Shown: piece after piece, positions 1-64,000 of the stretch
Numbering within the stretch: the first letter of the stretch is position 1
How the letters are laid out: each line of letters opens with the position of its first letter
Source: Callorhinchus milii
Taxonomy: Eukaryota
Length of the DNA stretch: 64,000 nucleotides
Assembly (NCBI RefSeq): GCF_018977255.1
Contig: NW_024704742.1
Location: 40,054,001-40,118,000, forward strand
Direction: 5' to 3'
The notes under the pieces: generated by a model
Database searches by the model: none
Seen by the model: the letters and a program-made list of their open reading frames with translations, nothing else
What the model was told of the DNA's origin: nothing
Program-made: the position numbers and the translations under genes

Positions 1-199
1 TTTAAATCCTGAGCAACTATGTGACAGATTGTCAATGTCAATCAGGTGAAATAAGTATTTCACTCCTGTGCATTGCACAAACAAAAGGATGGAATATTTG
101 CAATGACTGTTGTCAATAGTTTGCATGACTTGCTAAAAATGTTGTAGGGTTCATTCAATGCCTTCCACATCTGAGCCTTTGATTCAAATCGGAGTCCTG

Positions 200-595
200 G
201 GAGTCCTGTAGCTCAGTTGTTAGAGCACGCGCCTTGCAAGCGGGAGACCTGGGTCTGATTCCCAGCAGGGCGAAACCTTGGGCAAATTTCCTTACTCCAT
301 ATGCCTAATAATAATCTCTCAAGAAAAAAAAACAACAATAAAAATTGATCACTTTAATCCATGGCTGTTTGTGGGACATTGCTGTGCGCAATTGGCTGCC
401 GCATTCGCCCACAAATATACAGTCAATTCACTTTACAGTATATTCTGTGAAGCGCTTTGGGATGTCCTCCCGACGTGAAAAGCGCTATATCAAATGCAAG
501 AATTGTTATTATTATTGTTATTCTGTTAAGCGCTTAAGACGTCTAGAAAATGTGAAAAACTCAATATCAAATGCAAGGATTATTATTATTATTAA
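200..595 (+). mobile_element. tRNA-derived SINE with Deu-like core and L2-type 3' tail; second tail copy appended (about 520-595)
   Basis: Head GGAGTCCTGTAGCTCAG with A/B-box-like motifs, core GTGGGACATTGCTGTGCGCAATTGGCTGCC, tail AAGCGCTTTGGGA...AGCGCTATATCAAATGCAAG(TTA)n. Near-identical copies at 35189, 38714 and 54388. Confidence 0.9.
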
Positions 596-1261
596 TAGCC
601 CAGATAGATGGAGTGAAGGCCTCACCTTCATAAATGGCTACAAAGTCCCAATTCAACTGAGCAGGCACAATCTCAATCTAGGTTCTAACAAATGAAAGGC
701 TATAGCATTAAGTGACCTCTAAATTAACACTTAATTGATCATTCATTCCATTCCATTAGAGAAGGCACGTTCATATCTGATGCATGAAAGGGATAAATTG
801 GTATAACATGGAGAGTCTAATTAGGTATGACTAATGGCACTGTTATAATGATATATATATACACTGTAGGAATGATCCATCCGGTATAAACCCTAGGTTT
901 CTATGAGCAAGCTGACTTAAAGTCATTCTTTTAAACATTGTCACAACAAGAAGTAGGATGAAATTCTGAGAAGCATCAAGGGTGTTAAGGGGGGTGGTGT
1001 GTTAATGGCGGTTGTAAAAGGGAGGGGGACAATGCTAGAAGATTAATGGTTGACTACATCTGCACCTCTAGACCTAACCCTAACTTCACTCCCCATGGAT
1101 AGATAATTCTAGCGTCAAGACCCATATTGGGATTTTGAAGACGACTCTGATACTGTGCTGTACTAGTGAAGTATTGAATTGTCAGAGGTTCCATCTTTCA
1201 GATGAAGCATTAAACTGATTTAGGTGCATTTCCATCAGAGTTTGGTTATGTGCAGATACAG

Positions 1262-2860
1262 TACAACAACAACTTGGATTTACAACAACAACTTGGATTT
1301 ATATAGCGCCCTTCACGCCGGAATGCATCTCAGAGCGCTTCACAATAACGGATCCTGGCGCCGAGCCAGGGGGAGGGGGAGGAAGGTGACCAAAGGCGCA
1401 GTCAAAGAGAAAGGTCTTCAGCAGAGACCTCAAAATAGGAAGAGAGGGAAGGAGACAAAGGAAGTGAGCAAGGCCATTCCAGAGCCTTGGGGCATAGTGG
1501 CTGAAGGCACAGCTGCCAAGGGTGGAGCGGAGGGGTCGGAGGACGAGGGGGAGGCCAGACCCGGAGGAACAAAGGCAACGGGGACTGTTTTGAGGAGAGA
1601 GGAGGTCAGAAAGGTAGGGGGATACAGAGGAGTGCAAGGACTTGAATACAAGGGTGAGGATCTTGAAGTCGATCCTCTCTGGGACAAGGCAGCCAGTGCA
1701 GTCTGGCAAGAACTGGGGTGATCGGAGAGCGGAGTTTGGTGTGGGTGAGAATGCGGGTGGCAGAGTTTTGAATGATCTGGATTTTATGGATGGTAGTGAA
1801 TGGGAGGCCGGTGAGGAGGGCTTTAGAATAGTCCAGCCGGGAGGTGACAAAGGCATGGACTAGGGTTTCAGCGGCTTTCAGAGAGAGGTATTGGCGGAGG
1901 CGGGTGATGCATCGGAGGTGGAAGAAAGCGGTGCTGGTGAGGGACCGGATGTGGGGGAGAAAAGATAATTGGGTGTTGAACCTGACACCTAGGGTGCGTA
2001 CAGGTTCAGAGAGTTTAAGGGGGAGGTTGGGTAGGTGGAGGAGGTGAGAGCCGTGAGATTTTAAATGTTGACGAGAGCCAAAGAGTATGGCTTCCGTCTT
2101 GTCAATGTTCAGCTGAAGGAAATTTGCGTTCATCCAGCTCCTGAGGTCTGACAGGCAGGCTGACAGAACATCAGGGGCCTGGGGGTCACAAAGAGAGGTG
2201 GAAAAATAGAGTGTGCTGTCGTCCACGTACATGTGGAAATGTACCCTATGTCGGCAGATGACATCCCCAAGAGGGAGCACGTAGATCAGAAAGAGGAGGG
2301 GGCCAAGGATAGATCCTTGGGGTACCCCCGCAGGTAACCGGGTGAGAGCCGGAGGAGAAACCGTTTGTGCAGATGTACTGCTGGTGGTTTGTGAGGTAGG
2401 ACTCGAACTAGGCGAGGGCGATCCCACTGAGGTGGATGACGGAAGAAAGGCGGTGGAGGAGGATGGCGTGATCGACTGTGTCGAACGCCGAGGAGAGGTC
2501 CAGGAGGATAAGGAGGCAGAGGGAGTCCTGGTCACAGATAGAGAGGATGTCGTTTGTGACTTTCACAAGTGCAGTCTCTGTACTCTGGGCAGAGCGGAAA
2601 CCAGACTGGAGACATGTTATTGCCAAAGTTGATTGGCAATAACATGTTCGAGGACTTTTGCGAGGAAGGGCAGGTTAGAAATGGGGAGGTAGTGGCTGGG
2701 GTTTAAGGGATCTAGGAAAGGTTTCTTGAGGTGGGGGCTGATGACAGCAGTTTTGAGGGGGACAGGGACTGATCCGGAGGAGAGGGACTGGTTGATGACG
2801 TCAGCCAGTAGTGGGCAAAGGAGAGGGAGCTGGGTGACTAGCAAGTTGGTGGGGAGTAAA
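1262..2860 (-). mobile_element. L2-clade LINE, 5'-truncated, frameshifted ORF2 reverse transcriptase with intact 3' tail
   Basis: Fragments in several frames: [92 protein letters not shown]. The 3' end reads GTGAAGCGCTCTGAG...GGCGCTATATAAATCCAAG(TTG)n. Confidence 0.92.
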
Positions 2861-2894
2861 CTATTTCTTCGAGCATTGTCCCCCTCCCTTTCAC

Positions 2895-4120
2895 AACTGT
2901 GTGTTTGTGTGTGCCGAATTCGGATGTGATGTGTCTTACTGATAAATGACATGGCATTGTCTCAATTCACAAAGACATCGAGGGAATCGATTAGAAGATA
3001 CAAGGGCCTAATTGTTAACTCTTATGGTTACCTTGGGGTCCTGATGGACACCAATTTTAGACTGGACACTGTCCTGAAGGACTACTCTAAGAAGAGGCGA
3101 AGGGCACTCATGTCATGCTCACCCCTTTTCAAAGATGGCAAGGTCCCAATGCATGTCAAGCTTTTGGCATACAACACTTGTGCGCAAACAGTCCTCCTTT
3201 ATGAATCTGAGCTCCAGGGGACACAGCTCTGCCGACCCGACTGCAAAGTCCATGATCAAACAGTGAAGTAGATTTGGGGCAAACATGGGAAGTGACTACA
3301 GAGGGAGAGGCTCCAGCCTACACTGACCTCTCACTTAGCACCCTGGAGGTAGAGGCGGCTTCACAGTGGGCATGTCTCTTTGCTAAGGCCCCTCACATGA
3401 GGACCTGGATTGAGAAGTTGGTGCCTAGTAAGCCTGGTATGCGCCATTGCACTTGGACATCAAAAATATCAAGTTGACTGGCACGACACAAGTTCTCCTG
3501 TGAAGGTCCTCCCACCACACTGAAGGCAGATGCCTACCAGATAGCTTATGAGGAAACTCTGAAGCTTGGGGCAACAGCTGCTGGAAGGCATTACCTGGAA
3601 TCTGAGTTTGTGAACACATGTTCGTACGTCCAGATAGTGGAACCATCGCTCAATGGGAAGGAATGTGTGCCCGAGCTGTGGATAGAAAATTGTGGCAAAT
3701 GCTCTCATCCATTTCATGCTGAGATACATTGCCCACTGGGAAGCTCGCAGGGAGTTCCTTGTACCTACCATCTACCTAGTGAGGGCTCATACCCATGCTT
3801 GTCGCATGTCAAACACCCAACTGGTGACTATCTTCATTGGAAGCGAGGTAAATGGGGTCTGCTTGGAGCTGAACTGGTTCCAAGGCGTCATGCATGACAA
3901 TGAAACGTCGGAATCAAGCCAGCCCTCTGTGGTGGTCTCGGTAGTCAAGTTCCTGAGCAAGTCCACAGTATTCCAGGGCACTGCTGATGACAACATGGCC
4001 AGCCTGACTCATCAGCAGGACCTGGAAGGGTAGACCAGTCACTGGGGGCAGGGAGTCATTCCACTCAGCTCCTGTTAAATCTGCAAGTCAAAACCCTAAT
4101 GGGTAGGGTGATCCTAGCTG
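2895..4120 (+). mobile_element. Decayed non-LTR retrotransposon fragment (C-terminal RT, thumb and degenerate CCHC finger), not L2/CR1-like
   Basis: VNSYGYLGV (RT YLG motif), VKLLAYNTCAQTVLLYESE (thumb-like), LFAKAPHMRTWI, and CPSCG*...LIHFMLRY..HWEARR near 3665-3755. Contains stops and frameshifts. Boundaries are approximate. Confidence 0.65.
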
Positions 4121-4862
4121 GACAAACAGCAGGAAAGTTTGCACAACAGCAATATCAATGGCAAGCTATGCGGTGTCAGGTGGTTAGACTGCAACAGTAC
4201 CCCAACACACACCACACACTCTGGGACCCCCCAGCTTTGGCTCTTGCTAACCCGCGCCTAATACTTTCCGGAATTAGGTAAGCACGATGCATTACTCCAG
4301 GGATAGAGCCCATATTCCATTCCAACAATCTATCTCTGGGATTTCCACATGTATGTGGGATGCATGGAAATCTCAGCTCGGACTGGATACTCTTAAGCAT
4401 GGTGAAGGATTTCCGCATGTGTCAGACACCCGGCTGACACCCCGCCCCCACCCACCACCCCCCCCCACACACACACACAATATGAGAAAAATGGACAATT
4501 GAGCAAATGACAGAATCCTTTTTTAAAAAACTTTCCCTGGCAAGTGCCTTCAGGACAGGGGGTGAAAGAAAAAAGAACAACCTAAAATTGGCACTGACTG
4601 CATGATCTCACTCAAGACAGGTCCTAATGATCGTTGATGCTGTAAATTGATGCAGAATGCAGCTACTCGAAACTGGTGGCAAAAATATGTTAACACATCC
4701 ACATTTTAATAAAATGATCAATTGCAGTAATTTGCTCACGCACAATCTGTTAACCGATGCACTAAAGCCTGCAGCTGTTCAGCTTTTAGCAATGCTATTT
4801 TCACCATCTTGACAATCTCAGTTGCTCTCTGCTTGTACTTGTCTGCTGGCTTCACTGTGGAC

Positions 4863-4986
4863 GGGTTTCCAAGCAGAAATGGTCCCAGGTGGGACATGTT
4901 ATTCCAAGTACTTGATTGCCACTGTATTTTGCAACCCAATATTCTGGATAATGTATCCCACCTGGGACATTTTTACTGGAAAATCC
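4863..4986. repeat. Imperfect palindrome / MITE-like relic
   Basis: GTCCCAGGTGGGA (4882-4894) is the exact reverse complement of TCCCACCTGGGAC (4956-4968). The arms extend imperfectly to about 40 bp. Confidence 0.7.
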
Positions 4987-7549
4987 ATTAAGTCGACTTG
5001 CATGCAACAGGAATACAAAATGCTCCTGTCTGCGAACAACTGTCATAAAAAGACCATTGATTTTTTTTTAAAAAGTCCTTTTTGTTGATCGTAAGCTAAA
5101 CATGGCGCAGGGTGGCATAACAACTGCCTGCTTATTTTGAGTTAAAAACGGTTAAAAAAAACATATTGTAGATGGCGTGATAAATAAACAGAGTTGTTCT
5201 GTTACTTGGACTGTGACTTATTCAGTACAAATTCACTTATGTTGCAAGCATTTACAAATAAAGTTTGTGCTGAAAGTTTTATGTGTGATTTAAGTATGCA
5301 TTCAACTGAGCATTTATTGTGGGATTATTTTTATTCCGAACTGTCGAGAGATATGTATTTTTGCAAAGCCGTAGTTTGTATTTTGCCTCCGTAATTAATG
5401 AAGGGTATACCAACCCCCTCTCCTCTCCTTCTACAGTCTTACAGATTGTGTTATTTGGCCACCGTCCATTTATTGAGCTATTTGTTGGAGGTGCATCTAT
5501 TCCTGCCTTGAGTTGTAGTTACAAAGAGGCGTAATGGCATTTTCGTGCACACACGTATTTTTGGACCCACACGAAAACCCTAATGTTCAAAGATGAAAAG
5601 CATCTTCAATATATCTTCAATTGAATGCACAGTAAAGTGCTGAGTAGTTAATGAGCACACTTCTTTATACACTGAAGTATGCCTTGCACAATACTGGGAC
5701 TGCAGTACTAAATGTGACTTCAACATCAGTATGGGGCCAGAAGAGCTCATTCAGTTCGGCATATAGGTGGTTGTATGTCTCTACATTGTCGATCTAAGGA
5801 ATTTGTAGAAATTAATTTCTGATCAAGGCTTGACATGTCACAAAACCCAAAAGAACAATTTGACGACTATATTTGATTTGCACATTATTAAGATCTGTGG
5901 ATTTGAATAATGCAACACATCATTGAAATGTGTACACCGGTAAGTGGTGGTGTTGTCTTAGCACAGGCGGAGGCGCAATTGAACGCATTCGTTTAAAATG
6001 TTTGCTTATTTATTTTACACGCAGAGAGCCACCAATGTCTCCAACATTACAGTATAGTGACTAAATAGCTCAATCAGATCGGCACAGCGACCGTAGATTG
6101 CAGTATATATTGCCATCCCACTATTTTTCAGAGGATACAGTATTCTTTTTGCATTCTGTACAGTTGATTTTCGCTTAAATTTTATTTAAAAGATGCTTTA
6201 TATGACAATTATATTTTTTAAAAAAGTATGGCAATTGTGAACATACAACGGAAATCCTGAATTTTACGATGGCTTTACAATATTTTAAGATATTATACAT
6301 TAGGTTGAAATGATGGTAAAATGTGTTTTCTATTTTATATAAAATGTACATTTATAGTTGAAAAGTGTTTCAATAAACGCAGGCATTGGAGTGAGAGAGT
6401 TGGATCTCATGTTAATTCAGTCACAAATGTAGAAGGATAAACGACACATTTCAGTACAATTCAATGATGAGAAATGTTTGGTTCCATTCCGAATATTAAG
6501 ACACTTCTTTTCGTTCGCTTAGGGTGAGATTGAAAATAAATCAAACTTACTGTTTCTATTTCTGGAGAATCGCTAAATATTTAGGGCCAGTTACAAAATA
6601 GTGATTGAACAAGGGCACTGGGAATGTTGGGAGACAAACTGGCTTTACAGCAAGATTAGAAATATATAAAAATGTGCAGTCTTAAACTCTGCAGCATCCG
6701 ACTTGGCAGACATTTGTGAAATGGGTGTTTTGAGAATGGGGTACAGTTACAGCCGCTGCAGTCGCTGTAGTCCCGACTTTTGTGTCCCAAAATGTCCCAA
6801 TGTCCCATTTTTTTCGTGACCTCTACGGTTTTTGATTTACAGGATGTATTTCGGGTTTGATCAAAAGATATTGAAATGGGGCCCTGACATCACAGCAATA
6901 CTAAGGACTCATTTATCTTACGGAGCTCAGTGCTACACTAAATATATTAGGAAAAGCAGCCATATATATCACCTAATATACAACACGGATAACACGATAG
7001 ACTGACTATGTAATTATGCATGGTGACAAAAGTGTCAGTGGTCAGTTCAGAATGGCATTTATTTCCACAAATGTGACTCTAAATGCCTGGAAACTTTTGC
7101 GTCTCATCTTGTTTTCTTGGAAAGTGCAGAAACTAATTTCTAGCTGAACATAACGGGACGTCTGTCTGCAATAATTCCATGTGCAGCATAAAGAATATAC
7201 TCAGTCATTTAAAGAATCATAATCCGCTATCTGCGGGATTCACCTAAAGTTAAATATTTACAACTACTGCCCAAAATATCCGAGCATTGTAGATCACCAG
7301 TTGGGAACCAGATGTCAGTGCTCATTGTTTGTCGTTCTAACTATTGCGCATCTGGTATTTCCTCAACGAAAATAAACGTTCAATTTTGATTTAATACAAA
7401 TGAGAGCTTGAAGGTTCATTGGGGTCTCCTGGACGATTCTGGGATCGTGGTCTTCTCAACATATTTATGTCGTCTGCTTTGTGCAGGTTCATTCAGCAAA
7501 TGTTGTTGCTTTCTATTGTAAAGTTAATCTTTGCTTTTGATTATTATTG

Positions 7550-7720
7550 GTCATTGACCTCAGGACTATCTGTGGGTCACTGCGGTGCACAAATTGACCG
7601 CCCCGTTCGCCTACCAACAAAGACAGTCACTACACTTCACGAAAAATAAACTGTGAAGCGATGTGAGACCTTTGCATGTGGAAAGGCACTATATCAAATG
7701 CAAGGATTCTTATTAACAAT
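7550..7720 (+). mobile_element. Degenerate Deu-type SINE 3' half
   Basis: TGTGGGTCACTGCGGTGCACAAATTGACCGCC...GTGAAGCG...GGCACTATATCAAATGCAAGGATT. Confidence 0.7.
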
Positions 7721-7844
7721 AATAACATGTATTTCGACTTATTAACCATTTCAGGTAGATGAATTCAGATCTGCTTGCATTGCTATTTTAGGTGCAACCA
7801 GGGACTTTCAGGGCAACAAATCTGATGGAATTTTCACATCTGAA

Positions 7845-7845
7845 T

Positions 7846-7881
<36 letters not shown>

Positions 7882-7922
7882 CCTTGCATTTGATATAGCG
7901 CTTTTCATGTCTTCTAGACGAC
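7845..7922 (-). mobile_element. Solo SINE/L2-type 3' tail with (TTA)n
   Basis: (AAT)n followed by CCTTGCATTTGATATAGCGCTTTTCATGTCTTCTAGACG on the + strand. Confidence 0.75.
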
Positions 7923-10900
7923 TCGATTGTGTAAAAAAAATTGTATAAAAAGTGCATTGTGAACAAATAGACACGTATTTCTCCTGCCTTCCTGACATAA
8001 TAAATGCAAGAAGATGTATCGTTATCCTTACTTTTATAAGTAACACGGAATTATATATTGTTTTCTATTTATCTCCTCGCTGGATTAAAATACGCTTACA
8101 GTCAAATAGTTGGCTATTGGATGGGGAGGGGAAGAGCACTTGCAAACGAAATAACTGCGAGCAATGTCAAAGTCCAAGTTGACGTGAAACGTTTTTATAA
8201 TATAAATTAACAAGCATAAGAATAAAAGGATCGATGTTATTTTTCAGTGTCCTGCTATACTGTCATTTTCAAAATATGCAACCAGTAAGTCAAAACAATA
8301 TTTATGCAATAAACATATGTCGAAAAGGCCAAATGCTTGCGTTTTGGAAAAAAAAGAGTAATTTGAGATCATTAAGTGTGAAACTAGATATGGATCAACA
8401 AACGGAACATGTCTGTGCAATTGAGAATAATTTTAATGATTAAGTACTATTACGGCTGTCAAGTGCTCTCAATTTAGTTATACAAGATACCTGCTTTGAA
8501 CATTTTAAAACTTTCACAGACTTTACAAGAAGTTATAGTAAACAAGTTTTTTTTAAAAAAAAAGAGTAAAACAGTTTGCACAAAAAGGGGACAGGACCAT
8601 CTCAAAGGTAGTGTGAATTCTCTTGCAAAAATTGCGGTTTCCTTTTCAATTATTTTTCTTGCCATCTCGCATATTTCACCAGAGCAACAACCTATCCTTA
8701 GCGGAAGCGGCAGCACATGGATTACTATCGTGTGACTCCATTCACTTTGAAAACTTTGCAAGACGAAATAATTTTAAACCTTCAAACCGACAATGTACTT
8801 TTGATTTTTTTAGAAATGTCAGCAAAGGCCGTTGGAAGACCCGGGATAAAGGGATACTGTAACTTTGAGAGTATGAATAGGCTCCATTTATACCCAACAG
8901 CACTGCAGGTTATTATACAGATTCCATTCAGATAAGAAAGTTGGGGAGAGTTTAGGAATTAATATGCAACTCAGATAATGCATATATATATATATATATA
9001 CATCAGGTATTCACGTTCAGGCCCGCAGGCGTGGAGAATAAGTTTAGGGTGGGAGATAACGGTTCGGTTGTGTCTTTTCGTGCAATTAATATTAAGCCAC
9101 GATTCTTGCCACTGCAATTAGGAAATAATGCAATTTTTCACAATCCGCCTCTTTCGACGAGTATTAAGTGATGGCCTGTCCGGCTCCGGTTTGCTGCATT
9201 AGAAGCAGATTTAAAACCACCTGTTCACTGCAATGAGCGCAGTGTGAACTGTCTGCTCCTCTCAGACTTGCTGCCTCCTTGGTTTTTCCGTCTGAGCAAT
9301 GGCACCGACACACGGCATCGACCGCAATTAATATCTATTTCATTTCAACCCAGTCAGCCCTACCAGAACTCGCTCAATTCATAGGCGAAAGATCGCATCC
9401 TGCCTTAAGTGTTTTGAACCAATTGCATTGAAAAAAGCACACACACAAATTACATTTGGCGACGATAATTAACAGGATTAATAATCGTTCGTTTTAACTG
9501 TAAACTGTGGATTAATGACGCCTATTAGTTGCCAGTCCCTTCTCTCCCCCACTTCTTACACTCCTTTCTCTCCCCACTGCCCTACTCAACAAGTTCAATA
9601 TAAAATGTGTATATTTGATCACAGTATAGTTTTGATTTAAGATAGGGACGCACATATTTTCCAACTCAAAAACAATGCACGTTAGATGCAACTGGAGTCA
9701 CACTGGATTCGTCATTTATCATTCATTGAACTCATTTATAATGTGTTAATTGGCAAACAAATTAAAAGTTTACTCATAAATGTATCATTTATTAAAAATA
9801 AAATTAATTTACGAAAGCTATTTCATCAGTGAGTCCGGAATGTCTTTTGGAATTTTAATTTTAAATATTTGAGGCTGTTTTAGAAAAGGTTAGTAACACC
9901 TGAATCTCAATCTGAATTTTGTTCTCAACAGTATTTTACCATCCAACAATAATTGTATGTGTGTGATTATATAACTTCGGGAAAGGTAGTTAAATCGGGT
10001 TGTTAGCTTGGAACTGTAACATAGCGTAGGATGGCAATATGTGGAGAGTTCAGAAATATCATCTAACACTTTGGATCCATAGTGTATAAACCATAAAAAT
10101 AGTGTTCAAAATGCAACTTTACGGATCAACCGATATATGAACAGCATCAAAAGCAATTGGTACGAATGGGTTCTTAGAAACTGGACTTGAATTACATCTG
10201 TTTATTGCTGCATTTAATATGTAGCTCACATCGTTGAACGTGTATGTATGTATGCGTTGGATTTTAATATAGTTGCCTGAATGGACAATATTATGATAGC
10301 CATGCTATTTTCCCTAAAATGATGCAGGAAATGATTAATTTTAGAAATGATCGACGAGATAATCAGTATTTTGTTTGGCAGAGAAAAGCAGATGAAGCGT
10401 CTCCTCGTCAGTCTATTATTACACGTCAAGCTTCAGTGAGATTATAACACAGTATGATATCAAAATAAACAAGCATTCTTCATGAAATGTAAATGTTCCT
10501 AACGAGATATAAATAATTCCTGGAACATGGTGATTCAATCCTCCAGAAAAATGTCGATTATTTTTTTAAATTGATTTTGTTTCTTTCAAGTTTCAAAAAA
10601 TGAAAAAGGTGCATCAGTAATATAAATATGGGAAGAAATTTCATCCAGGTCTAGATTTACTCTAATAATGTACATCTCGAAGCGTCCAAAATTTGTCAAA
10701 CTCTTAAATACCGCTTTAATTTTGAAGCCAATTTTCTATATGACTGAATTTAACAATTTGCCAGATTCAGGACGTTTTGAAACACTAAATAACTAGAATA
10801 ATTTTACACCCGGGTGGAATTTCTCCTCAAAAATTTCAAAACGCCACGATTTAAAAACAACCGACACAATAGTCCAAACTCACTAATGTAATTTAGAATT

Positions 10901-13900
10901 AATTGTTTCTTTTCTGCATTGACTGGACGTATCAAAGCATCACTTGAGCTTCTCTCCACACTGTGGTAAACTGGAAAGTTAACATCGGATTAGGAGAGAT
11001 CCAATAGTTTTACATGATATACATCAAAATGTTATGAAGTAATGGAAAACTCATTTGTTTACACGTGTACCTGAATTTTTGCATCGAAATTCAAACGTTG
11101 GGAGAAATGACATTCATAAATAATGTTTAGAATAGTTATACTGCATTTATACTACAAATAAAGTATTCATCTGTCAAAGCTTTGCTTTACGAAAGAGCTG
11201 GGCACAAGTATTTAAATGAAGGTTAGGTGCAATCTGAATTAACTGATTTTAAAGTTATTCTAATGTGTTAATGTCCTCACCTCTACCCTTCGAAGGCTGC
11301 GATTACATTTACCAGCCGATTCACGTAAACATAACATTAGCATTTTTTTGTTAATAGTTTGAAATACACTTTTATTTTGGATCTTGTTCAAAGTCACCTT
11401 TTTAGTTTAATGCACATCTTTAGAAATGTGTACCATCTGGGGAAGTGTGAATGAAAATATGTCCTTATTTTGAAATATGGAAATCAACTTCAAATAGTTC
11501 CCCAAATAAGAGCTCAGTCAGTGCTTTTCTATGACTGATTTTAAATTCTAATCGCCCCATGCACCACTGTTCGGGGATTGTGGCTTTTTATTGCACCTTC
11601 CTTCCCCAAAATGATTTTTATTTTGGTTTGCAGGCATTCGCCTAACATTATACAGTAACTGCACTTTACAGCAAATTCTGTGAAGTGCTTGGAAGCTTCC
11701 TCTCATGCTAAAGACTATGGCAAGAGCAAAGGCAGTGTTATGCAAAGGGCAAAGTGTTTCCACTACCCCGATTCTCCTTCAGTGAAAAATTAAATCTATT
11801 GAAGAAAACCTTTGAGTCATTTGACCTGAATAATACATTCAAGCCAGAACGTGTTGTTTTGAATTATAGGCATGGTTAAAGTGTGGCTTGGAAAATGTTA
11901 TTACTGATATATAAATTCATAGAAGATGCATCTGTACTAAAGACTGCTAATGGTAAAATTGTGTGTATCTGAATGGTTGTGATCTGGTCAGATTCACTTG
12001 CTGCAGTGTGCAGTTTTTTTTTGGCTGTCAGATCAAAACTAGGAAGGTATAAACTGTGCTCCCACACTGCCCGTTCAGAACTGTATCAGGAGAAGTTATG
12101 AAATACATGTATTTGCACAAGCATTATTAACGGAAATATGCAATAAAATGATCGTCCCCTTTAAATTCCCTTAAGAGTTAAGCAACACATGTTAATGTAA
12201 CTATAATTAACGCTGTTTTCTCTGACTTCCATGCAGTTTCTGCTCCGGTTTGACTACCATGAAGCCTTGCTGTAGGATTATTTCCATCTCCTTCAGTGTT
12301 ATCCCCATATAACAGACTTGATGCTACGAGGAAAACATTTACACCTACATATCGAATATTATCAGAGATTCATTTTTTTCTCATTTACAATTGATCTTAA
12401 TTTTAAAACAAATGCATTTCATTTGCACGTGGCCCAATAGTTATTTCTGCACGCATACCCCATACCAGGATTGCAAAATATCGAGCAAATGCTGCTTCAC
12501 TGAGCAGACTCCAATTTGTATTGATTTTCTGGTTTACACTTAAACCACCAGTACGTAAAATCACAGTGGTTATTTTAACCAGTATTCAAAATCCGTCTTA
12601 GCAATGGTCTATTTAATTTTGTATCTAAATAAAACAAGTCACAACGGTGAATATATGTTTGTTACGTGCAGTATTTAGAAATAGGATCTGAGTTGCTGCT
12701 CATCACTTATGCTCTTATATTCTTTCATTCACCAGTTAAAACCTGAGGATTGTAGAAATGTAGATTTTTTTTAATGATCTGAGCAAAGGTAAAACAATTA
12801 TATCTGTGTTTTATGTTCGTCTATGTAATCTTTTCAGTTGATAGCGCCTCTGATTGAGTGAACTGAATATGTGAAATCCGAATAGCTGTAGAATTTTACA
12901 AGAGCACCTGACAAGTAATGTATTTTCTTTTGTATGATGCACGTTTCTCCCAATGCATTATCTATTTGCTAACTTGTGAGCATTTGCTAAATTTACCATT
13001 GCAAACAGCTCACACCACCAGGAGCTATCACCTCACTTCAGCAATACATGGAAATAGGATAAATTCAAGCATGGGTGTTTGTTTTCGCAAAAGAGCCACC
13101 TGATCATTTTCGAGCGCAGTAAAATGATTTTGTGGTTGAGGAGCACATCGTAATCCTCAATTCTGAACGCTTCACAGTCGCATTTTTTAAATATCAGTTG
13201 TAGCATAAAGTGCTATAAATTGCCTCTGACTGAGTTAGCAGCACTCCGTGCAGAAATCCAACCGCACTTTTACCGAGACGATTGCGTGCAGTGCTTTCAT
13301 TCCTTCCCCTCTGTGCTCACGCCTTAAAATACCGGCCACATGTACACTGTAAACGGCGAAGTAAAACACGAGCAAAACTGCAGAACTCTCGGAGTCAGTT
13401 GCGAAGGTGAACAGTGAGGCGAGTTTCCTGCAGACGGCGCTCGCCCTTCCCGGCGCCATCTGAACCCTCACAGTCACTAAATCCGGAGGGAAGCTCACCA
13501 CATATATCAAACCCTTCAGCATAAGATCTACCAACCCCTCCCCCCCCCCACCCCCACCCCCAGCACCCTCACCCCACCTCCTGCCCCCCACCACCCTCCC
13601 CACCACTGCTCCCACAATTGCGCAATAGTTAATACATCACCTCACTACAAAGTAGTTCATGATGCGGTCTCGAACAGTGCACATGGAGACTCTCTACCAC
13701 TTCACTTGCATTTATACAATCTGTGAAGGTTTTTAATTGCAGGCAGCTTCAGCTCAAGGTTTAGAGGCACTGATGTTCAAGCCGAGCTGTAACGTCATGG
13801 GAATCTGATACTGGCTGCGCTGTGCCTTTGGCTTTCTGTCACCGGAGAGTACAGTTAAATTCCAATAAAGGCACATCTCGGTTGGCCAAGAATTCTTTAA

Positions 13901-16900
13901 TGTTGGGATCAGGATTATGGCTTGGATCGAATTTTCTGTGAACTGAAGGGATGGCGGAGTGGGGGGGGGGGGTGGGAGGGGGAGGGGGAGGTGGTGGTGG
14001 TGGGTGGGGGGGGGGGGGGCTGAATTAGCAAATCTTTGTCCCACAATATTCATTCAGCAATTCAGTATAAACACAGAAACACTTACCAACGGTATATTTT
14101 ACACAAAAAACCACTAGATTTCGACCATGCACGTTTTGGCTGTGGGTTAGATCCGTCTTGGTGAGCATCACACAACAAACAATTGCGAGAGATTGATGCC
14201 ATGGACCAGGATTTTGCATTTTAAGGCTTGAGAGCATGATTTTGTCAATTTAGAAACCACACTTACAGCAGGGATGGGGTTGGAGCAGTGACTTCCCTGG
14301 AGTCTGGGCAGCTAACATTCTCCTCTTTGCAGCTAACGAAATCTCTGAAACTAAAGATCAGCATCTTGGTTAAAACTAACTTGAAACGTGCACAGATTTA
14401 TTCAATCTCCGGCAAGAATTGGGACGGACAAGGGGGTGGGGGGGGGGGGGGGGGGGGGGGGACGGTCGTCGTCTTCTTTAATGTGGAGTCTGAGCTTGGC
14501 GTTTGGTTGATGTTTTACGTGGGGCAAACGCAGTCTGATGGTGAAGGACGGATTCCGACTGCTCTCTCGTCCGCTTTACGCTTTAAGATCTGCTGTCTTT
14601 TGGTGATTTTGAACGTCGTCCTTTACTTCCTCCACTCTCCACTATCCTATGCACATTTCTCCAGCCACCCGGTTCAGTTCTGACACAGGGTCATATCACA
14701 GCCCGAAATATCAACTGAATTGTTTCTCTCAGTTGACTGACTTGTTCTGGATCGCCAGCATTTCTGGGTTTACTTTCAGACGATCACCGTTTCCAGTTTT
14801 ATCTTTAATTTTCTGCTATGCGTGCGTAAAATTCGCCAAAATCAAACACCCTTTGCCTTTGACGAGGCGCTGTCTGGTGGAAACGTCTCAAACGCTTTTA
14901 CAGCTAATTATTGCCAACACGAAGCACTGCAAATGCTTTTAGGTCGCAGAAGGGAGAGAAAAAAAAATGCACGCGTTTTATTTGGGGGTTTCTTTATTTT
15001 TTCGTGTGTGTGGTTTTCAAACGTTTTGGGAACTCCCGTTTTCGGGCTTGGAGATGGCTAACGACTGAAATGACTAATTAAAACGAGTCCTCCTTTTCCC
15101 GACAGTGATCAAATCTGTGAATGAAGTCCAAGTGTTGGTGAGACTTGAGTCAACAGTCACTGGCTCGGGGTATCCCCCAGACCCAGCCAGTGAATCGCTT
15201 GCTTGTCTGCAAATGCTCTCAAAACAAACCTGGGAAGCTCGTTCCTTTTGACCACGGGTGTGTAAAGGGACGCAAAAAGTGCTAAGAGTGGCAAATATCC
15301 GGAAAGAAGGGAATAAGGGTCTCTTCTTGTTTGGACGTCGGCGCTTCCTGTTTTTTCTGCATCAGAAACTACAGTATGACAGATGTAGTGTCATAAAGAT
15401 CCTGAAGATACTGGTGAATTCAGTCTCACACGGGCGAGGAGGTGGTCACAATATATAGCCAGATGGCAGAAAGCGGGGCCAAATGTAATTCAAATCCACA
15501 CTGCAAAAAACGATTGAATAATTCAGACTTGATGTGGCCGATAAACAGAAGACTTAAGGAGGAAATGAAATCGCATTGTGATTTGATGTGCAGAATCCCC
15601 ACGAGAGGCACATTTGCACAAGAAAATCCATATTAGTTGTTTTGATTTACTGCCTATAAAAATAATATTTTGCTAATAATAGCGAAATGCTCTTATATTG
15701 GAAATCACACCGAGAGGACATCTCGAAGCGCGTCACAGTAGTTACTATAAAGTTTAGTGATTGTGTGTTTTATAGGCGAGCGCCTGATATTTTAGGGTAT
15801 TTGTATGATCTCAGTGTACATTGCACTTTCCTATCAATCATCGGGGTTTTTTAAAAAAAATATTTGCTATAGATAAAATTGCTCTTCAAGTTTCTCCTCA
15901 CGGATTTCACTAAAGGCGAAAGCTCCAGTTGAAGAAGTACTGTATTTTTAGGTAAGCAGCGATTTAAAAACGCAGTTAAACCGATTAGTTACATTAGTTA
16001 CATTACATGAGTTATATTTATATGTACTCTATTTGATTTAATATACTCTTGAAAATCACACATTTTTAAGTTACGGAATTGTTTTTTGAAAACAATACTG
16101 CATCACAGAGAATCTCTCGAAAATAATAACAAATGTAATAGTACAATAAATAATAATAATGAAAACCCTGGACATTTCACGTGTGAATCACTGTGGTACA
16201 TTGCGTTGCCTTGACCATTCCCGGGGAATGCAGCCGCGCTTGCAATGCTTAGCTAAGTAATTGCCTGTTGTGACTGGCTTTGTCGCTTTGCCAGTCTGTG
16301 CGCGGCTAATTCTTCCACTAAGACATCCCCTGTTAGATGTGTTTGACTTCAAAATGAAATCTTATCCGCCTTAAAATCGCATTCCGGGGATGTCTTCGGT
16401 GGATTTGAAACCGTGGCGTCGATGTTTACGAATTCCATTCCATTCAAATCAATCGTGAGCAATCATATAAAATGATTCATTCCCTCACAAAAGGGGACAC
16501 GGGGCGATTCGACTCTGTGGAAACGTTGTGAGGAATGTCTGAAGGGAGCTTGTTATCCGCATAGCCAAATAATAGGCAGAGAGTCGCAGGTGCACGGCCA
16601 ACATTCTTTCGAAATCCAATGCAAAGCGTCTTGACACGTTGACATTGGCATCTCTCGGCACTGTGTTGAGTGCAATAGGGGTGAATGCCAAGAGTTGCCA
16701 CCGGCCCTTCAGGTGTCCTGAGCAAAATAAAACGTTTACATGGTCGCTGAATAGCCTGGGGGTGGGGCGTGGTGGGGGGTGGTGGGACCTTCCTAAAATA
16801 ATCCTAATTGAACACCTTTCATATCCATTATACACAGTTGTTCCCACCGCTTCAGCTCTCTCAGCATCAACGATCACACCAACAACGCCCACGGTGTTTC

Positions 16901-17772
16901 GAATCGAGCGATGGTCTGTGTATCAGTGGCTTATTCTGGTATGAGTCACGGTTCTTGTCGGGATAATCTCTTTTTTTCAAAAAAAACACACGACCCGCTC
17001 ATCCAGTCTTTGGACTTGAAATTTAATTGACAATACAGAGATTTTTCCATTCCGTTTCCGGGGATCTATGAAAGCTGCGATAATATCGATACGTGAACTC
17101 GAAATATAATTCTGCGCCTGAGATGACCTCCAAAATAAACATTAATATTTTGGAAAGTTTGACTTCTATTCAGTCATGGAGTAAGCTTAAATAAACAAGA
17201 TATTGCGCGGTGTTAGAATCCACAGCTATGATTCTGATTGCCAACTAAAAGTTAGTTATTGATAACTTAGAGTCTTATACGATAGATACTGCAAAATGTA
17301 TAATCCTATTGTATGTTGTTATAGAGCCCAGCAAATAAACATATTCACCCGACTCACTGTGCTTCGGTATTTGCAGTCAAATATTCTTTCTAACAATGAT
17401 AATACCCAATAGAGACGCGGAAATATTTTATTTCAATAAAATACTGTTGAAGTAAATCCATTTCCAAGAGGAACTATTCGGAATATGTAGAATCCGGAGC
17501 TTAAAACTCAACAGCCTGTCCTGAACCACCGTGAATTAATTAAAGTGTTACCGCTGCCAAAAGATTGGTCTCAATCAATGAAGCAATTCATGGAAAAGGG
17601 AAACCTAAAATGCTGTCTCATTAGCACGTCTCTTCAAAAATAGCTCGCATGTAATGGTTTTGTAATGAAGAAAGACGTGTAATATGATATTTTATCTCCA
17701 GCTCCGTATATTCGCATTCGATAACTCAAGCGCAAAATACCCAGATCGCGCTGACTGTGCGCAACAGCTTCC

Positions 17773-20430
17773 CATTTTATTGCGGGCGTCCAGCGCCTGA
17801 GGACGTCCTCCCGACGTGATGGGTGTCATGTGAATGCAATTTGTTGTCGTTAGTGGGGGGAGGGATGGGGAATCTCCTGCCTGCAGTGACATGAGAGAAA
17901 CTTACGGAAACGTTTGACAGGACCATTTATCTTTTCAGTTCACCCCAACTTTTTCTGCACCGACGACATTCGTTTCTCATTCCCGAATCGCTTGGATAAC
18001 TTACCGGGGCCCCAACATCTCTATCTCTTAAACAACCAATGGGTTACAAATTGTCTTTAATTCAGTAATTTACAGAACCGGATGCAAAATGAGATCAACT
18101 AAGCGATTGATGCGCCATTGAGTCGGGGTTTGCCCTGACCCTCTCTCTTGCACGCAGTGTTTTGCAAGCACCAACTGTACACATTATTGCTTTAGACAGC
18201 TCTTGAGAACAGGGCACTGACTCTATCCCCTTTACTGACAGCTAAATGCAACTTTGTCCAAACATACTGACAAAGTGTGATTCATATTTTTTTTTCGCGC
18301 GAGGGATAGAGCTATCTTTGTTGCTATAAAAGCAACTGCCTACCGCATAATTTGCGATGTTTCCCAAATCCATCATTACGTGGGGATTAAAGATGAGGAG
18401 TGTATGGCTCGCTTAGTGGTACATAGTGTCCTTACTTACTGGTGATGCATTTTGTAACTGCTACTTCCGAATAGATACAGCACTCCACCACAAGTCCATC
18501 AGCTAAATGAACAGATTTATTGTGATGCGGTGTAAAATAGCTCGAGTCTCATAATCCATGTCTATTAGTCAGTTTCAAATAAAGTAACCCGAGACACGAA
18601 ACCCAAATTTGAAGGGGTGGAGGTTGCAATCATTTAAACCTATCGGTATAAAACGTCATTCTGAGATCTTATTTAATACAGATGCACTGAATCGACAGTC
18701 ACAAATTGAATCAACAGAGACTACCCTTCAGGTCTGATGCCTGTTGTTTCTGTCACCGAAACCATAATAAAATACTGACATGTCCCATTACTGGCCTGTG
18801 CCGAAATAATGCAGTGAGATTTTCAAAATAGGAAACAACTTGAACAGAAACACACGGGAATAAAAAAAAATACACCGCTCGGTTTTCAGTTGAGCCTCGG
18901 GGTATTGACAAACTAGTCTACAGTATACGAAGTGCTGTTTGACTACTGATTGACGCCTACAGTAAGATGGGCATCAAACGAATAGAAACGTTTGCGTTGC
19001 ATTGACGTTTACGTGCTACAGATTTCCGTCCCGATCTCTGCAGCAGCCCTGCAACTTGTCGCAAAACCTTCCTTTTCAAACGCGTCCGGCGATCTCCGCG
19101 TGAAATATACAGACCGATGGAGGGCACTGGATATATTGTATTTTCCTAATTATATGCAGACTGCTCCGGCGAACAACGAGAAGCAGTCCAACCTGTTTGG
19201 TAAACAGTTCGCTGCTCGGTTCTGACAAGTACATAACATTACAGTGATTACACGCACACAATTTCGCTCCTCGTCTGCCACATCAAACATACTCCAATGC
19301 CAACAATTGCCATTGAGAAATTATTACTTTATAACCGAGTTTGGCTTCAAGGCGGTTTCTCGTAAGAGGTTTTCGGGGTATAATTCCAATTGAAAATGAA
19401 AATAGCCCCATTAAACGTCGCCCACAAAATACCCACAGACACATCACTTTACAGTATAACCCGCGAAGCGTTTTGAGATGTATCAAGTGCAAGGATTATT
19501 GTTATATTATTCATACGAATATTTCGGAGGATTGAGAATTTGGCAATTGTTGAGTTCGGTTTTTAACTTTTGCAAAACCGCTTTCCGCGGCTGTTAAAAT
19601 ATAATTCCGGGGGAAAAAAAGAACTTACAGAAAAAGCGGCTTCACAATTAAAGACTACGTTTGAGAAATTGAGAAATTTTGGACGTTTTGAAATGCTGCC
19701 TTTTAAAAGAGTAAGCCATTCGTGGTTACAAAAGTAGTATATATCTCCACTTGACCCTTGCACTAAGTGAGCATGGTTTAATACTATTGTGCTGAAGAAA
19801 TGGGATTGCATTAATTGTGTGTAAAAAGGCTGTAGAGCCTTAGGCACGTTGATGATCCTCAATGAAACAAATATGGTTGACATTCCCTGCCTTCAACTGA
19901 AAATATTTTGATATCCCTATTTAATCTTTCAAACCTCGTGTCATCACTGATCACCTGACTTTGCGTGCATACGTCCTTTTTTTAAAAAACAGATGCAAGT
20001 TACCTATTTATTGGGCATTTATAAACACTTAACCGCTATTTCAAATGATTAGATCTAAAGTGTGGTTAGATATCCTTGACTTGTCACAACCCCCATCATG
20101 CAGCCCAACGTAAATACATTTGCTTGGTGAAGGAGGATTCGGTGCAGTACTTCCTATCGGTCAACTGCTTTGTGGGCCTATCCAACACTGCACCCAACTT
20201 TCATGAATGAAATTTGTGTTATTAAAGGCTGCTGGTAAGAGCTTCTGTGAAACGTTATAGACTGTAGGCCAGATGCAAAGGAACAATAAAGTGTTGGCTT
20301 TATAATGTGTACATACGCATTTTTAAACTCCAATTGTTGGAACATTTCCATTGCTTATCAAGTCTTGGAGCATATTTCCATGTCAGTTGAAAGACGAGTG
20401 TGACATGCAATTCAAGTTAAACATTCGCTA
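17773..20430 (+). repeat. Segment A: 2.66-kb unit repeated in inverted orientation at 21186-23841
   Basis: 21186 TAGCGAATGTTTAAC is the reverse complement of the 20430 end. 23841 ...GCAATAAAATG is the reverse complement of 17773 CATTTTATTGC. Mirrored ORFs (e.g. 19563..19883 - versus 21733..22053 +). Confidence 0.97.
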
Positions 20431-21160
20431 AAACGGTGGAATCGCTGCTCAACTGAACCGAACAGAACAACAGGCACGGTTTTTCAATCATAGCGAATTT
20501 TATTACTTAAGAAATAATGCAGAGTGCACGATTGATTGGTTTTTTTTTAAAAAAAAGAGAGAGGATACAGCTTCCGATGTGGTATCCTGAAACGCGCTTT
20601 TGCATTTGAATTTTGTACTGAAATACCCTTTAAACATTCATATTCGCTTTGACTCTGGATGAATTCAGGAACAATATCAATAACTAGTTAAAGTCACATA
20701 CTGCTGTTTGGGAGGGGAGAGGGAGAGACAGAGAGGAGACTTTGCATAGGTTCGCCTATATTAATTACTACGAATTATCAAGAGTAGAAAGTGCTGGAGT
20801 CTTACCCCTGTACAGCTGACATAATCACTTACATAATCACCCAAATGTTTGGGTCGGAGGCAAATTATCTTCACATCATCACCCCCCCAAAGCAGTCTGC
20901 AAGAAATTGTTTAAATGGCTTTTGCTCTTCGCTCTTATCCCGGGACCAGTAAGAATCACAAAATAAACAACGAAAAAAAAATAATATTTGCACTTAAGAG
21001 ATTTAAAACCTGCAGTTTTTCTAGGGATCGTACATTCAGCGAATGGCATACACACATACATACACAAACACACACACACACGTACACACACACGCACACA
21101 CACACACACGCACACATACATTATTTCTCCAAAAAAAAAAGAAAATGTTAAAAGAGTCCG
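20431..21160 (+). repeat. Segment B: direct duplicate of 23842-24566 (distal Nkx3.2 3' UTR and poly(A) region)
   Basis: Both copies start AAACGGTGGAATCGCTGCTC and run to AAAAGAGTCCG. They differ only in a C-run length, a substitution and CA-repeat length. Confidence 0.97.
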
Positions 21161-21185
21161 NNNNNNNNNNNNNNNNNNNNNNNNN
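21161..21185. other. Assembly gap (25 N)
   Basis: Run of N between the duplicated segments. Confidence 0.99.
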
Positions 21186-23841
21186 TAGCGAATGTTTAAC
21201 TTGAATTGCATGTCACACTCGTCTTTCAACTGACATGGAAATATGCTCCAAGACTTGATAAGCAATGGAAATGTTCCAACAATTGGAGTTTAAAAATGCG
21301 TATGTACACATTATAAAGCCAACACTTTATTGTTCCTTTGCATCTGGCCTACAGTCTATAACGTTTCACAGAAGCTCTTACCAGCAGCCTTTAATAACAC
21401 AAATTTCATTCATGAAAGTTGGGTGCAGTGTTGGATAGGCCCACAAAGCAGTTGACCGATAGGAAGTACTGCACCGAATCCTCCTTCACCAAGCAAATGT
21501 ATTTACGTTGGGCTGCATGATGGGGGTTGTGACAAGTCAAGGATATCTAACCACACTTTAGATCTAATCATTTGAAATAGCGGTTAAGTGTTTATAAATG
21601 CCCAATAAATAGGTAACTTGCATCTGTTTTTTAAAAAAAGGACGTATGCACGCAAAGTCAGGTGATCAGTGATGACACGAGGTTTGAAAGATTAAATAGG
21701 GATATCAAAATATTTTCAGTTGAAGGCAGGGAATGTCAACCATATTTGTTTCATTGAGGATCATCAACGTGCCTAAGGCTCTACAGCCTTTTTACACACA
21801 ATTAATGCAATCCCATTTCTTCAGCACAATAGTATTAAACCATGCTCACTTAGTGCAAGGGTCAAGTGGAGATATATACTACTTTTGTAACCACGAATGG
21901 CTTACTCTTTTAAAAGGCAGCATTTCAAAACGTCCAAAATTTCTCAATTTCTCAAACGTAGTCTTTAATTGTGAAGCCGCTTTTTCTGTAAGTTCTTTTT
22001 TTTCCCCAGAATTATATTTTAACAGCCGCGGAAAGCGGTTTTGCAAAAGTTAAAAACCGAACTCAACAATTGCCAAATTCTCAATCCTCCGAAATATTCG
22101 TATGAATAATATAACAATAATCCTTGCACGTGATACATCTCAAAACGCTTCGCGGGTTATACTGTAAAGTGGTGTGTCTGTGGGTATTTTGTGGGCGACG
22201 TTTAATGGGGCTATTTTCATTTTCAATTGGAATTATACCCGAAAACCTCTTACGAGAAACCGCCTTGAAGCCAACTCGGTTATACAGTAATAATTTCTCA
22301 ATGGCAATTGTTGGCATTGGAGTATGTTTGATGTGGCAGACGAGGAGCGAAATTGTGTGCGTGTAATCACTGTAATGTTATGTACTTGTCAGAACCGAGC
22401 AGCGAACTGTTTACCAAACAGGTTGGACTGCTTCTCGTTGTTCGCCGGAGCAGTCTGCATATAATTAGGAAAATACAATATATCCAGTGCCCTCCATCGG
22501 TCTGTATATTTCACGCGGAGATCGCCGGACGCGTTTGAAAAGGAAGGTTTTGCGACAAGTTGCAGGGCTGCTGCAGAGATCGGGACGGAAATCTGTAGCA
22601 CGTAAACGTCAATGCAACGCAAACGTTTCTATTCGTTTGATGCCCATCTTTGCCGTAGGCGTCAATCAGTAGTCAAACAGCACTTCGTATACTGTAGACT
22701 AGTTTGTCAATACCCCGAGGCTCAACTGAAAACCGAGCGGTGTATTTTTTTTTATTCCCGTGTGTTTCTGTTCAAGTTGTTTCCTATTTTGAAAATCTCA
22801 CTGCATTATTTCGGCACAGGCCAGTAATGGGACATGTCAGTATTTTATTATGGTTTCGGTGACAGAAACAACAGGCATCAGACCTGAAGGGTAGTCTCTG
22901 TTGATTCAATTTGTGACTGTCGATTCAGTGCATCTGTATTAAATAAGATCTCAGACTGACGTTTTATACCGATAGGTTTAAATGATCGCAACCTCCACAC
23001 CTTCAAATTTGGGTTTCGTGTCTCGGGTTACTTTATTTGAAACTGACTAATAGACATGGATTATGAGACTCGAGCTATTTTACACCGCATCACAATAAAT
23101 CTGTTCATTTAGCTGATGGACTTGTGGTGGAGTGCTGTATCTATTCGGAAGTAGCAGTTACAAAATGCATCACCAGTAAGTAAGGACACTATGTACCACT
23201 AAGCGAGCCATACACTCCTCATCTTTAATCCCCACGTAATGATGGATTTGGGAAACATCGCAAATTATGCGGTAGGCAGTTGCTTTTATAGCAACAAAGA
23301 TAGCTCTATCCCTCGCGCGAAAAAAAAATATGAATCACACTTTGTCAGTATGTTTGGACAAAGTTGCATTTAGCTGTCAGTAAAGGGGATAGAGTCAGTG
23401 CCCTGTTCTCAAGAGCTGTCTAAAGCAATAATGTGTACAGTTGGTGCTTGCAAAACACTGCGTGCAAGAGAGAGGGTCAGGGCAAACCCCGACTCAATGG
23501 CGCATCAATCGCTTAGTTGATCTCATTTTGCATCCGGTTCTGTAAATTACTGAATTAAAGACAATTTGTAACCCATTGGTTGTTTAAGAGATAGAGATGT
23601 TGGGGCCCCGGTAAGTATCCAAGCGATTCGGGAATGAGAAACGAATGTCGTCGGTGCAGAAAAAGTTGGGGTGAACTGAAAAGATAAATGGTCCTGTCAA
23701 ACGTTTCCGTAAGTTTCTCTCATGTCACTGCAGGCAGGAGATTCCCCATCCCTCCCCCCACTAACGACAACAAATTGCATTCACATGACACCCATCACGT
23801 CGGGAGGACGTCCTCAGGCGCTGGACGCCCGCAATAAAATG
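21186..23841 (-). repeat. Inverted copy of segment A (17773-20430)
   Basis: Reverse-complement match throughout with scattered substitutions and 1-bp indels. Confidence 0.97.
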
Positions 23842-23865
23842 AAACGGTGGAATCGCTGCTCAACT

Positions 23866-23915
23866 GAACCGAACAGAACAACAGGCACGGTTTTTCAATC
23901 ATAGCGAATTTTATT
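23866..23915 (-). terminator. Likely Nkx3.2 cleavage/polyadenylation site
   Basis: AATAAA on the minus strand at 23915-23910, followed about 30 nt later by the GU-rich element TGTTGTTCTGTTCGGTT. Lies about 1 kb after the stop codon. Duplicated near 20455-20504. Confidence 0.65.
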
Positions 23916-24907
23916 ACTTAAGAAATAATGCAGAGTGCACGATTGATTGGTTTTTTTTTAAAAAAAAGAGAGAGGATACAGCTTCCGATGTGGTATCCTG
24001 AAACGCGCTTTTGCATTTGAATTTTGTACTGAAATACCCTTTAAACATTCATATTCGCTTTGACTCTGGATGAATTCAGGAACAATATCAATAACTAGTT
24101 AAAGTCACATACTGCTGTTTGGGAGGGGAGAGGGAGAGACAGAGAGGAGACTTTGCATAGGTTCGCCTATATTAATTACTACGAATTATCAAGAGTAGAA
24201 AGTGCTGGAGTCTTACCCCTGTACAGCTGACATAATCACTTACATAATCACCCAAATGTTTGGGTCGGAGGCAAATTATCTTCACATCATCACCCCCCCC
24301 AAAGCAGTCTGCAAGAAATTGTTTAAATGGCTTTTGCTCTTCGCTCTTATCCCGGGACCAGTAAGAATCACAAAATAAACAACGAAAAAAAAATAATATT
24401 TGCACTTAAGAGATTTAAAACCTGCAGTTTCTCTAGGGATCGTACATTCAGCGAATGGCATACACACATACATACACAAACACACACACACACGTACACA
24501 CACGCACACACACACGCACACATACATTATTTCTCCAAAAAAAAAAGAAAATGTTAAAAGAGTCCGAACAACGCTAAACTGTGAGATGCTCTTCAGTGAA
24601 GCTTATGAAATGACAAGGTCCGGAGCACAGTCTCGACGTGCTCCTTTACAACGCAGTCTTTTCTTTAACCATTTGACTCGAGATTTCGAATTAAATATCA
24701 AGGACATGGATACCATGGAAACTCCGTCTGCTGAGACCAGTCTGCAGCCTTTAACTTAAAACCAACGCCAATAAATTACTGTGCTTCTAAAATAGCGTGG
24801 ATTTGAAACTTTGGTTGGGTGTCGCTGTTATTTTTTTTTTGGTGGGGGTGGGGGTGGGAGGGTGGGGTGGGGGGGGGGGGGGGGGTTTGGACCTGATCGT
24901 GATTTAC

Positions 24908-25350
24908 TTATTGAGTTCCTGTGCAAGTGGTCACTGTCCAGGCGGGCAGGCAATAGGTGAAGGGGTAGTACTGATAGGAGGGCTGCAGCGACAGCAGTGA
25001 AGGTCTGAGCAGTTCTCCCGGACCGTACTGTCTTTGATCGTCCCGGATTAACACTTTCACCGCCACTTTCTTTGCCGCCGGAACCGAGGCCATCAGATCG
25101 GCGGCTAACTGCCGGCGCTTGGTCTTGTACCTGCGGTTCTGGAACCAGATCTTGACCTGGGTTTCGGTGAGTTTCAGGGAGGAGGCCAGGTCTGCGCGCT
25201 CGGGTCCCGACAGGTACTTCTGGTGGTTGAAGCGGCGCTCAAGCTCGAAAACCTGAGCGTGAGAGAAGGCGGCCCGGGAGCGCTTCTTCCTCTGTTTGGG
25301 CTGATCCGGACTCTGGTCGGACTTCGAGTCTTCGTCAACTGGGCTCGGAG
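24908..25350 (-). CDS. NKX3-2: Nkx3.2 (Bapx1) exon 2: homeodomain, Bap/NK2-SD domain and C-terminus
   Basis: Acceptor TTCATTCCCCAG|CT, phase 1. Translates [91 protein letters not shown]...[15 protein letters not shown], closely matching Nkx3.2. Confidence 0.93.
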
Positions 25351-25689
25351 CTGGGGAATGAAGGCACGTTTGATTAAATGCACACTATCTGTCTGTCTGA
25401 CTATATCTCCGCTCATCTTCGCTGCTCCCGACAGTGGAACGCAGGCGGATGGAGAATAAATCCGGACTGTGCTGCACATATCGCCCCCGGGGACTGTGGA
25501 GCGAATCGCCGACATCCAGTTTCAGAGAGAGAGAGAGACTGAAATGCTGAATTCCTGTGCCTTTGCGTTATGCGACGAAACGCTTTTTAAAAAAAAAACC
25601 CCACCCCAATCCCTCGTTTTAAAACCAACAGCTGAAACAGCTGATGCACATTGTGCAACATTTGGGGACTTATTAAAGTGTTTTGTTAC

Positions 25690-26128
25690 CTGACAGGTTC
25701 TCGGACATCCCCCCGTTGCACAGCGAGTCCTTGCTGTCCTCTCTCTCCATTTCTTCCCTAAAACCCGAGTCCGCTTCCTTCGGGGGTCTCGTCTGTAAGG
25801 GACACGCGGCGGAAATCTCCAGCTCCTTCTCCGAGCTGTAAACCCAATGGTTTTTACTGTCATTCTCATCGCTGACCCCCGAGTCGGAGTCACAGCAGAG
25901 CTGATCGCTGGGCAGATCCCCCCCTGTCTCGGTTTGAGGAGGAGGAGGAGGAGGAGGAGGAGGAGAGGCGTTCAGCTTGTTGCAGGGATCCAAACTGTCC
26001 AACACCTTCCAACAGGTTGCGGGCGAGAAGCGGGACACCTCCAAACTCTTCGGGTGTCGACTTTCATCCTTTCTGGTGAGGATCGACTGGATGGAAAACG
26101 GGGTCAAGGTGTTGCCACGCACAGCCAT
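25690..26128 (-). CDS. NKX3-2: Nkx3.2 (Bapx1) exon 1: TN/eh1 motif and DSDS acidic motif
   Basis: MAVRGNTLTPFSIQSIL start typical of Nkx3.2, CWKVL, DSDSGVSDEND. Donor TCAG|GTAACA. 439 nt + 443 nt gives an open 293-aa protein. Confidence 0.93.
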
Positions 26129-26456
26129 CTTAGCGAAACGCCTTCAACGCGGTATCACAAGTGTGCAAACGCTCAGCTCAGCTCAGCTGGTGTGTGTGTG
26201 TGTGTGTGTGTGCGCGTATGTGTTTATATATATATATATATAAGGATATTAAAACAAAATTAACTGCAGTATCCGTCTTTTCCCGGCGGGATGAGGCTGA
26301 ATGTCATCGCCCTTGCTTGGGTTAGTGTGTGAGTGTGTAAGACAAGATCAGTGCAGGAGCTTGCACACACACTCTGCGATCTCTCTCTCTCTTTCTCTCT
26401 CTCCCTTTCTCTCTCTCTCTCTCTCTCTCTCTCCCTTCGTGTCAGTGCTCCTCCGG

Positions 26457-26497
26457 TGATTGACAGCCGCGCCACACGACACGCGGCATCCCATTGG
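26457..26497. promoter_or_regulatory. Pbx-Prep/Meis decamer plus CCAAT box in the Nkx3.2 upstream region
   Basis: Exact TGATTGACAG at 26457-26466 and ATTGG at 26493-26497, about 330-370 bp upstream of the ATG in CpG-rich sequence. Confidence 0.5.
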
Positions 26498-28130
26498 GTT
26501 CTCACAAGGAGGCTTTGCTGGGTCCCTCGGTCTGGTTGGTTTCTTGGCTTCAACCCTTTCCAGGCACCAGACATTGGTGCACAAGACGCGATTCGGAGGA
26601 AACTTCTGCAGTCTGGGGGTTTGCAAATCAAAATTCACCGAGACGCCTGCGGCGAGGAGACCCCACGCCCCGCGGTTAGATAACCCACACTTGGATATCA
26701 ATTTACTTATTATCTGTCGCAACGCCGGACATTCACTCACTTCGTGGCTGTTTGCGGGGCATCGCTGTGCCCAAATTGCCGGCCTGCAAAATGCACGAAA
26801 GCAATTGACGGTAAAAAAAAAAATACCCGTCAAGCGTTTTGAGACGCCCTCCCGACCTGGAAGGCGTTGGGGCAAATGCAAGGATTAGTGTCAGTGCTAT
26901 TTGGGAGTGATTCCTTTGCTTTGCACGTTATTGGGCAACTTCGCTGCACAGCTCTCCTCGGAGTTTAGGAGAGTTGGCACTTGATCATTAAATAGTCGAC
27001 TTTTTTTTTATTTATGTTTCTGTCTAAAAAAAGCGAATGGATTTGTGCGATTCGCACGTTTGCGCCCCAAATACGATGACGCTATACTTGTGTGGGTACA
27101 TCCATACGAATAGAGGGAGAGAGAGAACTCTGGTGGGAACTTCCTCGTGATGTTTGAAAGCCAACTTTCGAAATGCACTTCATAAATAATGCCATGTCAT
27201 AAATATAACAACGGCTTCGATTCAATGTGGGTGTCTGCGAGGTAATTAATATTGTAAACATGTCCCCACTGTGACAAGAGTGTCAACCACAGAGGTTAGG
27301 AGAGAGAGAGAAAAAAAAACACCTAAAAAAAAACAGTCAAATCACAGTGCGTCCATTTGAAAACGTCGGGACAGCGAAGGCAGTAAGTGGGGGGTGAGGG
27401 GGGGGTGAGTGTTATTGCATGGGGACTGGGGGGTTAAAAGCAGAACAATGCACACATTAAAACTGTAAAGATAAACCGTCCTTAAGCACAGATTTGCTTC
27501 CTGGGGTTTGGCGGACGAGTTGGGTGGTCCGCGTTCATTTCAGCAGCTTTAGCAAACCCCAAATGGCCTTCCTCTCGCGGCCCCAACCAATAGAGACGGG
27601 GGAGGGTGTGGGGTGTGTGTGTGTGTGGGGGGGGGGGGGTCGGCCTGAGAAACCATATAAATTATAACCTGTTGGTTTGTTTGCACAGCAATCACAGCCG
27701 CTAATTTATAGGCAGCGCAAAGCATCGCACGGTGGAGGGTTGGACTTTGCTGTTGCCTTTGCTGTTGCTGAAGCCATCTCTCTCTCTCTCTCTCTCTCTC
27801 CACCCTCAGCTGTAAGCTGTCCGCGGGCATCGCTCTTAAATCACACCCGATTTAGCCGCACACTAGTAAAATTGCACCGAAAGAGACTTAAATCACTTTA
27901 AAATCTAAACACGGAATAGTTGGGATTTTTTTTGTTCTCGCTCTCCCTCTTTATACAGGAAAACAAAACTTCCTTATACAGTGTTTTGAGGAGAGTCGAG
28001 CCATTTTTCAGGCGTTTTTGTCGTAAGTAAAATAGCACAGGACGACAAATACCCGCCCCGGGCCCTGGCTCCTGTTATACAGGACATTCAGATTGAATTG
28101 TTCCGAATTCTTTATCGAATAAACAGCTTT

Positions 28131-29289
28131 ACACAAACACACACACACAAACACACACACAGAAACACACACACAGAGAAACACACACACAGAGAAACAC
28201 ACACACAGAAACACACACACAGAAACACACACACACAGAAACCAACACACACACAGAAACACACACACACACACAGAAACACACACACAGAGAAACACAC
28301 ACACAGAGAAACACACACACAGAAACACACACACACACACACAGAAACACACACACAGAAACACACACACAGAAACCAACACACACACAGAAACACACAC
28401 ACACACAGAAACACACAAACAGAAACACACACACAGAAACCAACACACACACACACACACACACAGAAACACACACACACACAGAAACACACACACACAC
28501 ACACAGAAACACACACACAGAAACACACACACACAGAAACACACACACACAGACACACACACACACAGAAACACCACACACAACACACACACACACACAG
28601 AAACACACACACAGAAACACACAAACAGACACACACACACACACACACAGAAACACACATAGACACACACAGAAACACACACAGAGAAACACAGAAACAC
28701 ACAAACACACACACACACACACAGAAACACACACACAGAAACACACACAGACACACACACAGAAACACACACACACAGACACACACACACAGAAACACAC
28801 ACAGAAACACACACACACACACACACACACAGACACACACACACAGAAACACACAAACAGACACACACACACAGAAACACACACACACACAGAAACACAT
28901 ACACACACACAGAAACACACACACAGAAACACACACACACAGAAACACACACACACAGAAACACACACACACAGAAACACACAGAAACACACACACACAG
29001 AAACACACACACAGACACACACACACAGACACACACACACACAGACACACACACACAGAAACACACACACAGACACACACACAGAAACACACACACACAG
29101 ACACACACACACAGAAACACACACACAGACACACACACACACAGACACACACAGAAACACACACACAGACACACACACACACAGAAACACACACACACAC
29201 ACACAGAAACACACACACAGAAACACACACACACAGAAACACACACACACAGACACACACATACACACAGACACACACATACACACAGA

Positions 29290-29321
<32 letters not shown>

Positions 29322-29606
29322 GAAACACACACACACAGAGAAACACACAAACAGACACACACACACACACACACAGAAACACACACACACAGACACAGAA
29401 ACACACACAGAGAAACACACACACAGAGAAACACACACACACACAGAAACACACACACAGAGAAACACACACACACACACAGAAACACACACAGAAACAC
29501 ACACATAGACACACACACACACAGAAACACACACACACACACACACACAGAAACACACACACACACACACACACAGAAACACACACAGAGAAACGCACAC
29601 ACAGAG

Positions 29607-29649
<43 letters not shown>

Positions 29650-29659
29650 CACACACACA
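28131..29659. repeat. 1.5-kb interrupted (CA)n satellite with GAAA/GAGAAA/GA spacers
   Basis: Continuous (AC)n-AGAA units. This is the source of the 500-670 aa low-complexity ORFs. Confidence 0.98.
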
Positions 29660-29849
29660 ATGAAAGACTGGGGAGGTGTTTTGGTAACCGAGCTCTCATC
29701 ACTTGGCACATTTGCAAACAATGCAAATCGATTTGGCGTAAAAAGAAAAGTGCGAGGGATGAAACTAAAGACGGAAACACACAGCTTCTTAAGTGCTGCG
29801 TATTCTGGGCTCTGACACGCAAGAGCAAAAAGCCGTGACAGCGTCCTCC

Positions 29850-29893
29850 TGAGTGAGTGAGTGAGTGAGTGAGTGAGTGAGTGAGTGAGTGAG
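29850..29893. repeat. (GAGT)n microsatellite
   Basis: About 11 perfect units. Confidence 0.95.
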
Positions 29894-30647
29894 CGGATTG
29901 TGTGTCTGAGTCGCTCTCAACAACCCCCCAAACTCTGTGCAAAGTGACCACAAAGTAAAAGGGGGACAGTTGACTTAGGATGAAGCTGTGGGGCAACACT
30001 CCCCGATAGCTCACGCTGATCACTTACAACCAGATACACCTTCCAACTTTATTCACATCCAAATGATTCGGGTGTGCATTTACCTCCGCACTACACAAGC
30101 GACCCGTCGTGGGTAGTGAAGATGACAGTACGTGTTGGGAGAGAGATATTGGCTTCAGTCATTTGGATCGGGAAAATCAAAGTGTCCCAATTGCAAAACT
30201 GGCGGGACACTTAAAACAGTATTTTACAATATTGTGAATGTCGGATACCTTTAAAGGGGGAGCATTCAACCGCCCTGAAGGGATCAGCAAAGGTTATTTT
30301 AGCAGTAGTTGGGACACCGAAGACTAAATGGGGTTTGTTTGAATTACAGCCCAGCTGTAGCAAACTGCAGCTTTGGTCCATCATCCCAGCCTTAACTCTG
30401 AATCTGACAAGCATCCTCTGTACCCTTCACACGACTCCGATCTAAAACTACTTCACCAACCTCCCCCCCCCACACACACACACATATAAGGTTATTTGAC
30501 TTCGAAGTTCAAACTTCAGCCCAAGGAAAACGAGCGCATCTAAACGTTGCTAACGCAATTATAACGCTGAAGGTCAGAGCTGCATCATTGATTGTTTATT
30601 GAAAGAATCACAGTTTAAGCCTTTGCACTGTAAAGAACAGAGAGACT

Positions 30648-31015
30648 AATAATAATGATAATCCTTGCATTTGATATAGCACTTTTCACGACTTCTAGAC
30701 GTCTCAAAGTGCTTCACAGAATATACTGTAAAGTGAATTGACTGTATGTTTGTGGGTGACATATTGTGCACAGCAATGTCCCACAAACAGTCTGGATTGA
30801 GTGACCACATTATTATTGTTTTTTTCTTGAGGGATTATTATCAGGCGTGTGGAGTAAGGAAACTTGCCCAAGGTTTTACCCTACTTGGAATTGAATTATT
30901 ATTGTTTTTTTGAGGGATTATTATCCCCGGAAAAGCAATCCATCTATCGACTAACAACCGGGTTCCTACTTACTGCCAGGTAAACAGAAGTGTGTGGAGT
31001 AAGGAAAGTTGCCCA
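30648..31015 (-). mobile_element. SINE copy (5'-truncated) plus rearranged fragment of the same family
   Basis: Tail CCTTGCATTTGATATAGC, core CACAGCAATGTCCCACAAACAG, and GTGTGGAGTAAGGAAA(C/G)TTGCCCAA occurring twice. Confidence 0.8.
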
Positions 31016-33779
31016 ACATTAAATAACTACTTTTTTAAAAAAAATTAAAAGAAGGTCAGAATATGCCTCAGTTGTGAAGACATGACTCATATGCTGACAG
31101 ATCCATGGTGTCAGTAATTTGCACCCTACAGATCTCCAAACTTTTGAAGTCCCGAGTTGCGTTGTTTCCATGCGCCATCTAGAGTCTTAGCTGATGAGTG
31201 GCATGTTCTGGGGGTAAAGGTTCAATTACATAAAATAAGCAATTCAATACAAAAACCTTAAAACACTTCTATTTTGTTCCTTTGGATTTTTCAAACAATT
31301 ACAAGGTTTGTGCTTTCTAAAAATGTTCATCTACTCCTTTAGTTCTTATCTGAAGGTGAAATCAAGCATCAATCGCAAAGCTACATGTTGTAAAGTAGCA
31401 GGTGAAGGAAATGTTTAAGATACCAGGAAGTATTTTCTCACACTGAAGATAAGCTGCAGCTGGAATGATGGGTGTGGCTGGGGCTCTGGAATCATTTCAA
31501 AAAATATTGATACTATCATGGGAAGATAGTGTATTGGAATGATGAGATAAAAAATAATCTTTTTTACTTGAACCTGTCATAGTTGTGTGATACTTAACCA
31601 AGTGACTGTTGATCACCCTTGCTTGCCTCCTTCACCTGCTTCACAAATATTTGTTGGAAATGGCCCAGGAGCTGGGATTTGGGGTTGATGTCCCCATCTA
31701 GTGATCTCATCCATGGGGAATACTTCCCACTGGCCCTCCCTTATGAGTCACAGAAACTGAAAGTCATGATGTCAAGTGAGAGGATAGTCTATCCTCCCAA
31801 ATCCTTCCTGGTTTCATTCCATGAACTGTGGTAAATAATGGGGTGTTGTAAAACCAACTCGATCTCACATTATAACGCTGGGATCCAATTTGTGATAGTT
31901 ACAAATTGATTTTTAAACAGCGGATCTGGAACTTCACTTAGATTAGATATCTTGCCAGGCATCAAGAGTTTCCTTTGGCCACAATCCAGAAGCCCAAACT
32001 AGATTCAGCATTCAAGCACAACCCCAGAGGGGCACAATCTTGTATCTACAGGATTCACCGTTTAAAGCCCTTTTGCTTTGTGGGTGAACATGACAACCAA
32101 TTTGTGCACAGCAATGTTCCACTATAACAGCCATGAAGTGATTGACCATTTTTATATGGGGTATTGTTGGGAGACTGGGAGAAACTCCAAGCTCTGTGAG
32201 CAGGAATGATGTAATGAGGAAAAAACAATATTCAAGATGATCTGGAACAAGGCGTGGCAGATGGATTTTAATGTAGATAAACATGGCAGGGTACATTAGA
32301 ACAAGAAATGCCTGTACATAACAAAGGGGCCACAATCGGTAGAGGTGGAGAAGAAAGGTTTTCGATGTGATTATTGATTATTTCCTAAGATATTTGTGTC
32401 AGTATGAAGCTGCTGGCGACAAAGCTAATCAAATACTAGATTGCATTTGGAGGGTATTTCAGTCTAAATCAAATTGTTGGTAGCTGAGTAGGTTGATGCA
32501 CTATATGGTCCACTACTGCTCTATTTGAAGATTTGATTCCTGGTCTATGCTGAATTGATTGATCTCAGCCAGGATGATGGTTGGATGCTACAGTTGTGTT
32601 TCCATAAATACAATCACAAAATATATAGTTGAATAATTAAAAGAAAAAAGATAATTTACAGTATTTAACAGGTTATTATATTTGTGTTTTTTAAGGCTTA
32701 TTTCATTGTCACCACTTTCACAGATTTTTTTCCATGTACACTGAAAATGATCATGCTTGGTGGAAGCTAACCAGTAAAAATGACAGATTATAAACCTTTA
32801 AAATCAAATTAAAAAAAGCACTGCTGTTTGCCTCCACTGATTTTGCCTTCACCTGTTTGCCTACACCTAACAATAATTCTGAAAAGTCCTTTGAGATGTT
32901 TCAATGCGATGAGGTGCTGTAAAAAGCAAATTCTTTCTTAAGAGATGTCGCTGAGAATTGAATACACCACAGTTCTCTCTAGTTTTAACAGAAACGTCGC
33001 CATCCTGTGGGCAATATATTTTGAACCATTTTTTCAAAATCACTGTCATTCAAATGCACCACAAAAAAATCATTGGCTCGAGATATCTACATTTGACAGT
33101 TCTGATTAATACATTTGTTTATTTATTCAGTTAACTATAAATGCAGTAAAGAAGGATATTATACTAAGCTTGAGAACCAAATATCTTGCACTGATTGCTT
33201 TTCTCTTCCCAATAATTTTTATCCAATTTTCCATACTTTCCTTCTCACTTGAATGTGGTTTGACTCCTCTTTCTTTCTACTGAGGCTTGACTCCATCATT
33301 CCCCCGATAAGATAGTTACTTTGCCATTATGGCTTGACAATGAGCACGGTGAGATTTATTTTATTGAAGTGGATTCTGAGACCAATATGTGCCAGCTGTT
33401 TATTGTAACTAGAGATCAAAGGCATCATCGACGATTGTTTATTTAACTGGATTATTCAGTTCTGTTGTTGATTTTCATAAAACTTATTCCACCCCAACTG
33501 ACAATGAGCTGGCATTTATCATGAAAAGGTTTACTCTCTGTCAATATCTGGATCCCACCAAAGTGTCTTCCTTCAAATAACCCAGAAATGACAGTAGTTA
33601 CAAACAAGCTTTGTGTAAACAAATACTAGTCATATGATAAAGCCATTTTCCCATCTTAATATGTTATTAACAACTAAACTCATGTTCATTTTGAAGCATT
33701 ATTCCACATGTAGATGGTATATTATGTACCAAGTTGTTTCCTGTCAATTCTTTTGCCAATTTGACTTGCTATTCAGCCT

Positions 33780-34030
33780 TCTTCCTCTCTCAAAAGATGC
33801 TGATGCTCGGGGTACGTCTCCACAGGCAACAACAGGCCTCTAGGATGTCAAGTGCCTATTCCATTACATCAAACTGTTTCTTAAATGAGTTCATTGTCCA
33901 GGTGTCAAACACCCTCCCTGGTAATCCATTCCAGCTGTTGAGCTGCCTCTGTGTAAATAAATACTTCCTGGTGTATATCCTAAACTGGCATTGTTGAACC
34001 TCTATCCTCTCGTGCCACTGTTGGTGAACT
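33780..34030 (-). mobile_element. CR1-clade LINE 3' fragment
   Basis: RKYLFTQRQLNSWNGLPGRV...MNSFKKQFD is the typical CR1 ORF2 C-terminus. Confidence 0.75.
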
Positions 34031-35188
34031 ACATAGACAAAGGTTAGCTCCTGTGGATAATCATTGCCAGCAGAAGAGTATATACAATGTACCTTCATTA
34101 CCATTTCAGTTAAATAGTGTTTATTCATTCAAAACAATTCAGTCATCAAGTGTACGTGAGTATGTCTGTACAAAACCATTGGTGTGCCAACAACTCATGG
34201 ATTTCTGCCCATTATTATGTAGTCTTTCATAAATTTATTCTTTTAAATTGTTGACTTTAGACTAATTATAAGCTTATATCCAAACAGACTTTAGACTCAT
34301 TATAATATTATATCTAAACAGACAAACAGGGTATCCAAATAGACTGAAGGTTCCACCTATGTATGCTAAGTACACTTGGAAATTTCCCTGTGGCTGGAAT
34401 GGAATGAGCACCCCGCTTATCTAATTCAGGAAGGGATCAATTGCAGGTTGGCAAGAGCGAAGGTTGGAGTTCAACCTGCTAAAATTGCGTAGCTTGTCAT
34501 TGGGAGCACTGTTTGGCAAGATTCCCACTGCTTGTCCAGCTAGGACTATAATACTATTTCAGGCTTTGACTTGCAGGATTAAGAAGTGGGAAGAATCCAC
34601 TGACTTCGCTACTGCTCCAAATCCTGCTGACGAACCAAGTAGTCAGGTCCGTGAATACTGTGGACCTGACTGGATTAGGAACCGGATTACCATGATGGGC
34701 AGAGAGCGTTGACTCAATTTCTATGTTCCATTGTATGGCATGTCACTTTGCAGCCAATTCAGCCCCCAAAAGACCCCAATTACCTTCCCCCAAAGTGTAT
34801 AGGCATTAGTTGGTCATTTGACAAATGCAGGTTTGAGCCATCACGAGGTCCCAAGGATTTCTTATGAGCCTTTTGGTGACCAGCAGAACTCAGCATGAAA
34901 TACATGAGAGAATTGCCACCATCTACCTGTTGAATGGGTCAGTGTTCAAGGGGCTGAGTGCAGTGCTTGTACCTGCATCCCCAGGTGGATTTGTCAACAC
35001 CATCTGCAAACAGAAGCTTAAACAATGCACAATGTGGGATATGTGTCTTCTACTGTCAGAAGGAGAGAGCTATGTATGTTTTAAAATCAGAGGAGATCCC
35101 TCCAGTATGAATGTAAATAAGTCCTGGTACAAAGCAACAGCAATTAAGTGTTCATGATTGTCAATCTAAATCTGAATATAATACACTG

Positions 35189-35637
35189 AGGGTTAGTGGT
35201 TAGAGCACTCGCCTCGCAACCGAGAGGACCTGGGTTCGATTCCCGGGCAGGGCGAAACATTGGGCAAGTTTCCTCATTCCACACGCCTCTGTTTACCCAG
35301 CAGTAAATAGCAACTGGATTATTAGTCGATTGCTTGATCATTTTTCTGGGGTTAATGATCTGTTCAAAATTAAATAAATAAATAAATTTGTCACTCAATT
35401 CACGACTGTTTGTGGGACATTGCTGTGCGCAATTGACTGCTGCATTTCGCCCACAAATATACAGTCAATTCACTTTACAGTGTGTTCTGTGAAGCGCTTT
35501 GGGACGTCCTCCTGACGTGAAAAGCGCTATATCAAATGCAAGGATTATTATTATTATTATTATATTCTGTCAAGCGCTTTGAGACGTTTTGAAGACGTGA
35601 TGAGGCACTATATCAAATGCAAAGATTATTATTATTA
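35189..35637 (+). mobile_element. tRNA-derived SINE (longer variant) with a second tail appended
   Basis: Perfect B box GGTTCGATTCC near 35233, Deu-like core, tail to about 35560, then a second AAGCGCTTTGAGACG...ATATCAAATGCAA(TTA)n tail. Confidence 0.9.
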
Positions 35638-37559
35638 CAATAATAATTATTGTATCAGATGTGTTAAAGAATCAAATAAATAGCTTTGCAGTACAACAAA
35701 TCAAAAGGTTGAGATAGCAATAAAACAATGCTTATTCATTTTCAGTGATATAATAAATCTTCACTATCTGTCAAAAGAAACATTCTAACATACAATATCA
35801 ATAATGAATAACTAGTGCTATTGGATTCTTGTTTATTATTTTGAAGATTTCTTTCACAATATGAAAATTAAATAATACTAAATATTCTTGTATTTGATAT
35901 AGCAATATAGCACCTTACCACGTAGTGAATTACTTAAAGTTGCTCTATTCTAGAATTAGTGAACATGTTTACTTTAAGATACCTTAGTTTCATTAGTCCA
36001 GTTTACACTGTTCAATTTTTTAAGAAATCACTCCAAATTATGTGAAAACCATTGTATTATTTTATGATATGCAGCAAAGGTCATTTGCATTACCCTTATA
36101 TACACCCAGTTTTTCCTGATCAACTATCCCCAAATAAAAATTGGTCATTCACTTCACAGTTATCTGTGGGACACTGCTGTGCCAAAATTGGCTGCCACAT
36201 TCACCTACAAAATGTCATTGTGAAAATATGTACAAATTATGATGAGATATCTATGAACGGGCGATGTGAAATGTATTATATAAATGCAATTTATTATATC
36301 TTGTAATAATTATGTAATTACCTATCTTGCTCAGTTAGTATACTAAACTGTAGTATTTATTTAAACCTATTGTATTGTTTCATGCTTCTGAATTTTTTTT
36401 ACCCAATAACCTTATTTAGTGAATACCTTTTCTGTCTACAGGATACTTTATTACCATGGTTGGGTCCAAGTTACCTTCTATGTCACATGCTGTACAGCTA
36501 TTATTTCTGGAATCTACAAGTTAATTGCAACAATGGTTCAAAGTTATTTATATTTTTGGAATTCTGCCATTATAATTTAAATATATAATAGATTGTGGGA
36601 ACCAAAAAACAAAAGAAAAAAAACATTCTAACATTTCACAATGAATTCCTCATAAGTGAATCTTTGTGATAACTCAGTGGCTAATTTAGGACAAAGTGTT
36701 AGTGTATTTCCTTATCAGAAATTGACTTTGAAAAAGAGTTTGGACAATAGACAGATACATAGTTTTGTGCTACCGAGAATTCTGTTCTCTTGAGCTCATA
36801 CAGGCTAGCATTTTCGAAAAGATTGTCTGGCATCCAGCTATCCATCACTGAGCTATTATTAGTCTCTACAAGTCACGAGACTGTGTTGTAATAACAAAGC
36901 AATCAAAGTTTTATAATATGTATAAATTACATCAAAGTGTTAATTTTATGCCAATATTGTATACAACCAATTTCTATTTGTAACAGATGTATAACCATAT
37001 CTGGGCAATTCTGTGAACCTTGTCAAATGTAACTCATATTCAATGTTTAACTGGATGGGAAATTTCTCCTTACATTACTATTACTACATCAACCAACACA
37101 TTTGTTGTTTACAGTTAAGATGTTCTCTTTATTACAGTCAATATCTGCTTCTTCCAGATTGTTGTTATATTAATCTAAAAACAATGGAGTGATCTATTAT
37201 TGGCCTATGCGACCAGTACAAAATGTACAAAATGGTACAATTTAAAAATCAAATTCATTTCCTGAACGAAGATGATCAATTCCAAACTGTAAAACTTGCA
37301 GATCTGAACTTGGTAACCCGATCCGAACTGCAGTGTACAAGCACTTTATGAAGACAACACAATTTTCCTCACTCTGTTGTGCTCCAATTTTATTCCTGGG
37401 AAAATTCCCTTCTTTGCCTCCATGTGATTTTTTTTCTTTCCATTTTAAAAACATACTTAATACTTTTTATTATAATATGAAATATTTATTTACCTACATT
37501 TTCAGTTGTCATTGATGGTGAAAGTTTGACTGTAGAAAATAGGTGCTTGCATGTAAAAT

Positions 37560-38710
37560 AACAATGACTTTTTGTAAATAGTTGGGTCCAGGGGTAAAAG
37601 CCACATCCTCAATATTACAACAGCCTGTGGTTTATGAAAAGTCACTAATGCACAACTAACTTCACAGAGTTTTTTTTAACAGGATCATTTAGAAAGTATT
37701 TAAAGGAGGAACAATGGATGCATTCTACTGGATTTGATAATTTTCCACAAAAGAAATTACCAATTACAATTAAGGCACACAATGGAGTGGGATGCAACAT
37801 TGTGGTAAGGGTAGAATATTTGCTGATAGGTAAGAGATAAAGTTAGTAGTTAGGATAAAATAGATTGTTTGATTTCTAGCTACTGACAAATGGTGTTCTC
37901 CCAAAGATTGATCCTGGGGCCATGCATATTTACTCCACATATATATGGCTTGGAAGTAATGAAGGAATAAAGAGGAATTCATCTACGTCTGTAGATGTCA
38001 CTGTGGTCTAAAATTTGGTGCTGGTATCAGGAGCCACAAATAGTTGAAGAAGAAAGGCCTTGTCGGCCTATGTGACACAGTTCTCATTACCAGCAGGAAT
38101 CACTGTTATAATCCCTATTATTAATATCATATTTAGTAATTGCTACAGTGAATTTAAAGAAGGTAAGAGAAACTAATAAAATAACATAAACGGGTTAAAT
38201 GCCTGGGCAGAATGAAGGCAGGTGCAATTCAATATTGCAAAGTTTGCATGGAAGCATGACAGCAGATGGGACTTTATGAAAAGTCAGCAATGCACAACTA
38301 TTGTCACAGAGTTTTTTAACAGGATCATTTAGAAAGGAGAAACAATGGATGCATTCTACTGGATTTGATAAATAGGAATGCATTGGGATGAGTAGATGAT
38401 CAAAGGGATTTAAGGGTATAGGTAAGTAAGTCAATAACAGTGAGTTTGCAGATTCAGAAAGTAATCATAATGCCTAATATGATCCTTTCTATCAAAACAT
38501 ATAGATATATAGATTGCATATAGATCACTAGAGGAGTACAGAAGAAGACCATTCAACTCTTTGATCTCATCCTTCCAGACTACCTACCTTATCGGTTTCC
38601 CATTACTCTTACTGGTAACCAGTACTAATTGTCCATTACCTTTTGTGTAAATAAGTACATCCTGGTGTCTCTCCTATAATTTGTCCAAACGCAAATTAAA
38701 TCTAATTTGT
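37560..38710. mobile_element. Cluster of highly decayed CR1-like fragments with an internal direct repeat of about 100 bp
   Basis: GGATGCATTCTACTGGATTTGATAA (VD.VYLDF-like) at about 37716 and about 38347. GVPQG-like relic near 37890. RMYLFTQKVMDN on the minus strand at 38630-38700. Confidence 0.55.
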
Positions 38711-38713
38711 GCC

Positions 38714-39038
38714 AATAATAATAATAATAATCCTTGCATTTGATATAGCGCTTTTCACGTCGGGAGGACGTCCCAAAGCGCTTCACAGAACACACTGTAA
38801 AGTGAATTAACTGTATATTTGTGGGCGAACGCGGCAGCCAATTGCGCACAGCAATGTCCCACAAACAGTCGTAGATTGAAAATGACCAATTTTTTTTTAT
38901 TATTATTTTTGGTTTTGGAGGGATTATTATTAGGCGTGTGGAGTAAGGAAACTTGCCCAAGGTTTCGCCCTGCCGGGAATTAAACTCAGATCTCTTGCTT
39001 GCAAAGCGAGTGCTCTAACCACTGAGCTACAGGACTCC
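38714..39038 (-). mobile_element. Full-length tRNA-Ala-derived SINE
   Basis: Minus strand begins GGAGTCCTGTAGCTCAGTGGTTAGAGCACTCGCTTTGCAAGC and ends ATATCAAATGCAAGGA(TTA)n. Confidence 0.93.
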
Positions 39039-40819
39039 ACTGTAGGCCAAGTCATAGAACATTACATTAAATAAAATGTTCACAGTCTTCATTGCTGTGC
39101 ATTTTGCTTCTCATTGTTTCTAAAAGACAGACACTGTTCATGTTATTTAATCTAACTAGATTCCAAATGTAACAGTCATATCCTGATTGGGGGAGAATAC
39201 AGATCATCCAATGATGGTAATAGACGATAGAGCTGTTTTTAGAGATATTTCTCAGTTACATTACTGAAAATTTCATGCAGTTATTAACAGCTCAGTTTTG
39301 AAATGTGCATTTTGTGTAAAAAATGCAATTAAAATGAATTATTTTCAATAATTTATTTATACAATAAATCAACATTTATGATTTGATGTTTTGCATATTG
39401 AAAAATGTTCATTCACCTAGTTAAGAGAACAACCTCTTGATCAAACACACATGAAACTTAACTCGAGGTAGTCATTTAGTTTTACTTATATCAGAATCCA
39501 GCAGATTCACTGCTTCAATTTATTTCGATCCATATATTGCAGACAGTAAGCTATTTATTTCTAGAGTAAAGTGTAGGAACTTACTTCACATTATGACACA
39601 AGGGAAATATATGAAACTATAGATGCATAATAATCACTCTTTTACCTCATTATTTCCAGATTTGTTCAAACGGTTTCATATCTATTACTAATTGTTTGTC
39701 CTGAATTGGTAATTGATCTACCGACATTTACTCACAAAATACACGATTTCTACTATCAATTGCTCATCTGCTAATCCAACCTATTGATTTCATAATGTCT
39801 CACTTCCCTAATGAATAGTTCCTTCATATTCAGTTCATAATAACATATTTAGTTAGTTTTTTTCCCTTTAACTTCAATTTCCCCATTATTTTTCCACTTG
39901 CAGTAAAATATTCTATAACTGCTGCCTTTTACATTGCTCTGGTAAAGAGAGCAGAAAACGTTCAAAAACAACATCTCAAGATTTCATTTCATAGTTCTGA
40001 TACTTACAAACAGTAGTAAATTTGCTAGGATGATAATACAGAAATATATCCTTCTATACCTAGCTATTTAAATAAAAAATAAAAACAATTATCCAGGTAA
40101 GAATGTTAGCATTCTATTGCAGAACTAGAAGTAACTTTGTTATATCACTATTTGCTCTTCCATCATATAACTTTACAATCTCACAGCTATGTTCTTAATC
40201 CAGAGCCACCAATTGACTGCTCCTGATAGATAATCAACACAAGATTAATTCTTACCTGTATCAATATATAGCTACCTATTTTACAAAGTAAAATATTTTA
40301 CAATTACATAAATTTGTGTATGACAAGTAACCTTATATCCTGTATGATTGCAAGAAATAAAGTACCAATCACAAAACGATTTAACTTTCATTCATTATTC
40401 CTGATTTGTTCTCATTCAGAAGACCTTTATACTTTATAAATCCCTGACTTTCCTGATACTATTTGTTCTATAATCTCCAGTCCATTTCTGATTTCTAATT
40501 TCTCATATCTCACTGTCATCATGTTATTATAAGCAAGATTTAATTTCGTAATTCTGATACTTTCAAACAGTAGTAAATTTGCTTGGGTGATAATACAGAA
40601 ATAAACATGTTGAAGATAATTGTACTTGTGCTTTAATATGCTTCTTAGAAGACTGCAATATGCCAATCATTCTGTCCATTCCTGAGATCCTTTACCATTC
40701 AAGCAATAGATATGGCACCCTGTGCTCTAAAGATCCAAATATGCATTAACCTAATGGTTCAGTTTAGTGCTGGGGAGCACTGCATTACTGGAGGTGCCTT
40801 TCTTTGGAAAACAAGTGTT

Positions 40820-42320
40820 ACACACATAGCTACAACAAATTACACTTGTTTAGTGCCCTTCAAGTTGGAAAGATGTCCCAGGGTGCTGGATAATCAGGGG
40901 TTTTGGACCCGAACTGGGAGTTGGAGTCAGAAGGAGAGAGGGCAGGGGTGTGGGGGTGGGAGGGTGGATGAAGGGATGGTCGAAAGTCTTCAGATGGGAC
41001 TTGAAGGAGGCAAGAATGGGGGGTAAGGTGAAGAGATTGTGGGATAGAGTTCCAGAGTGTGGGGGCAGAGATGCTGAGTGCCTGACCGTCAATGGTGGAG
41101 CGGGAAGTGTGGGGGACTTGAAGCAGGCCAGTCTCCACTGAACAGAGGAAATGGACAGGTTTATATGGGATTATGAGGTCAGAGAGGTAGGGGGGGGATC
41201 AAGACCATGGAGGGCCTTGAAGGTAAGAACAAGGGTTTTGTACTTGATTCTTTGAGGAATGGGGAGCCAGTGAAGCCGGGCAAGGATGAGGATGATTGGT
41301 TCCTGGAGCCTGGTGTGGGAGAGGACATGAGTTGCAGCATTCTGAATAATCTGCAGCATGTGGAAGGAAGAGTTGGTAAGTCCAGTGAGCAGGCAGTTGG
41401 TGTAGTCAAGCTGGGATGTAATGAAAATGTGGATCAGGGTCTAGGCGGCCTGCGTTGAGAGGAAGTGGCGGAGGCGGGCAATGTTGCAGAAGCGTGGAAA
41501 GGTGGAATGGGTCATGGCATGAATGTAGGGTTTGAAGAATAGCTGAGGGTTAAAAAGGACACCGAGGTTTTGGAATGGCTAAGTGAAGTGAATGGTGATA
41601 ATATCAGTGGCTGAGGTGAGGAGGTGCTGCTGGGTGCCAAGCAGGAGGGCTTCTGTATTATTGGAGTTGAGGGTGGAGGCGGCAAGTTGAAGTTGGATGT
41701 CATCCGCATACATGTGGAAATTGACCCCATGTCTGCAGATGACATCACTGAGTGGGAGCATGTATAAATTGAAGAGGAAGGGACCAAGGACAGAGCCCTG
41801 AGGGATGCCACATGTGACAGTACGAGGGCTAGAGGAGAAGTGCAGGTGGTGGAAAAGGTAGGATTGGAACCAGATAAGAACAGAACCATTGAAGTGAAGG
41901 TGAGAGGAGAGGAGATGAAGAGCAATAGAGTGGTTAACAGTATTGAGAAGTCGAGAAGGATGAGGAGACAGAGAGAGCATGGATCGCAGGTGGTCAAAAT
42001 GTCATTGGACACTTTGACCATGGCTGTCTCTGTGCTGTGAGCAGCACAAAACTCAGATTGGAGGGGTTCATGGAGGGAATCCTGGGAGAGGAAAGAGCAA
42101 AGCTGGAAGTGACGACTCGTTCCATGATTTTTGATAGAAAAGGAAGGTTTGAAGTTGGTGAGCAGAGATCAGTCAAGAGAAGGTTTTTTGAGGGTAGGGG
42201 TCATGATGGCTGTCTTTAGGGGGATGGGAATGGTGTCAGTGGACAGGGAGAGGTTAACGAGGTCTGTCAGTGGGTGGGGGGGGGGGGGGGGGGGCAAGAA
42301 GGTGGAGCTTGAAGGTGAGG
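40820..42320 (-). mobile_element. Degenerate L2 LINE (RT region through 3' end)
   Basis: SNLPFLSKIMERVV, VKVSNDIL, GIPQGSVLGPFLFNLYM, FHMYADD, LHWLPIPQRIKYK and APTLWNSIP spread over several frames. Confidence 0.9.
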
Positions 42321-44739
42321 AGAGGGGCCTGTCTGCTTGTTCAGGTGGATTTTAAAGTTCCCATAACCCAAATCAAAAGAAATGGAGTTTATTCTGGTCT
42401 CTTAGCTAACAGTCCTCAAGAAAAATGTGGTCATTTACATTTTGGCTGTTTGTGGGGCATTTCTGTGTACAAATTCGCTCCAAACAGCATTTGCCTATAA
42501 ATACGCTATCATTACACTTGAAAGCAATTAACGTTGAGCCATTTCAACAGTACAGGTGCTACATATAAGGGTTATGTTATTTAAAAATACAATAGCTGCT
42601 TATTTCTTAAACAGATGTTTAAAAAAAATAATTGTATATCTGAAAGGATTTTCTCCCTCCTGTTACTATATTCCTGCACTGCCTTCTCAATACTCAATAC
42701 TTTGACATTTTCGTAAGTGTCTACTCCCTGTACAAGTTGGATCCATAACCGAACATGATCTGTTAATATCTGTCTCAGGCTAACAGTCCAGCAAGTTAGC
42801 CAATGTCAGACTGCTTTAGTTCTTTTTGCCCAGCTTCTTCCGGCTTGAGTCAAAGTCTCAGCTAAATATTTCACTCCCCTCCCCCAACAAAAGCACACAT
42901 AACCATGAGATTGCCCAGATGTCGCTCATGCTCTCACACTTCTGGATCTCCACTGCACCACCTGTATTGCTCCACATCAGCTGCCTCAAGCCCTGAATCA
43001 ATGCTCCCATGTTGTCGCTCACTGTGTCTCAGCAGCAGCTAATTGAAGCCTAGTGCCAGCAAAACGTGTCTCGAAGCAGGACGTTAACACAGAAAGTATT
43101 GGATTGGATTGCACCTGTCATTATAAAACACAGACTATATTAACAAAGACCTATATTTTTTTATGAAATAAGTTCCACACACCAAAACTGATAGTCAGCG
43201 CGGATGAACATTCTTCAACAAGAAAGGGTTTCACATATAAACTTAAAATTTGTTTAAACATATCGTTTACTATTCACTTATTTTTTCCTGAACAAAAACT
43301 ATCATGAAAAACAACAATGAATTCGTAAAGAAATTATATATATCTTTTTAAAGTCTGCATTTTGGCTCTTTACCGTAAACGTGGCAAATGAATGAATGAA
43401 TGAATGAGTCAGTGAATGTGCAGTAAATCCAATCACAGAGACGTTACGTCAATGTTATAGATTTAAACATGTTAAAATGGCAATACACTCATTGCGTTTA
43501 TAATAGATATCCATCAGTAATGTATGAATACGCCAACAAGCTTGAACATGTTCATTAAGTTGCTGGATGCATCGGGTTGCAATCCCTTTGCTTGTCACTC
43601 CTTACTGAGTATCAGTTGCTGTAGCTCTGCTCTGAGAATATCCACTGAATATGATTCACACAAAGGGCATCTGCTTCCCCCAACTTACTGAGTGCTAATT
43701 GTGCCCAAAGGGTTGGCGTCATTCCCTCTTGTCACTTTTTTTTCTTTTAAAAAAAATGGAAACTACATTTCAATTCCTGAAATAAAGATTCGCTTCCCTT
43801 CAGAAAAAGGTCTGCCCTTTTTTTAAAAAAGAAAAGTACGATTCCAGAAACTATTAATAGTTTGAACAGAGTTGAACGGAATGCCAGCCACTATTCCTGA
43901 GTTACACCATAGAAAGTAGTCTGTATCTGGAAATCACATTTTGTTAAAAAAAAACTCTTCAACTGAAATGGCACCACAGCTTCTGATATATAACATATAC
44001 TTTACTCGAAGCTTTGTAACTTGCACCCAGTACTCTATCATGAAACTGATTATTTGGATTTTAAAATGCATGTCATATTTCCGACAGAACAGAGCCCTCA
44101 AGATGTCAAATCTGCTGTGTTTGGTACATGGTAAAGTGGCACCTTATTAAATGTAAGACTTAATCAGTTATATGCCCACAAAAAGCAAAAATATAAAACT
44201 AATATGAACCCAATTATGTCAAATAACACTTTTATACACCATGCCGGCGCAAATGCAGTCACTCGTTTCAAAAGAGTTTTACAAGTAGTGCACATTATTT
44301 AACTGCATGAATTTGGCTGTATGTATGTTGCTCTGATCTCTATATATTTGCACCTGACTATACAAACAAACATACACATCTGTTATAAACTCACTATATA
44401 ACCAAGTAAGTTGCTAACGAGTAAACGAGGATTTAGGGGTATGGCTAACTGCAGTGTATTATTCGACATAAAACGTGAAATTATCATCACAATAGGACCC
44501 ACTTCTTACTAAAACATACACAATCGTGTGTTTTGCTCCACGGTAATATCCCAGACTGTGCTGCACTATTACCTTCCTGGGCAAATTGAAAGCTTCCTCT
44601 TAGATAATCTGTCGATAGCTTCCGAAAATAGACGAGCGCTGCTGATACCCCCGTCTTGTAAATTGTCTGCTCTGCTTATCTCTCCCTAAATAAATACAAA
44701 CAGGATTATAAGAGCGATAGAAGCCACTTTTTCTCCAGG

Positions 44740-44850
44740 CACCGCCATCCTGACGCCGCTCCTGTTTACCACGTTGTAACTGACAGTGAGGTCTCACTGC
44801 CAATTCTCATTGGTAACAGTCTCAGAGTGAGTGACAGGATGCAAACAGCA
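44740..44850. promoter_or_regulatory. Candidate enhancer: TALE, Fox and NF-Y motif cluster
   Basis: TGTTTAC 44763, TGACAG 44781, CCAAT 44800, ATTGG 44809 and TGAGTGACAG 44828 within about 80 bp. Confidence 0.4.
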
Positions 44851-47008
44851 CCTAAACTGCGGACACTTTTAAACTGTGATTTTTTTTATTGGGAAAAAAG
44901 ATGTTTCGATCACATTTTGCAGAAATCACCAAGAAACACGAGACATGTGGCCAACCGAGAGCAGTAAAAAAAAACCAACGCAATCTGTTTCACATGGGTG
45001 AAGGATATTATAGTTTGGGAACTAAAGACTAGGCAATTGGTAAAACATTTAATTGTTGCTTGGAAACTGTATCGTGAACATTGGGAATACCAGGAAGGGC
45101 CTTCCTACTGCATTGAGATAACTGGATACAATTAGCATGGTTCCATCGTGGGATATAACTCTTCCATCTACTTTATTCGTGAGTGCATTGCAAACTGTAT
45201 TCATTTTCACGACATTTTCCCCCTTACTCAGACTATGTCTAGTGTCACAGAAACCTCAGATGAATTAAAGAATGAGTTTCGATTGCCTGGGAAAAAAGCA
45301 GCATCTCCACATCACCCAAATCCAACCAAACTGGGCAGAGGGTTTCAGTGTGTGCACTCTCAGACCGGGCTATTCCCGCTTCTCAAAACACTGACATCAA
45401 CTCAATTGCGTTCATTCAGTACAAAGGTATCATTTATGTATGAAACGTATCATTTCCATAACACGTTTGCTAACAAGGCATTCATTCTATTCTATATTTT
45501 ATCGATGATTTTCTTTATATTATTATGAATTGTTGGTCCCACCTCCTTGTCTCACAATGTTAATATGTTTGTGTTTAACACAAGGGGCGACATTAGTGAC
45601 CCCCACCACCACTTACCCGCGGGATTTAAGTTTAAATTCTTAAATATTGCTCTCTTTGTGAATCGAGATTCAGCAAAAGTCTAATTTTACTTCTGTTATT
45701 ATCTCCAATTACGGAACCAACATTGTCTGTGCTCGGGATCTAACCCTAGTTATCCATATGGCGATGTGAAAATCGTTGTAATTGCATAAATCAGAAGTAT
45801 TTCGTAGCTATAAGGTCAGTTCCAGCGAAGGACAATCCACAAAGACATTACATTTCAGATGTGATTCACAACTGTAACTCATTTAGGAAAATCGATGAGT
45901 TTATTTCTACAAAATAAAAAGTGTCGTATCTTGTCATTTCTCACGAGCTTTTGTTTGGTACACATGTTATTTTTTTAACAACAAATAACTGTACAGATTT
46001 TAGACACTTACAAATCCATTACTGGCCATTTACTTTGGAAAACCCTAGCACGATGGGCAAGTAAAATATTTCAAAGTAATCTGCAAGTAGATGGATAGGA
46101 ATACGTCTGTATGAAACACGACTGAGCTTTGTTCTGTAACATCATCCACAGCATTTATTTATTGCAAATATGCACTTCGCAGAACCTGTGCTCTGACACA
46201 TTAAATAATAGTTATTGGGGGAAAAATATATACATTTCCGCTTGCTGCCTCGGGCTGGTTAATATCTCCTCAGTAAAACAAAACTTATCTTGAAGAGCTC
46301 GATAGAGCGTCTGGTGTGAGCTATACAAGGAGTCAGGATGTGCAAACTGGATAAACAAAATTACTTAACAGGGGCTTTCAGATACATATGTGATGTGTTA
46401 TCAGGACTCCGATTAGATTGAATAGGATTCCTGTTTTGGCCACTTAAGGTCTGTATTGGTTGTGACATCCTTTTTTACCCGCTCAATGCTGAATACTGAC
46501 ACAAGCTGTTTGACTTCTCATAACTCACAACGTTTAACGATTAAATAACGTAACTTCCAGTCGTTTCGATGTTGACTTAACTCTTAAATTTTATTGAATT
46601 GATCAAACGTTACAAAAAAAAATATCAAAGGGGTGATTATTAAAGGGGCGATTCCAATAAATCTTTTTTTTCCTCCCCACCAAAGACAAGCATCAAGCCT
46701 GTAAAAAAAAAAACTCAAAAGGAAGTCTGGCACACAGTCACCTTCTAGAGAGAGAAAAAAATTCCGAAAAAAAAATGCATTCTTTATCCGCGTTACAAAC
46801 ACTGGTCAACTGGCTAAAAGAATTAAAAAATACTATAATAAATAATAATATTCAGCACTGTTCAATCTTCTATCGGCATCTCTTACTATTTACAGGGACT
46901 ACGTCTTTGCTTCTGTTTTATACATTGAGAATTGTTGGCATGAGGCGAAGGTGATCAGCTTTCCTGTCTTTACTGTATTTTCCTTGCTGTTTGGGGGCAG
47001 CTGTGGTC

Positions 47009-47637
47009 TCACCAAGCCCTGATCCCATGAAACGCTCCTTGCAGAGCCGAGACCCCAGCGCTTTGGTGGGCTTGAGTCTGTGCCGCAGAGTAGCCCATGT
47101 TGTTAACGTTGAAATTCATGCTCATGTTGACGAAGGGGGTGGCAGAGGCGCTCTGCTGAATGGGTGGCATGTTCGAGTACATGCAGCTGTAATCTCCGTC
47201 ATATGTGGCCGTGTTGTAGGTGGGGTATATGCTGTAACTGTAGGGTGCCATGCTGACGTTATACGGGGCGCTGTATGAAGGAGATCCGCCCAGACAAGGT
47301 TTCCCATCACGTACCAGCACAGGCACCGCGACCCTGCGGGGAGTGGGAGCTGCTCCTCCCAGCTCCAGACTCTTGTCCTGCCGCTGCCGTTTGCACTTGT
47401 ACCTGCGATTCTGGAACCAGATCTTGACTTGTGTAGAGGTCAATTTTAACACGTTGGCCAGGTGGTCTCTTTCGGGGGCAGACAGGTACCTTTGCTGTTT
47501 GAAGCGCCTCTCCAGCTCGTAGACCTGGGCCTGAGAGAACAACACTCGGGGTTTCCGTCTTACTCTCCGTCCAGAGCCTTCCAAAGCTTCGTGTTTCTTT
47601 GCTTCGTGTGTAATGTGCTTTTCCATTGAAATTCCTT
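47009..47637 (-). CDS. NK4-class (tinman / Nkx2.5-like) homeobox gene, exon 2: homeodomain, NK2-SD, Tyr-rich region, GIRAW end
   Basis: Acceptor TTTTTTTGCATTACGATCTAG|AA, phase 1. [74 protein letters not shown], terminal HGIRAW*. Confidence 0.95.
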
Positions 47638-48560
47638 CTAGATCGTAATGCAAAAAAACACGCTTTATTTTAAAACCAGGCGGGGACTCCCTTTGAAATA
47701 GCAGTTATATATATATATATATATCTATATCTATAAGGAACGTTTTTCTCACCCTTTTTTGTGAAATGGGTGATTTAACACAACGCTATAAGTTGTTGGA
47801 CTTGGTTGTAATGATCCAAGCTTTCAGTGGTGACATATGGGCAATAGACGTGGATTTCAAATATCGATTGGTTTTCTTGGCGACTGTATATTTTATAAGA
47901 ATATTAAAAAATTCATTTGAGCGTTAAATCCGATCTAAATAAGTTTTAAATTGAATATGTACATTACCAAGTCCCCCCAAATCTACCGACTATTTGGTGT
48001 TTTTCCCTCTATTTATTCTCTGTAGTTATTCATGCTCGGCAAATAGTCGGTTTCCATTATTTGTACAATATTTCTCATCACAACCCTAACAGCACATTTA
48101 CTGTATTGCAATTTCTTGCAAACCTTTAATACTCAAACATAACGTTTCCAGAATTAAAACTACTGTGTTGTATTTAACTCGGCGCCGTTGGCTGAGATGC
48201 AAACAAAGTAGAAGTCTCTCGGTATGTTTGGCGGCAGACAGGCAGTTCAGTGTGAGTGGACTGCAAAAGTGCTGAGATAAAAATCAGAGGAAAAAATCAG
48301 CAACACAGACCGACAAATCTGCTGCTTTATGCTTCGCTTAATTCATTGTTTTGATACCAAGTCCGTCGGAATGCAGGTAACATTTTTATGTTTATATACC
48401 AATCGTCCAACCGTCTAACAACTGGAGTAGGATACACTTGAAATTAATTCCATTTCACTCCGAGACTCATCTCTCATTCAACTTTAAGTGAAAGCGGCGT
48501 TCGCTGCCACCGTCGCCTTTCAGGTATTTGGTAAGTGATGGTAAGTGATGGTCTACTTAC

Positions 48561-48870
48561 CTTGACTGCTGTGCTGGAAAGGGACGTCTGAGTGTGATTC
48601 ACGGGAGCTCACAGCATAGCTTACACTCACGCCGTGAGAAAATTCCGGTTCATCCCTCTGTACTTGGGATTTGACAGCCTCACTCCCAAGGGCAGCGAGG
48701 GCGCGCTTGCTTTGATTTGCCTGCTCCAACATACAGGAAGACGGGGAAGGGAGAGCGTCCGGAACTGCGCTCATATGACTTGCAATCCGTTGCCTCTGAT
48801 AGCGGTGCTCCAGGTTTAAAATGTCCTTCACGGAAAATGGTGTCGTGGATGACCCGGGGCTCGAGAGCAT
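48561..48870 (-). CDS. NK4-class (tinman / Nkx2.5-like) homeobox gene, exon 1: TN domain
   Basis: MLSSPGSSTTPFSVKDILNLE (TN domain) and PSSCML. Donor CAAG|GTAAGT. 310 nt + 629 nt gives an open 312-aa protein. Confidence 0.95.
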
Positions 48871-49133
48871 TTCTGGATCACTTCGGGCCGGTGCAAAACA
48901 AATGCTTCTGAGTTATCAGGAGGACGATGTGCAATTCCCAGCGTACATTTCTCTGTTGTAACCTCGCAATGTTTTTTGTGTGTGCTTACTCGGTTAAGCG
49001 ATGACTGACGTTAGCAGAGGCAGACCCAGAAAGCTACTAGTTAAACACGGGGATTTCTATTGGTCACAGGTTTACAGTGCATCCCATACAGTTTATCTCA
49101 GTCTATAGTCAAAGGGCCAAACTCCCTGTTCCA

Positions 49134-49148
49134 GGGTTTATATAAGGG
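49134..49148 (-). promoter_or_regulatory. Possible TATA box of the NK4 gene
   Basis: CCCTTATATAAACCC on the minus strand, about 270 bp upstream of the ATG, with nearby GATA cores. Confidence 0.3.
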
Positions 49149-52069
49149 TGACTTTTTTTTAAAAAAAGGTGCAATGATTCTTCTGGCTGTTATCTCTCTC
49201 TTGCACTACTTAATGAAAAAGATATTAAAATGTTCAATTATTAAATACACGCATTTGATAACCTCGCCGCAACGTTTCTTGCGTTTGCAAAGAAAAAGCT
49301 AATAGGAACGCACACATGTCCATCAGGAAAGTCGTCAAATTTGCATTTTATAAATGTTCGTGTCGGTATTCGAAGTTAATGTTTACACAGTTCTCAACTG
49401 TGACTACAATACATATTTGTGGAGTGAATATTTCAATCCACCTTAGCAAACATATTGCACAATGAGGTTTAGAGTATTGAATTCATAACGAGAATTTGGC
49501 ACATGGTAAATTAAAGTGATTTGAATTTGGAGCATTCTGTACTCGGATGAATTGAATTGAATTTAAATGTAACAGGACAGAAGCTCGCTTTTGTTTGCAA
49601 ATGGTGCTTATATTAGCAGAATGAGATTCTTTGTGTGGGTTAAATTCATAACCGGTTTGTTCACCCGCCATTCTTAAAACAGTGCCAATCATTGCATTTC
49701 ACGTATAAGGAATCTGAATAGTGTATATTGTGTTTTATTTTCATTCCGAATGAGTGTGGTGGTATGGCGTATTGATAGGAATGCATTATTTTATGATGCA
49801 GTGAGTGGTGTAACGCAAGTTTGCATTTATCTAATCTCGAAATGTGACGGCACTTTGGAATGACCTGACTTATAGAGGAATCGTCAAGAGTCAAGTGAAG
49901 GACGCTTTCGGATGAAGAATAGAATAGATTTGGCTGCAATCAGCAGGCATTCGGGAAATCGGAAATAACAATTTGCTGAATGCTTTCTGAACCCGACTTG
50001 TACCTTGGTTCAGCCATAGCGCATTCGAGGGAAAAAAAGATACTGGTTCTTTTAACACTGTTTATTTCTCTACTTAAAACTGAAGAGGTTGTTATAAGCG
50101 CTCTTTAAGGTGCTTTGATTGGGAAGGATGATATCTGCAGCGTACATTTGTCTGCAAAGAAAGCTTTGCTATTATTTGCATACCATTTGCATATTGTATT
50201 TTCAGTCTATTGTATGTAACATAAGTAAGAAATATGAGTACCATGAGGAAATATTGTTCATGGCTATGTGCAATGCCTTCGATGGGTCTTTTAATACCTG
50301 CTACCGGGTTGTATTGGTTGGCTCTCTCACGGATACAGCTTGAGCGGTCGCAGGACGTGATAAGATCTGACTGAATCAGTGTTGCAGTGTGAGAAGGAAC
50401 TTGTGGAAGCTGCCTGTCTCTTCCTCTGAGCAATTATAAAAGTCAAGGAGTTAAACAGCGAGAGAGCCGAAACATTGCACGTCCATTACGTAAATCAGAG
50501 TTTTACAGTTGACAGACTGGACGGCTAAAGCGTATCTACTGCGAAGAATATATTCTGTAGATTCAACTGGAAACGACCTTCCTATATAGACGAGGAGCAT
50601 CCAGTGAAATGTCAAATTTGGGTTAAAAATGAAGGTCAGATTTGCAATGTTTTGTGTCAGTGGCTTTAGACGTGTTGGGATTAAAAACGCATCTTCACCA
50701 AAGTGTAGGTTTTAAATTCCAGTTTGCAGCTCGTTACTATTTTTCCCAGAGATTTTTTNCCCCCCCATCTTAAACATGTAGCCGGGGATTGCACTCTGGA
50801 TCAGTTGCTGTTGCGGTTGGCATTGCCACACACTGCAATAAAGGACCCAAAGTAAAACCCATCCCTATGTACGCTAATTCGGTCCTAATTCCCACCATGT
50901 AACGATCTCTTAATTTTGCAATATTTAGCTCTTTGCCCGTCCGTCATGGTATATTATTTTCCCCCCAAATCGCTTGCTACAACCGACGCATCGTATTCAT
51001 CTTTTAATAAATACAATGCAATAAAAGCGATTGATAACTTCAAGTCGATACCCAAACCGCGACTTGGAGTATCACACCACGATAGGGCTTTTTTTTTGTT
51101 GTTGTTGTGGTTGAATGATTTCGAAGCACGCATCGAAATCGAAATGTAATGTCAGAGACCGTATTTAAAGTCAGTTCGACTTTACCAGCAAGTTATTTTT
51201 ATATTTGGAAATTTCAAATGTAAAATCGTTGTGCGGTGTTGGACATAAGAAGGCATTTTAATAACCTGTACGAATGCCCACAGAATGGGTTACAGCCGTT
51301 TATCTGCACATGTTATTAAACGTGTTCAATTATATTTGGTTTTGGAATATTCTGAACTCAAAAATCACTTGTCAGAAATCTGTGAAAGTGAATCGACTTT
51401 AGCTTCCGACATTACATTTAAAATCCAATAAGTATTTTGAATGCATTTCACGAGAGAACCACCAGTATAAATCTACAGCTATAAATACAAATATATTCGT
51501 TGTGACCCTGATTTTAATGCGGATTCTGGAGCTGTCGAGTTTCTTTCGTATGTTTATAGTCTCAATCACTATGTAAAAAAAACACAGTGTATTTTAAATC
51601 CACCTGCAGCTATTTAACAATTACTTTCCTTGGAGATAAATATCCCACAAAGCAAAATAGTCCTGATTCTGGATGCCTGAATGTGTTGCTTCGCCCAAAT
51701 AAAATAAATGCACTCTTAACTTAAAACATTTGGGACAGTGTCGAGAGCAAACAGCAAAATATTATCCTCATTCTCAAAAAAAGGATCATTTTGTATCGAC
51801 GGGTGTCCCAGTTTAGACATGTATGTAACAGTGGGTGGTGCTGATATTTAGTGGGGGGGGGGGGGGGGGGGAGAGGAAGGTGTATGTGTGTGTGTGGGGG
51901 GGGAGGGGGGTCAACCGATAAAATACTTCATCACAAACGTGGTAATTGTTTTATCACAGAGATAGCCCGGGGTCTGCTTCAATTAAAATTCCTTTGACAG
52001 TGATAATGCTCGTGTGCAGTGATAATGGGGGACAGTTCCCATTGTGCTGGGGCTTTCTTACCACAGAGA

Positions 52070-52343
52070 GCTGTGCTGGGCTGTGCTGGGCTGTGCTGTG
52101 CTGTGCTGGGCTGTACTGTGCTGTGCTGGGCTGTGCTGGGCTGTGCTGTACTATGCTGGGCTGTGCTGGGCTGTGCTGTGCTGGGCTGTGCTGTGCTGCG
52201 CTGTGCTGGGCTGGGCTGGGCTGTGCTGTGCTGTGCTGTGCTGGGCTGTGCTGGGCTGGGTTGTGCTGTGCTGTGCTGTGCTGGGCTGTGATGTGATGTG
52301 CTGTGCTGTGCTGTGCTGTGCTGTGCTGTGCTGGGCTGTGCTG
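52070..52343. repeat. Mixed pentanucleotide repeat (CTGTG/CTGGG)n
   Basis: About 55 pentamer units with occasional CTGTA/ATGTG variants. Confidence 0.95.
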
Positions 52344-54387
52344 CGGGCAAACTGGAAGGTCACCACACACACAGTGCAGGCACCAGGCAGGGTTTGAAAG
52401 CTGGGAGCCAGGGAACGAGGTCGAGGGCTTGTCGCAAGAGACTTGCAGAGATGGGGGACAGCAGTCCAAATTCTCTTCAGAAGTAATTTGTACAAAAGCC
52501 CAACGCAACGGTCCATGCATTCAATTCCCTCCCACCCAACCTTTCAGATCGATGATATTATTTTTTATCGATACATTCTTTCCCAGCTTTTTTTTAAAAA
52601 AAATCTCTCGCAATATATTTCGACAGATTCCTTGCATTTCATAATAGTTCAGTTACCCACTGAACTCTCATGCTGGTTCGGATAGTCTTAAAATCTGGTG
52701 ACTGACGGGTTTCTGCATGTGCCCGACACCCGGCTGACTGACTCAAAATAAACTGCTGCAAAAAGTCATCCATCCACCCAACTCCCCATAGGCTTAATAT
52801 GTTTTATAGTACCGTAGTAGCTATAAAGTACTGTATAATTCTTATTGGATGCTACAGGGGGGTACCAGGCACGCTGCAGCATTACAGTTTTACACATTTT
52901 CCCACTGTTTGTTAAAAGAAAAACCTGCCTGGACTTTCAGTGGCCCCCAGTGAAATAGTTTCCACGTTGTACACTTGGAACAGTAGTTGTGCAGTTTAAG
53001 CTGCAAGTGATCCGTGGCGACCAATAGTTATGGAATGATAGATGGCTTTCTTTTACCGAAAAGAGCTAATCAGATCACAACACAGCCACCTATTTCTGAC
53101 AGAGTAAACACTGGCTGAAGTGTTATTTAACTGCTTTGTTTCAAACTGATTAATAACTCATTCCAGATTGACACGCTCAGCCCTTGCTTGTTGGCCACCT
53201 TGCCTTTTCCTACCCAAATCGTATGAGCCGAGATCTCAGATTCTCCTCGTAGTGTTTACACGGATCGTTATCGAGACACGAGATTTAAGAGTCGATTAGC
53301 ATGTGTTTAAGTCTTGGTCGGCTACCTCAGTTCCGTCACCAAACTCACAAACTACTGTTAAAGTAGAAGAACATGGAACTATTTACGCAATGCACCTTCC
53401 AATGCTTTCCTGGTTATTAAGGTGAAACCATCAGTGAGATGACTGGGTCCCAGTAATGGCAATTATGCAGGTTTTGTAGAAGCTAAATTATGCAATGGTG
53501 TACTGCATTGATGGTGTGTTGCTTGGAAAACAGAAAGAGACATAGATCTGGAAATACACATGCAAACATTGCTCACTGACTGAATGGTTACCTCCTGACT
53601 GTCGTACACAGATGTTGCTGTAATCTCAGCAGGTCGTGTACATGGCCGTAACAAATGGTAAATGTGCTGTCTCCGTGACACTCAGAGCCAATTCTCTCGT
53701 TTCTATCACGAAATGTACGCGAAGTGTCCCGTTTCACATCGGATCGCAAATATTGCACGCTTTGTTTGCAAATGAATCCGGAGTCATTACGAGCTCAGTG
53801 AATTGTTTCACAGCATTAAACGTGGTCCCATTTGTTGTGGAAGCGGCTGAGAATGTCAGGATCAACTTCTTTATCAGAATCAAATCTCTGAGCTGCCCCT
53901 GTTCCCCTGCGCTCTGGGACGCGTCCATTTCATGCGGCTGAGATAGGAGAGAGGAAGTCGCCACAAGCATTAAGTATCAGGCTATTGCTTTTCCGCCCTC
54001 TTCAGATTCTGTCACTCAACATTTCAGAGGCAGCAACTGATCACTGACCCCTACAATCAACATCTTCTCAGCAGCTGCATCGTCTTGCAAATGTTAGCCC
54101 TGAATAAGATATTAAATAACCGTGTGTGTGTGTGTGTGTGTGGGTGGGTGGGTGGGGGGTGGATGTTTTATGTTAGTTACAATGCACATGAGGCAGATTG
54201 CAAACTACTTGTGTTGTCCCACATCCCATATTTTTCAAAAGTAGAAATATGTTTTCAAATTAATTTCCACGGGCTGTGCAGTAAAAGAACATGGAATTTT
54301 CTGCATATTAATTAATTGATAGATGCCCAAAGCAGTACTGGCACAATTATTATTGGGTGCTGTCAAATATGTATAACCTATAATATA

Positions 54388-54714
54388 TAATAATAATAAT
54401 AATAATAATCCTTGCATTTGATATAGCGCTTTTCACGTCGGGAGGACGTCCCAAAGCGCTTCACAGAATATACTGTAAAGTGAGTTGACTGTATATTTGT
54501 GGGCGAACGCGGCAGCCAATTGCGCACAGCAATGTCCCACAAACAGTCATAGATTGAAAATGACCAATTTAATTATTGTTTTTGGTTTTGGAGGGATTAT
54601 TATTAGGCTCTGTGTGGAGTAAGGAAACTTGCCCAAGGTTTCGCCCTGCCTGGAATTGAACTCAGGTCTCTCGCTTGCAAAGCGAGTGCTCTAACCACTG
54701 AGCTACAGGACTCC
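54388..54714 (-). mobile_element. Full-length young tRNA-Ala-derived SINE, possible ATAATATA target-site duplication
   Basis: Head contains the anticodon-like stem-loop CTCGC-TTTGCAA-GCGAG (TGC). ATAATATA occurs at 54380-54387 and 54715-54722. Confidence 0.93.
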
Positions 54715-54937
54715 ATAATATAGACTTATTAAGTGTTACGGTTTATGCACATCCTATCGTAAAATGTTACATAACCCTCGCAAACTGAAAGGATTACTAG
54801 TCTCACAGAATAACATTGGATCTTAATCTACATACTGGATATTACATGGATTTACAATGTTTACAACTTTAGTGCATTTACAATGTACCTACATCAATTT
54901 ATATAAGGCATCTTTATTTTTCTGTTAACATCATATT

Positions 54938-55078
54938 CAGTCAAACCTGTTCAAGCAACCACCTCCATTCAGCAATCATCCAGTTTGCTTACAAATTAAC
55001 CATTCCTCAGAGGCCACCCTTATTTAAAGGCCACTTTGGCCCAATCCCCTGAATGGTTGTTGGAGACAGGTTCGACTG
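54938..55078. mobile_element. Tc1/mariner (pogo/Tigger-like) MITE
   Basis: Terminal inverted repeats CAGTCAAACCTGT...CAACCA and TGGTTG...ACAGGTTCGACTG, followed by TA. Confidence 0.75.
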
Positions 55079-55194
55079 TATTAATATTGTGTGTTCAGAT
55101 TGTCCTTTTTTGGAACTGAGTTGTCCACCATAGCACCTTACTGAGAAGCAAGGTAGTACTTACACCTGGTATGGAATCTACACTGGGTCAGGAG

Positions 55195-57080
55195 ACAGCA
55201 ACTACAATTTACACTTAGATAGTATCTTTCATGTAAGGAAGACCATCTCAAAGCACTTTCCAAAGAAGGAGTTGGGAGGAAGATGAGGAGTGGGTGAGTG
55301 GGGGGTGGGGGTCTGATAGGAGGGATGGTGGTCAAAAGTCCAGTCAAACAGATAGGCATTAGGCAGGTTTTGATAGGAGAACAGGAGGGAATTAGGTACA
55401 ACAAATTGTATTCATATAGCTCCCTCCATGCCGGGCAGCATCCCAGAACGCTTAACAATGGTGGAGCCTGATGCTGAGCCAGGGGGAGGGGAAAGGTGAC
55501 CATAGGCATGGTCGAAGATGAAGGTCTTCAGGCGCAATCTGAAAATGGGGAAAGAGGGGGTGAGGCAAATGGATTGAAGGAGGAAGTTTCATAGCCTCAG
55601 GGCATGGTGGTTGAAGGCATGGCCGTTGATGGTTGAGTGGAGGATTCGAGGGACAAGGAGGAGGCTGGAGCCAGTAGTGCGGAGGCAGCAGATAGTGCTG
55701 TGAGGAGAGAGGAGGTTGGAGAGATAGGGGAGTGCCAAGGCATGGAGGGATTTAAACACTAGAGTGAGGATCTTGAAGTCTATCTGCTCTGTGACAGGGA
55801 GCAAGTAGAGTTTGGCAAGGACTGGGGTGCGGAGTTTAGTGTGGTTGAGAATGCGGATGGCAGAGTTTTGGATGAGTTGAATTTTGTGAATAGTGGAGGA
55901 GGGGAGACCAGTGAGGAGGGCGTTTGAATAGTTCAGCCAAAAGGTGACAAAGGCATGGACAAGGGTTTCAGCAGCTTATGGAGTGATGTATTGTCGGAGA
56001 TGGGCAATGTGGCGGAGATGGAGGAAAGCGGTCCTAGTCAGGGACTGGATGTGGGGGAGGAAAGATAATTAAAGATTGAATCTGACACCTAAGTTGTGTA
56101 CAGGTTCAGAGAGTTTTAAGAACAGAATGGGTAGGTTGAGGAGGTCTGAACTGCAGGACAGAAGATTTTGATGAGAACCAAGAAGTATGGCTTCCGTATT
56201 ATTAATGGTTAACTGCAAATTTACACTCATCCAGGTCTTGATGTTTGTCAGACAAGTTGACAGAACATTAGAGGACTGGGAGTCGCAGCTGGAAGAGGAG
56301 AAGTAGAGTTGAGTCATCTGCATACATGTGGAAGTTAACTCCATGTCTGCAGATGACATCTCCTGGAGGGAGCATACAGATGAGGAAGAGAAGGGAGCCA
56401 AAGATGGAGCCTTCGGGTACTCCATAGATGTCCAGATGGGGGTGAGAAGAAAGACCATTTGTGGAAAGTGTTGGCGGTTTGTAAGGTAGGACTTAAATCA
56501 AGTGAATGGAGTCCCACTGAGGTGGATGATGGAGGAAAGGCAGTGGAGGAGGATGGCATTATCAACTGTGTCAAACATGGCAGAGAGGCCCAGGAGGATG
56601 AGGAGGTAGAGAGAGTCCTAGTCGCAGATAGAGAGGACATCATTTGTGACTTTTACGAGCACTGTCTCTGAACTGTGGGAAGGGCGGAAACCGGACTGGA
56701 GTGGTTTGAGTAGGGAGTGGTGGGAGAGGTGTAAACGAAGTTAGTTGGCAACAATGTGTTCCAGACCTTTGGCCAGGAAGGGCAGGTTTAAGATACAGTG
56801 GAAGAGCCCAAGGTTGGAGGGGTCGAGGGTAGTTTTTTTAAGGAACGGGGTAATGATGGTGGTTTTCATGGGGAGTGGGACTGATTGTGATGAGAGGGAC
56901 TGATTAATGGTGCCTGCCATCAGTGGGCAGAGTGGGGGAGGGGGGCTGGTTGATCAGCAGCTGGGTGGGGAGGGGTTGAGGCAGCAGGTGGTGGGTTTCA
57001 TCAGGTTGATGAAGGATGAGAGGGAGGAAGGAGAGATGGGGCAAAGGAATGTAGGATGGAGGCCGCGGTAGGAGCTGGGA
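55195..57080 (-). mobile_element. Degenerate L2 LINE, same family as 1262-2860
   Basis: Nucleotide similarity to 1330-2860 (e.g. GGGGGAAAGGTGACC, GAGGATCTTGAAGTC, GTGACAAAGGCATGGAC). Encodes IDFKILTLVFKSLH and LKLSEPVHNLGVRFN. Confidence 0.9.
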
Positions 57081-57229
57081 GGGGGCAGGGTGAAAGGTTA
57101 AAGGTTGTTTAATGAATTCTAAAGATGGGGATAAGTGGCTGAAAGCTGACTCACTGATTATGGGGTAGAACTGGTAGGGAGTGTGAATCAGGACAGAATT
57201 GATGGGCAGGTGGTGTGGTGGGGAATAGG

Positions 57230-57960
57230 GTCGCATAAAGTAGGGTAAGGCAATGCATGGAGGCATTTGAAGGTAAGAATGAGAATCTCAGTCAACTTGC
57301 TGGAGGATAAGCAGCCAGTGGAGCCAGTGATAGGTTTGAGGAGCCTAGTGTCGGAGATGATGCAAGCTGCAGAATGCTGGGTGATCTGTAGCTTGAGAAG
57401 CATGGAGCTGGAGAGATTGGAGAACAGGACATGACAGTATTCGAGTCTGGAAGTAACAAAGGGATGTATGAGGGTTTCAGTTGTGTTGGGTGAGGTATTA
57501 TTATTATTAGTAGTAGTAGTAGTAGTGGCGATATTGCAGAACTGGAAGAAAATGCACTTGGTCAGAGCCGATAAAAGGATTAAAGGAGAATTGAGTGTTG
57601 AGCAAAATGCAAAGGTACTCCATGAGCTGGAGTGACCAAGTGGGGAAGTTGATATAGTCAGCCTGATATGAGGAGGGGCTGGTGGGAGCCAAGATGAATA
57701 GTTTCATTTTGTCAGTGTTGAGTCAACAAAAGCTAAGACTCATCCAGGAGTTGATATATGATGGAAAGACTTACAGAACAGCAGTAGTCCTGGAATTGAA
57801 GGTGGAAACAAAAGTAGAGTTGGGTGCTTTTCACATATTTATAAAAATGGACGCATTGCCTGCAGATGTCACCAAGAAGAAGTATACTGTATAAATCAGG
57901 ACAGAGCCCTGAGGAACACTGCACTTGACCATGCAGGAGCAGAAGGCAAAGCCTTTAGCA
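57230..57960 (-). mobile_element. Older L2 fragment
   Basis: LLKLQITQHSAACII, PFVTSRLEYC-like and SVPQGSV-like relics. Confidence 0.65.
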
Positions 57961-58359
57961 GGGATAAGGTGAAGACCAGTAGTAATAAAATCAGGAAAGT
58001 GTAGATCTACAGAGATAAATCAGAGAGTAGAGAGAATATATTTAATCATGTTTTTTCAGTACTGCAAGTGAGTTTGGAAGATTTGGGGTCCATTTTTATT
58101 TTAATTTAACATTATTTCTATCTATTGTTGGAATATTCTATCTATTTTATATTATTTCTTCAAACTACACATCTTACCTTTTACAAAGTGGCTTCTGTGT
58201 TCCATTGTCTATTTTGAAGGTGGGATTTCTGAAGAGTGCTAAACCAGTGTTCTGGAGCGATGAGATTGGATGGCCTGAAAATCTCATGGCCTTAGCCCTA
58301 ATACTGTTAATGTCCTAAAATTTAAGATTGTAAGATCTACAGTTTTGTAGAAAAACCAA

Positions 58360-58500
58360 TTGGTCACTTCAATCCATGACTGTTTGTGGGACTGTTTGGC
58401 TGCCGCATTTCGCCCACAAAATATACAGTGTATTCTGTGAAGCACTTTGAGACGTTTTGACGATGTGAAAGGCGCTATATCTAATGCAAAGATTATTAAT
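58360..58500 (+). mobile_element. SINE 3' half
   Basis: TGTTTGTGGGAC...GGCTGCCGCATTTCGCCCACA...GTGAAAGGCGCTATATC. Confidence 0.75.
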
Positions 58501-59156
58501 AGTTTCAGATGAGAACAAGTCCAGCTGTGTTAGATTCTCTCACAACATAAGAGGTCTAAGGCCTCGAATCATTCTTGTTGCCTCCTCCAATCCTTCGTCA
58601 ATGCTCCAATATCCCTTTGAAGGTTTGAGTATCCAAAATTATCCACAATATTCCAAATGCTCTTTTCAAACAAAAGTGTGTATAAAACAGGTACTTCTCC
58701 TTTGCACCTATAGATCATTAAAGACATTAGTAGCTAAATTTGCAAATAAAAGCACTTTATTTGTAAAATCTGCTGCTGACTGAGACACTGCACTGATTCA
58801 CTTACTAATCCCCAGGTTCTAAAATGGCTGGACCTATGAATGTTTTCTCTAGATTGAGTAATAACTATATTTATGTACTAGATGGTACTAATGGTTGTCC
58901 AAATACTATGTTATGTCCAGTAGCTTTTTTTTCATATCTAGGAGTCTCAGTTTCCACCAGCAGTACCAACATTTTCCGAGGGAAATGGCTGTCCCTTTTC
59001 AGTGGATGGTGCTCTAAGATGCATATGTTTGCAGGATGAGTTCTTCCTGCAGACTGTAGTACAATATTGGTTGAGTTGCCACTATATGCTTCACTTAGCT
59101 AATGTGTAACCAACATCCGTCCAGAACACCAGGAGAAATTTGCTTTTCTTTTCCAA

Positions 59157-59227
59157 TAGCGCTCTGAGACGACATCCGGCATGGAGGGCGCTATATAAAT
59201 CCAAGTTGTTGTTTTGTTGTTGTTGTA
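59157..59227 (+). mobile_element. Solo 3' tail of the L2 family seen at 1262
   Basis: AGCGCTCTGAGAC...CCGGCATGGAGGGCGCTATATAAATCCAAG(TTG)n. Confidence 0.8.
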
Positions 59228-59409
59228 CATGGGTTCTTTAATATCCACCAGAAGAACAACACTGTCATAGAGGTAATTCAGGCATTTGAATGATGAGCAC
59301 ACAGACTTAAGATAAAAGAAGACAGTTGAGTGTGGTTATATCTCTGATCAGTCATAAAATTTCACAAAATTTTCAGTTAAGTGACATACTTTCCCAATAG
59401 CTTTCCAAT

Positions 59410-59522
59410 CTCTGATGTAATGTAATGTAGCACTCCCCAACTACTTGAGCTCAAGTACTGACTTTCAGCTTGATTCCACAACCTTCAGAAGTAGAGGTGA
59501 GAGTGCTACCAACTGAGCCACA
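59410..59522 (-). mobile_element. Head of an older tRNA-derived SINE
   Basis: Minus strand GTGGCTCAGTTGGTAGCACTCTCACCTC...GAAGGTTGTGGAATCAAG. Confidence 0.6.
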
Positions 59523-62379
59523 TTGACACTGTGCTGGTGATAGCAACTCCTGGCACAATTCTGCCCTCTTAAACATCATCATGTCAAGTTGTTGTCTCAA
59601 CTAATTCTGAGTGTGAGCTGCACTGAAGCTTACAATGTTAATACTGCCCCTTTAGCAAACTGTAAGCCATTTTGTTCAACCTATGTCTGTTTCCATAAGG
59701 AATCTCTCCCTCAGGAGTCAACTTCAAATTCTACATATGATCCTATCTCCAATAAAAGTCACACTATTCCCTGAAATTGCAGGCAACTGCTGAAACTTTC
59801 AGTTCCGTGAATTACTTCTCCATTGGTTTTCCTGCATTTTGGCTCTGGGTGAACTTTTTGTCGCTGTCTAACTTTATCTTAAGGTCATAGGGTTATGCTA
59901 CTCATCATTCAAATGCCTGCATTACCTCTGCAAGAGAGGCAATGTTCTTCTGGAGCTCTGATAAACTGCACAGTAATAATAATAAATATCATTATAAACT
60001 GCACAGTACTGTACCATTTTCTATCCCAGGTGCCCATTAAGTACAAAAACATTTCAACTTTCATTTTCTTATCTTCGTCAGTCAGTGCAAGTTCCAAGTA
60101 TTACTGAAAGAGTTTTTTGGAGTGCTTACAGACCCGTACAGACCCCTGGTTTCTAATCTTGCTCTGGAAGTTTTAACTGCTACATAGCTATAGGCTCTGG
60201 AACTCTCTGTAGGGTATTGCATGTTGTTTTTTTCCCTTCTATCGACATCTCTGCAGTGTTTAGTGGTTAAGAAATCAGATCTAGCAAAACACTTGAGTCC
60301 TTCCTGGCAACAAAAATCATAGTTTTTAAGCTTCAAAGTCATTTACTTTTGTCGGAATTTGTTTCATCTTTGCTGTGGTGATTTACAGTTTTGTTTCTTT
60401 TTAGCCTTTTCTTCTTTTTTCTGAGTTTGTGCTGTATTATCAGACCTCTGACACCATCAGTTTCTTTCTCTAGTTTTATGTATCACCAGTGAAACATCAG
60501 AGGCTTTATGTCTAAACAATAACACTATTCATGAAAGTCTTTGGTGCCTGATGTACTGCATGCAGACTCACGCACCGTCCCTCAGCTCTCAAGATGGGTA
60601 GTGCTATATAGACATATATAGATACAAGTATAATTCAGTCTATATACCAGATGGTGTTGTTCCAGTAGTCTCAATCTTTACACAGAGTTATTTGGAATAT
60701 TACAGCACAGAAACAGACCATTTGGCCCAACTGTGCCAGTGTTTACACCCCACATGAACCTCCACCCTTCCTAATACTCTTCCCTTACCCTTTTATTCCA
60801 TTTGCTCTTATATATCCATCAAGTTTCCTCTTAAATACGCTGATGCTTTCTGCTTCACCCACACCTTCCAATAACGAGTTCCACATTTTCACCTCCCTCT
60901 TCCTAAACGCCTTTTAGATCTGCTACTGGATATTGATATTTATGCCCTCTAGGTTTGGACTCTCTGGCAAGTGGAAACAGCCTATTAATGTTCTTAAGAT
61001 AGCTGTCAGCTGTTTCCAGCATCACAATTTATCTTTTTGCAACACATCATTCATCTTACTTGACCCATAATTTTAAAATGTTCAAAGATATGAATGTCCA
61101 AAGCCTTTCAATCTGTGACAGTGCAGGAGGCTTTGCTGGCCAGAGAGGACAGGTGGTGTGGTTCATTGGTCTTGTAGTTCCTTCCCCAGATTTCCTAAGG
61201 CATTCAATATGTGTCATAAAGTATAGTAGCAATGCATCATATGAAACTGTAATCATATCTAGTGAACAATGAACAGCAAACAGCTTACTTCCAAGCATTC
61301 TTGTGTTTCTCTCTGAAGCTGGATTATTTTATTTATGGGAGTCAACTAACCTAAAGATAAATTGATATCTGTGGGATGTTGCTGTGTGCAAATTAGTTGT
61401 TGAGTTTGCCTGCAGAAATACATAGTCACTTCATTTTACAGCAGATATTGTGAAGAGACATCCTCCTTTGTGAAAGGCAAATACAAGGATTATTATTATT
61501 ATTATTTTACAGCACAGAAAGTAATTACTTGGGCCATCAACCCTGTGCTGATCTATCCATTCTGATTTGAGACTTCCAGTTATCCCACTCTCCTCACACT
61601 CAGAAGTCTTTATACTCTTCTATTTCAAGCATTCATCTCATTTTCTTATAATATAATTTATTGACTATGCTTTAACTGTGACTTTTTTTTCGTGGAGAAT
61701 CCCACATTCCATCCACCATTTGTATAGAGATTTTTTAAAAATCTTTTTAATCTATCTTTCCTTTTAATCCTTTTGTGAATGTTTTAGAGTTGTGCTCTCG
61801 CTCATTGCTAGAGAGATCCATGTGGTCAGAAAATGTTCTTGAATTCACTATTCTCATAACTAAAAATGAGTTAGAATACCTTTGTATTTAGGGCTTTAGC
61901 CTTTAGTGGTAAAACACCTAACATTAATGACTAATGCACCGTTTGCTGTTTGTTCTGAGATGTCCATGTAAAGTTTCAGCATTTAGCTTTTCTTGTTATT
62001 GTATAGCCTGGGACTAGTCTATCAGCACTTTTATTGTATTGTATTGTTGAGTTAACTGCACATTAACAGTTAAATACATCATGCAAGTAATGGGTTTGAC
62101 ACACGGCAGATGTGATTTAAAGCCCTAAAGTGATCAATTTGCCTCTTGACTAATATACAGAACAGGCTGTTGACTGTAAAAGAACCAAATTAATTGAATA
62201 ACAAATATATTGAATTAAAACAAAGAGATCAGTTGGGGGTCAAGAGCAACTGCAACACAGCAGAACTCATAGTTAAAATACCCCAAATTTTTTTAAAAAA
62301 ATAATCTTTGAACTTTCAAATATCACGTAACCTTGTGATGTACCATGCTGCTTCCTTTTTAAATTGTGTATAATAATAT

Positions 62380-62520
62380 GATAATAATTACTGCATTTGA
62401 TATAGTACCTTATCATGTCGTTGAGACGTCTCAAAGCGCTTCACAGAATATATTGTCAAGTGGATTGACTGTGCATTTTGTGGGCGAAACCATCAGCCAA
62501 TTTTGCACATAGTAATAACC
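62380..62520 (-). mobile_element. SINE 3' half
   Basis: TGCATTTGATATAG...GACGTCTCAAAGCGCTTCACAGAATA...GTGGGCGAA...CAGCCAATT. Confidence 0.75.
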
Positions 62521-62604
62521 AATTGTGCAGTATATAAATAACAGAACACATGGACAGTGAACACCCTTTGTTACTGAGTTATGCTTGAGAGTGTTAACTT
62601 ATCT

Positions 62605-63233
62605 CAGCATGGTCCAACTGGCGGCCCATGGGCCACATCTGGCCCAGCAGGTGATTTTATCCGGCCCGAGACCATTTCTAACATTCCAACTTCTGTTCCC
62701 GCCCTCCCTCCCTCCCTCCCTCCCTCCCTCCCTCCCTCCCTGGTGAATGTCCTCTTGTGGCAGCTGCAGGAGCCAACAGTTGGGAGGACACAGCACGGAG
62801 AGTGGAAATAATACCGTGGTTACTGCAGTCTGTCAGGAAGGCAAGCGTGTCTCTTACCAACCGTGTCCTTAGCAACCGCCGGCTCCTGCCCCTGCAGATA
62901 GTGACCCTCGAGGCTGATTGAGAGAGAGAGGAATTGAGAGTGGGGAAGAGTGGGAGAGAGAAGAAGGGGGGAGGAGAAAGAGGGGGAGGGGGGATACTCT
63001 TTCTCCTTCTCTCCTCCCTCTGCCTCTCTATCCCCTCTCTCTCACACACTCTCTCGCACACATTCTCTCTCCTCTCACACACTCTCCCTCTCAATTCTCC
63101 CCTTTTCTGTCCCCCTCCCTCCTCTCTCCGCTGCCATAAAGGACGTAGACCAGGGAGGGAGGGACAGAAGTTGGAATGTTCAAAATGGTCTAAGGCCGGA
63201 TGTGGCCCGTGGGCCACCAGTTGAACAACGTTG
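62605..63233. mobile_element. Non-autonomous hAT (Charlie-like) DNA transposon with long subterminal inverted repeats
   Basis: Left end CAGCATGGTCCAACTGGCGGCCCATGGGCCACATCTGGCC versus right end GGCCGGATGTGGCCCGTGGGCCACCAGTTGAACAACGTTG. Inner inverted repeat ACATTCCAACTTCTGT. Degenerate 8-bp flanks ACTTATCT / GCTTATGC. Confidence 0.8.
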
Positions 63234-64000
63234 GCTTATGCGGCTGGTGGACCTTTCTAAAGTAGGGAATCCATGCCTGCAACAGCCTGAAGATTGGACC
63301 ATCGGATTATTTTATGCACTGCTTCATTTGTCAGTCACATAATAATGGAACAGCAATAATAATTTATTAAAAGACAATAGAAAACAATAATGAGTCCCAA
63401 CTAGATATGAAATCTAGATACACTTCATGTAAATTTATGATTTGGTTTTAACGAAACCGTATAACCATTAAGTGTTAACATTTTAAACCCTCTACAAAAT
63501 GACCCCACATTTTCTGACTTTCCTCTCACCTTGAGTTTTACCACTTTTAAAATATAACCAGACCTCAGCTGACTGACATTCTAACTTGTGCTCCTTACTC
63601 AGAGGGTTTATTTGTGTTTATTGCATAAATGTAAATGTTTGGGCAAAATGTAAGAACTGAGTAGCCTAAAATTGAGAAAACTAACACCAAGCATGTCCTG
63701 AATTAGCCTCAGGCTTCAGGCCGAGTGTTCCCAACTTCAGGGAATAAATCAGTCAAAATGTTAACTGGACTGTAGCAGAGACACTAGTCTAGGCATCTGT
63801 TTACATTACTAGTGGCTACATTTCAGCAATACACTCCAGTAGTAGAACTGATAGGGCATGTTTTGAACTAACAAATGGTGAAATATAAACTGTTCCTCCC
63901 AACCCAATTACCATTAAACAACTAATGTCAGGGTGACTCCAGCGAAAAACTAAAGGTTCCTGTTATTCCCAATCAATTTCAGCAGGTGATGAGCTGCTCA

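Follow-up and report, generated by a model that had tools for sequence, protein, structure and literature searches.

In a 64,000-nucleotide stretch of DNA of the elephant shark, Callorhinchus milii (hereafter the window), we identified two linked homeobox genes, nkx3.2 and nkx2.5l, the second of which is, with a probability of about 0.9, the NK4 (tinman-class) member of the Nkx3.2 paralogon (human 4p15), a fourth 2R copy of NK4 that is sister to Nkx2.5, was kept in cartilaginous fishes and was lost in bony vertebrates. The idea of a fourth NK4 ohnolog is not new here, as it is already in print for the zebra shark and the thorny skate, where nkx2.5l was given its name and placed as the sister of Nkx2.5 (Nat Commun 2025;16:3802, PMC12019251). 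The locus is organised as follows:

24908..25350, minus strand: nkx3.2 exon 2, with the homeodomain, RDDQRQY, YCLPAW...GTQ and the TAA stop (24908-24910)
25351..25689, minus strand: nkx3.2 intron, 339 bp, phase 1, GT...AG; splice sites read, joined frame open for 293 aa
25690..26128, minus strand: coding part of nkx3.2 exon 1, ATG at 26128, beginning MAVRGNTLTPFSIQSIL
26129..47008, no strand: intergenic stretch separating nkx3.2 from nkx2.5l, 20,880 bp
47009..47637, minus strand: nkx2.5l exon 2, with the homeodomain, the NK2-specific domain, a GIRAW C-terminus and the TGA stop
47638..48560, minus strand: nkx2.5l intron, 923 bp, phase 1, GTAAGT...AG; junction confirmed by the match to UniRef V9KH56
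48561..48870, minus strand: coding part of nkx2.5l exon 1, ATG at 48870, beginning MLSSPGSSTTPFSVKDILNL

The NK3 gene (24908-26128, minus strand) is intact and consists of two exons coding for 293 aa. Exon 1 has a poly-proline stretch and, at residue 9, a TN-type motif, exon 2 contains a full-length Pfam Homeodomain (E 1.2e-21), and the protein ends in ...CTGTQ, followed by TAA. All four Nkx3.2 hallmarks named in the original prediction were found: MAVR at residue 1, an 11-residue motif at 192, RDDQRQY at 249 and YCLPAW at 279 with the GTQ-stop. Compared with Latimeria Nkx-3.2 (P0182), exon 2 was 87% identical and the full model 68% identical over 274 alignment columns. In addition, the two proteins paired at 90/90 in an NK3 tree that contained no Nkx3.1 sequence, in which support was 42/28 for the Nkx3.2 group (88/37 once a divergent partial bird row was removed) and 64/93 for Nkx3.3. 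Judged by its sequence, the NK3 gene of the window is of the Nkx3.2 type, as had been predicted.

The NK4 gene (47009-48870, minus strand) is also intact, with two exons coding for 312 aa. Exon 1 (48870-48561) has a TN motif at residue 10 and closes on a GTAAGT donor in phase 1, and exon 2, preceded by a pyrimidine-rich tract and AG, contains a full-length Pfam Homeodomain (E 6.5e-21) running RRKPRVLF...WFQNRRYK and a 15-residue NK2-specific domain. The UniRef protein V9KH56_CALMI, named "NK2 homeobox 5", spans the splice junction and agrees with the spliced model at 311/312 residues, the sole difference being T9S. Because of this match and the full-length Homeodomain in each exon 2, the gene pair is not a chance finding. 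In the similarity search, V9KH56_CALMI matched exon 2 at 100% identity and the "Nkx-2.5-like" proteins of 12 elasmobranch species matched it at 76-87%, and no other protein listed among the best 120 exceeded 67%. Conservation of nkx2.5l extends over sharks, rays and a chimaera, and the expectation that automated annotation would call it Nkx2.5-like was borne out by the NCBI name of the clade, "Nkx-2.5-like".

Both genes are on the minus strand and have open spliced frames, NK4 being transcriptionally upstream of NK3, the arrangement foreseen; the 20,880 bp between the NK4 stop and the NK3 ATG agree with the predicted distance of about 21 kb. No additional gene was recognised between them at 26129..47008, where a tandem repeat search found an (AC)n array 1.5 kb long (28131-29659). 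A skew was also seen at 28-30 kb of the window, and the ORF list includes reverse-transcriptase-like repeat ORFs near 41.2-42.2 kb. The original prediction had proposed the flanking genes as a check, and beyond the NK4 gene the same contig (C1) carries the following, in contig coordinates:

C1 40136392-40143640, minus strand: stanniocalcin exons, first neighbour past the NK4 gene
C1 40199951-40205065, minus strand: 1705-aa open exon, BOD1L1-like gene
C1 40211787, minus strand: COMPASS-Shg1 match, BOD1L1-like gene
C1 40538515, plus strand: CPEB ZZ domain, past the BOD1L1-like gene

The resulting order, nkx3.2 - nkx2.5l - stanniocalcin-like - BOD1L1-like - CPEB, supports assignment to the Nkx3.2 paralogon, the BOD1L1-like call itself being thin: the Shg1 match covers 27 positions (E 9.3e-4, 29.4 bits), and the giant open exon gave no Pfam match and no useful Atlas match. 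Gene order and strands equal those listed for zebra shark Chr1 (nkx3-2/nkx2.5l/stcl/bod1l1/cpeb2) in supplementary file 6 of PMC12019251. Furthermore, Nkx3.2 has been reported to have Bod1l1 and Rab28 on either side in almost all jawed vertebrates examined, and elephant shark is not among the exceptions named in that report (PMC9665848).

A search of the elephant shark genome for separate loci, as had been advised, found NK4 genes at three loci (C1, where the window lies, C7 and C13) and NK3 genes at two (C1 and C7). C7 is the Nkx2.3-Nkx3.3 pair, its NK4 exon 2 being equal to Callorhinchus "Nkx-2.3" (V9KRN1) and its NK3 gene 81% identical to Heptranchias "NK3 homeobox 3". The C13 NK4 gene, which grouped with shark Nkx2.5 at 100/99 and lies 22 kb from BNIP1 (Sec20) in convergent orientation, is the true, BNIP1-linked Nkx2.5; a further CPEB belongs to its neighbourhood, and the own-genome NK3 search placed no NK3 gene beside it. 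The NK4 gene missing from this assembly is Nkx2.6, which is absent from cartilaginous fishes: when lungfish Nkx2.6 was used as the query, the best 120 matches included no chondrichthyan Nkx2.6, and the top chondrichthyan proteins among them carry the name Nkx-2.3. The original prediction had counted the presence of only three NK4 and three NK3 genes as evidence against it, a rule that proved unsound, since the three NK4 and two NK3 genes found here leave the reading intact because chondrichthyans are without Nkx2.6.

The NK4 tree was unrooted and built from 52 hand-picked rows, selected by source names except for the window model and the C13 exon-2 translation; it was composed without an invertebrate or cyclostome outgroup and without actinopterygian or mammalian Nkx2.5, and its group labels are automated source names. 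All 12 nkx2.5l rows, namely the window protein and 11 elasmobranch "Nkx-2.5-like" proteins, one of them from Stegostoma, formed a chondrichthyan-only clade (100/100) with a long stem branch (0.36). This clade was sister to Nkx2.5 at 100/98, and chondrichthyan and tetrapod Nkx2.5 united at 99/95 with nkx2.5l outside; the Nkx2.6/2.7 and Nkx2.3 clades received 100/99 and 93/88, respectively. AU tests rejected trees in which nkx2.5l was constrained with Nkx2.6 (log-likelihood down 14.67, p 0.029) or with chondrichthyan Nkx2.5 (down 12.10, p 0.032), values which, at about 0.03, give moderate and not decisive support. A position of nkx2.5l outside gnathostome Nkx2.5, Nkx2.3 and Nkx2.6 is supported by this tree, which, though unrooted, also suggests that nkx2.5l and Nkx2.5 split before the chondrichthyan-osteichthyan divergence.

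These data bear on other origins of the linked NK4 gene. Orthology of the gene with Nkx2.6/Nkx2.7 in chondrichthyans, which would make the pair Nkx2.6-Nkx3.1 (human 8p21) and the NK3 gene merely Nkx3.2-looking, is already disfavoured and appears very improbable. No separate Nkx2.6 is seen in chondrichthyans, the assembly has only three NK4 genes, and a stanniocalcin gene lies just past NK4, much as STC1 adjoins human NKX2-6; against this stand the AU test and the free tree, the absence of nkx2.5l proteins from the best 120 matches of the Nkx2.6 query, the BOD1L1-like gene next along and the 87% identity of NK3 exon 2 to coelacanth Nkx-3.2. Moreover, a distinct stc1 - nkx3-1 - slc25a37 - entpd4 locus is tabulated for zebra shark and skate (PMC12019251). 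We give equally little credence to nkx2.5l being a chondrichthyan-specific duplicate of Nkx2.5 that landed beside nkx3.2 and diverged fast, and not a 2R product. Such an origin would agree with its closeness to Nkx2.5, its long stem branch and its being known from chondrichthyans only, but the second AU test and the union of chondrichthyan with tetrapod Nkx2.5 argue against it, and the entire neighbourhood is paralogous, with STC-like, BOD1L1-like and CPEB genes on C1 against BNIP1, Nkx2.5 and CPEB on C13. The shark table likewise sets stc2a/bod1/cpeb4b against stcl/bod1l1/cpeb2 (PMC12019251), and an NK4 neighbour of Nkx3.2 is also reported in lamprey and hagfish (PMC9665848).

Least probable of all is the alternative raised in the original prediction, under which Nkx2.5 itself would be the NK4 gene, with a fourth NK3 ohnolog retained beside it as the NK3 gene. 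It accords with the UniRef name of the protein and with the adjacent stanniocalcin exon, which shares about 70% identity with human STC2, a neighbour of human NKX2-5. Taken alone, this exon would suggest the Nkx2.5 paralogon, and STC2 is listed near human NKX2-5 in the supplement of PMC12019251. However, the BNIP1-linked Nkx2.5 on C13 removes this alternative and in practice refutes it, and the window NK3 gene is placed with Nkx3.2. In addition, BOD1 is a small protein, and the giant exon next along is that expected of BOD1L1, not of BOD1. Phylogeny, the other NK4 loci and the C1 neighbours agree that the NK4 gene of the Nkx3.2 paralogon was retained, as originally predicted.

The elephant shark gene belongs to the same family as the nkx2.5l described from zebra shark and thorny skate (one 100/100 clade, whose Stegostoma row may correspond to LOC125455892 of PMC12019251), and in the tables of that paper nkx3-2 and nkx2.5l also share one strand, with bod1l1 and cpeb2 after them; elephant shark and zebra shark have a stanniocalcin-like gene separating nkx2.5l from bod1l1, which is not in the skate table. 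Its sister Nkx2.5 (human 5q35) shares the TN motif, NK2 homeodomain, NK2-specific domain and a GIRAW-type C-terminus (GIRPW in the C13 copy) and, in the same tables, the same kinds of neighbours (STC, BOD1 family, CPEB), whereas C13 Nkx2.5 is a separate gene without an NK3 neighbour and 64% identical to nkx2.5l exon 2 of the window. Nkx2.6/zebrafish nkx2.7 is likewise an NK4 gene with a kept NK3 partner (Nkx3.1) and a stanniocalcin gene beside it, but it forms a different clade and its paralogon, as tabulated there, is not that of nkx2.5l. As in elephant shark, NK4 lies upstream of NK3, close and on the same strand, in Drosophila tinman-bagpipe and amphioxus NK4-NK3 (coordinates in PMC12019251), although in vertebrates the locus exists as one among four paralogous copies. 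The amphioxus pair is listed there as NKX2-6/NKX3-2, with STC and BOD1L1 no more than about 350 kb away, in the order NK4, NK3, STC, BOD1L1, whereas in elephant shark NK4 lies between NK3 and STC.

Lastly, the conserved parts of nkx2.5l, together with established knowledge of NK2-class proteins, suggest that it would act as a sequence-specific transcription factor contacting DNA through its NK2-type homeodomain, bearing, besides an NK2-specific domain, a TN motif of the type through which Groucho/TLE co-repressors are recruited, and that its site of action is probably cardiopharyngeal tissue. The close, co-oriented linkage to nkx3.2 would most simply be the ancestral tin-bap arrangement, and putative shared regulatory DNA possibly holds the two genes together. 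Nkx2.6 is missing where nkx2.5l occurs, so their functions may overlap, as suggested in PMC12019251, and nkx2.5l may take over functions of the missing Nkx2.6. "Elephant shark" does not occur in the main text of that paper, nor "Callorhinchus" in 10 of its supplementary files, and its copies are those of zebra shark and thorny skate; the sole increment of the present work is a holocephalan example of nkx2.5l.

Both homeobox genes of the window are intact. The original prediction had read here two intact, co-oriented genes of the NK4 (tinman) and NK3 classes, which we call nkx2.5l (nkx2.5-like) and nkx3.2, and this observation was confirmed by gene models, reading frames and homeodomains; the motifs it had quoted are all present, each in the gene to which it was assigned. 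The two models consist of the following parts:

48870 to 48561, minus strand: nkx2.5l coding exon 1 from the start codon, ending at a phase-1 donor, GTAAGT
923 bp, minus strand: nkx2.5l intron, with a pyrimidine-rich tract and AG at its 3' end
47637-47009, minus strand: nkx2.5l exon 2, protein terminus ...GIRAW followed by TGA
26128 to 25690, minus strand: nkx3.2 coding exon 1 from the start codon, protein N-terminus MAVRGNTLTPFSIQSIL...
339 bp, minus strand: nkx3.2 intron
25350-24908, minus strand: nkx3.2 exon 2

The spliced products have 312 (nkx2.5l) and 293 (nkx3.2) amino acids with no internal stop in either, each exon 2 encodes a full Pfam Homeodomain (E values of 6.5e-21 and 1.2e-21, respectively), and 20,880 bp separate the nkx2.5l stop from the nkx3.2 start. 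In nkx2.5l the Homeodomain match covers positions 1-57 of 57 and includes WFQNRRYK at residue 177, a helix-3 motif whose tyrosine marks the NK2 class. The protein also carries TPFSVKDILNL at residue 10 and a second conserved block at residue 204, which we take to be the TN motif and the NK2-specific domain, and both strings are identical in Callorhinchus Nkx-2.3. Searching UniRef with exon 2 returned V9KH56_CALMI, a Callorhinchus milii protein of 312 aa named 'NK2 homeobox 5', at 100% identity, and the spliced model agrees with it in 311 of 312 residues, which independently confirms the intron. The sole difference, T9S, falls in codon 9 (48844-48846), where the genome encodes Thr and V9KH56 has Ser, and is probably a polymorphism between individuals.

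No other recognisable gene was found inside the window. The flank scan against Pfam covered the longest 150 of 226 filtered ORFs (filter of at least 55 aa; every scanned ORF had at least 63 aa), and its only credible matches were to RVT_1, one of the three being below the cut-off, while the few others were all below theirs. These retrotransposon remains include RVT_1 fragments at 1609-2674 and 56271-56492 (both minus strand). Additionally, ORF reading alone revealed a reverse-transcriptase-like 'FHMYADD' stretch near 41.5-42.2 kb in the intergenic region (remains at about 41200-42200), and similar ORFs recur across the 200 kb to the right of the window. Between the two genes there is also an imperfect (AC)n microsatellite of 1.5 kb (28131-29659; 765 copies, 80% matches), which accounts for the pronounced GC and AT skew seen at 28-30 kb as well as for long His-Thr and Cys-Val ORFs. 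Small assembly gaps or masked bases occur as a single N at 50759 and a run of 25 N at 21161-21185, the latter downstream of nkx3.2 in the region where, following the relevant passages of PMC9665848, the enhancer JRS1 is expected.

The homeodomain, the TN motif, the NK2-specific domain and the grouping with related proteins identify the upstream gene as an NK4/tinman-class NK2 homeobox gene. After V9KH56, the next 12 matches to its exon 2 came from 12 elasmobranch species, sharks as well as rays and skates; all are named 'homeobox protein Nkx-2.5-like' and are 76-87% identical to it. The other proteins among the best 120 matches were at most 67% identical and named Nkx-2.3, Nkx-2.5 or Nkx-2.6/2.7, and all the Nkx-class names in that set were of the Nkx2.3/2.5/2.6/2.7 type. 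Pairs on contigs C3 and C9 of the same genome, which we assume to be of NK2.1/2.2 type, were 51-67% identical over shorter spans. An NK4 tree of 52 rows was computed with IQ-TREE (LG+C20+F+G4, PMSF). Save for the window model and exon 2 of the NK4 gene on contig C13, its rows were taken from two search listings according to source name and breadth of taxa, omitting the Narcine nkx2.5l row (284 aa, possibly partial) and a large number of redundant rows from birds, frogs and teleosts. In this tree, which is unrooted, lacks cyclostome and invertebrate NK4 and ray-finned and mammalian Nkx2.5, and is labelled by automated names, each of the four types formed one side of a branch.

Groups in the NK4 tree, with their two branch supports
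nkx2.5l, 11 elasmobranch rows and the window model: 12 rows, 100/100
Nkx2.5, including exon 2 of the C13 gene: 12 rows, 99/95
Nkx2.3: 14 rows, 93/88
Nkx2.6/2.7: 14 rows, 100/99
nkx2.5l and Nkx2.5 joined: 24 rows, 100/98

The NK4 tree that the original prediction had called for thus places nkx2.5l outside gnathostome Nkx2.5, Nkx2.3 and Nkx2.6. Two other identities were weighed against this placement. That the gene might simply be the chondrichthyan Nkx2.5 is at odds with the Nkx2.5 group, which excludes nkx2.5l, and forcing nkx2.5l together with the five chondrichthyan Nkx2.5 rows cost 12.10 log-likelihood units (AU p 0.032). Identity with Nkx2.6/Nkx2.7 was rejected, as the free tree separates the two, the corresponding constraint cost 14.67 log-likelihood units (AU p 0.029) and no nkx2.5l protein appeared among the best 120 matches to lungfish Nkx-2.6. 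This reciprocal query ranked osteichthyan Nkx-2.6/2.7 first and returned no chondrichthyan Nkx-2.6 among its best 120 matches, in which the top chondrichthyan proteins were named Nkx-2.3. The UniRef name 'NK2 homeobox 5' is misleading for nkx2.5l.

We also searched the whole assembly (991.5 Mb, 1762 contigs) for further copies and for the neighbours of each gene. The loci on contig C1, which carries the window at C1:40054001-40118000, and on other contigs are:

C7:712435-713037: NK4 gene
C7:746508-746918: NK3 gene
C13:7794338-7794913, plus strand: NK4 gene, from the genome search
C13:7816851-7817615, minus strand: Sec20/BNIP1 exons, 22 kb from the C13 NK4 gene and convergent with it
C1:40136392-40143640, minus strand: stanniocalcin-like gene (stcl), three Pfam Stanniocalcin exon matches, 18-26 kb past the right end of the window
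C1:40199951-40205065, minus strand: BOD1L1-like gene, open exon of 1705 aa, just downstream of the COMPASS-Shg1 match
C1:40211787-40211867, minus strand: BOD1L1-like gene, COMPASS-Shg1 match of 29.4 bits, the sole such match in the genome
C1:40538515, plus strand: CPEB ZZ domain
C13:7502511, C7:20475283 and contig C22: second, third and fourth CPEB genes

The assembly therefore holds three NK4 loci (C1, C7 and C13) and two NK3 loci (C1 and C7). On C7 the NK3 and NK4 genes are 34 kb apart, and exon 2 of the latter is that of the Callorhinchus protein 'Nkx-2.3' (V9KRN1). Of the separate NK4 loci that the original prediction had sought in this genome two were found, namely Nkx2.3 on C7 and a BNIP1-linked Nkx2.5 on C13. 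The placement of NK4, BNIP1 and CPEB genes on C1, C13 and C7 indicates three separate paralogous regions. A count of only three NK4 genes had been proposed as grounds for refutation, and we dropped the idea that it argues against a fourth ohnolog because published and present data agree that the missing NK4 gene is Nkx2.6.

On contig C1, nkx2.5l has nkx3.2 on the same strand and is then followed by the stanniocalcin-like, BOD1L1-like and CPEB genes, in agreement with a published table of selected zebra shark genes, in which Chr1 carries nkx3-2 (-), nkx2.5l (-), stcl (-), bod1l1 (-) and cpeb2 (+) (PMC12019251); in that part of the source, order and strands are exactly those of the elephant shark block. 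According to the relevant passages of a study of Nkx3.2, almost all jawed vertebrates examined have this gene flanked by Bod1l1 and Rab28, the elephant shark not being a named exception there (eLife 2022;11:e75749, PMC9665848). Of this interval, the BOD1L1-like gene is present on the right side, which is the neighbour the original prediction had associated with the Nkx3.2 paralogon (human 4p15 region). Its assignment draws on the 1705-aa exon as well, a giant exon being, as we presume, a BOD1L1 trait; the exon matched no Pfam family, and the best score in an Atlas search (0.75) was too low for use. A genome search with Hemerythrin (PF01814) for FBXL5 as a 4p15 marker gave no match and was uninformative. 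Two ORFs that resemble immunoglobulin-type domains (e.g. ...STILLKCEVGSSSLPISYSWYK...) were seen between the stanniocalcin-like and BOD1L1-like genes (C1:40172310-40173593, plus strand); such a gene is absent from the zebra shark table of selected genes in PMC12019251.

The NK3 gene of the window was assigned to Nkx3.2 by several lines of evidence. In a full HMMER search of representatives, its exon 2 best matched Latimeria Nkx-3.2 (87% identity). In a FastTree of 122 rows it fell in a 29-row clade (support 97) holding all rows nameable as Nkx-3.2, and the clade of the C7 gene (32 rows, support 98) held 'NK3 homeobox 3' and 'zampogna-like' proteins. In a more careful tree of 24 named rows, Latimeria Nkx-3.2 was the partner of the window gene (90/90) and Heptranchias NK3 homeobox 3 that of the C7 gene (96/85), with weak support for the groups as wholes (Nkx3.2 42/28, changing to 88/37 once a divergent and partial bird row was left out; Nkx3.3 64/93); both trees are without Nkx3.1, as none of the 30 named representatives was Nkx3.1. 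Furthermore, the window protein has, besides its homeodomain, a C-terminal block RDDQRQY ... YCLPAW/GW ... ending in TQ, which is shared by named Nkx-3.2 proteins of Latimeria, Dipodomys and Epinephelus, and the C7 protein ends in ...LCGGSH like 'NK3 homeobox 3'/zampogna proteins. By eye, these tails split both classes cleanly (...CTGTQ/...AAGTQ versus ...LCGG.H).

The stanniocalcin-like gene could by itself be read as pointing to another region. One of its exons shares about 70% identity with human STC2, as measured in a PDB comparison that matched STC2 chains only and so did not set STC2 against STC1. Taken alone, this identity would favour the Nkx2.5 region; this was resolved by the BNIP1-linked Nkx2.5 on C13 and by the published shark data. 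In a word-based search all eight relatives of the exon were 'stanniocalcin-like' proteins, from seven sharks and Callorhinchus (A0A4W3ID90), and this search returned no ray or skate relatives and no STC1 or STC2 proteins. In addition, the stanniocalcin-like and nkx2.5l genes lie on equal-sized contigs in all five species with both values listed, suggesting one chromosome. The gene looks like a third stanniocalcin ohnolog, and none of the papers listed for stanniocalcin in elephant shark deals with it. In one Atlas cluster, reached via the shark stanniocalcin-like protein, 93 chordate proteins combine Stanniocalcin and COMPASS-Shg1 domains, most likely because neighbouring STC and BOD1-family genes were fused in the gene models; this would be in keeping with a widespread STC-BOD1 adjacency.

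The data support the interpretation first proposed from the sequence, a fourth NK4 ohnolog beside nkx3.2, through the clade, the separate BNIP1-linked Nkx2.5 on C13 and the BOD1L1-like neighbour. Given the clade, the nkx3.2 linkage and that separate Nkx2.5, the NK4 gene of the window is the nkx2.5l of chondrichthyans, whose crown group has conserved it throughout. The gene has already been published, for zebra shark and thorny skate (Nat Commun 2025;16:3802, PMC12019251). The relevant passages of that work describe four NK4/NK3 loci, the others being atp6v0e1-crebrf-bnip1-nkx2.5-stc2-bod1-cpeb4, nkx2.3-nkx3.3-slc25a28 and stc1-nkx3.1-slc25a37-entpd4; they detect neither nkx2.6/7 in chondrichthyans nor nkx2.5l in osteichthyans, and infer that the first round separated nkx2.3/2.6 from nkx2.5/2.5l. 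The term 'elephant shark' does not occur in its main text, nor 'Callorhinchus' in 10 of its supplementary files, and among the papers listed by our literature search no further one was relevant to nkx2.5l. The passages of PMC9665848 concerned with Nkx3.2 do not mention NK4 and stanniocalcin-like genes between elephant shark Nkx3.2 and Bod1l1; for lamprey and hagfish Nkx3.2 they report a neighbouring NK4 gene that is encoded on the other strand, and they place the jaw-joint enhancer JRS1 downstream of Nkx3.2, detected in elephant shark among others. Our increment is the holocephalan instance of the nkx3.2-nkx2.5l pair, by which the nkx3.2-nkx2.5l-stcl-bod1l1-cpeb block can be dated back to the common ancestor of chondrichthyans.

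Our own-genome searches detected only two NK3 genes, one stanniocalcin gene and one COMPASS-Shg1 gene in the assembly, and hence no Nkx3.1, STC1, STC2 or BOD1, all of which are tabulated for zebra shark and thorny skate in the part of PMC12019251 concerned. The chimaera lineage may have lost these four genes and so have a gene set reduced beyond that of sharks and rays, which we consider rather improbable; it is equally possible that they lie on unassembled microchromosome sequence, as they are microchromosomal in elasmobranchs, or were overlooked when the assembly was searched exon by exon. If the loss were true, the stanniocalcin-like gene by nkx2.5l, a third ohnolog so far known in sharks and the chimaera alone, would be the elephant shark's sole stanniocalcin, and no other surviving copy of the ancestral NK3-NK4-STC-BOD1-CPEB array would be as complete as nkx3.2-nkx2.5l-stcl-bod1l1-cpeb.

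Lastly, established knowledge of the NK2 class suggests that nkx2.5l would act as a DNA-binding transcription factor recruiting Groucho-type co-repressors, that it is probably active in cardiopharyngeal tissues and that it possibly stands in for the absent Nkx2.6; on the same grounds, its co-oriented 21-kb linkage with nkx3.2 would be a retained ancestral tin-bap arrangement, possibly maintained by enhancers that the two genes share. In cartilaginous fishes, as the pair shows, the Nkx3.2 paralogon kept the ancestral linkage of tinman and bagpipe, and vertebrates therefore began with four NK4 genes. Which of these was subsequently lost differs by lineage, chondrichthyans lacking Nkx2.6 and bony vertebrates nkx2.5l, and this bears on how regulators of heart, pharynx and jaw joint were partitioned after the genome duplications.
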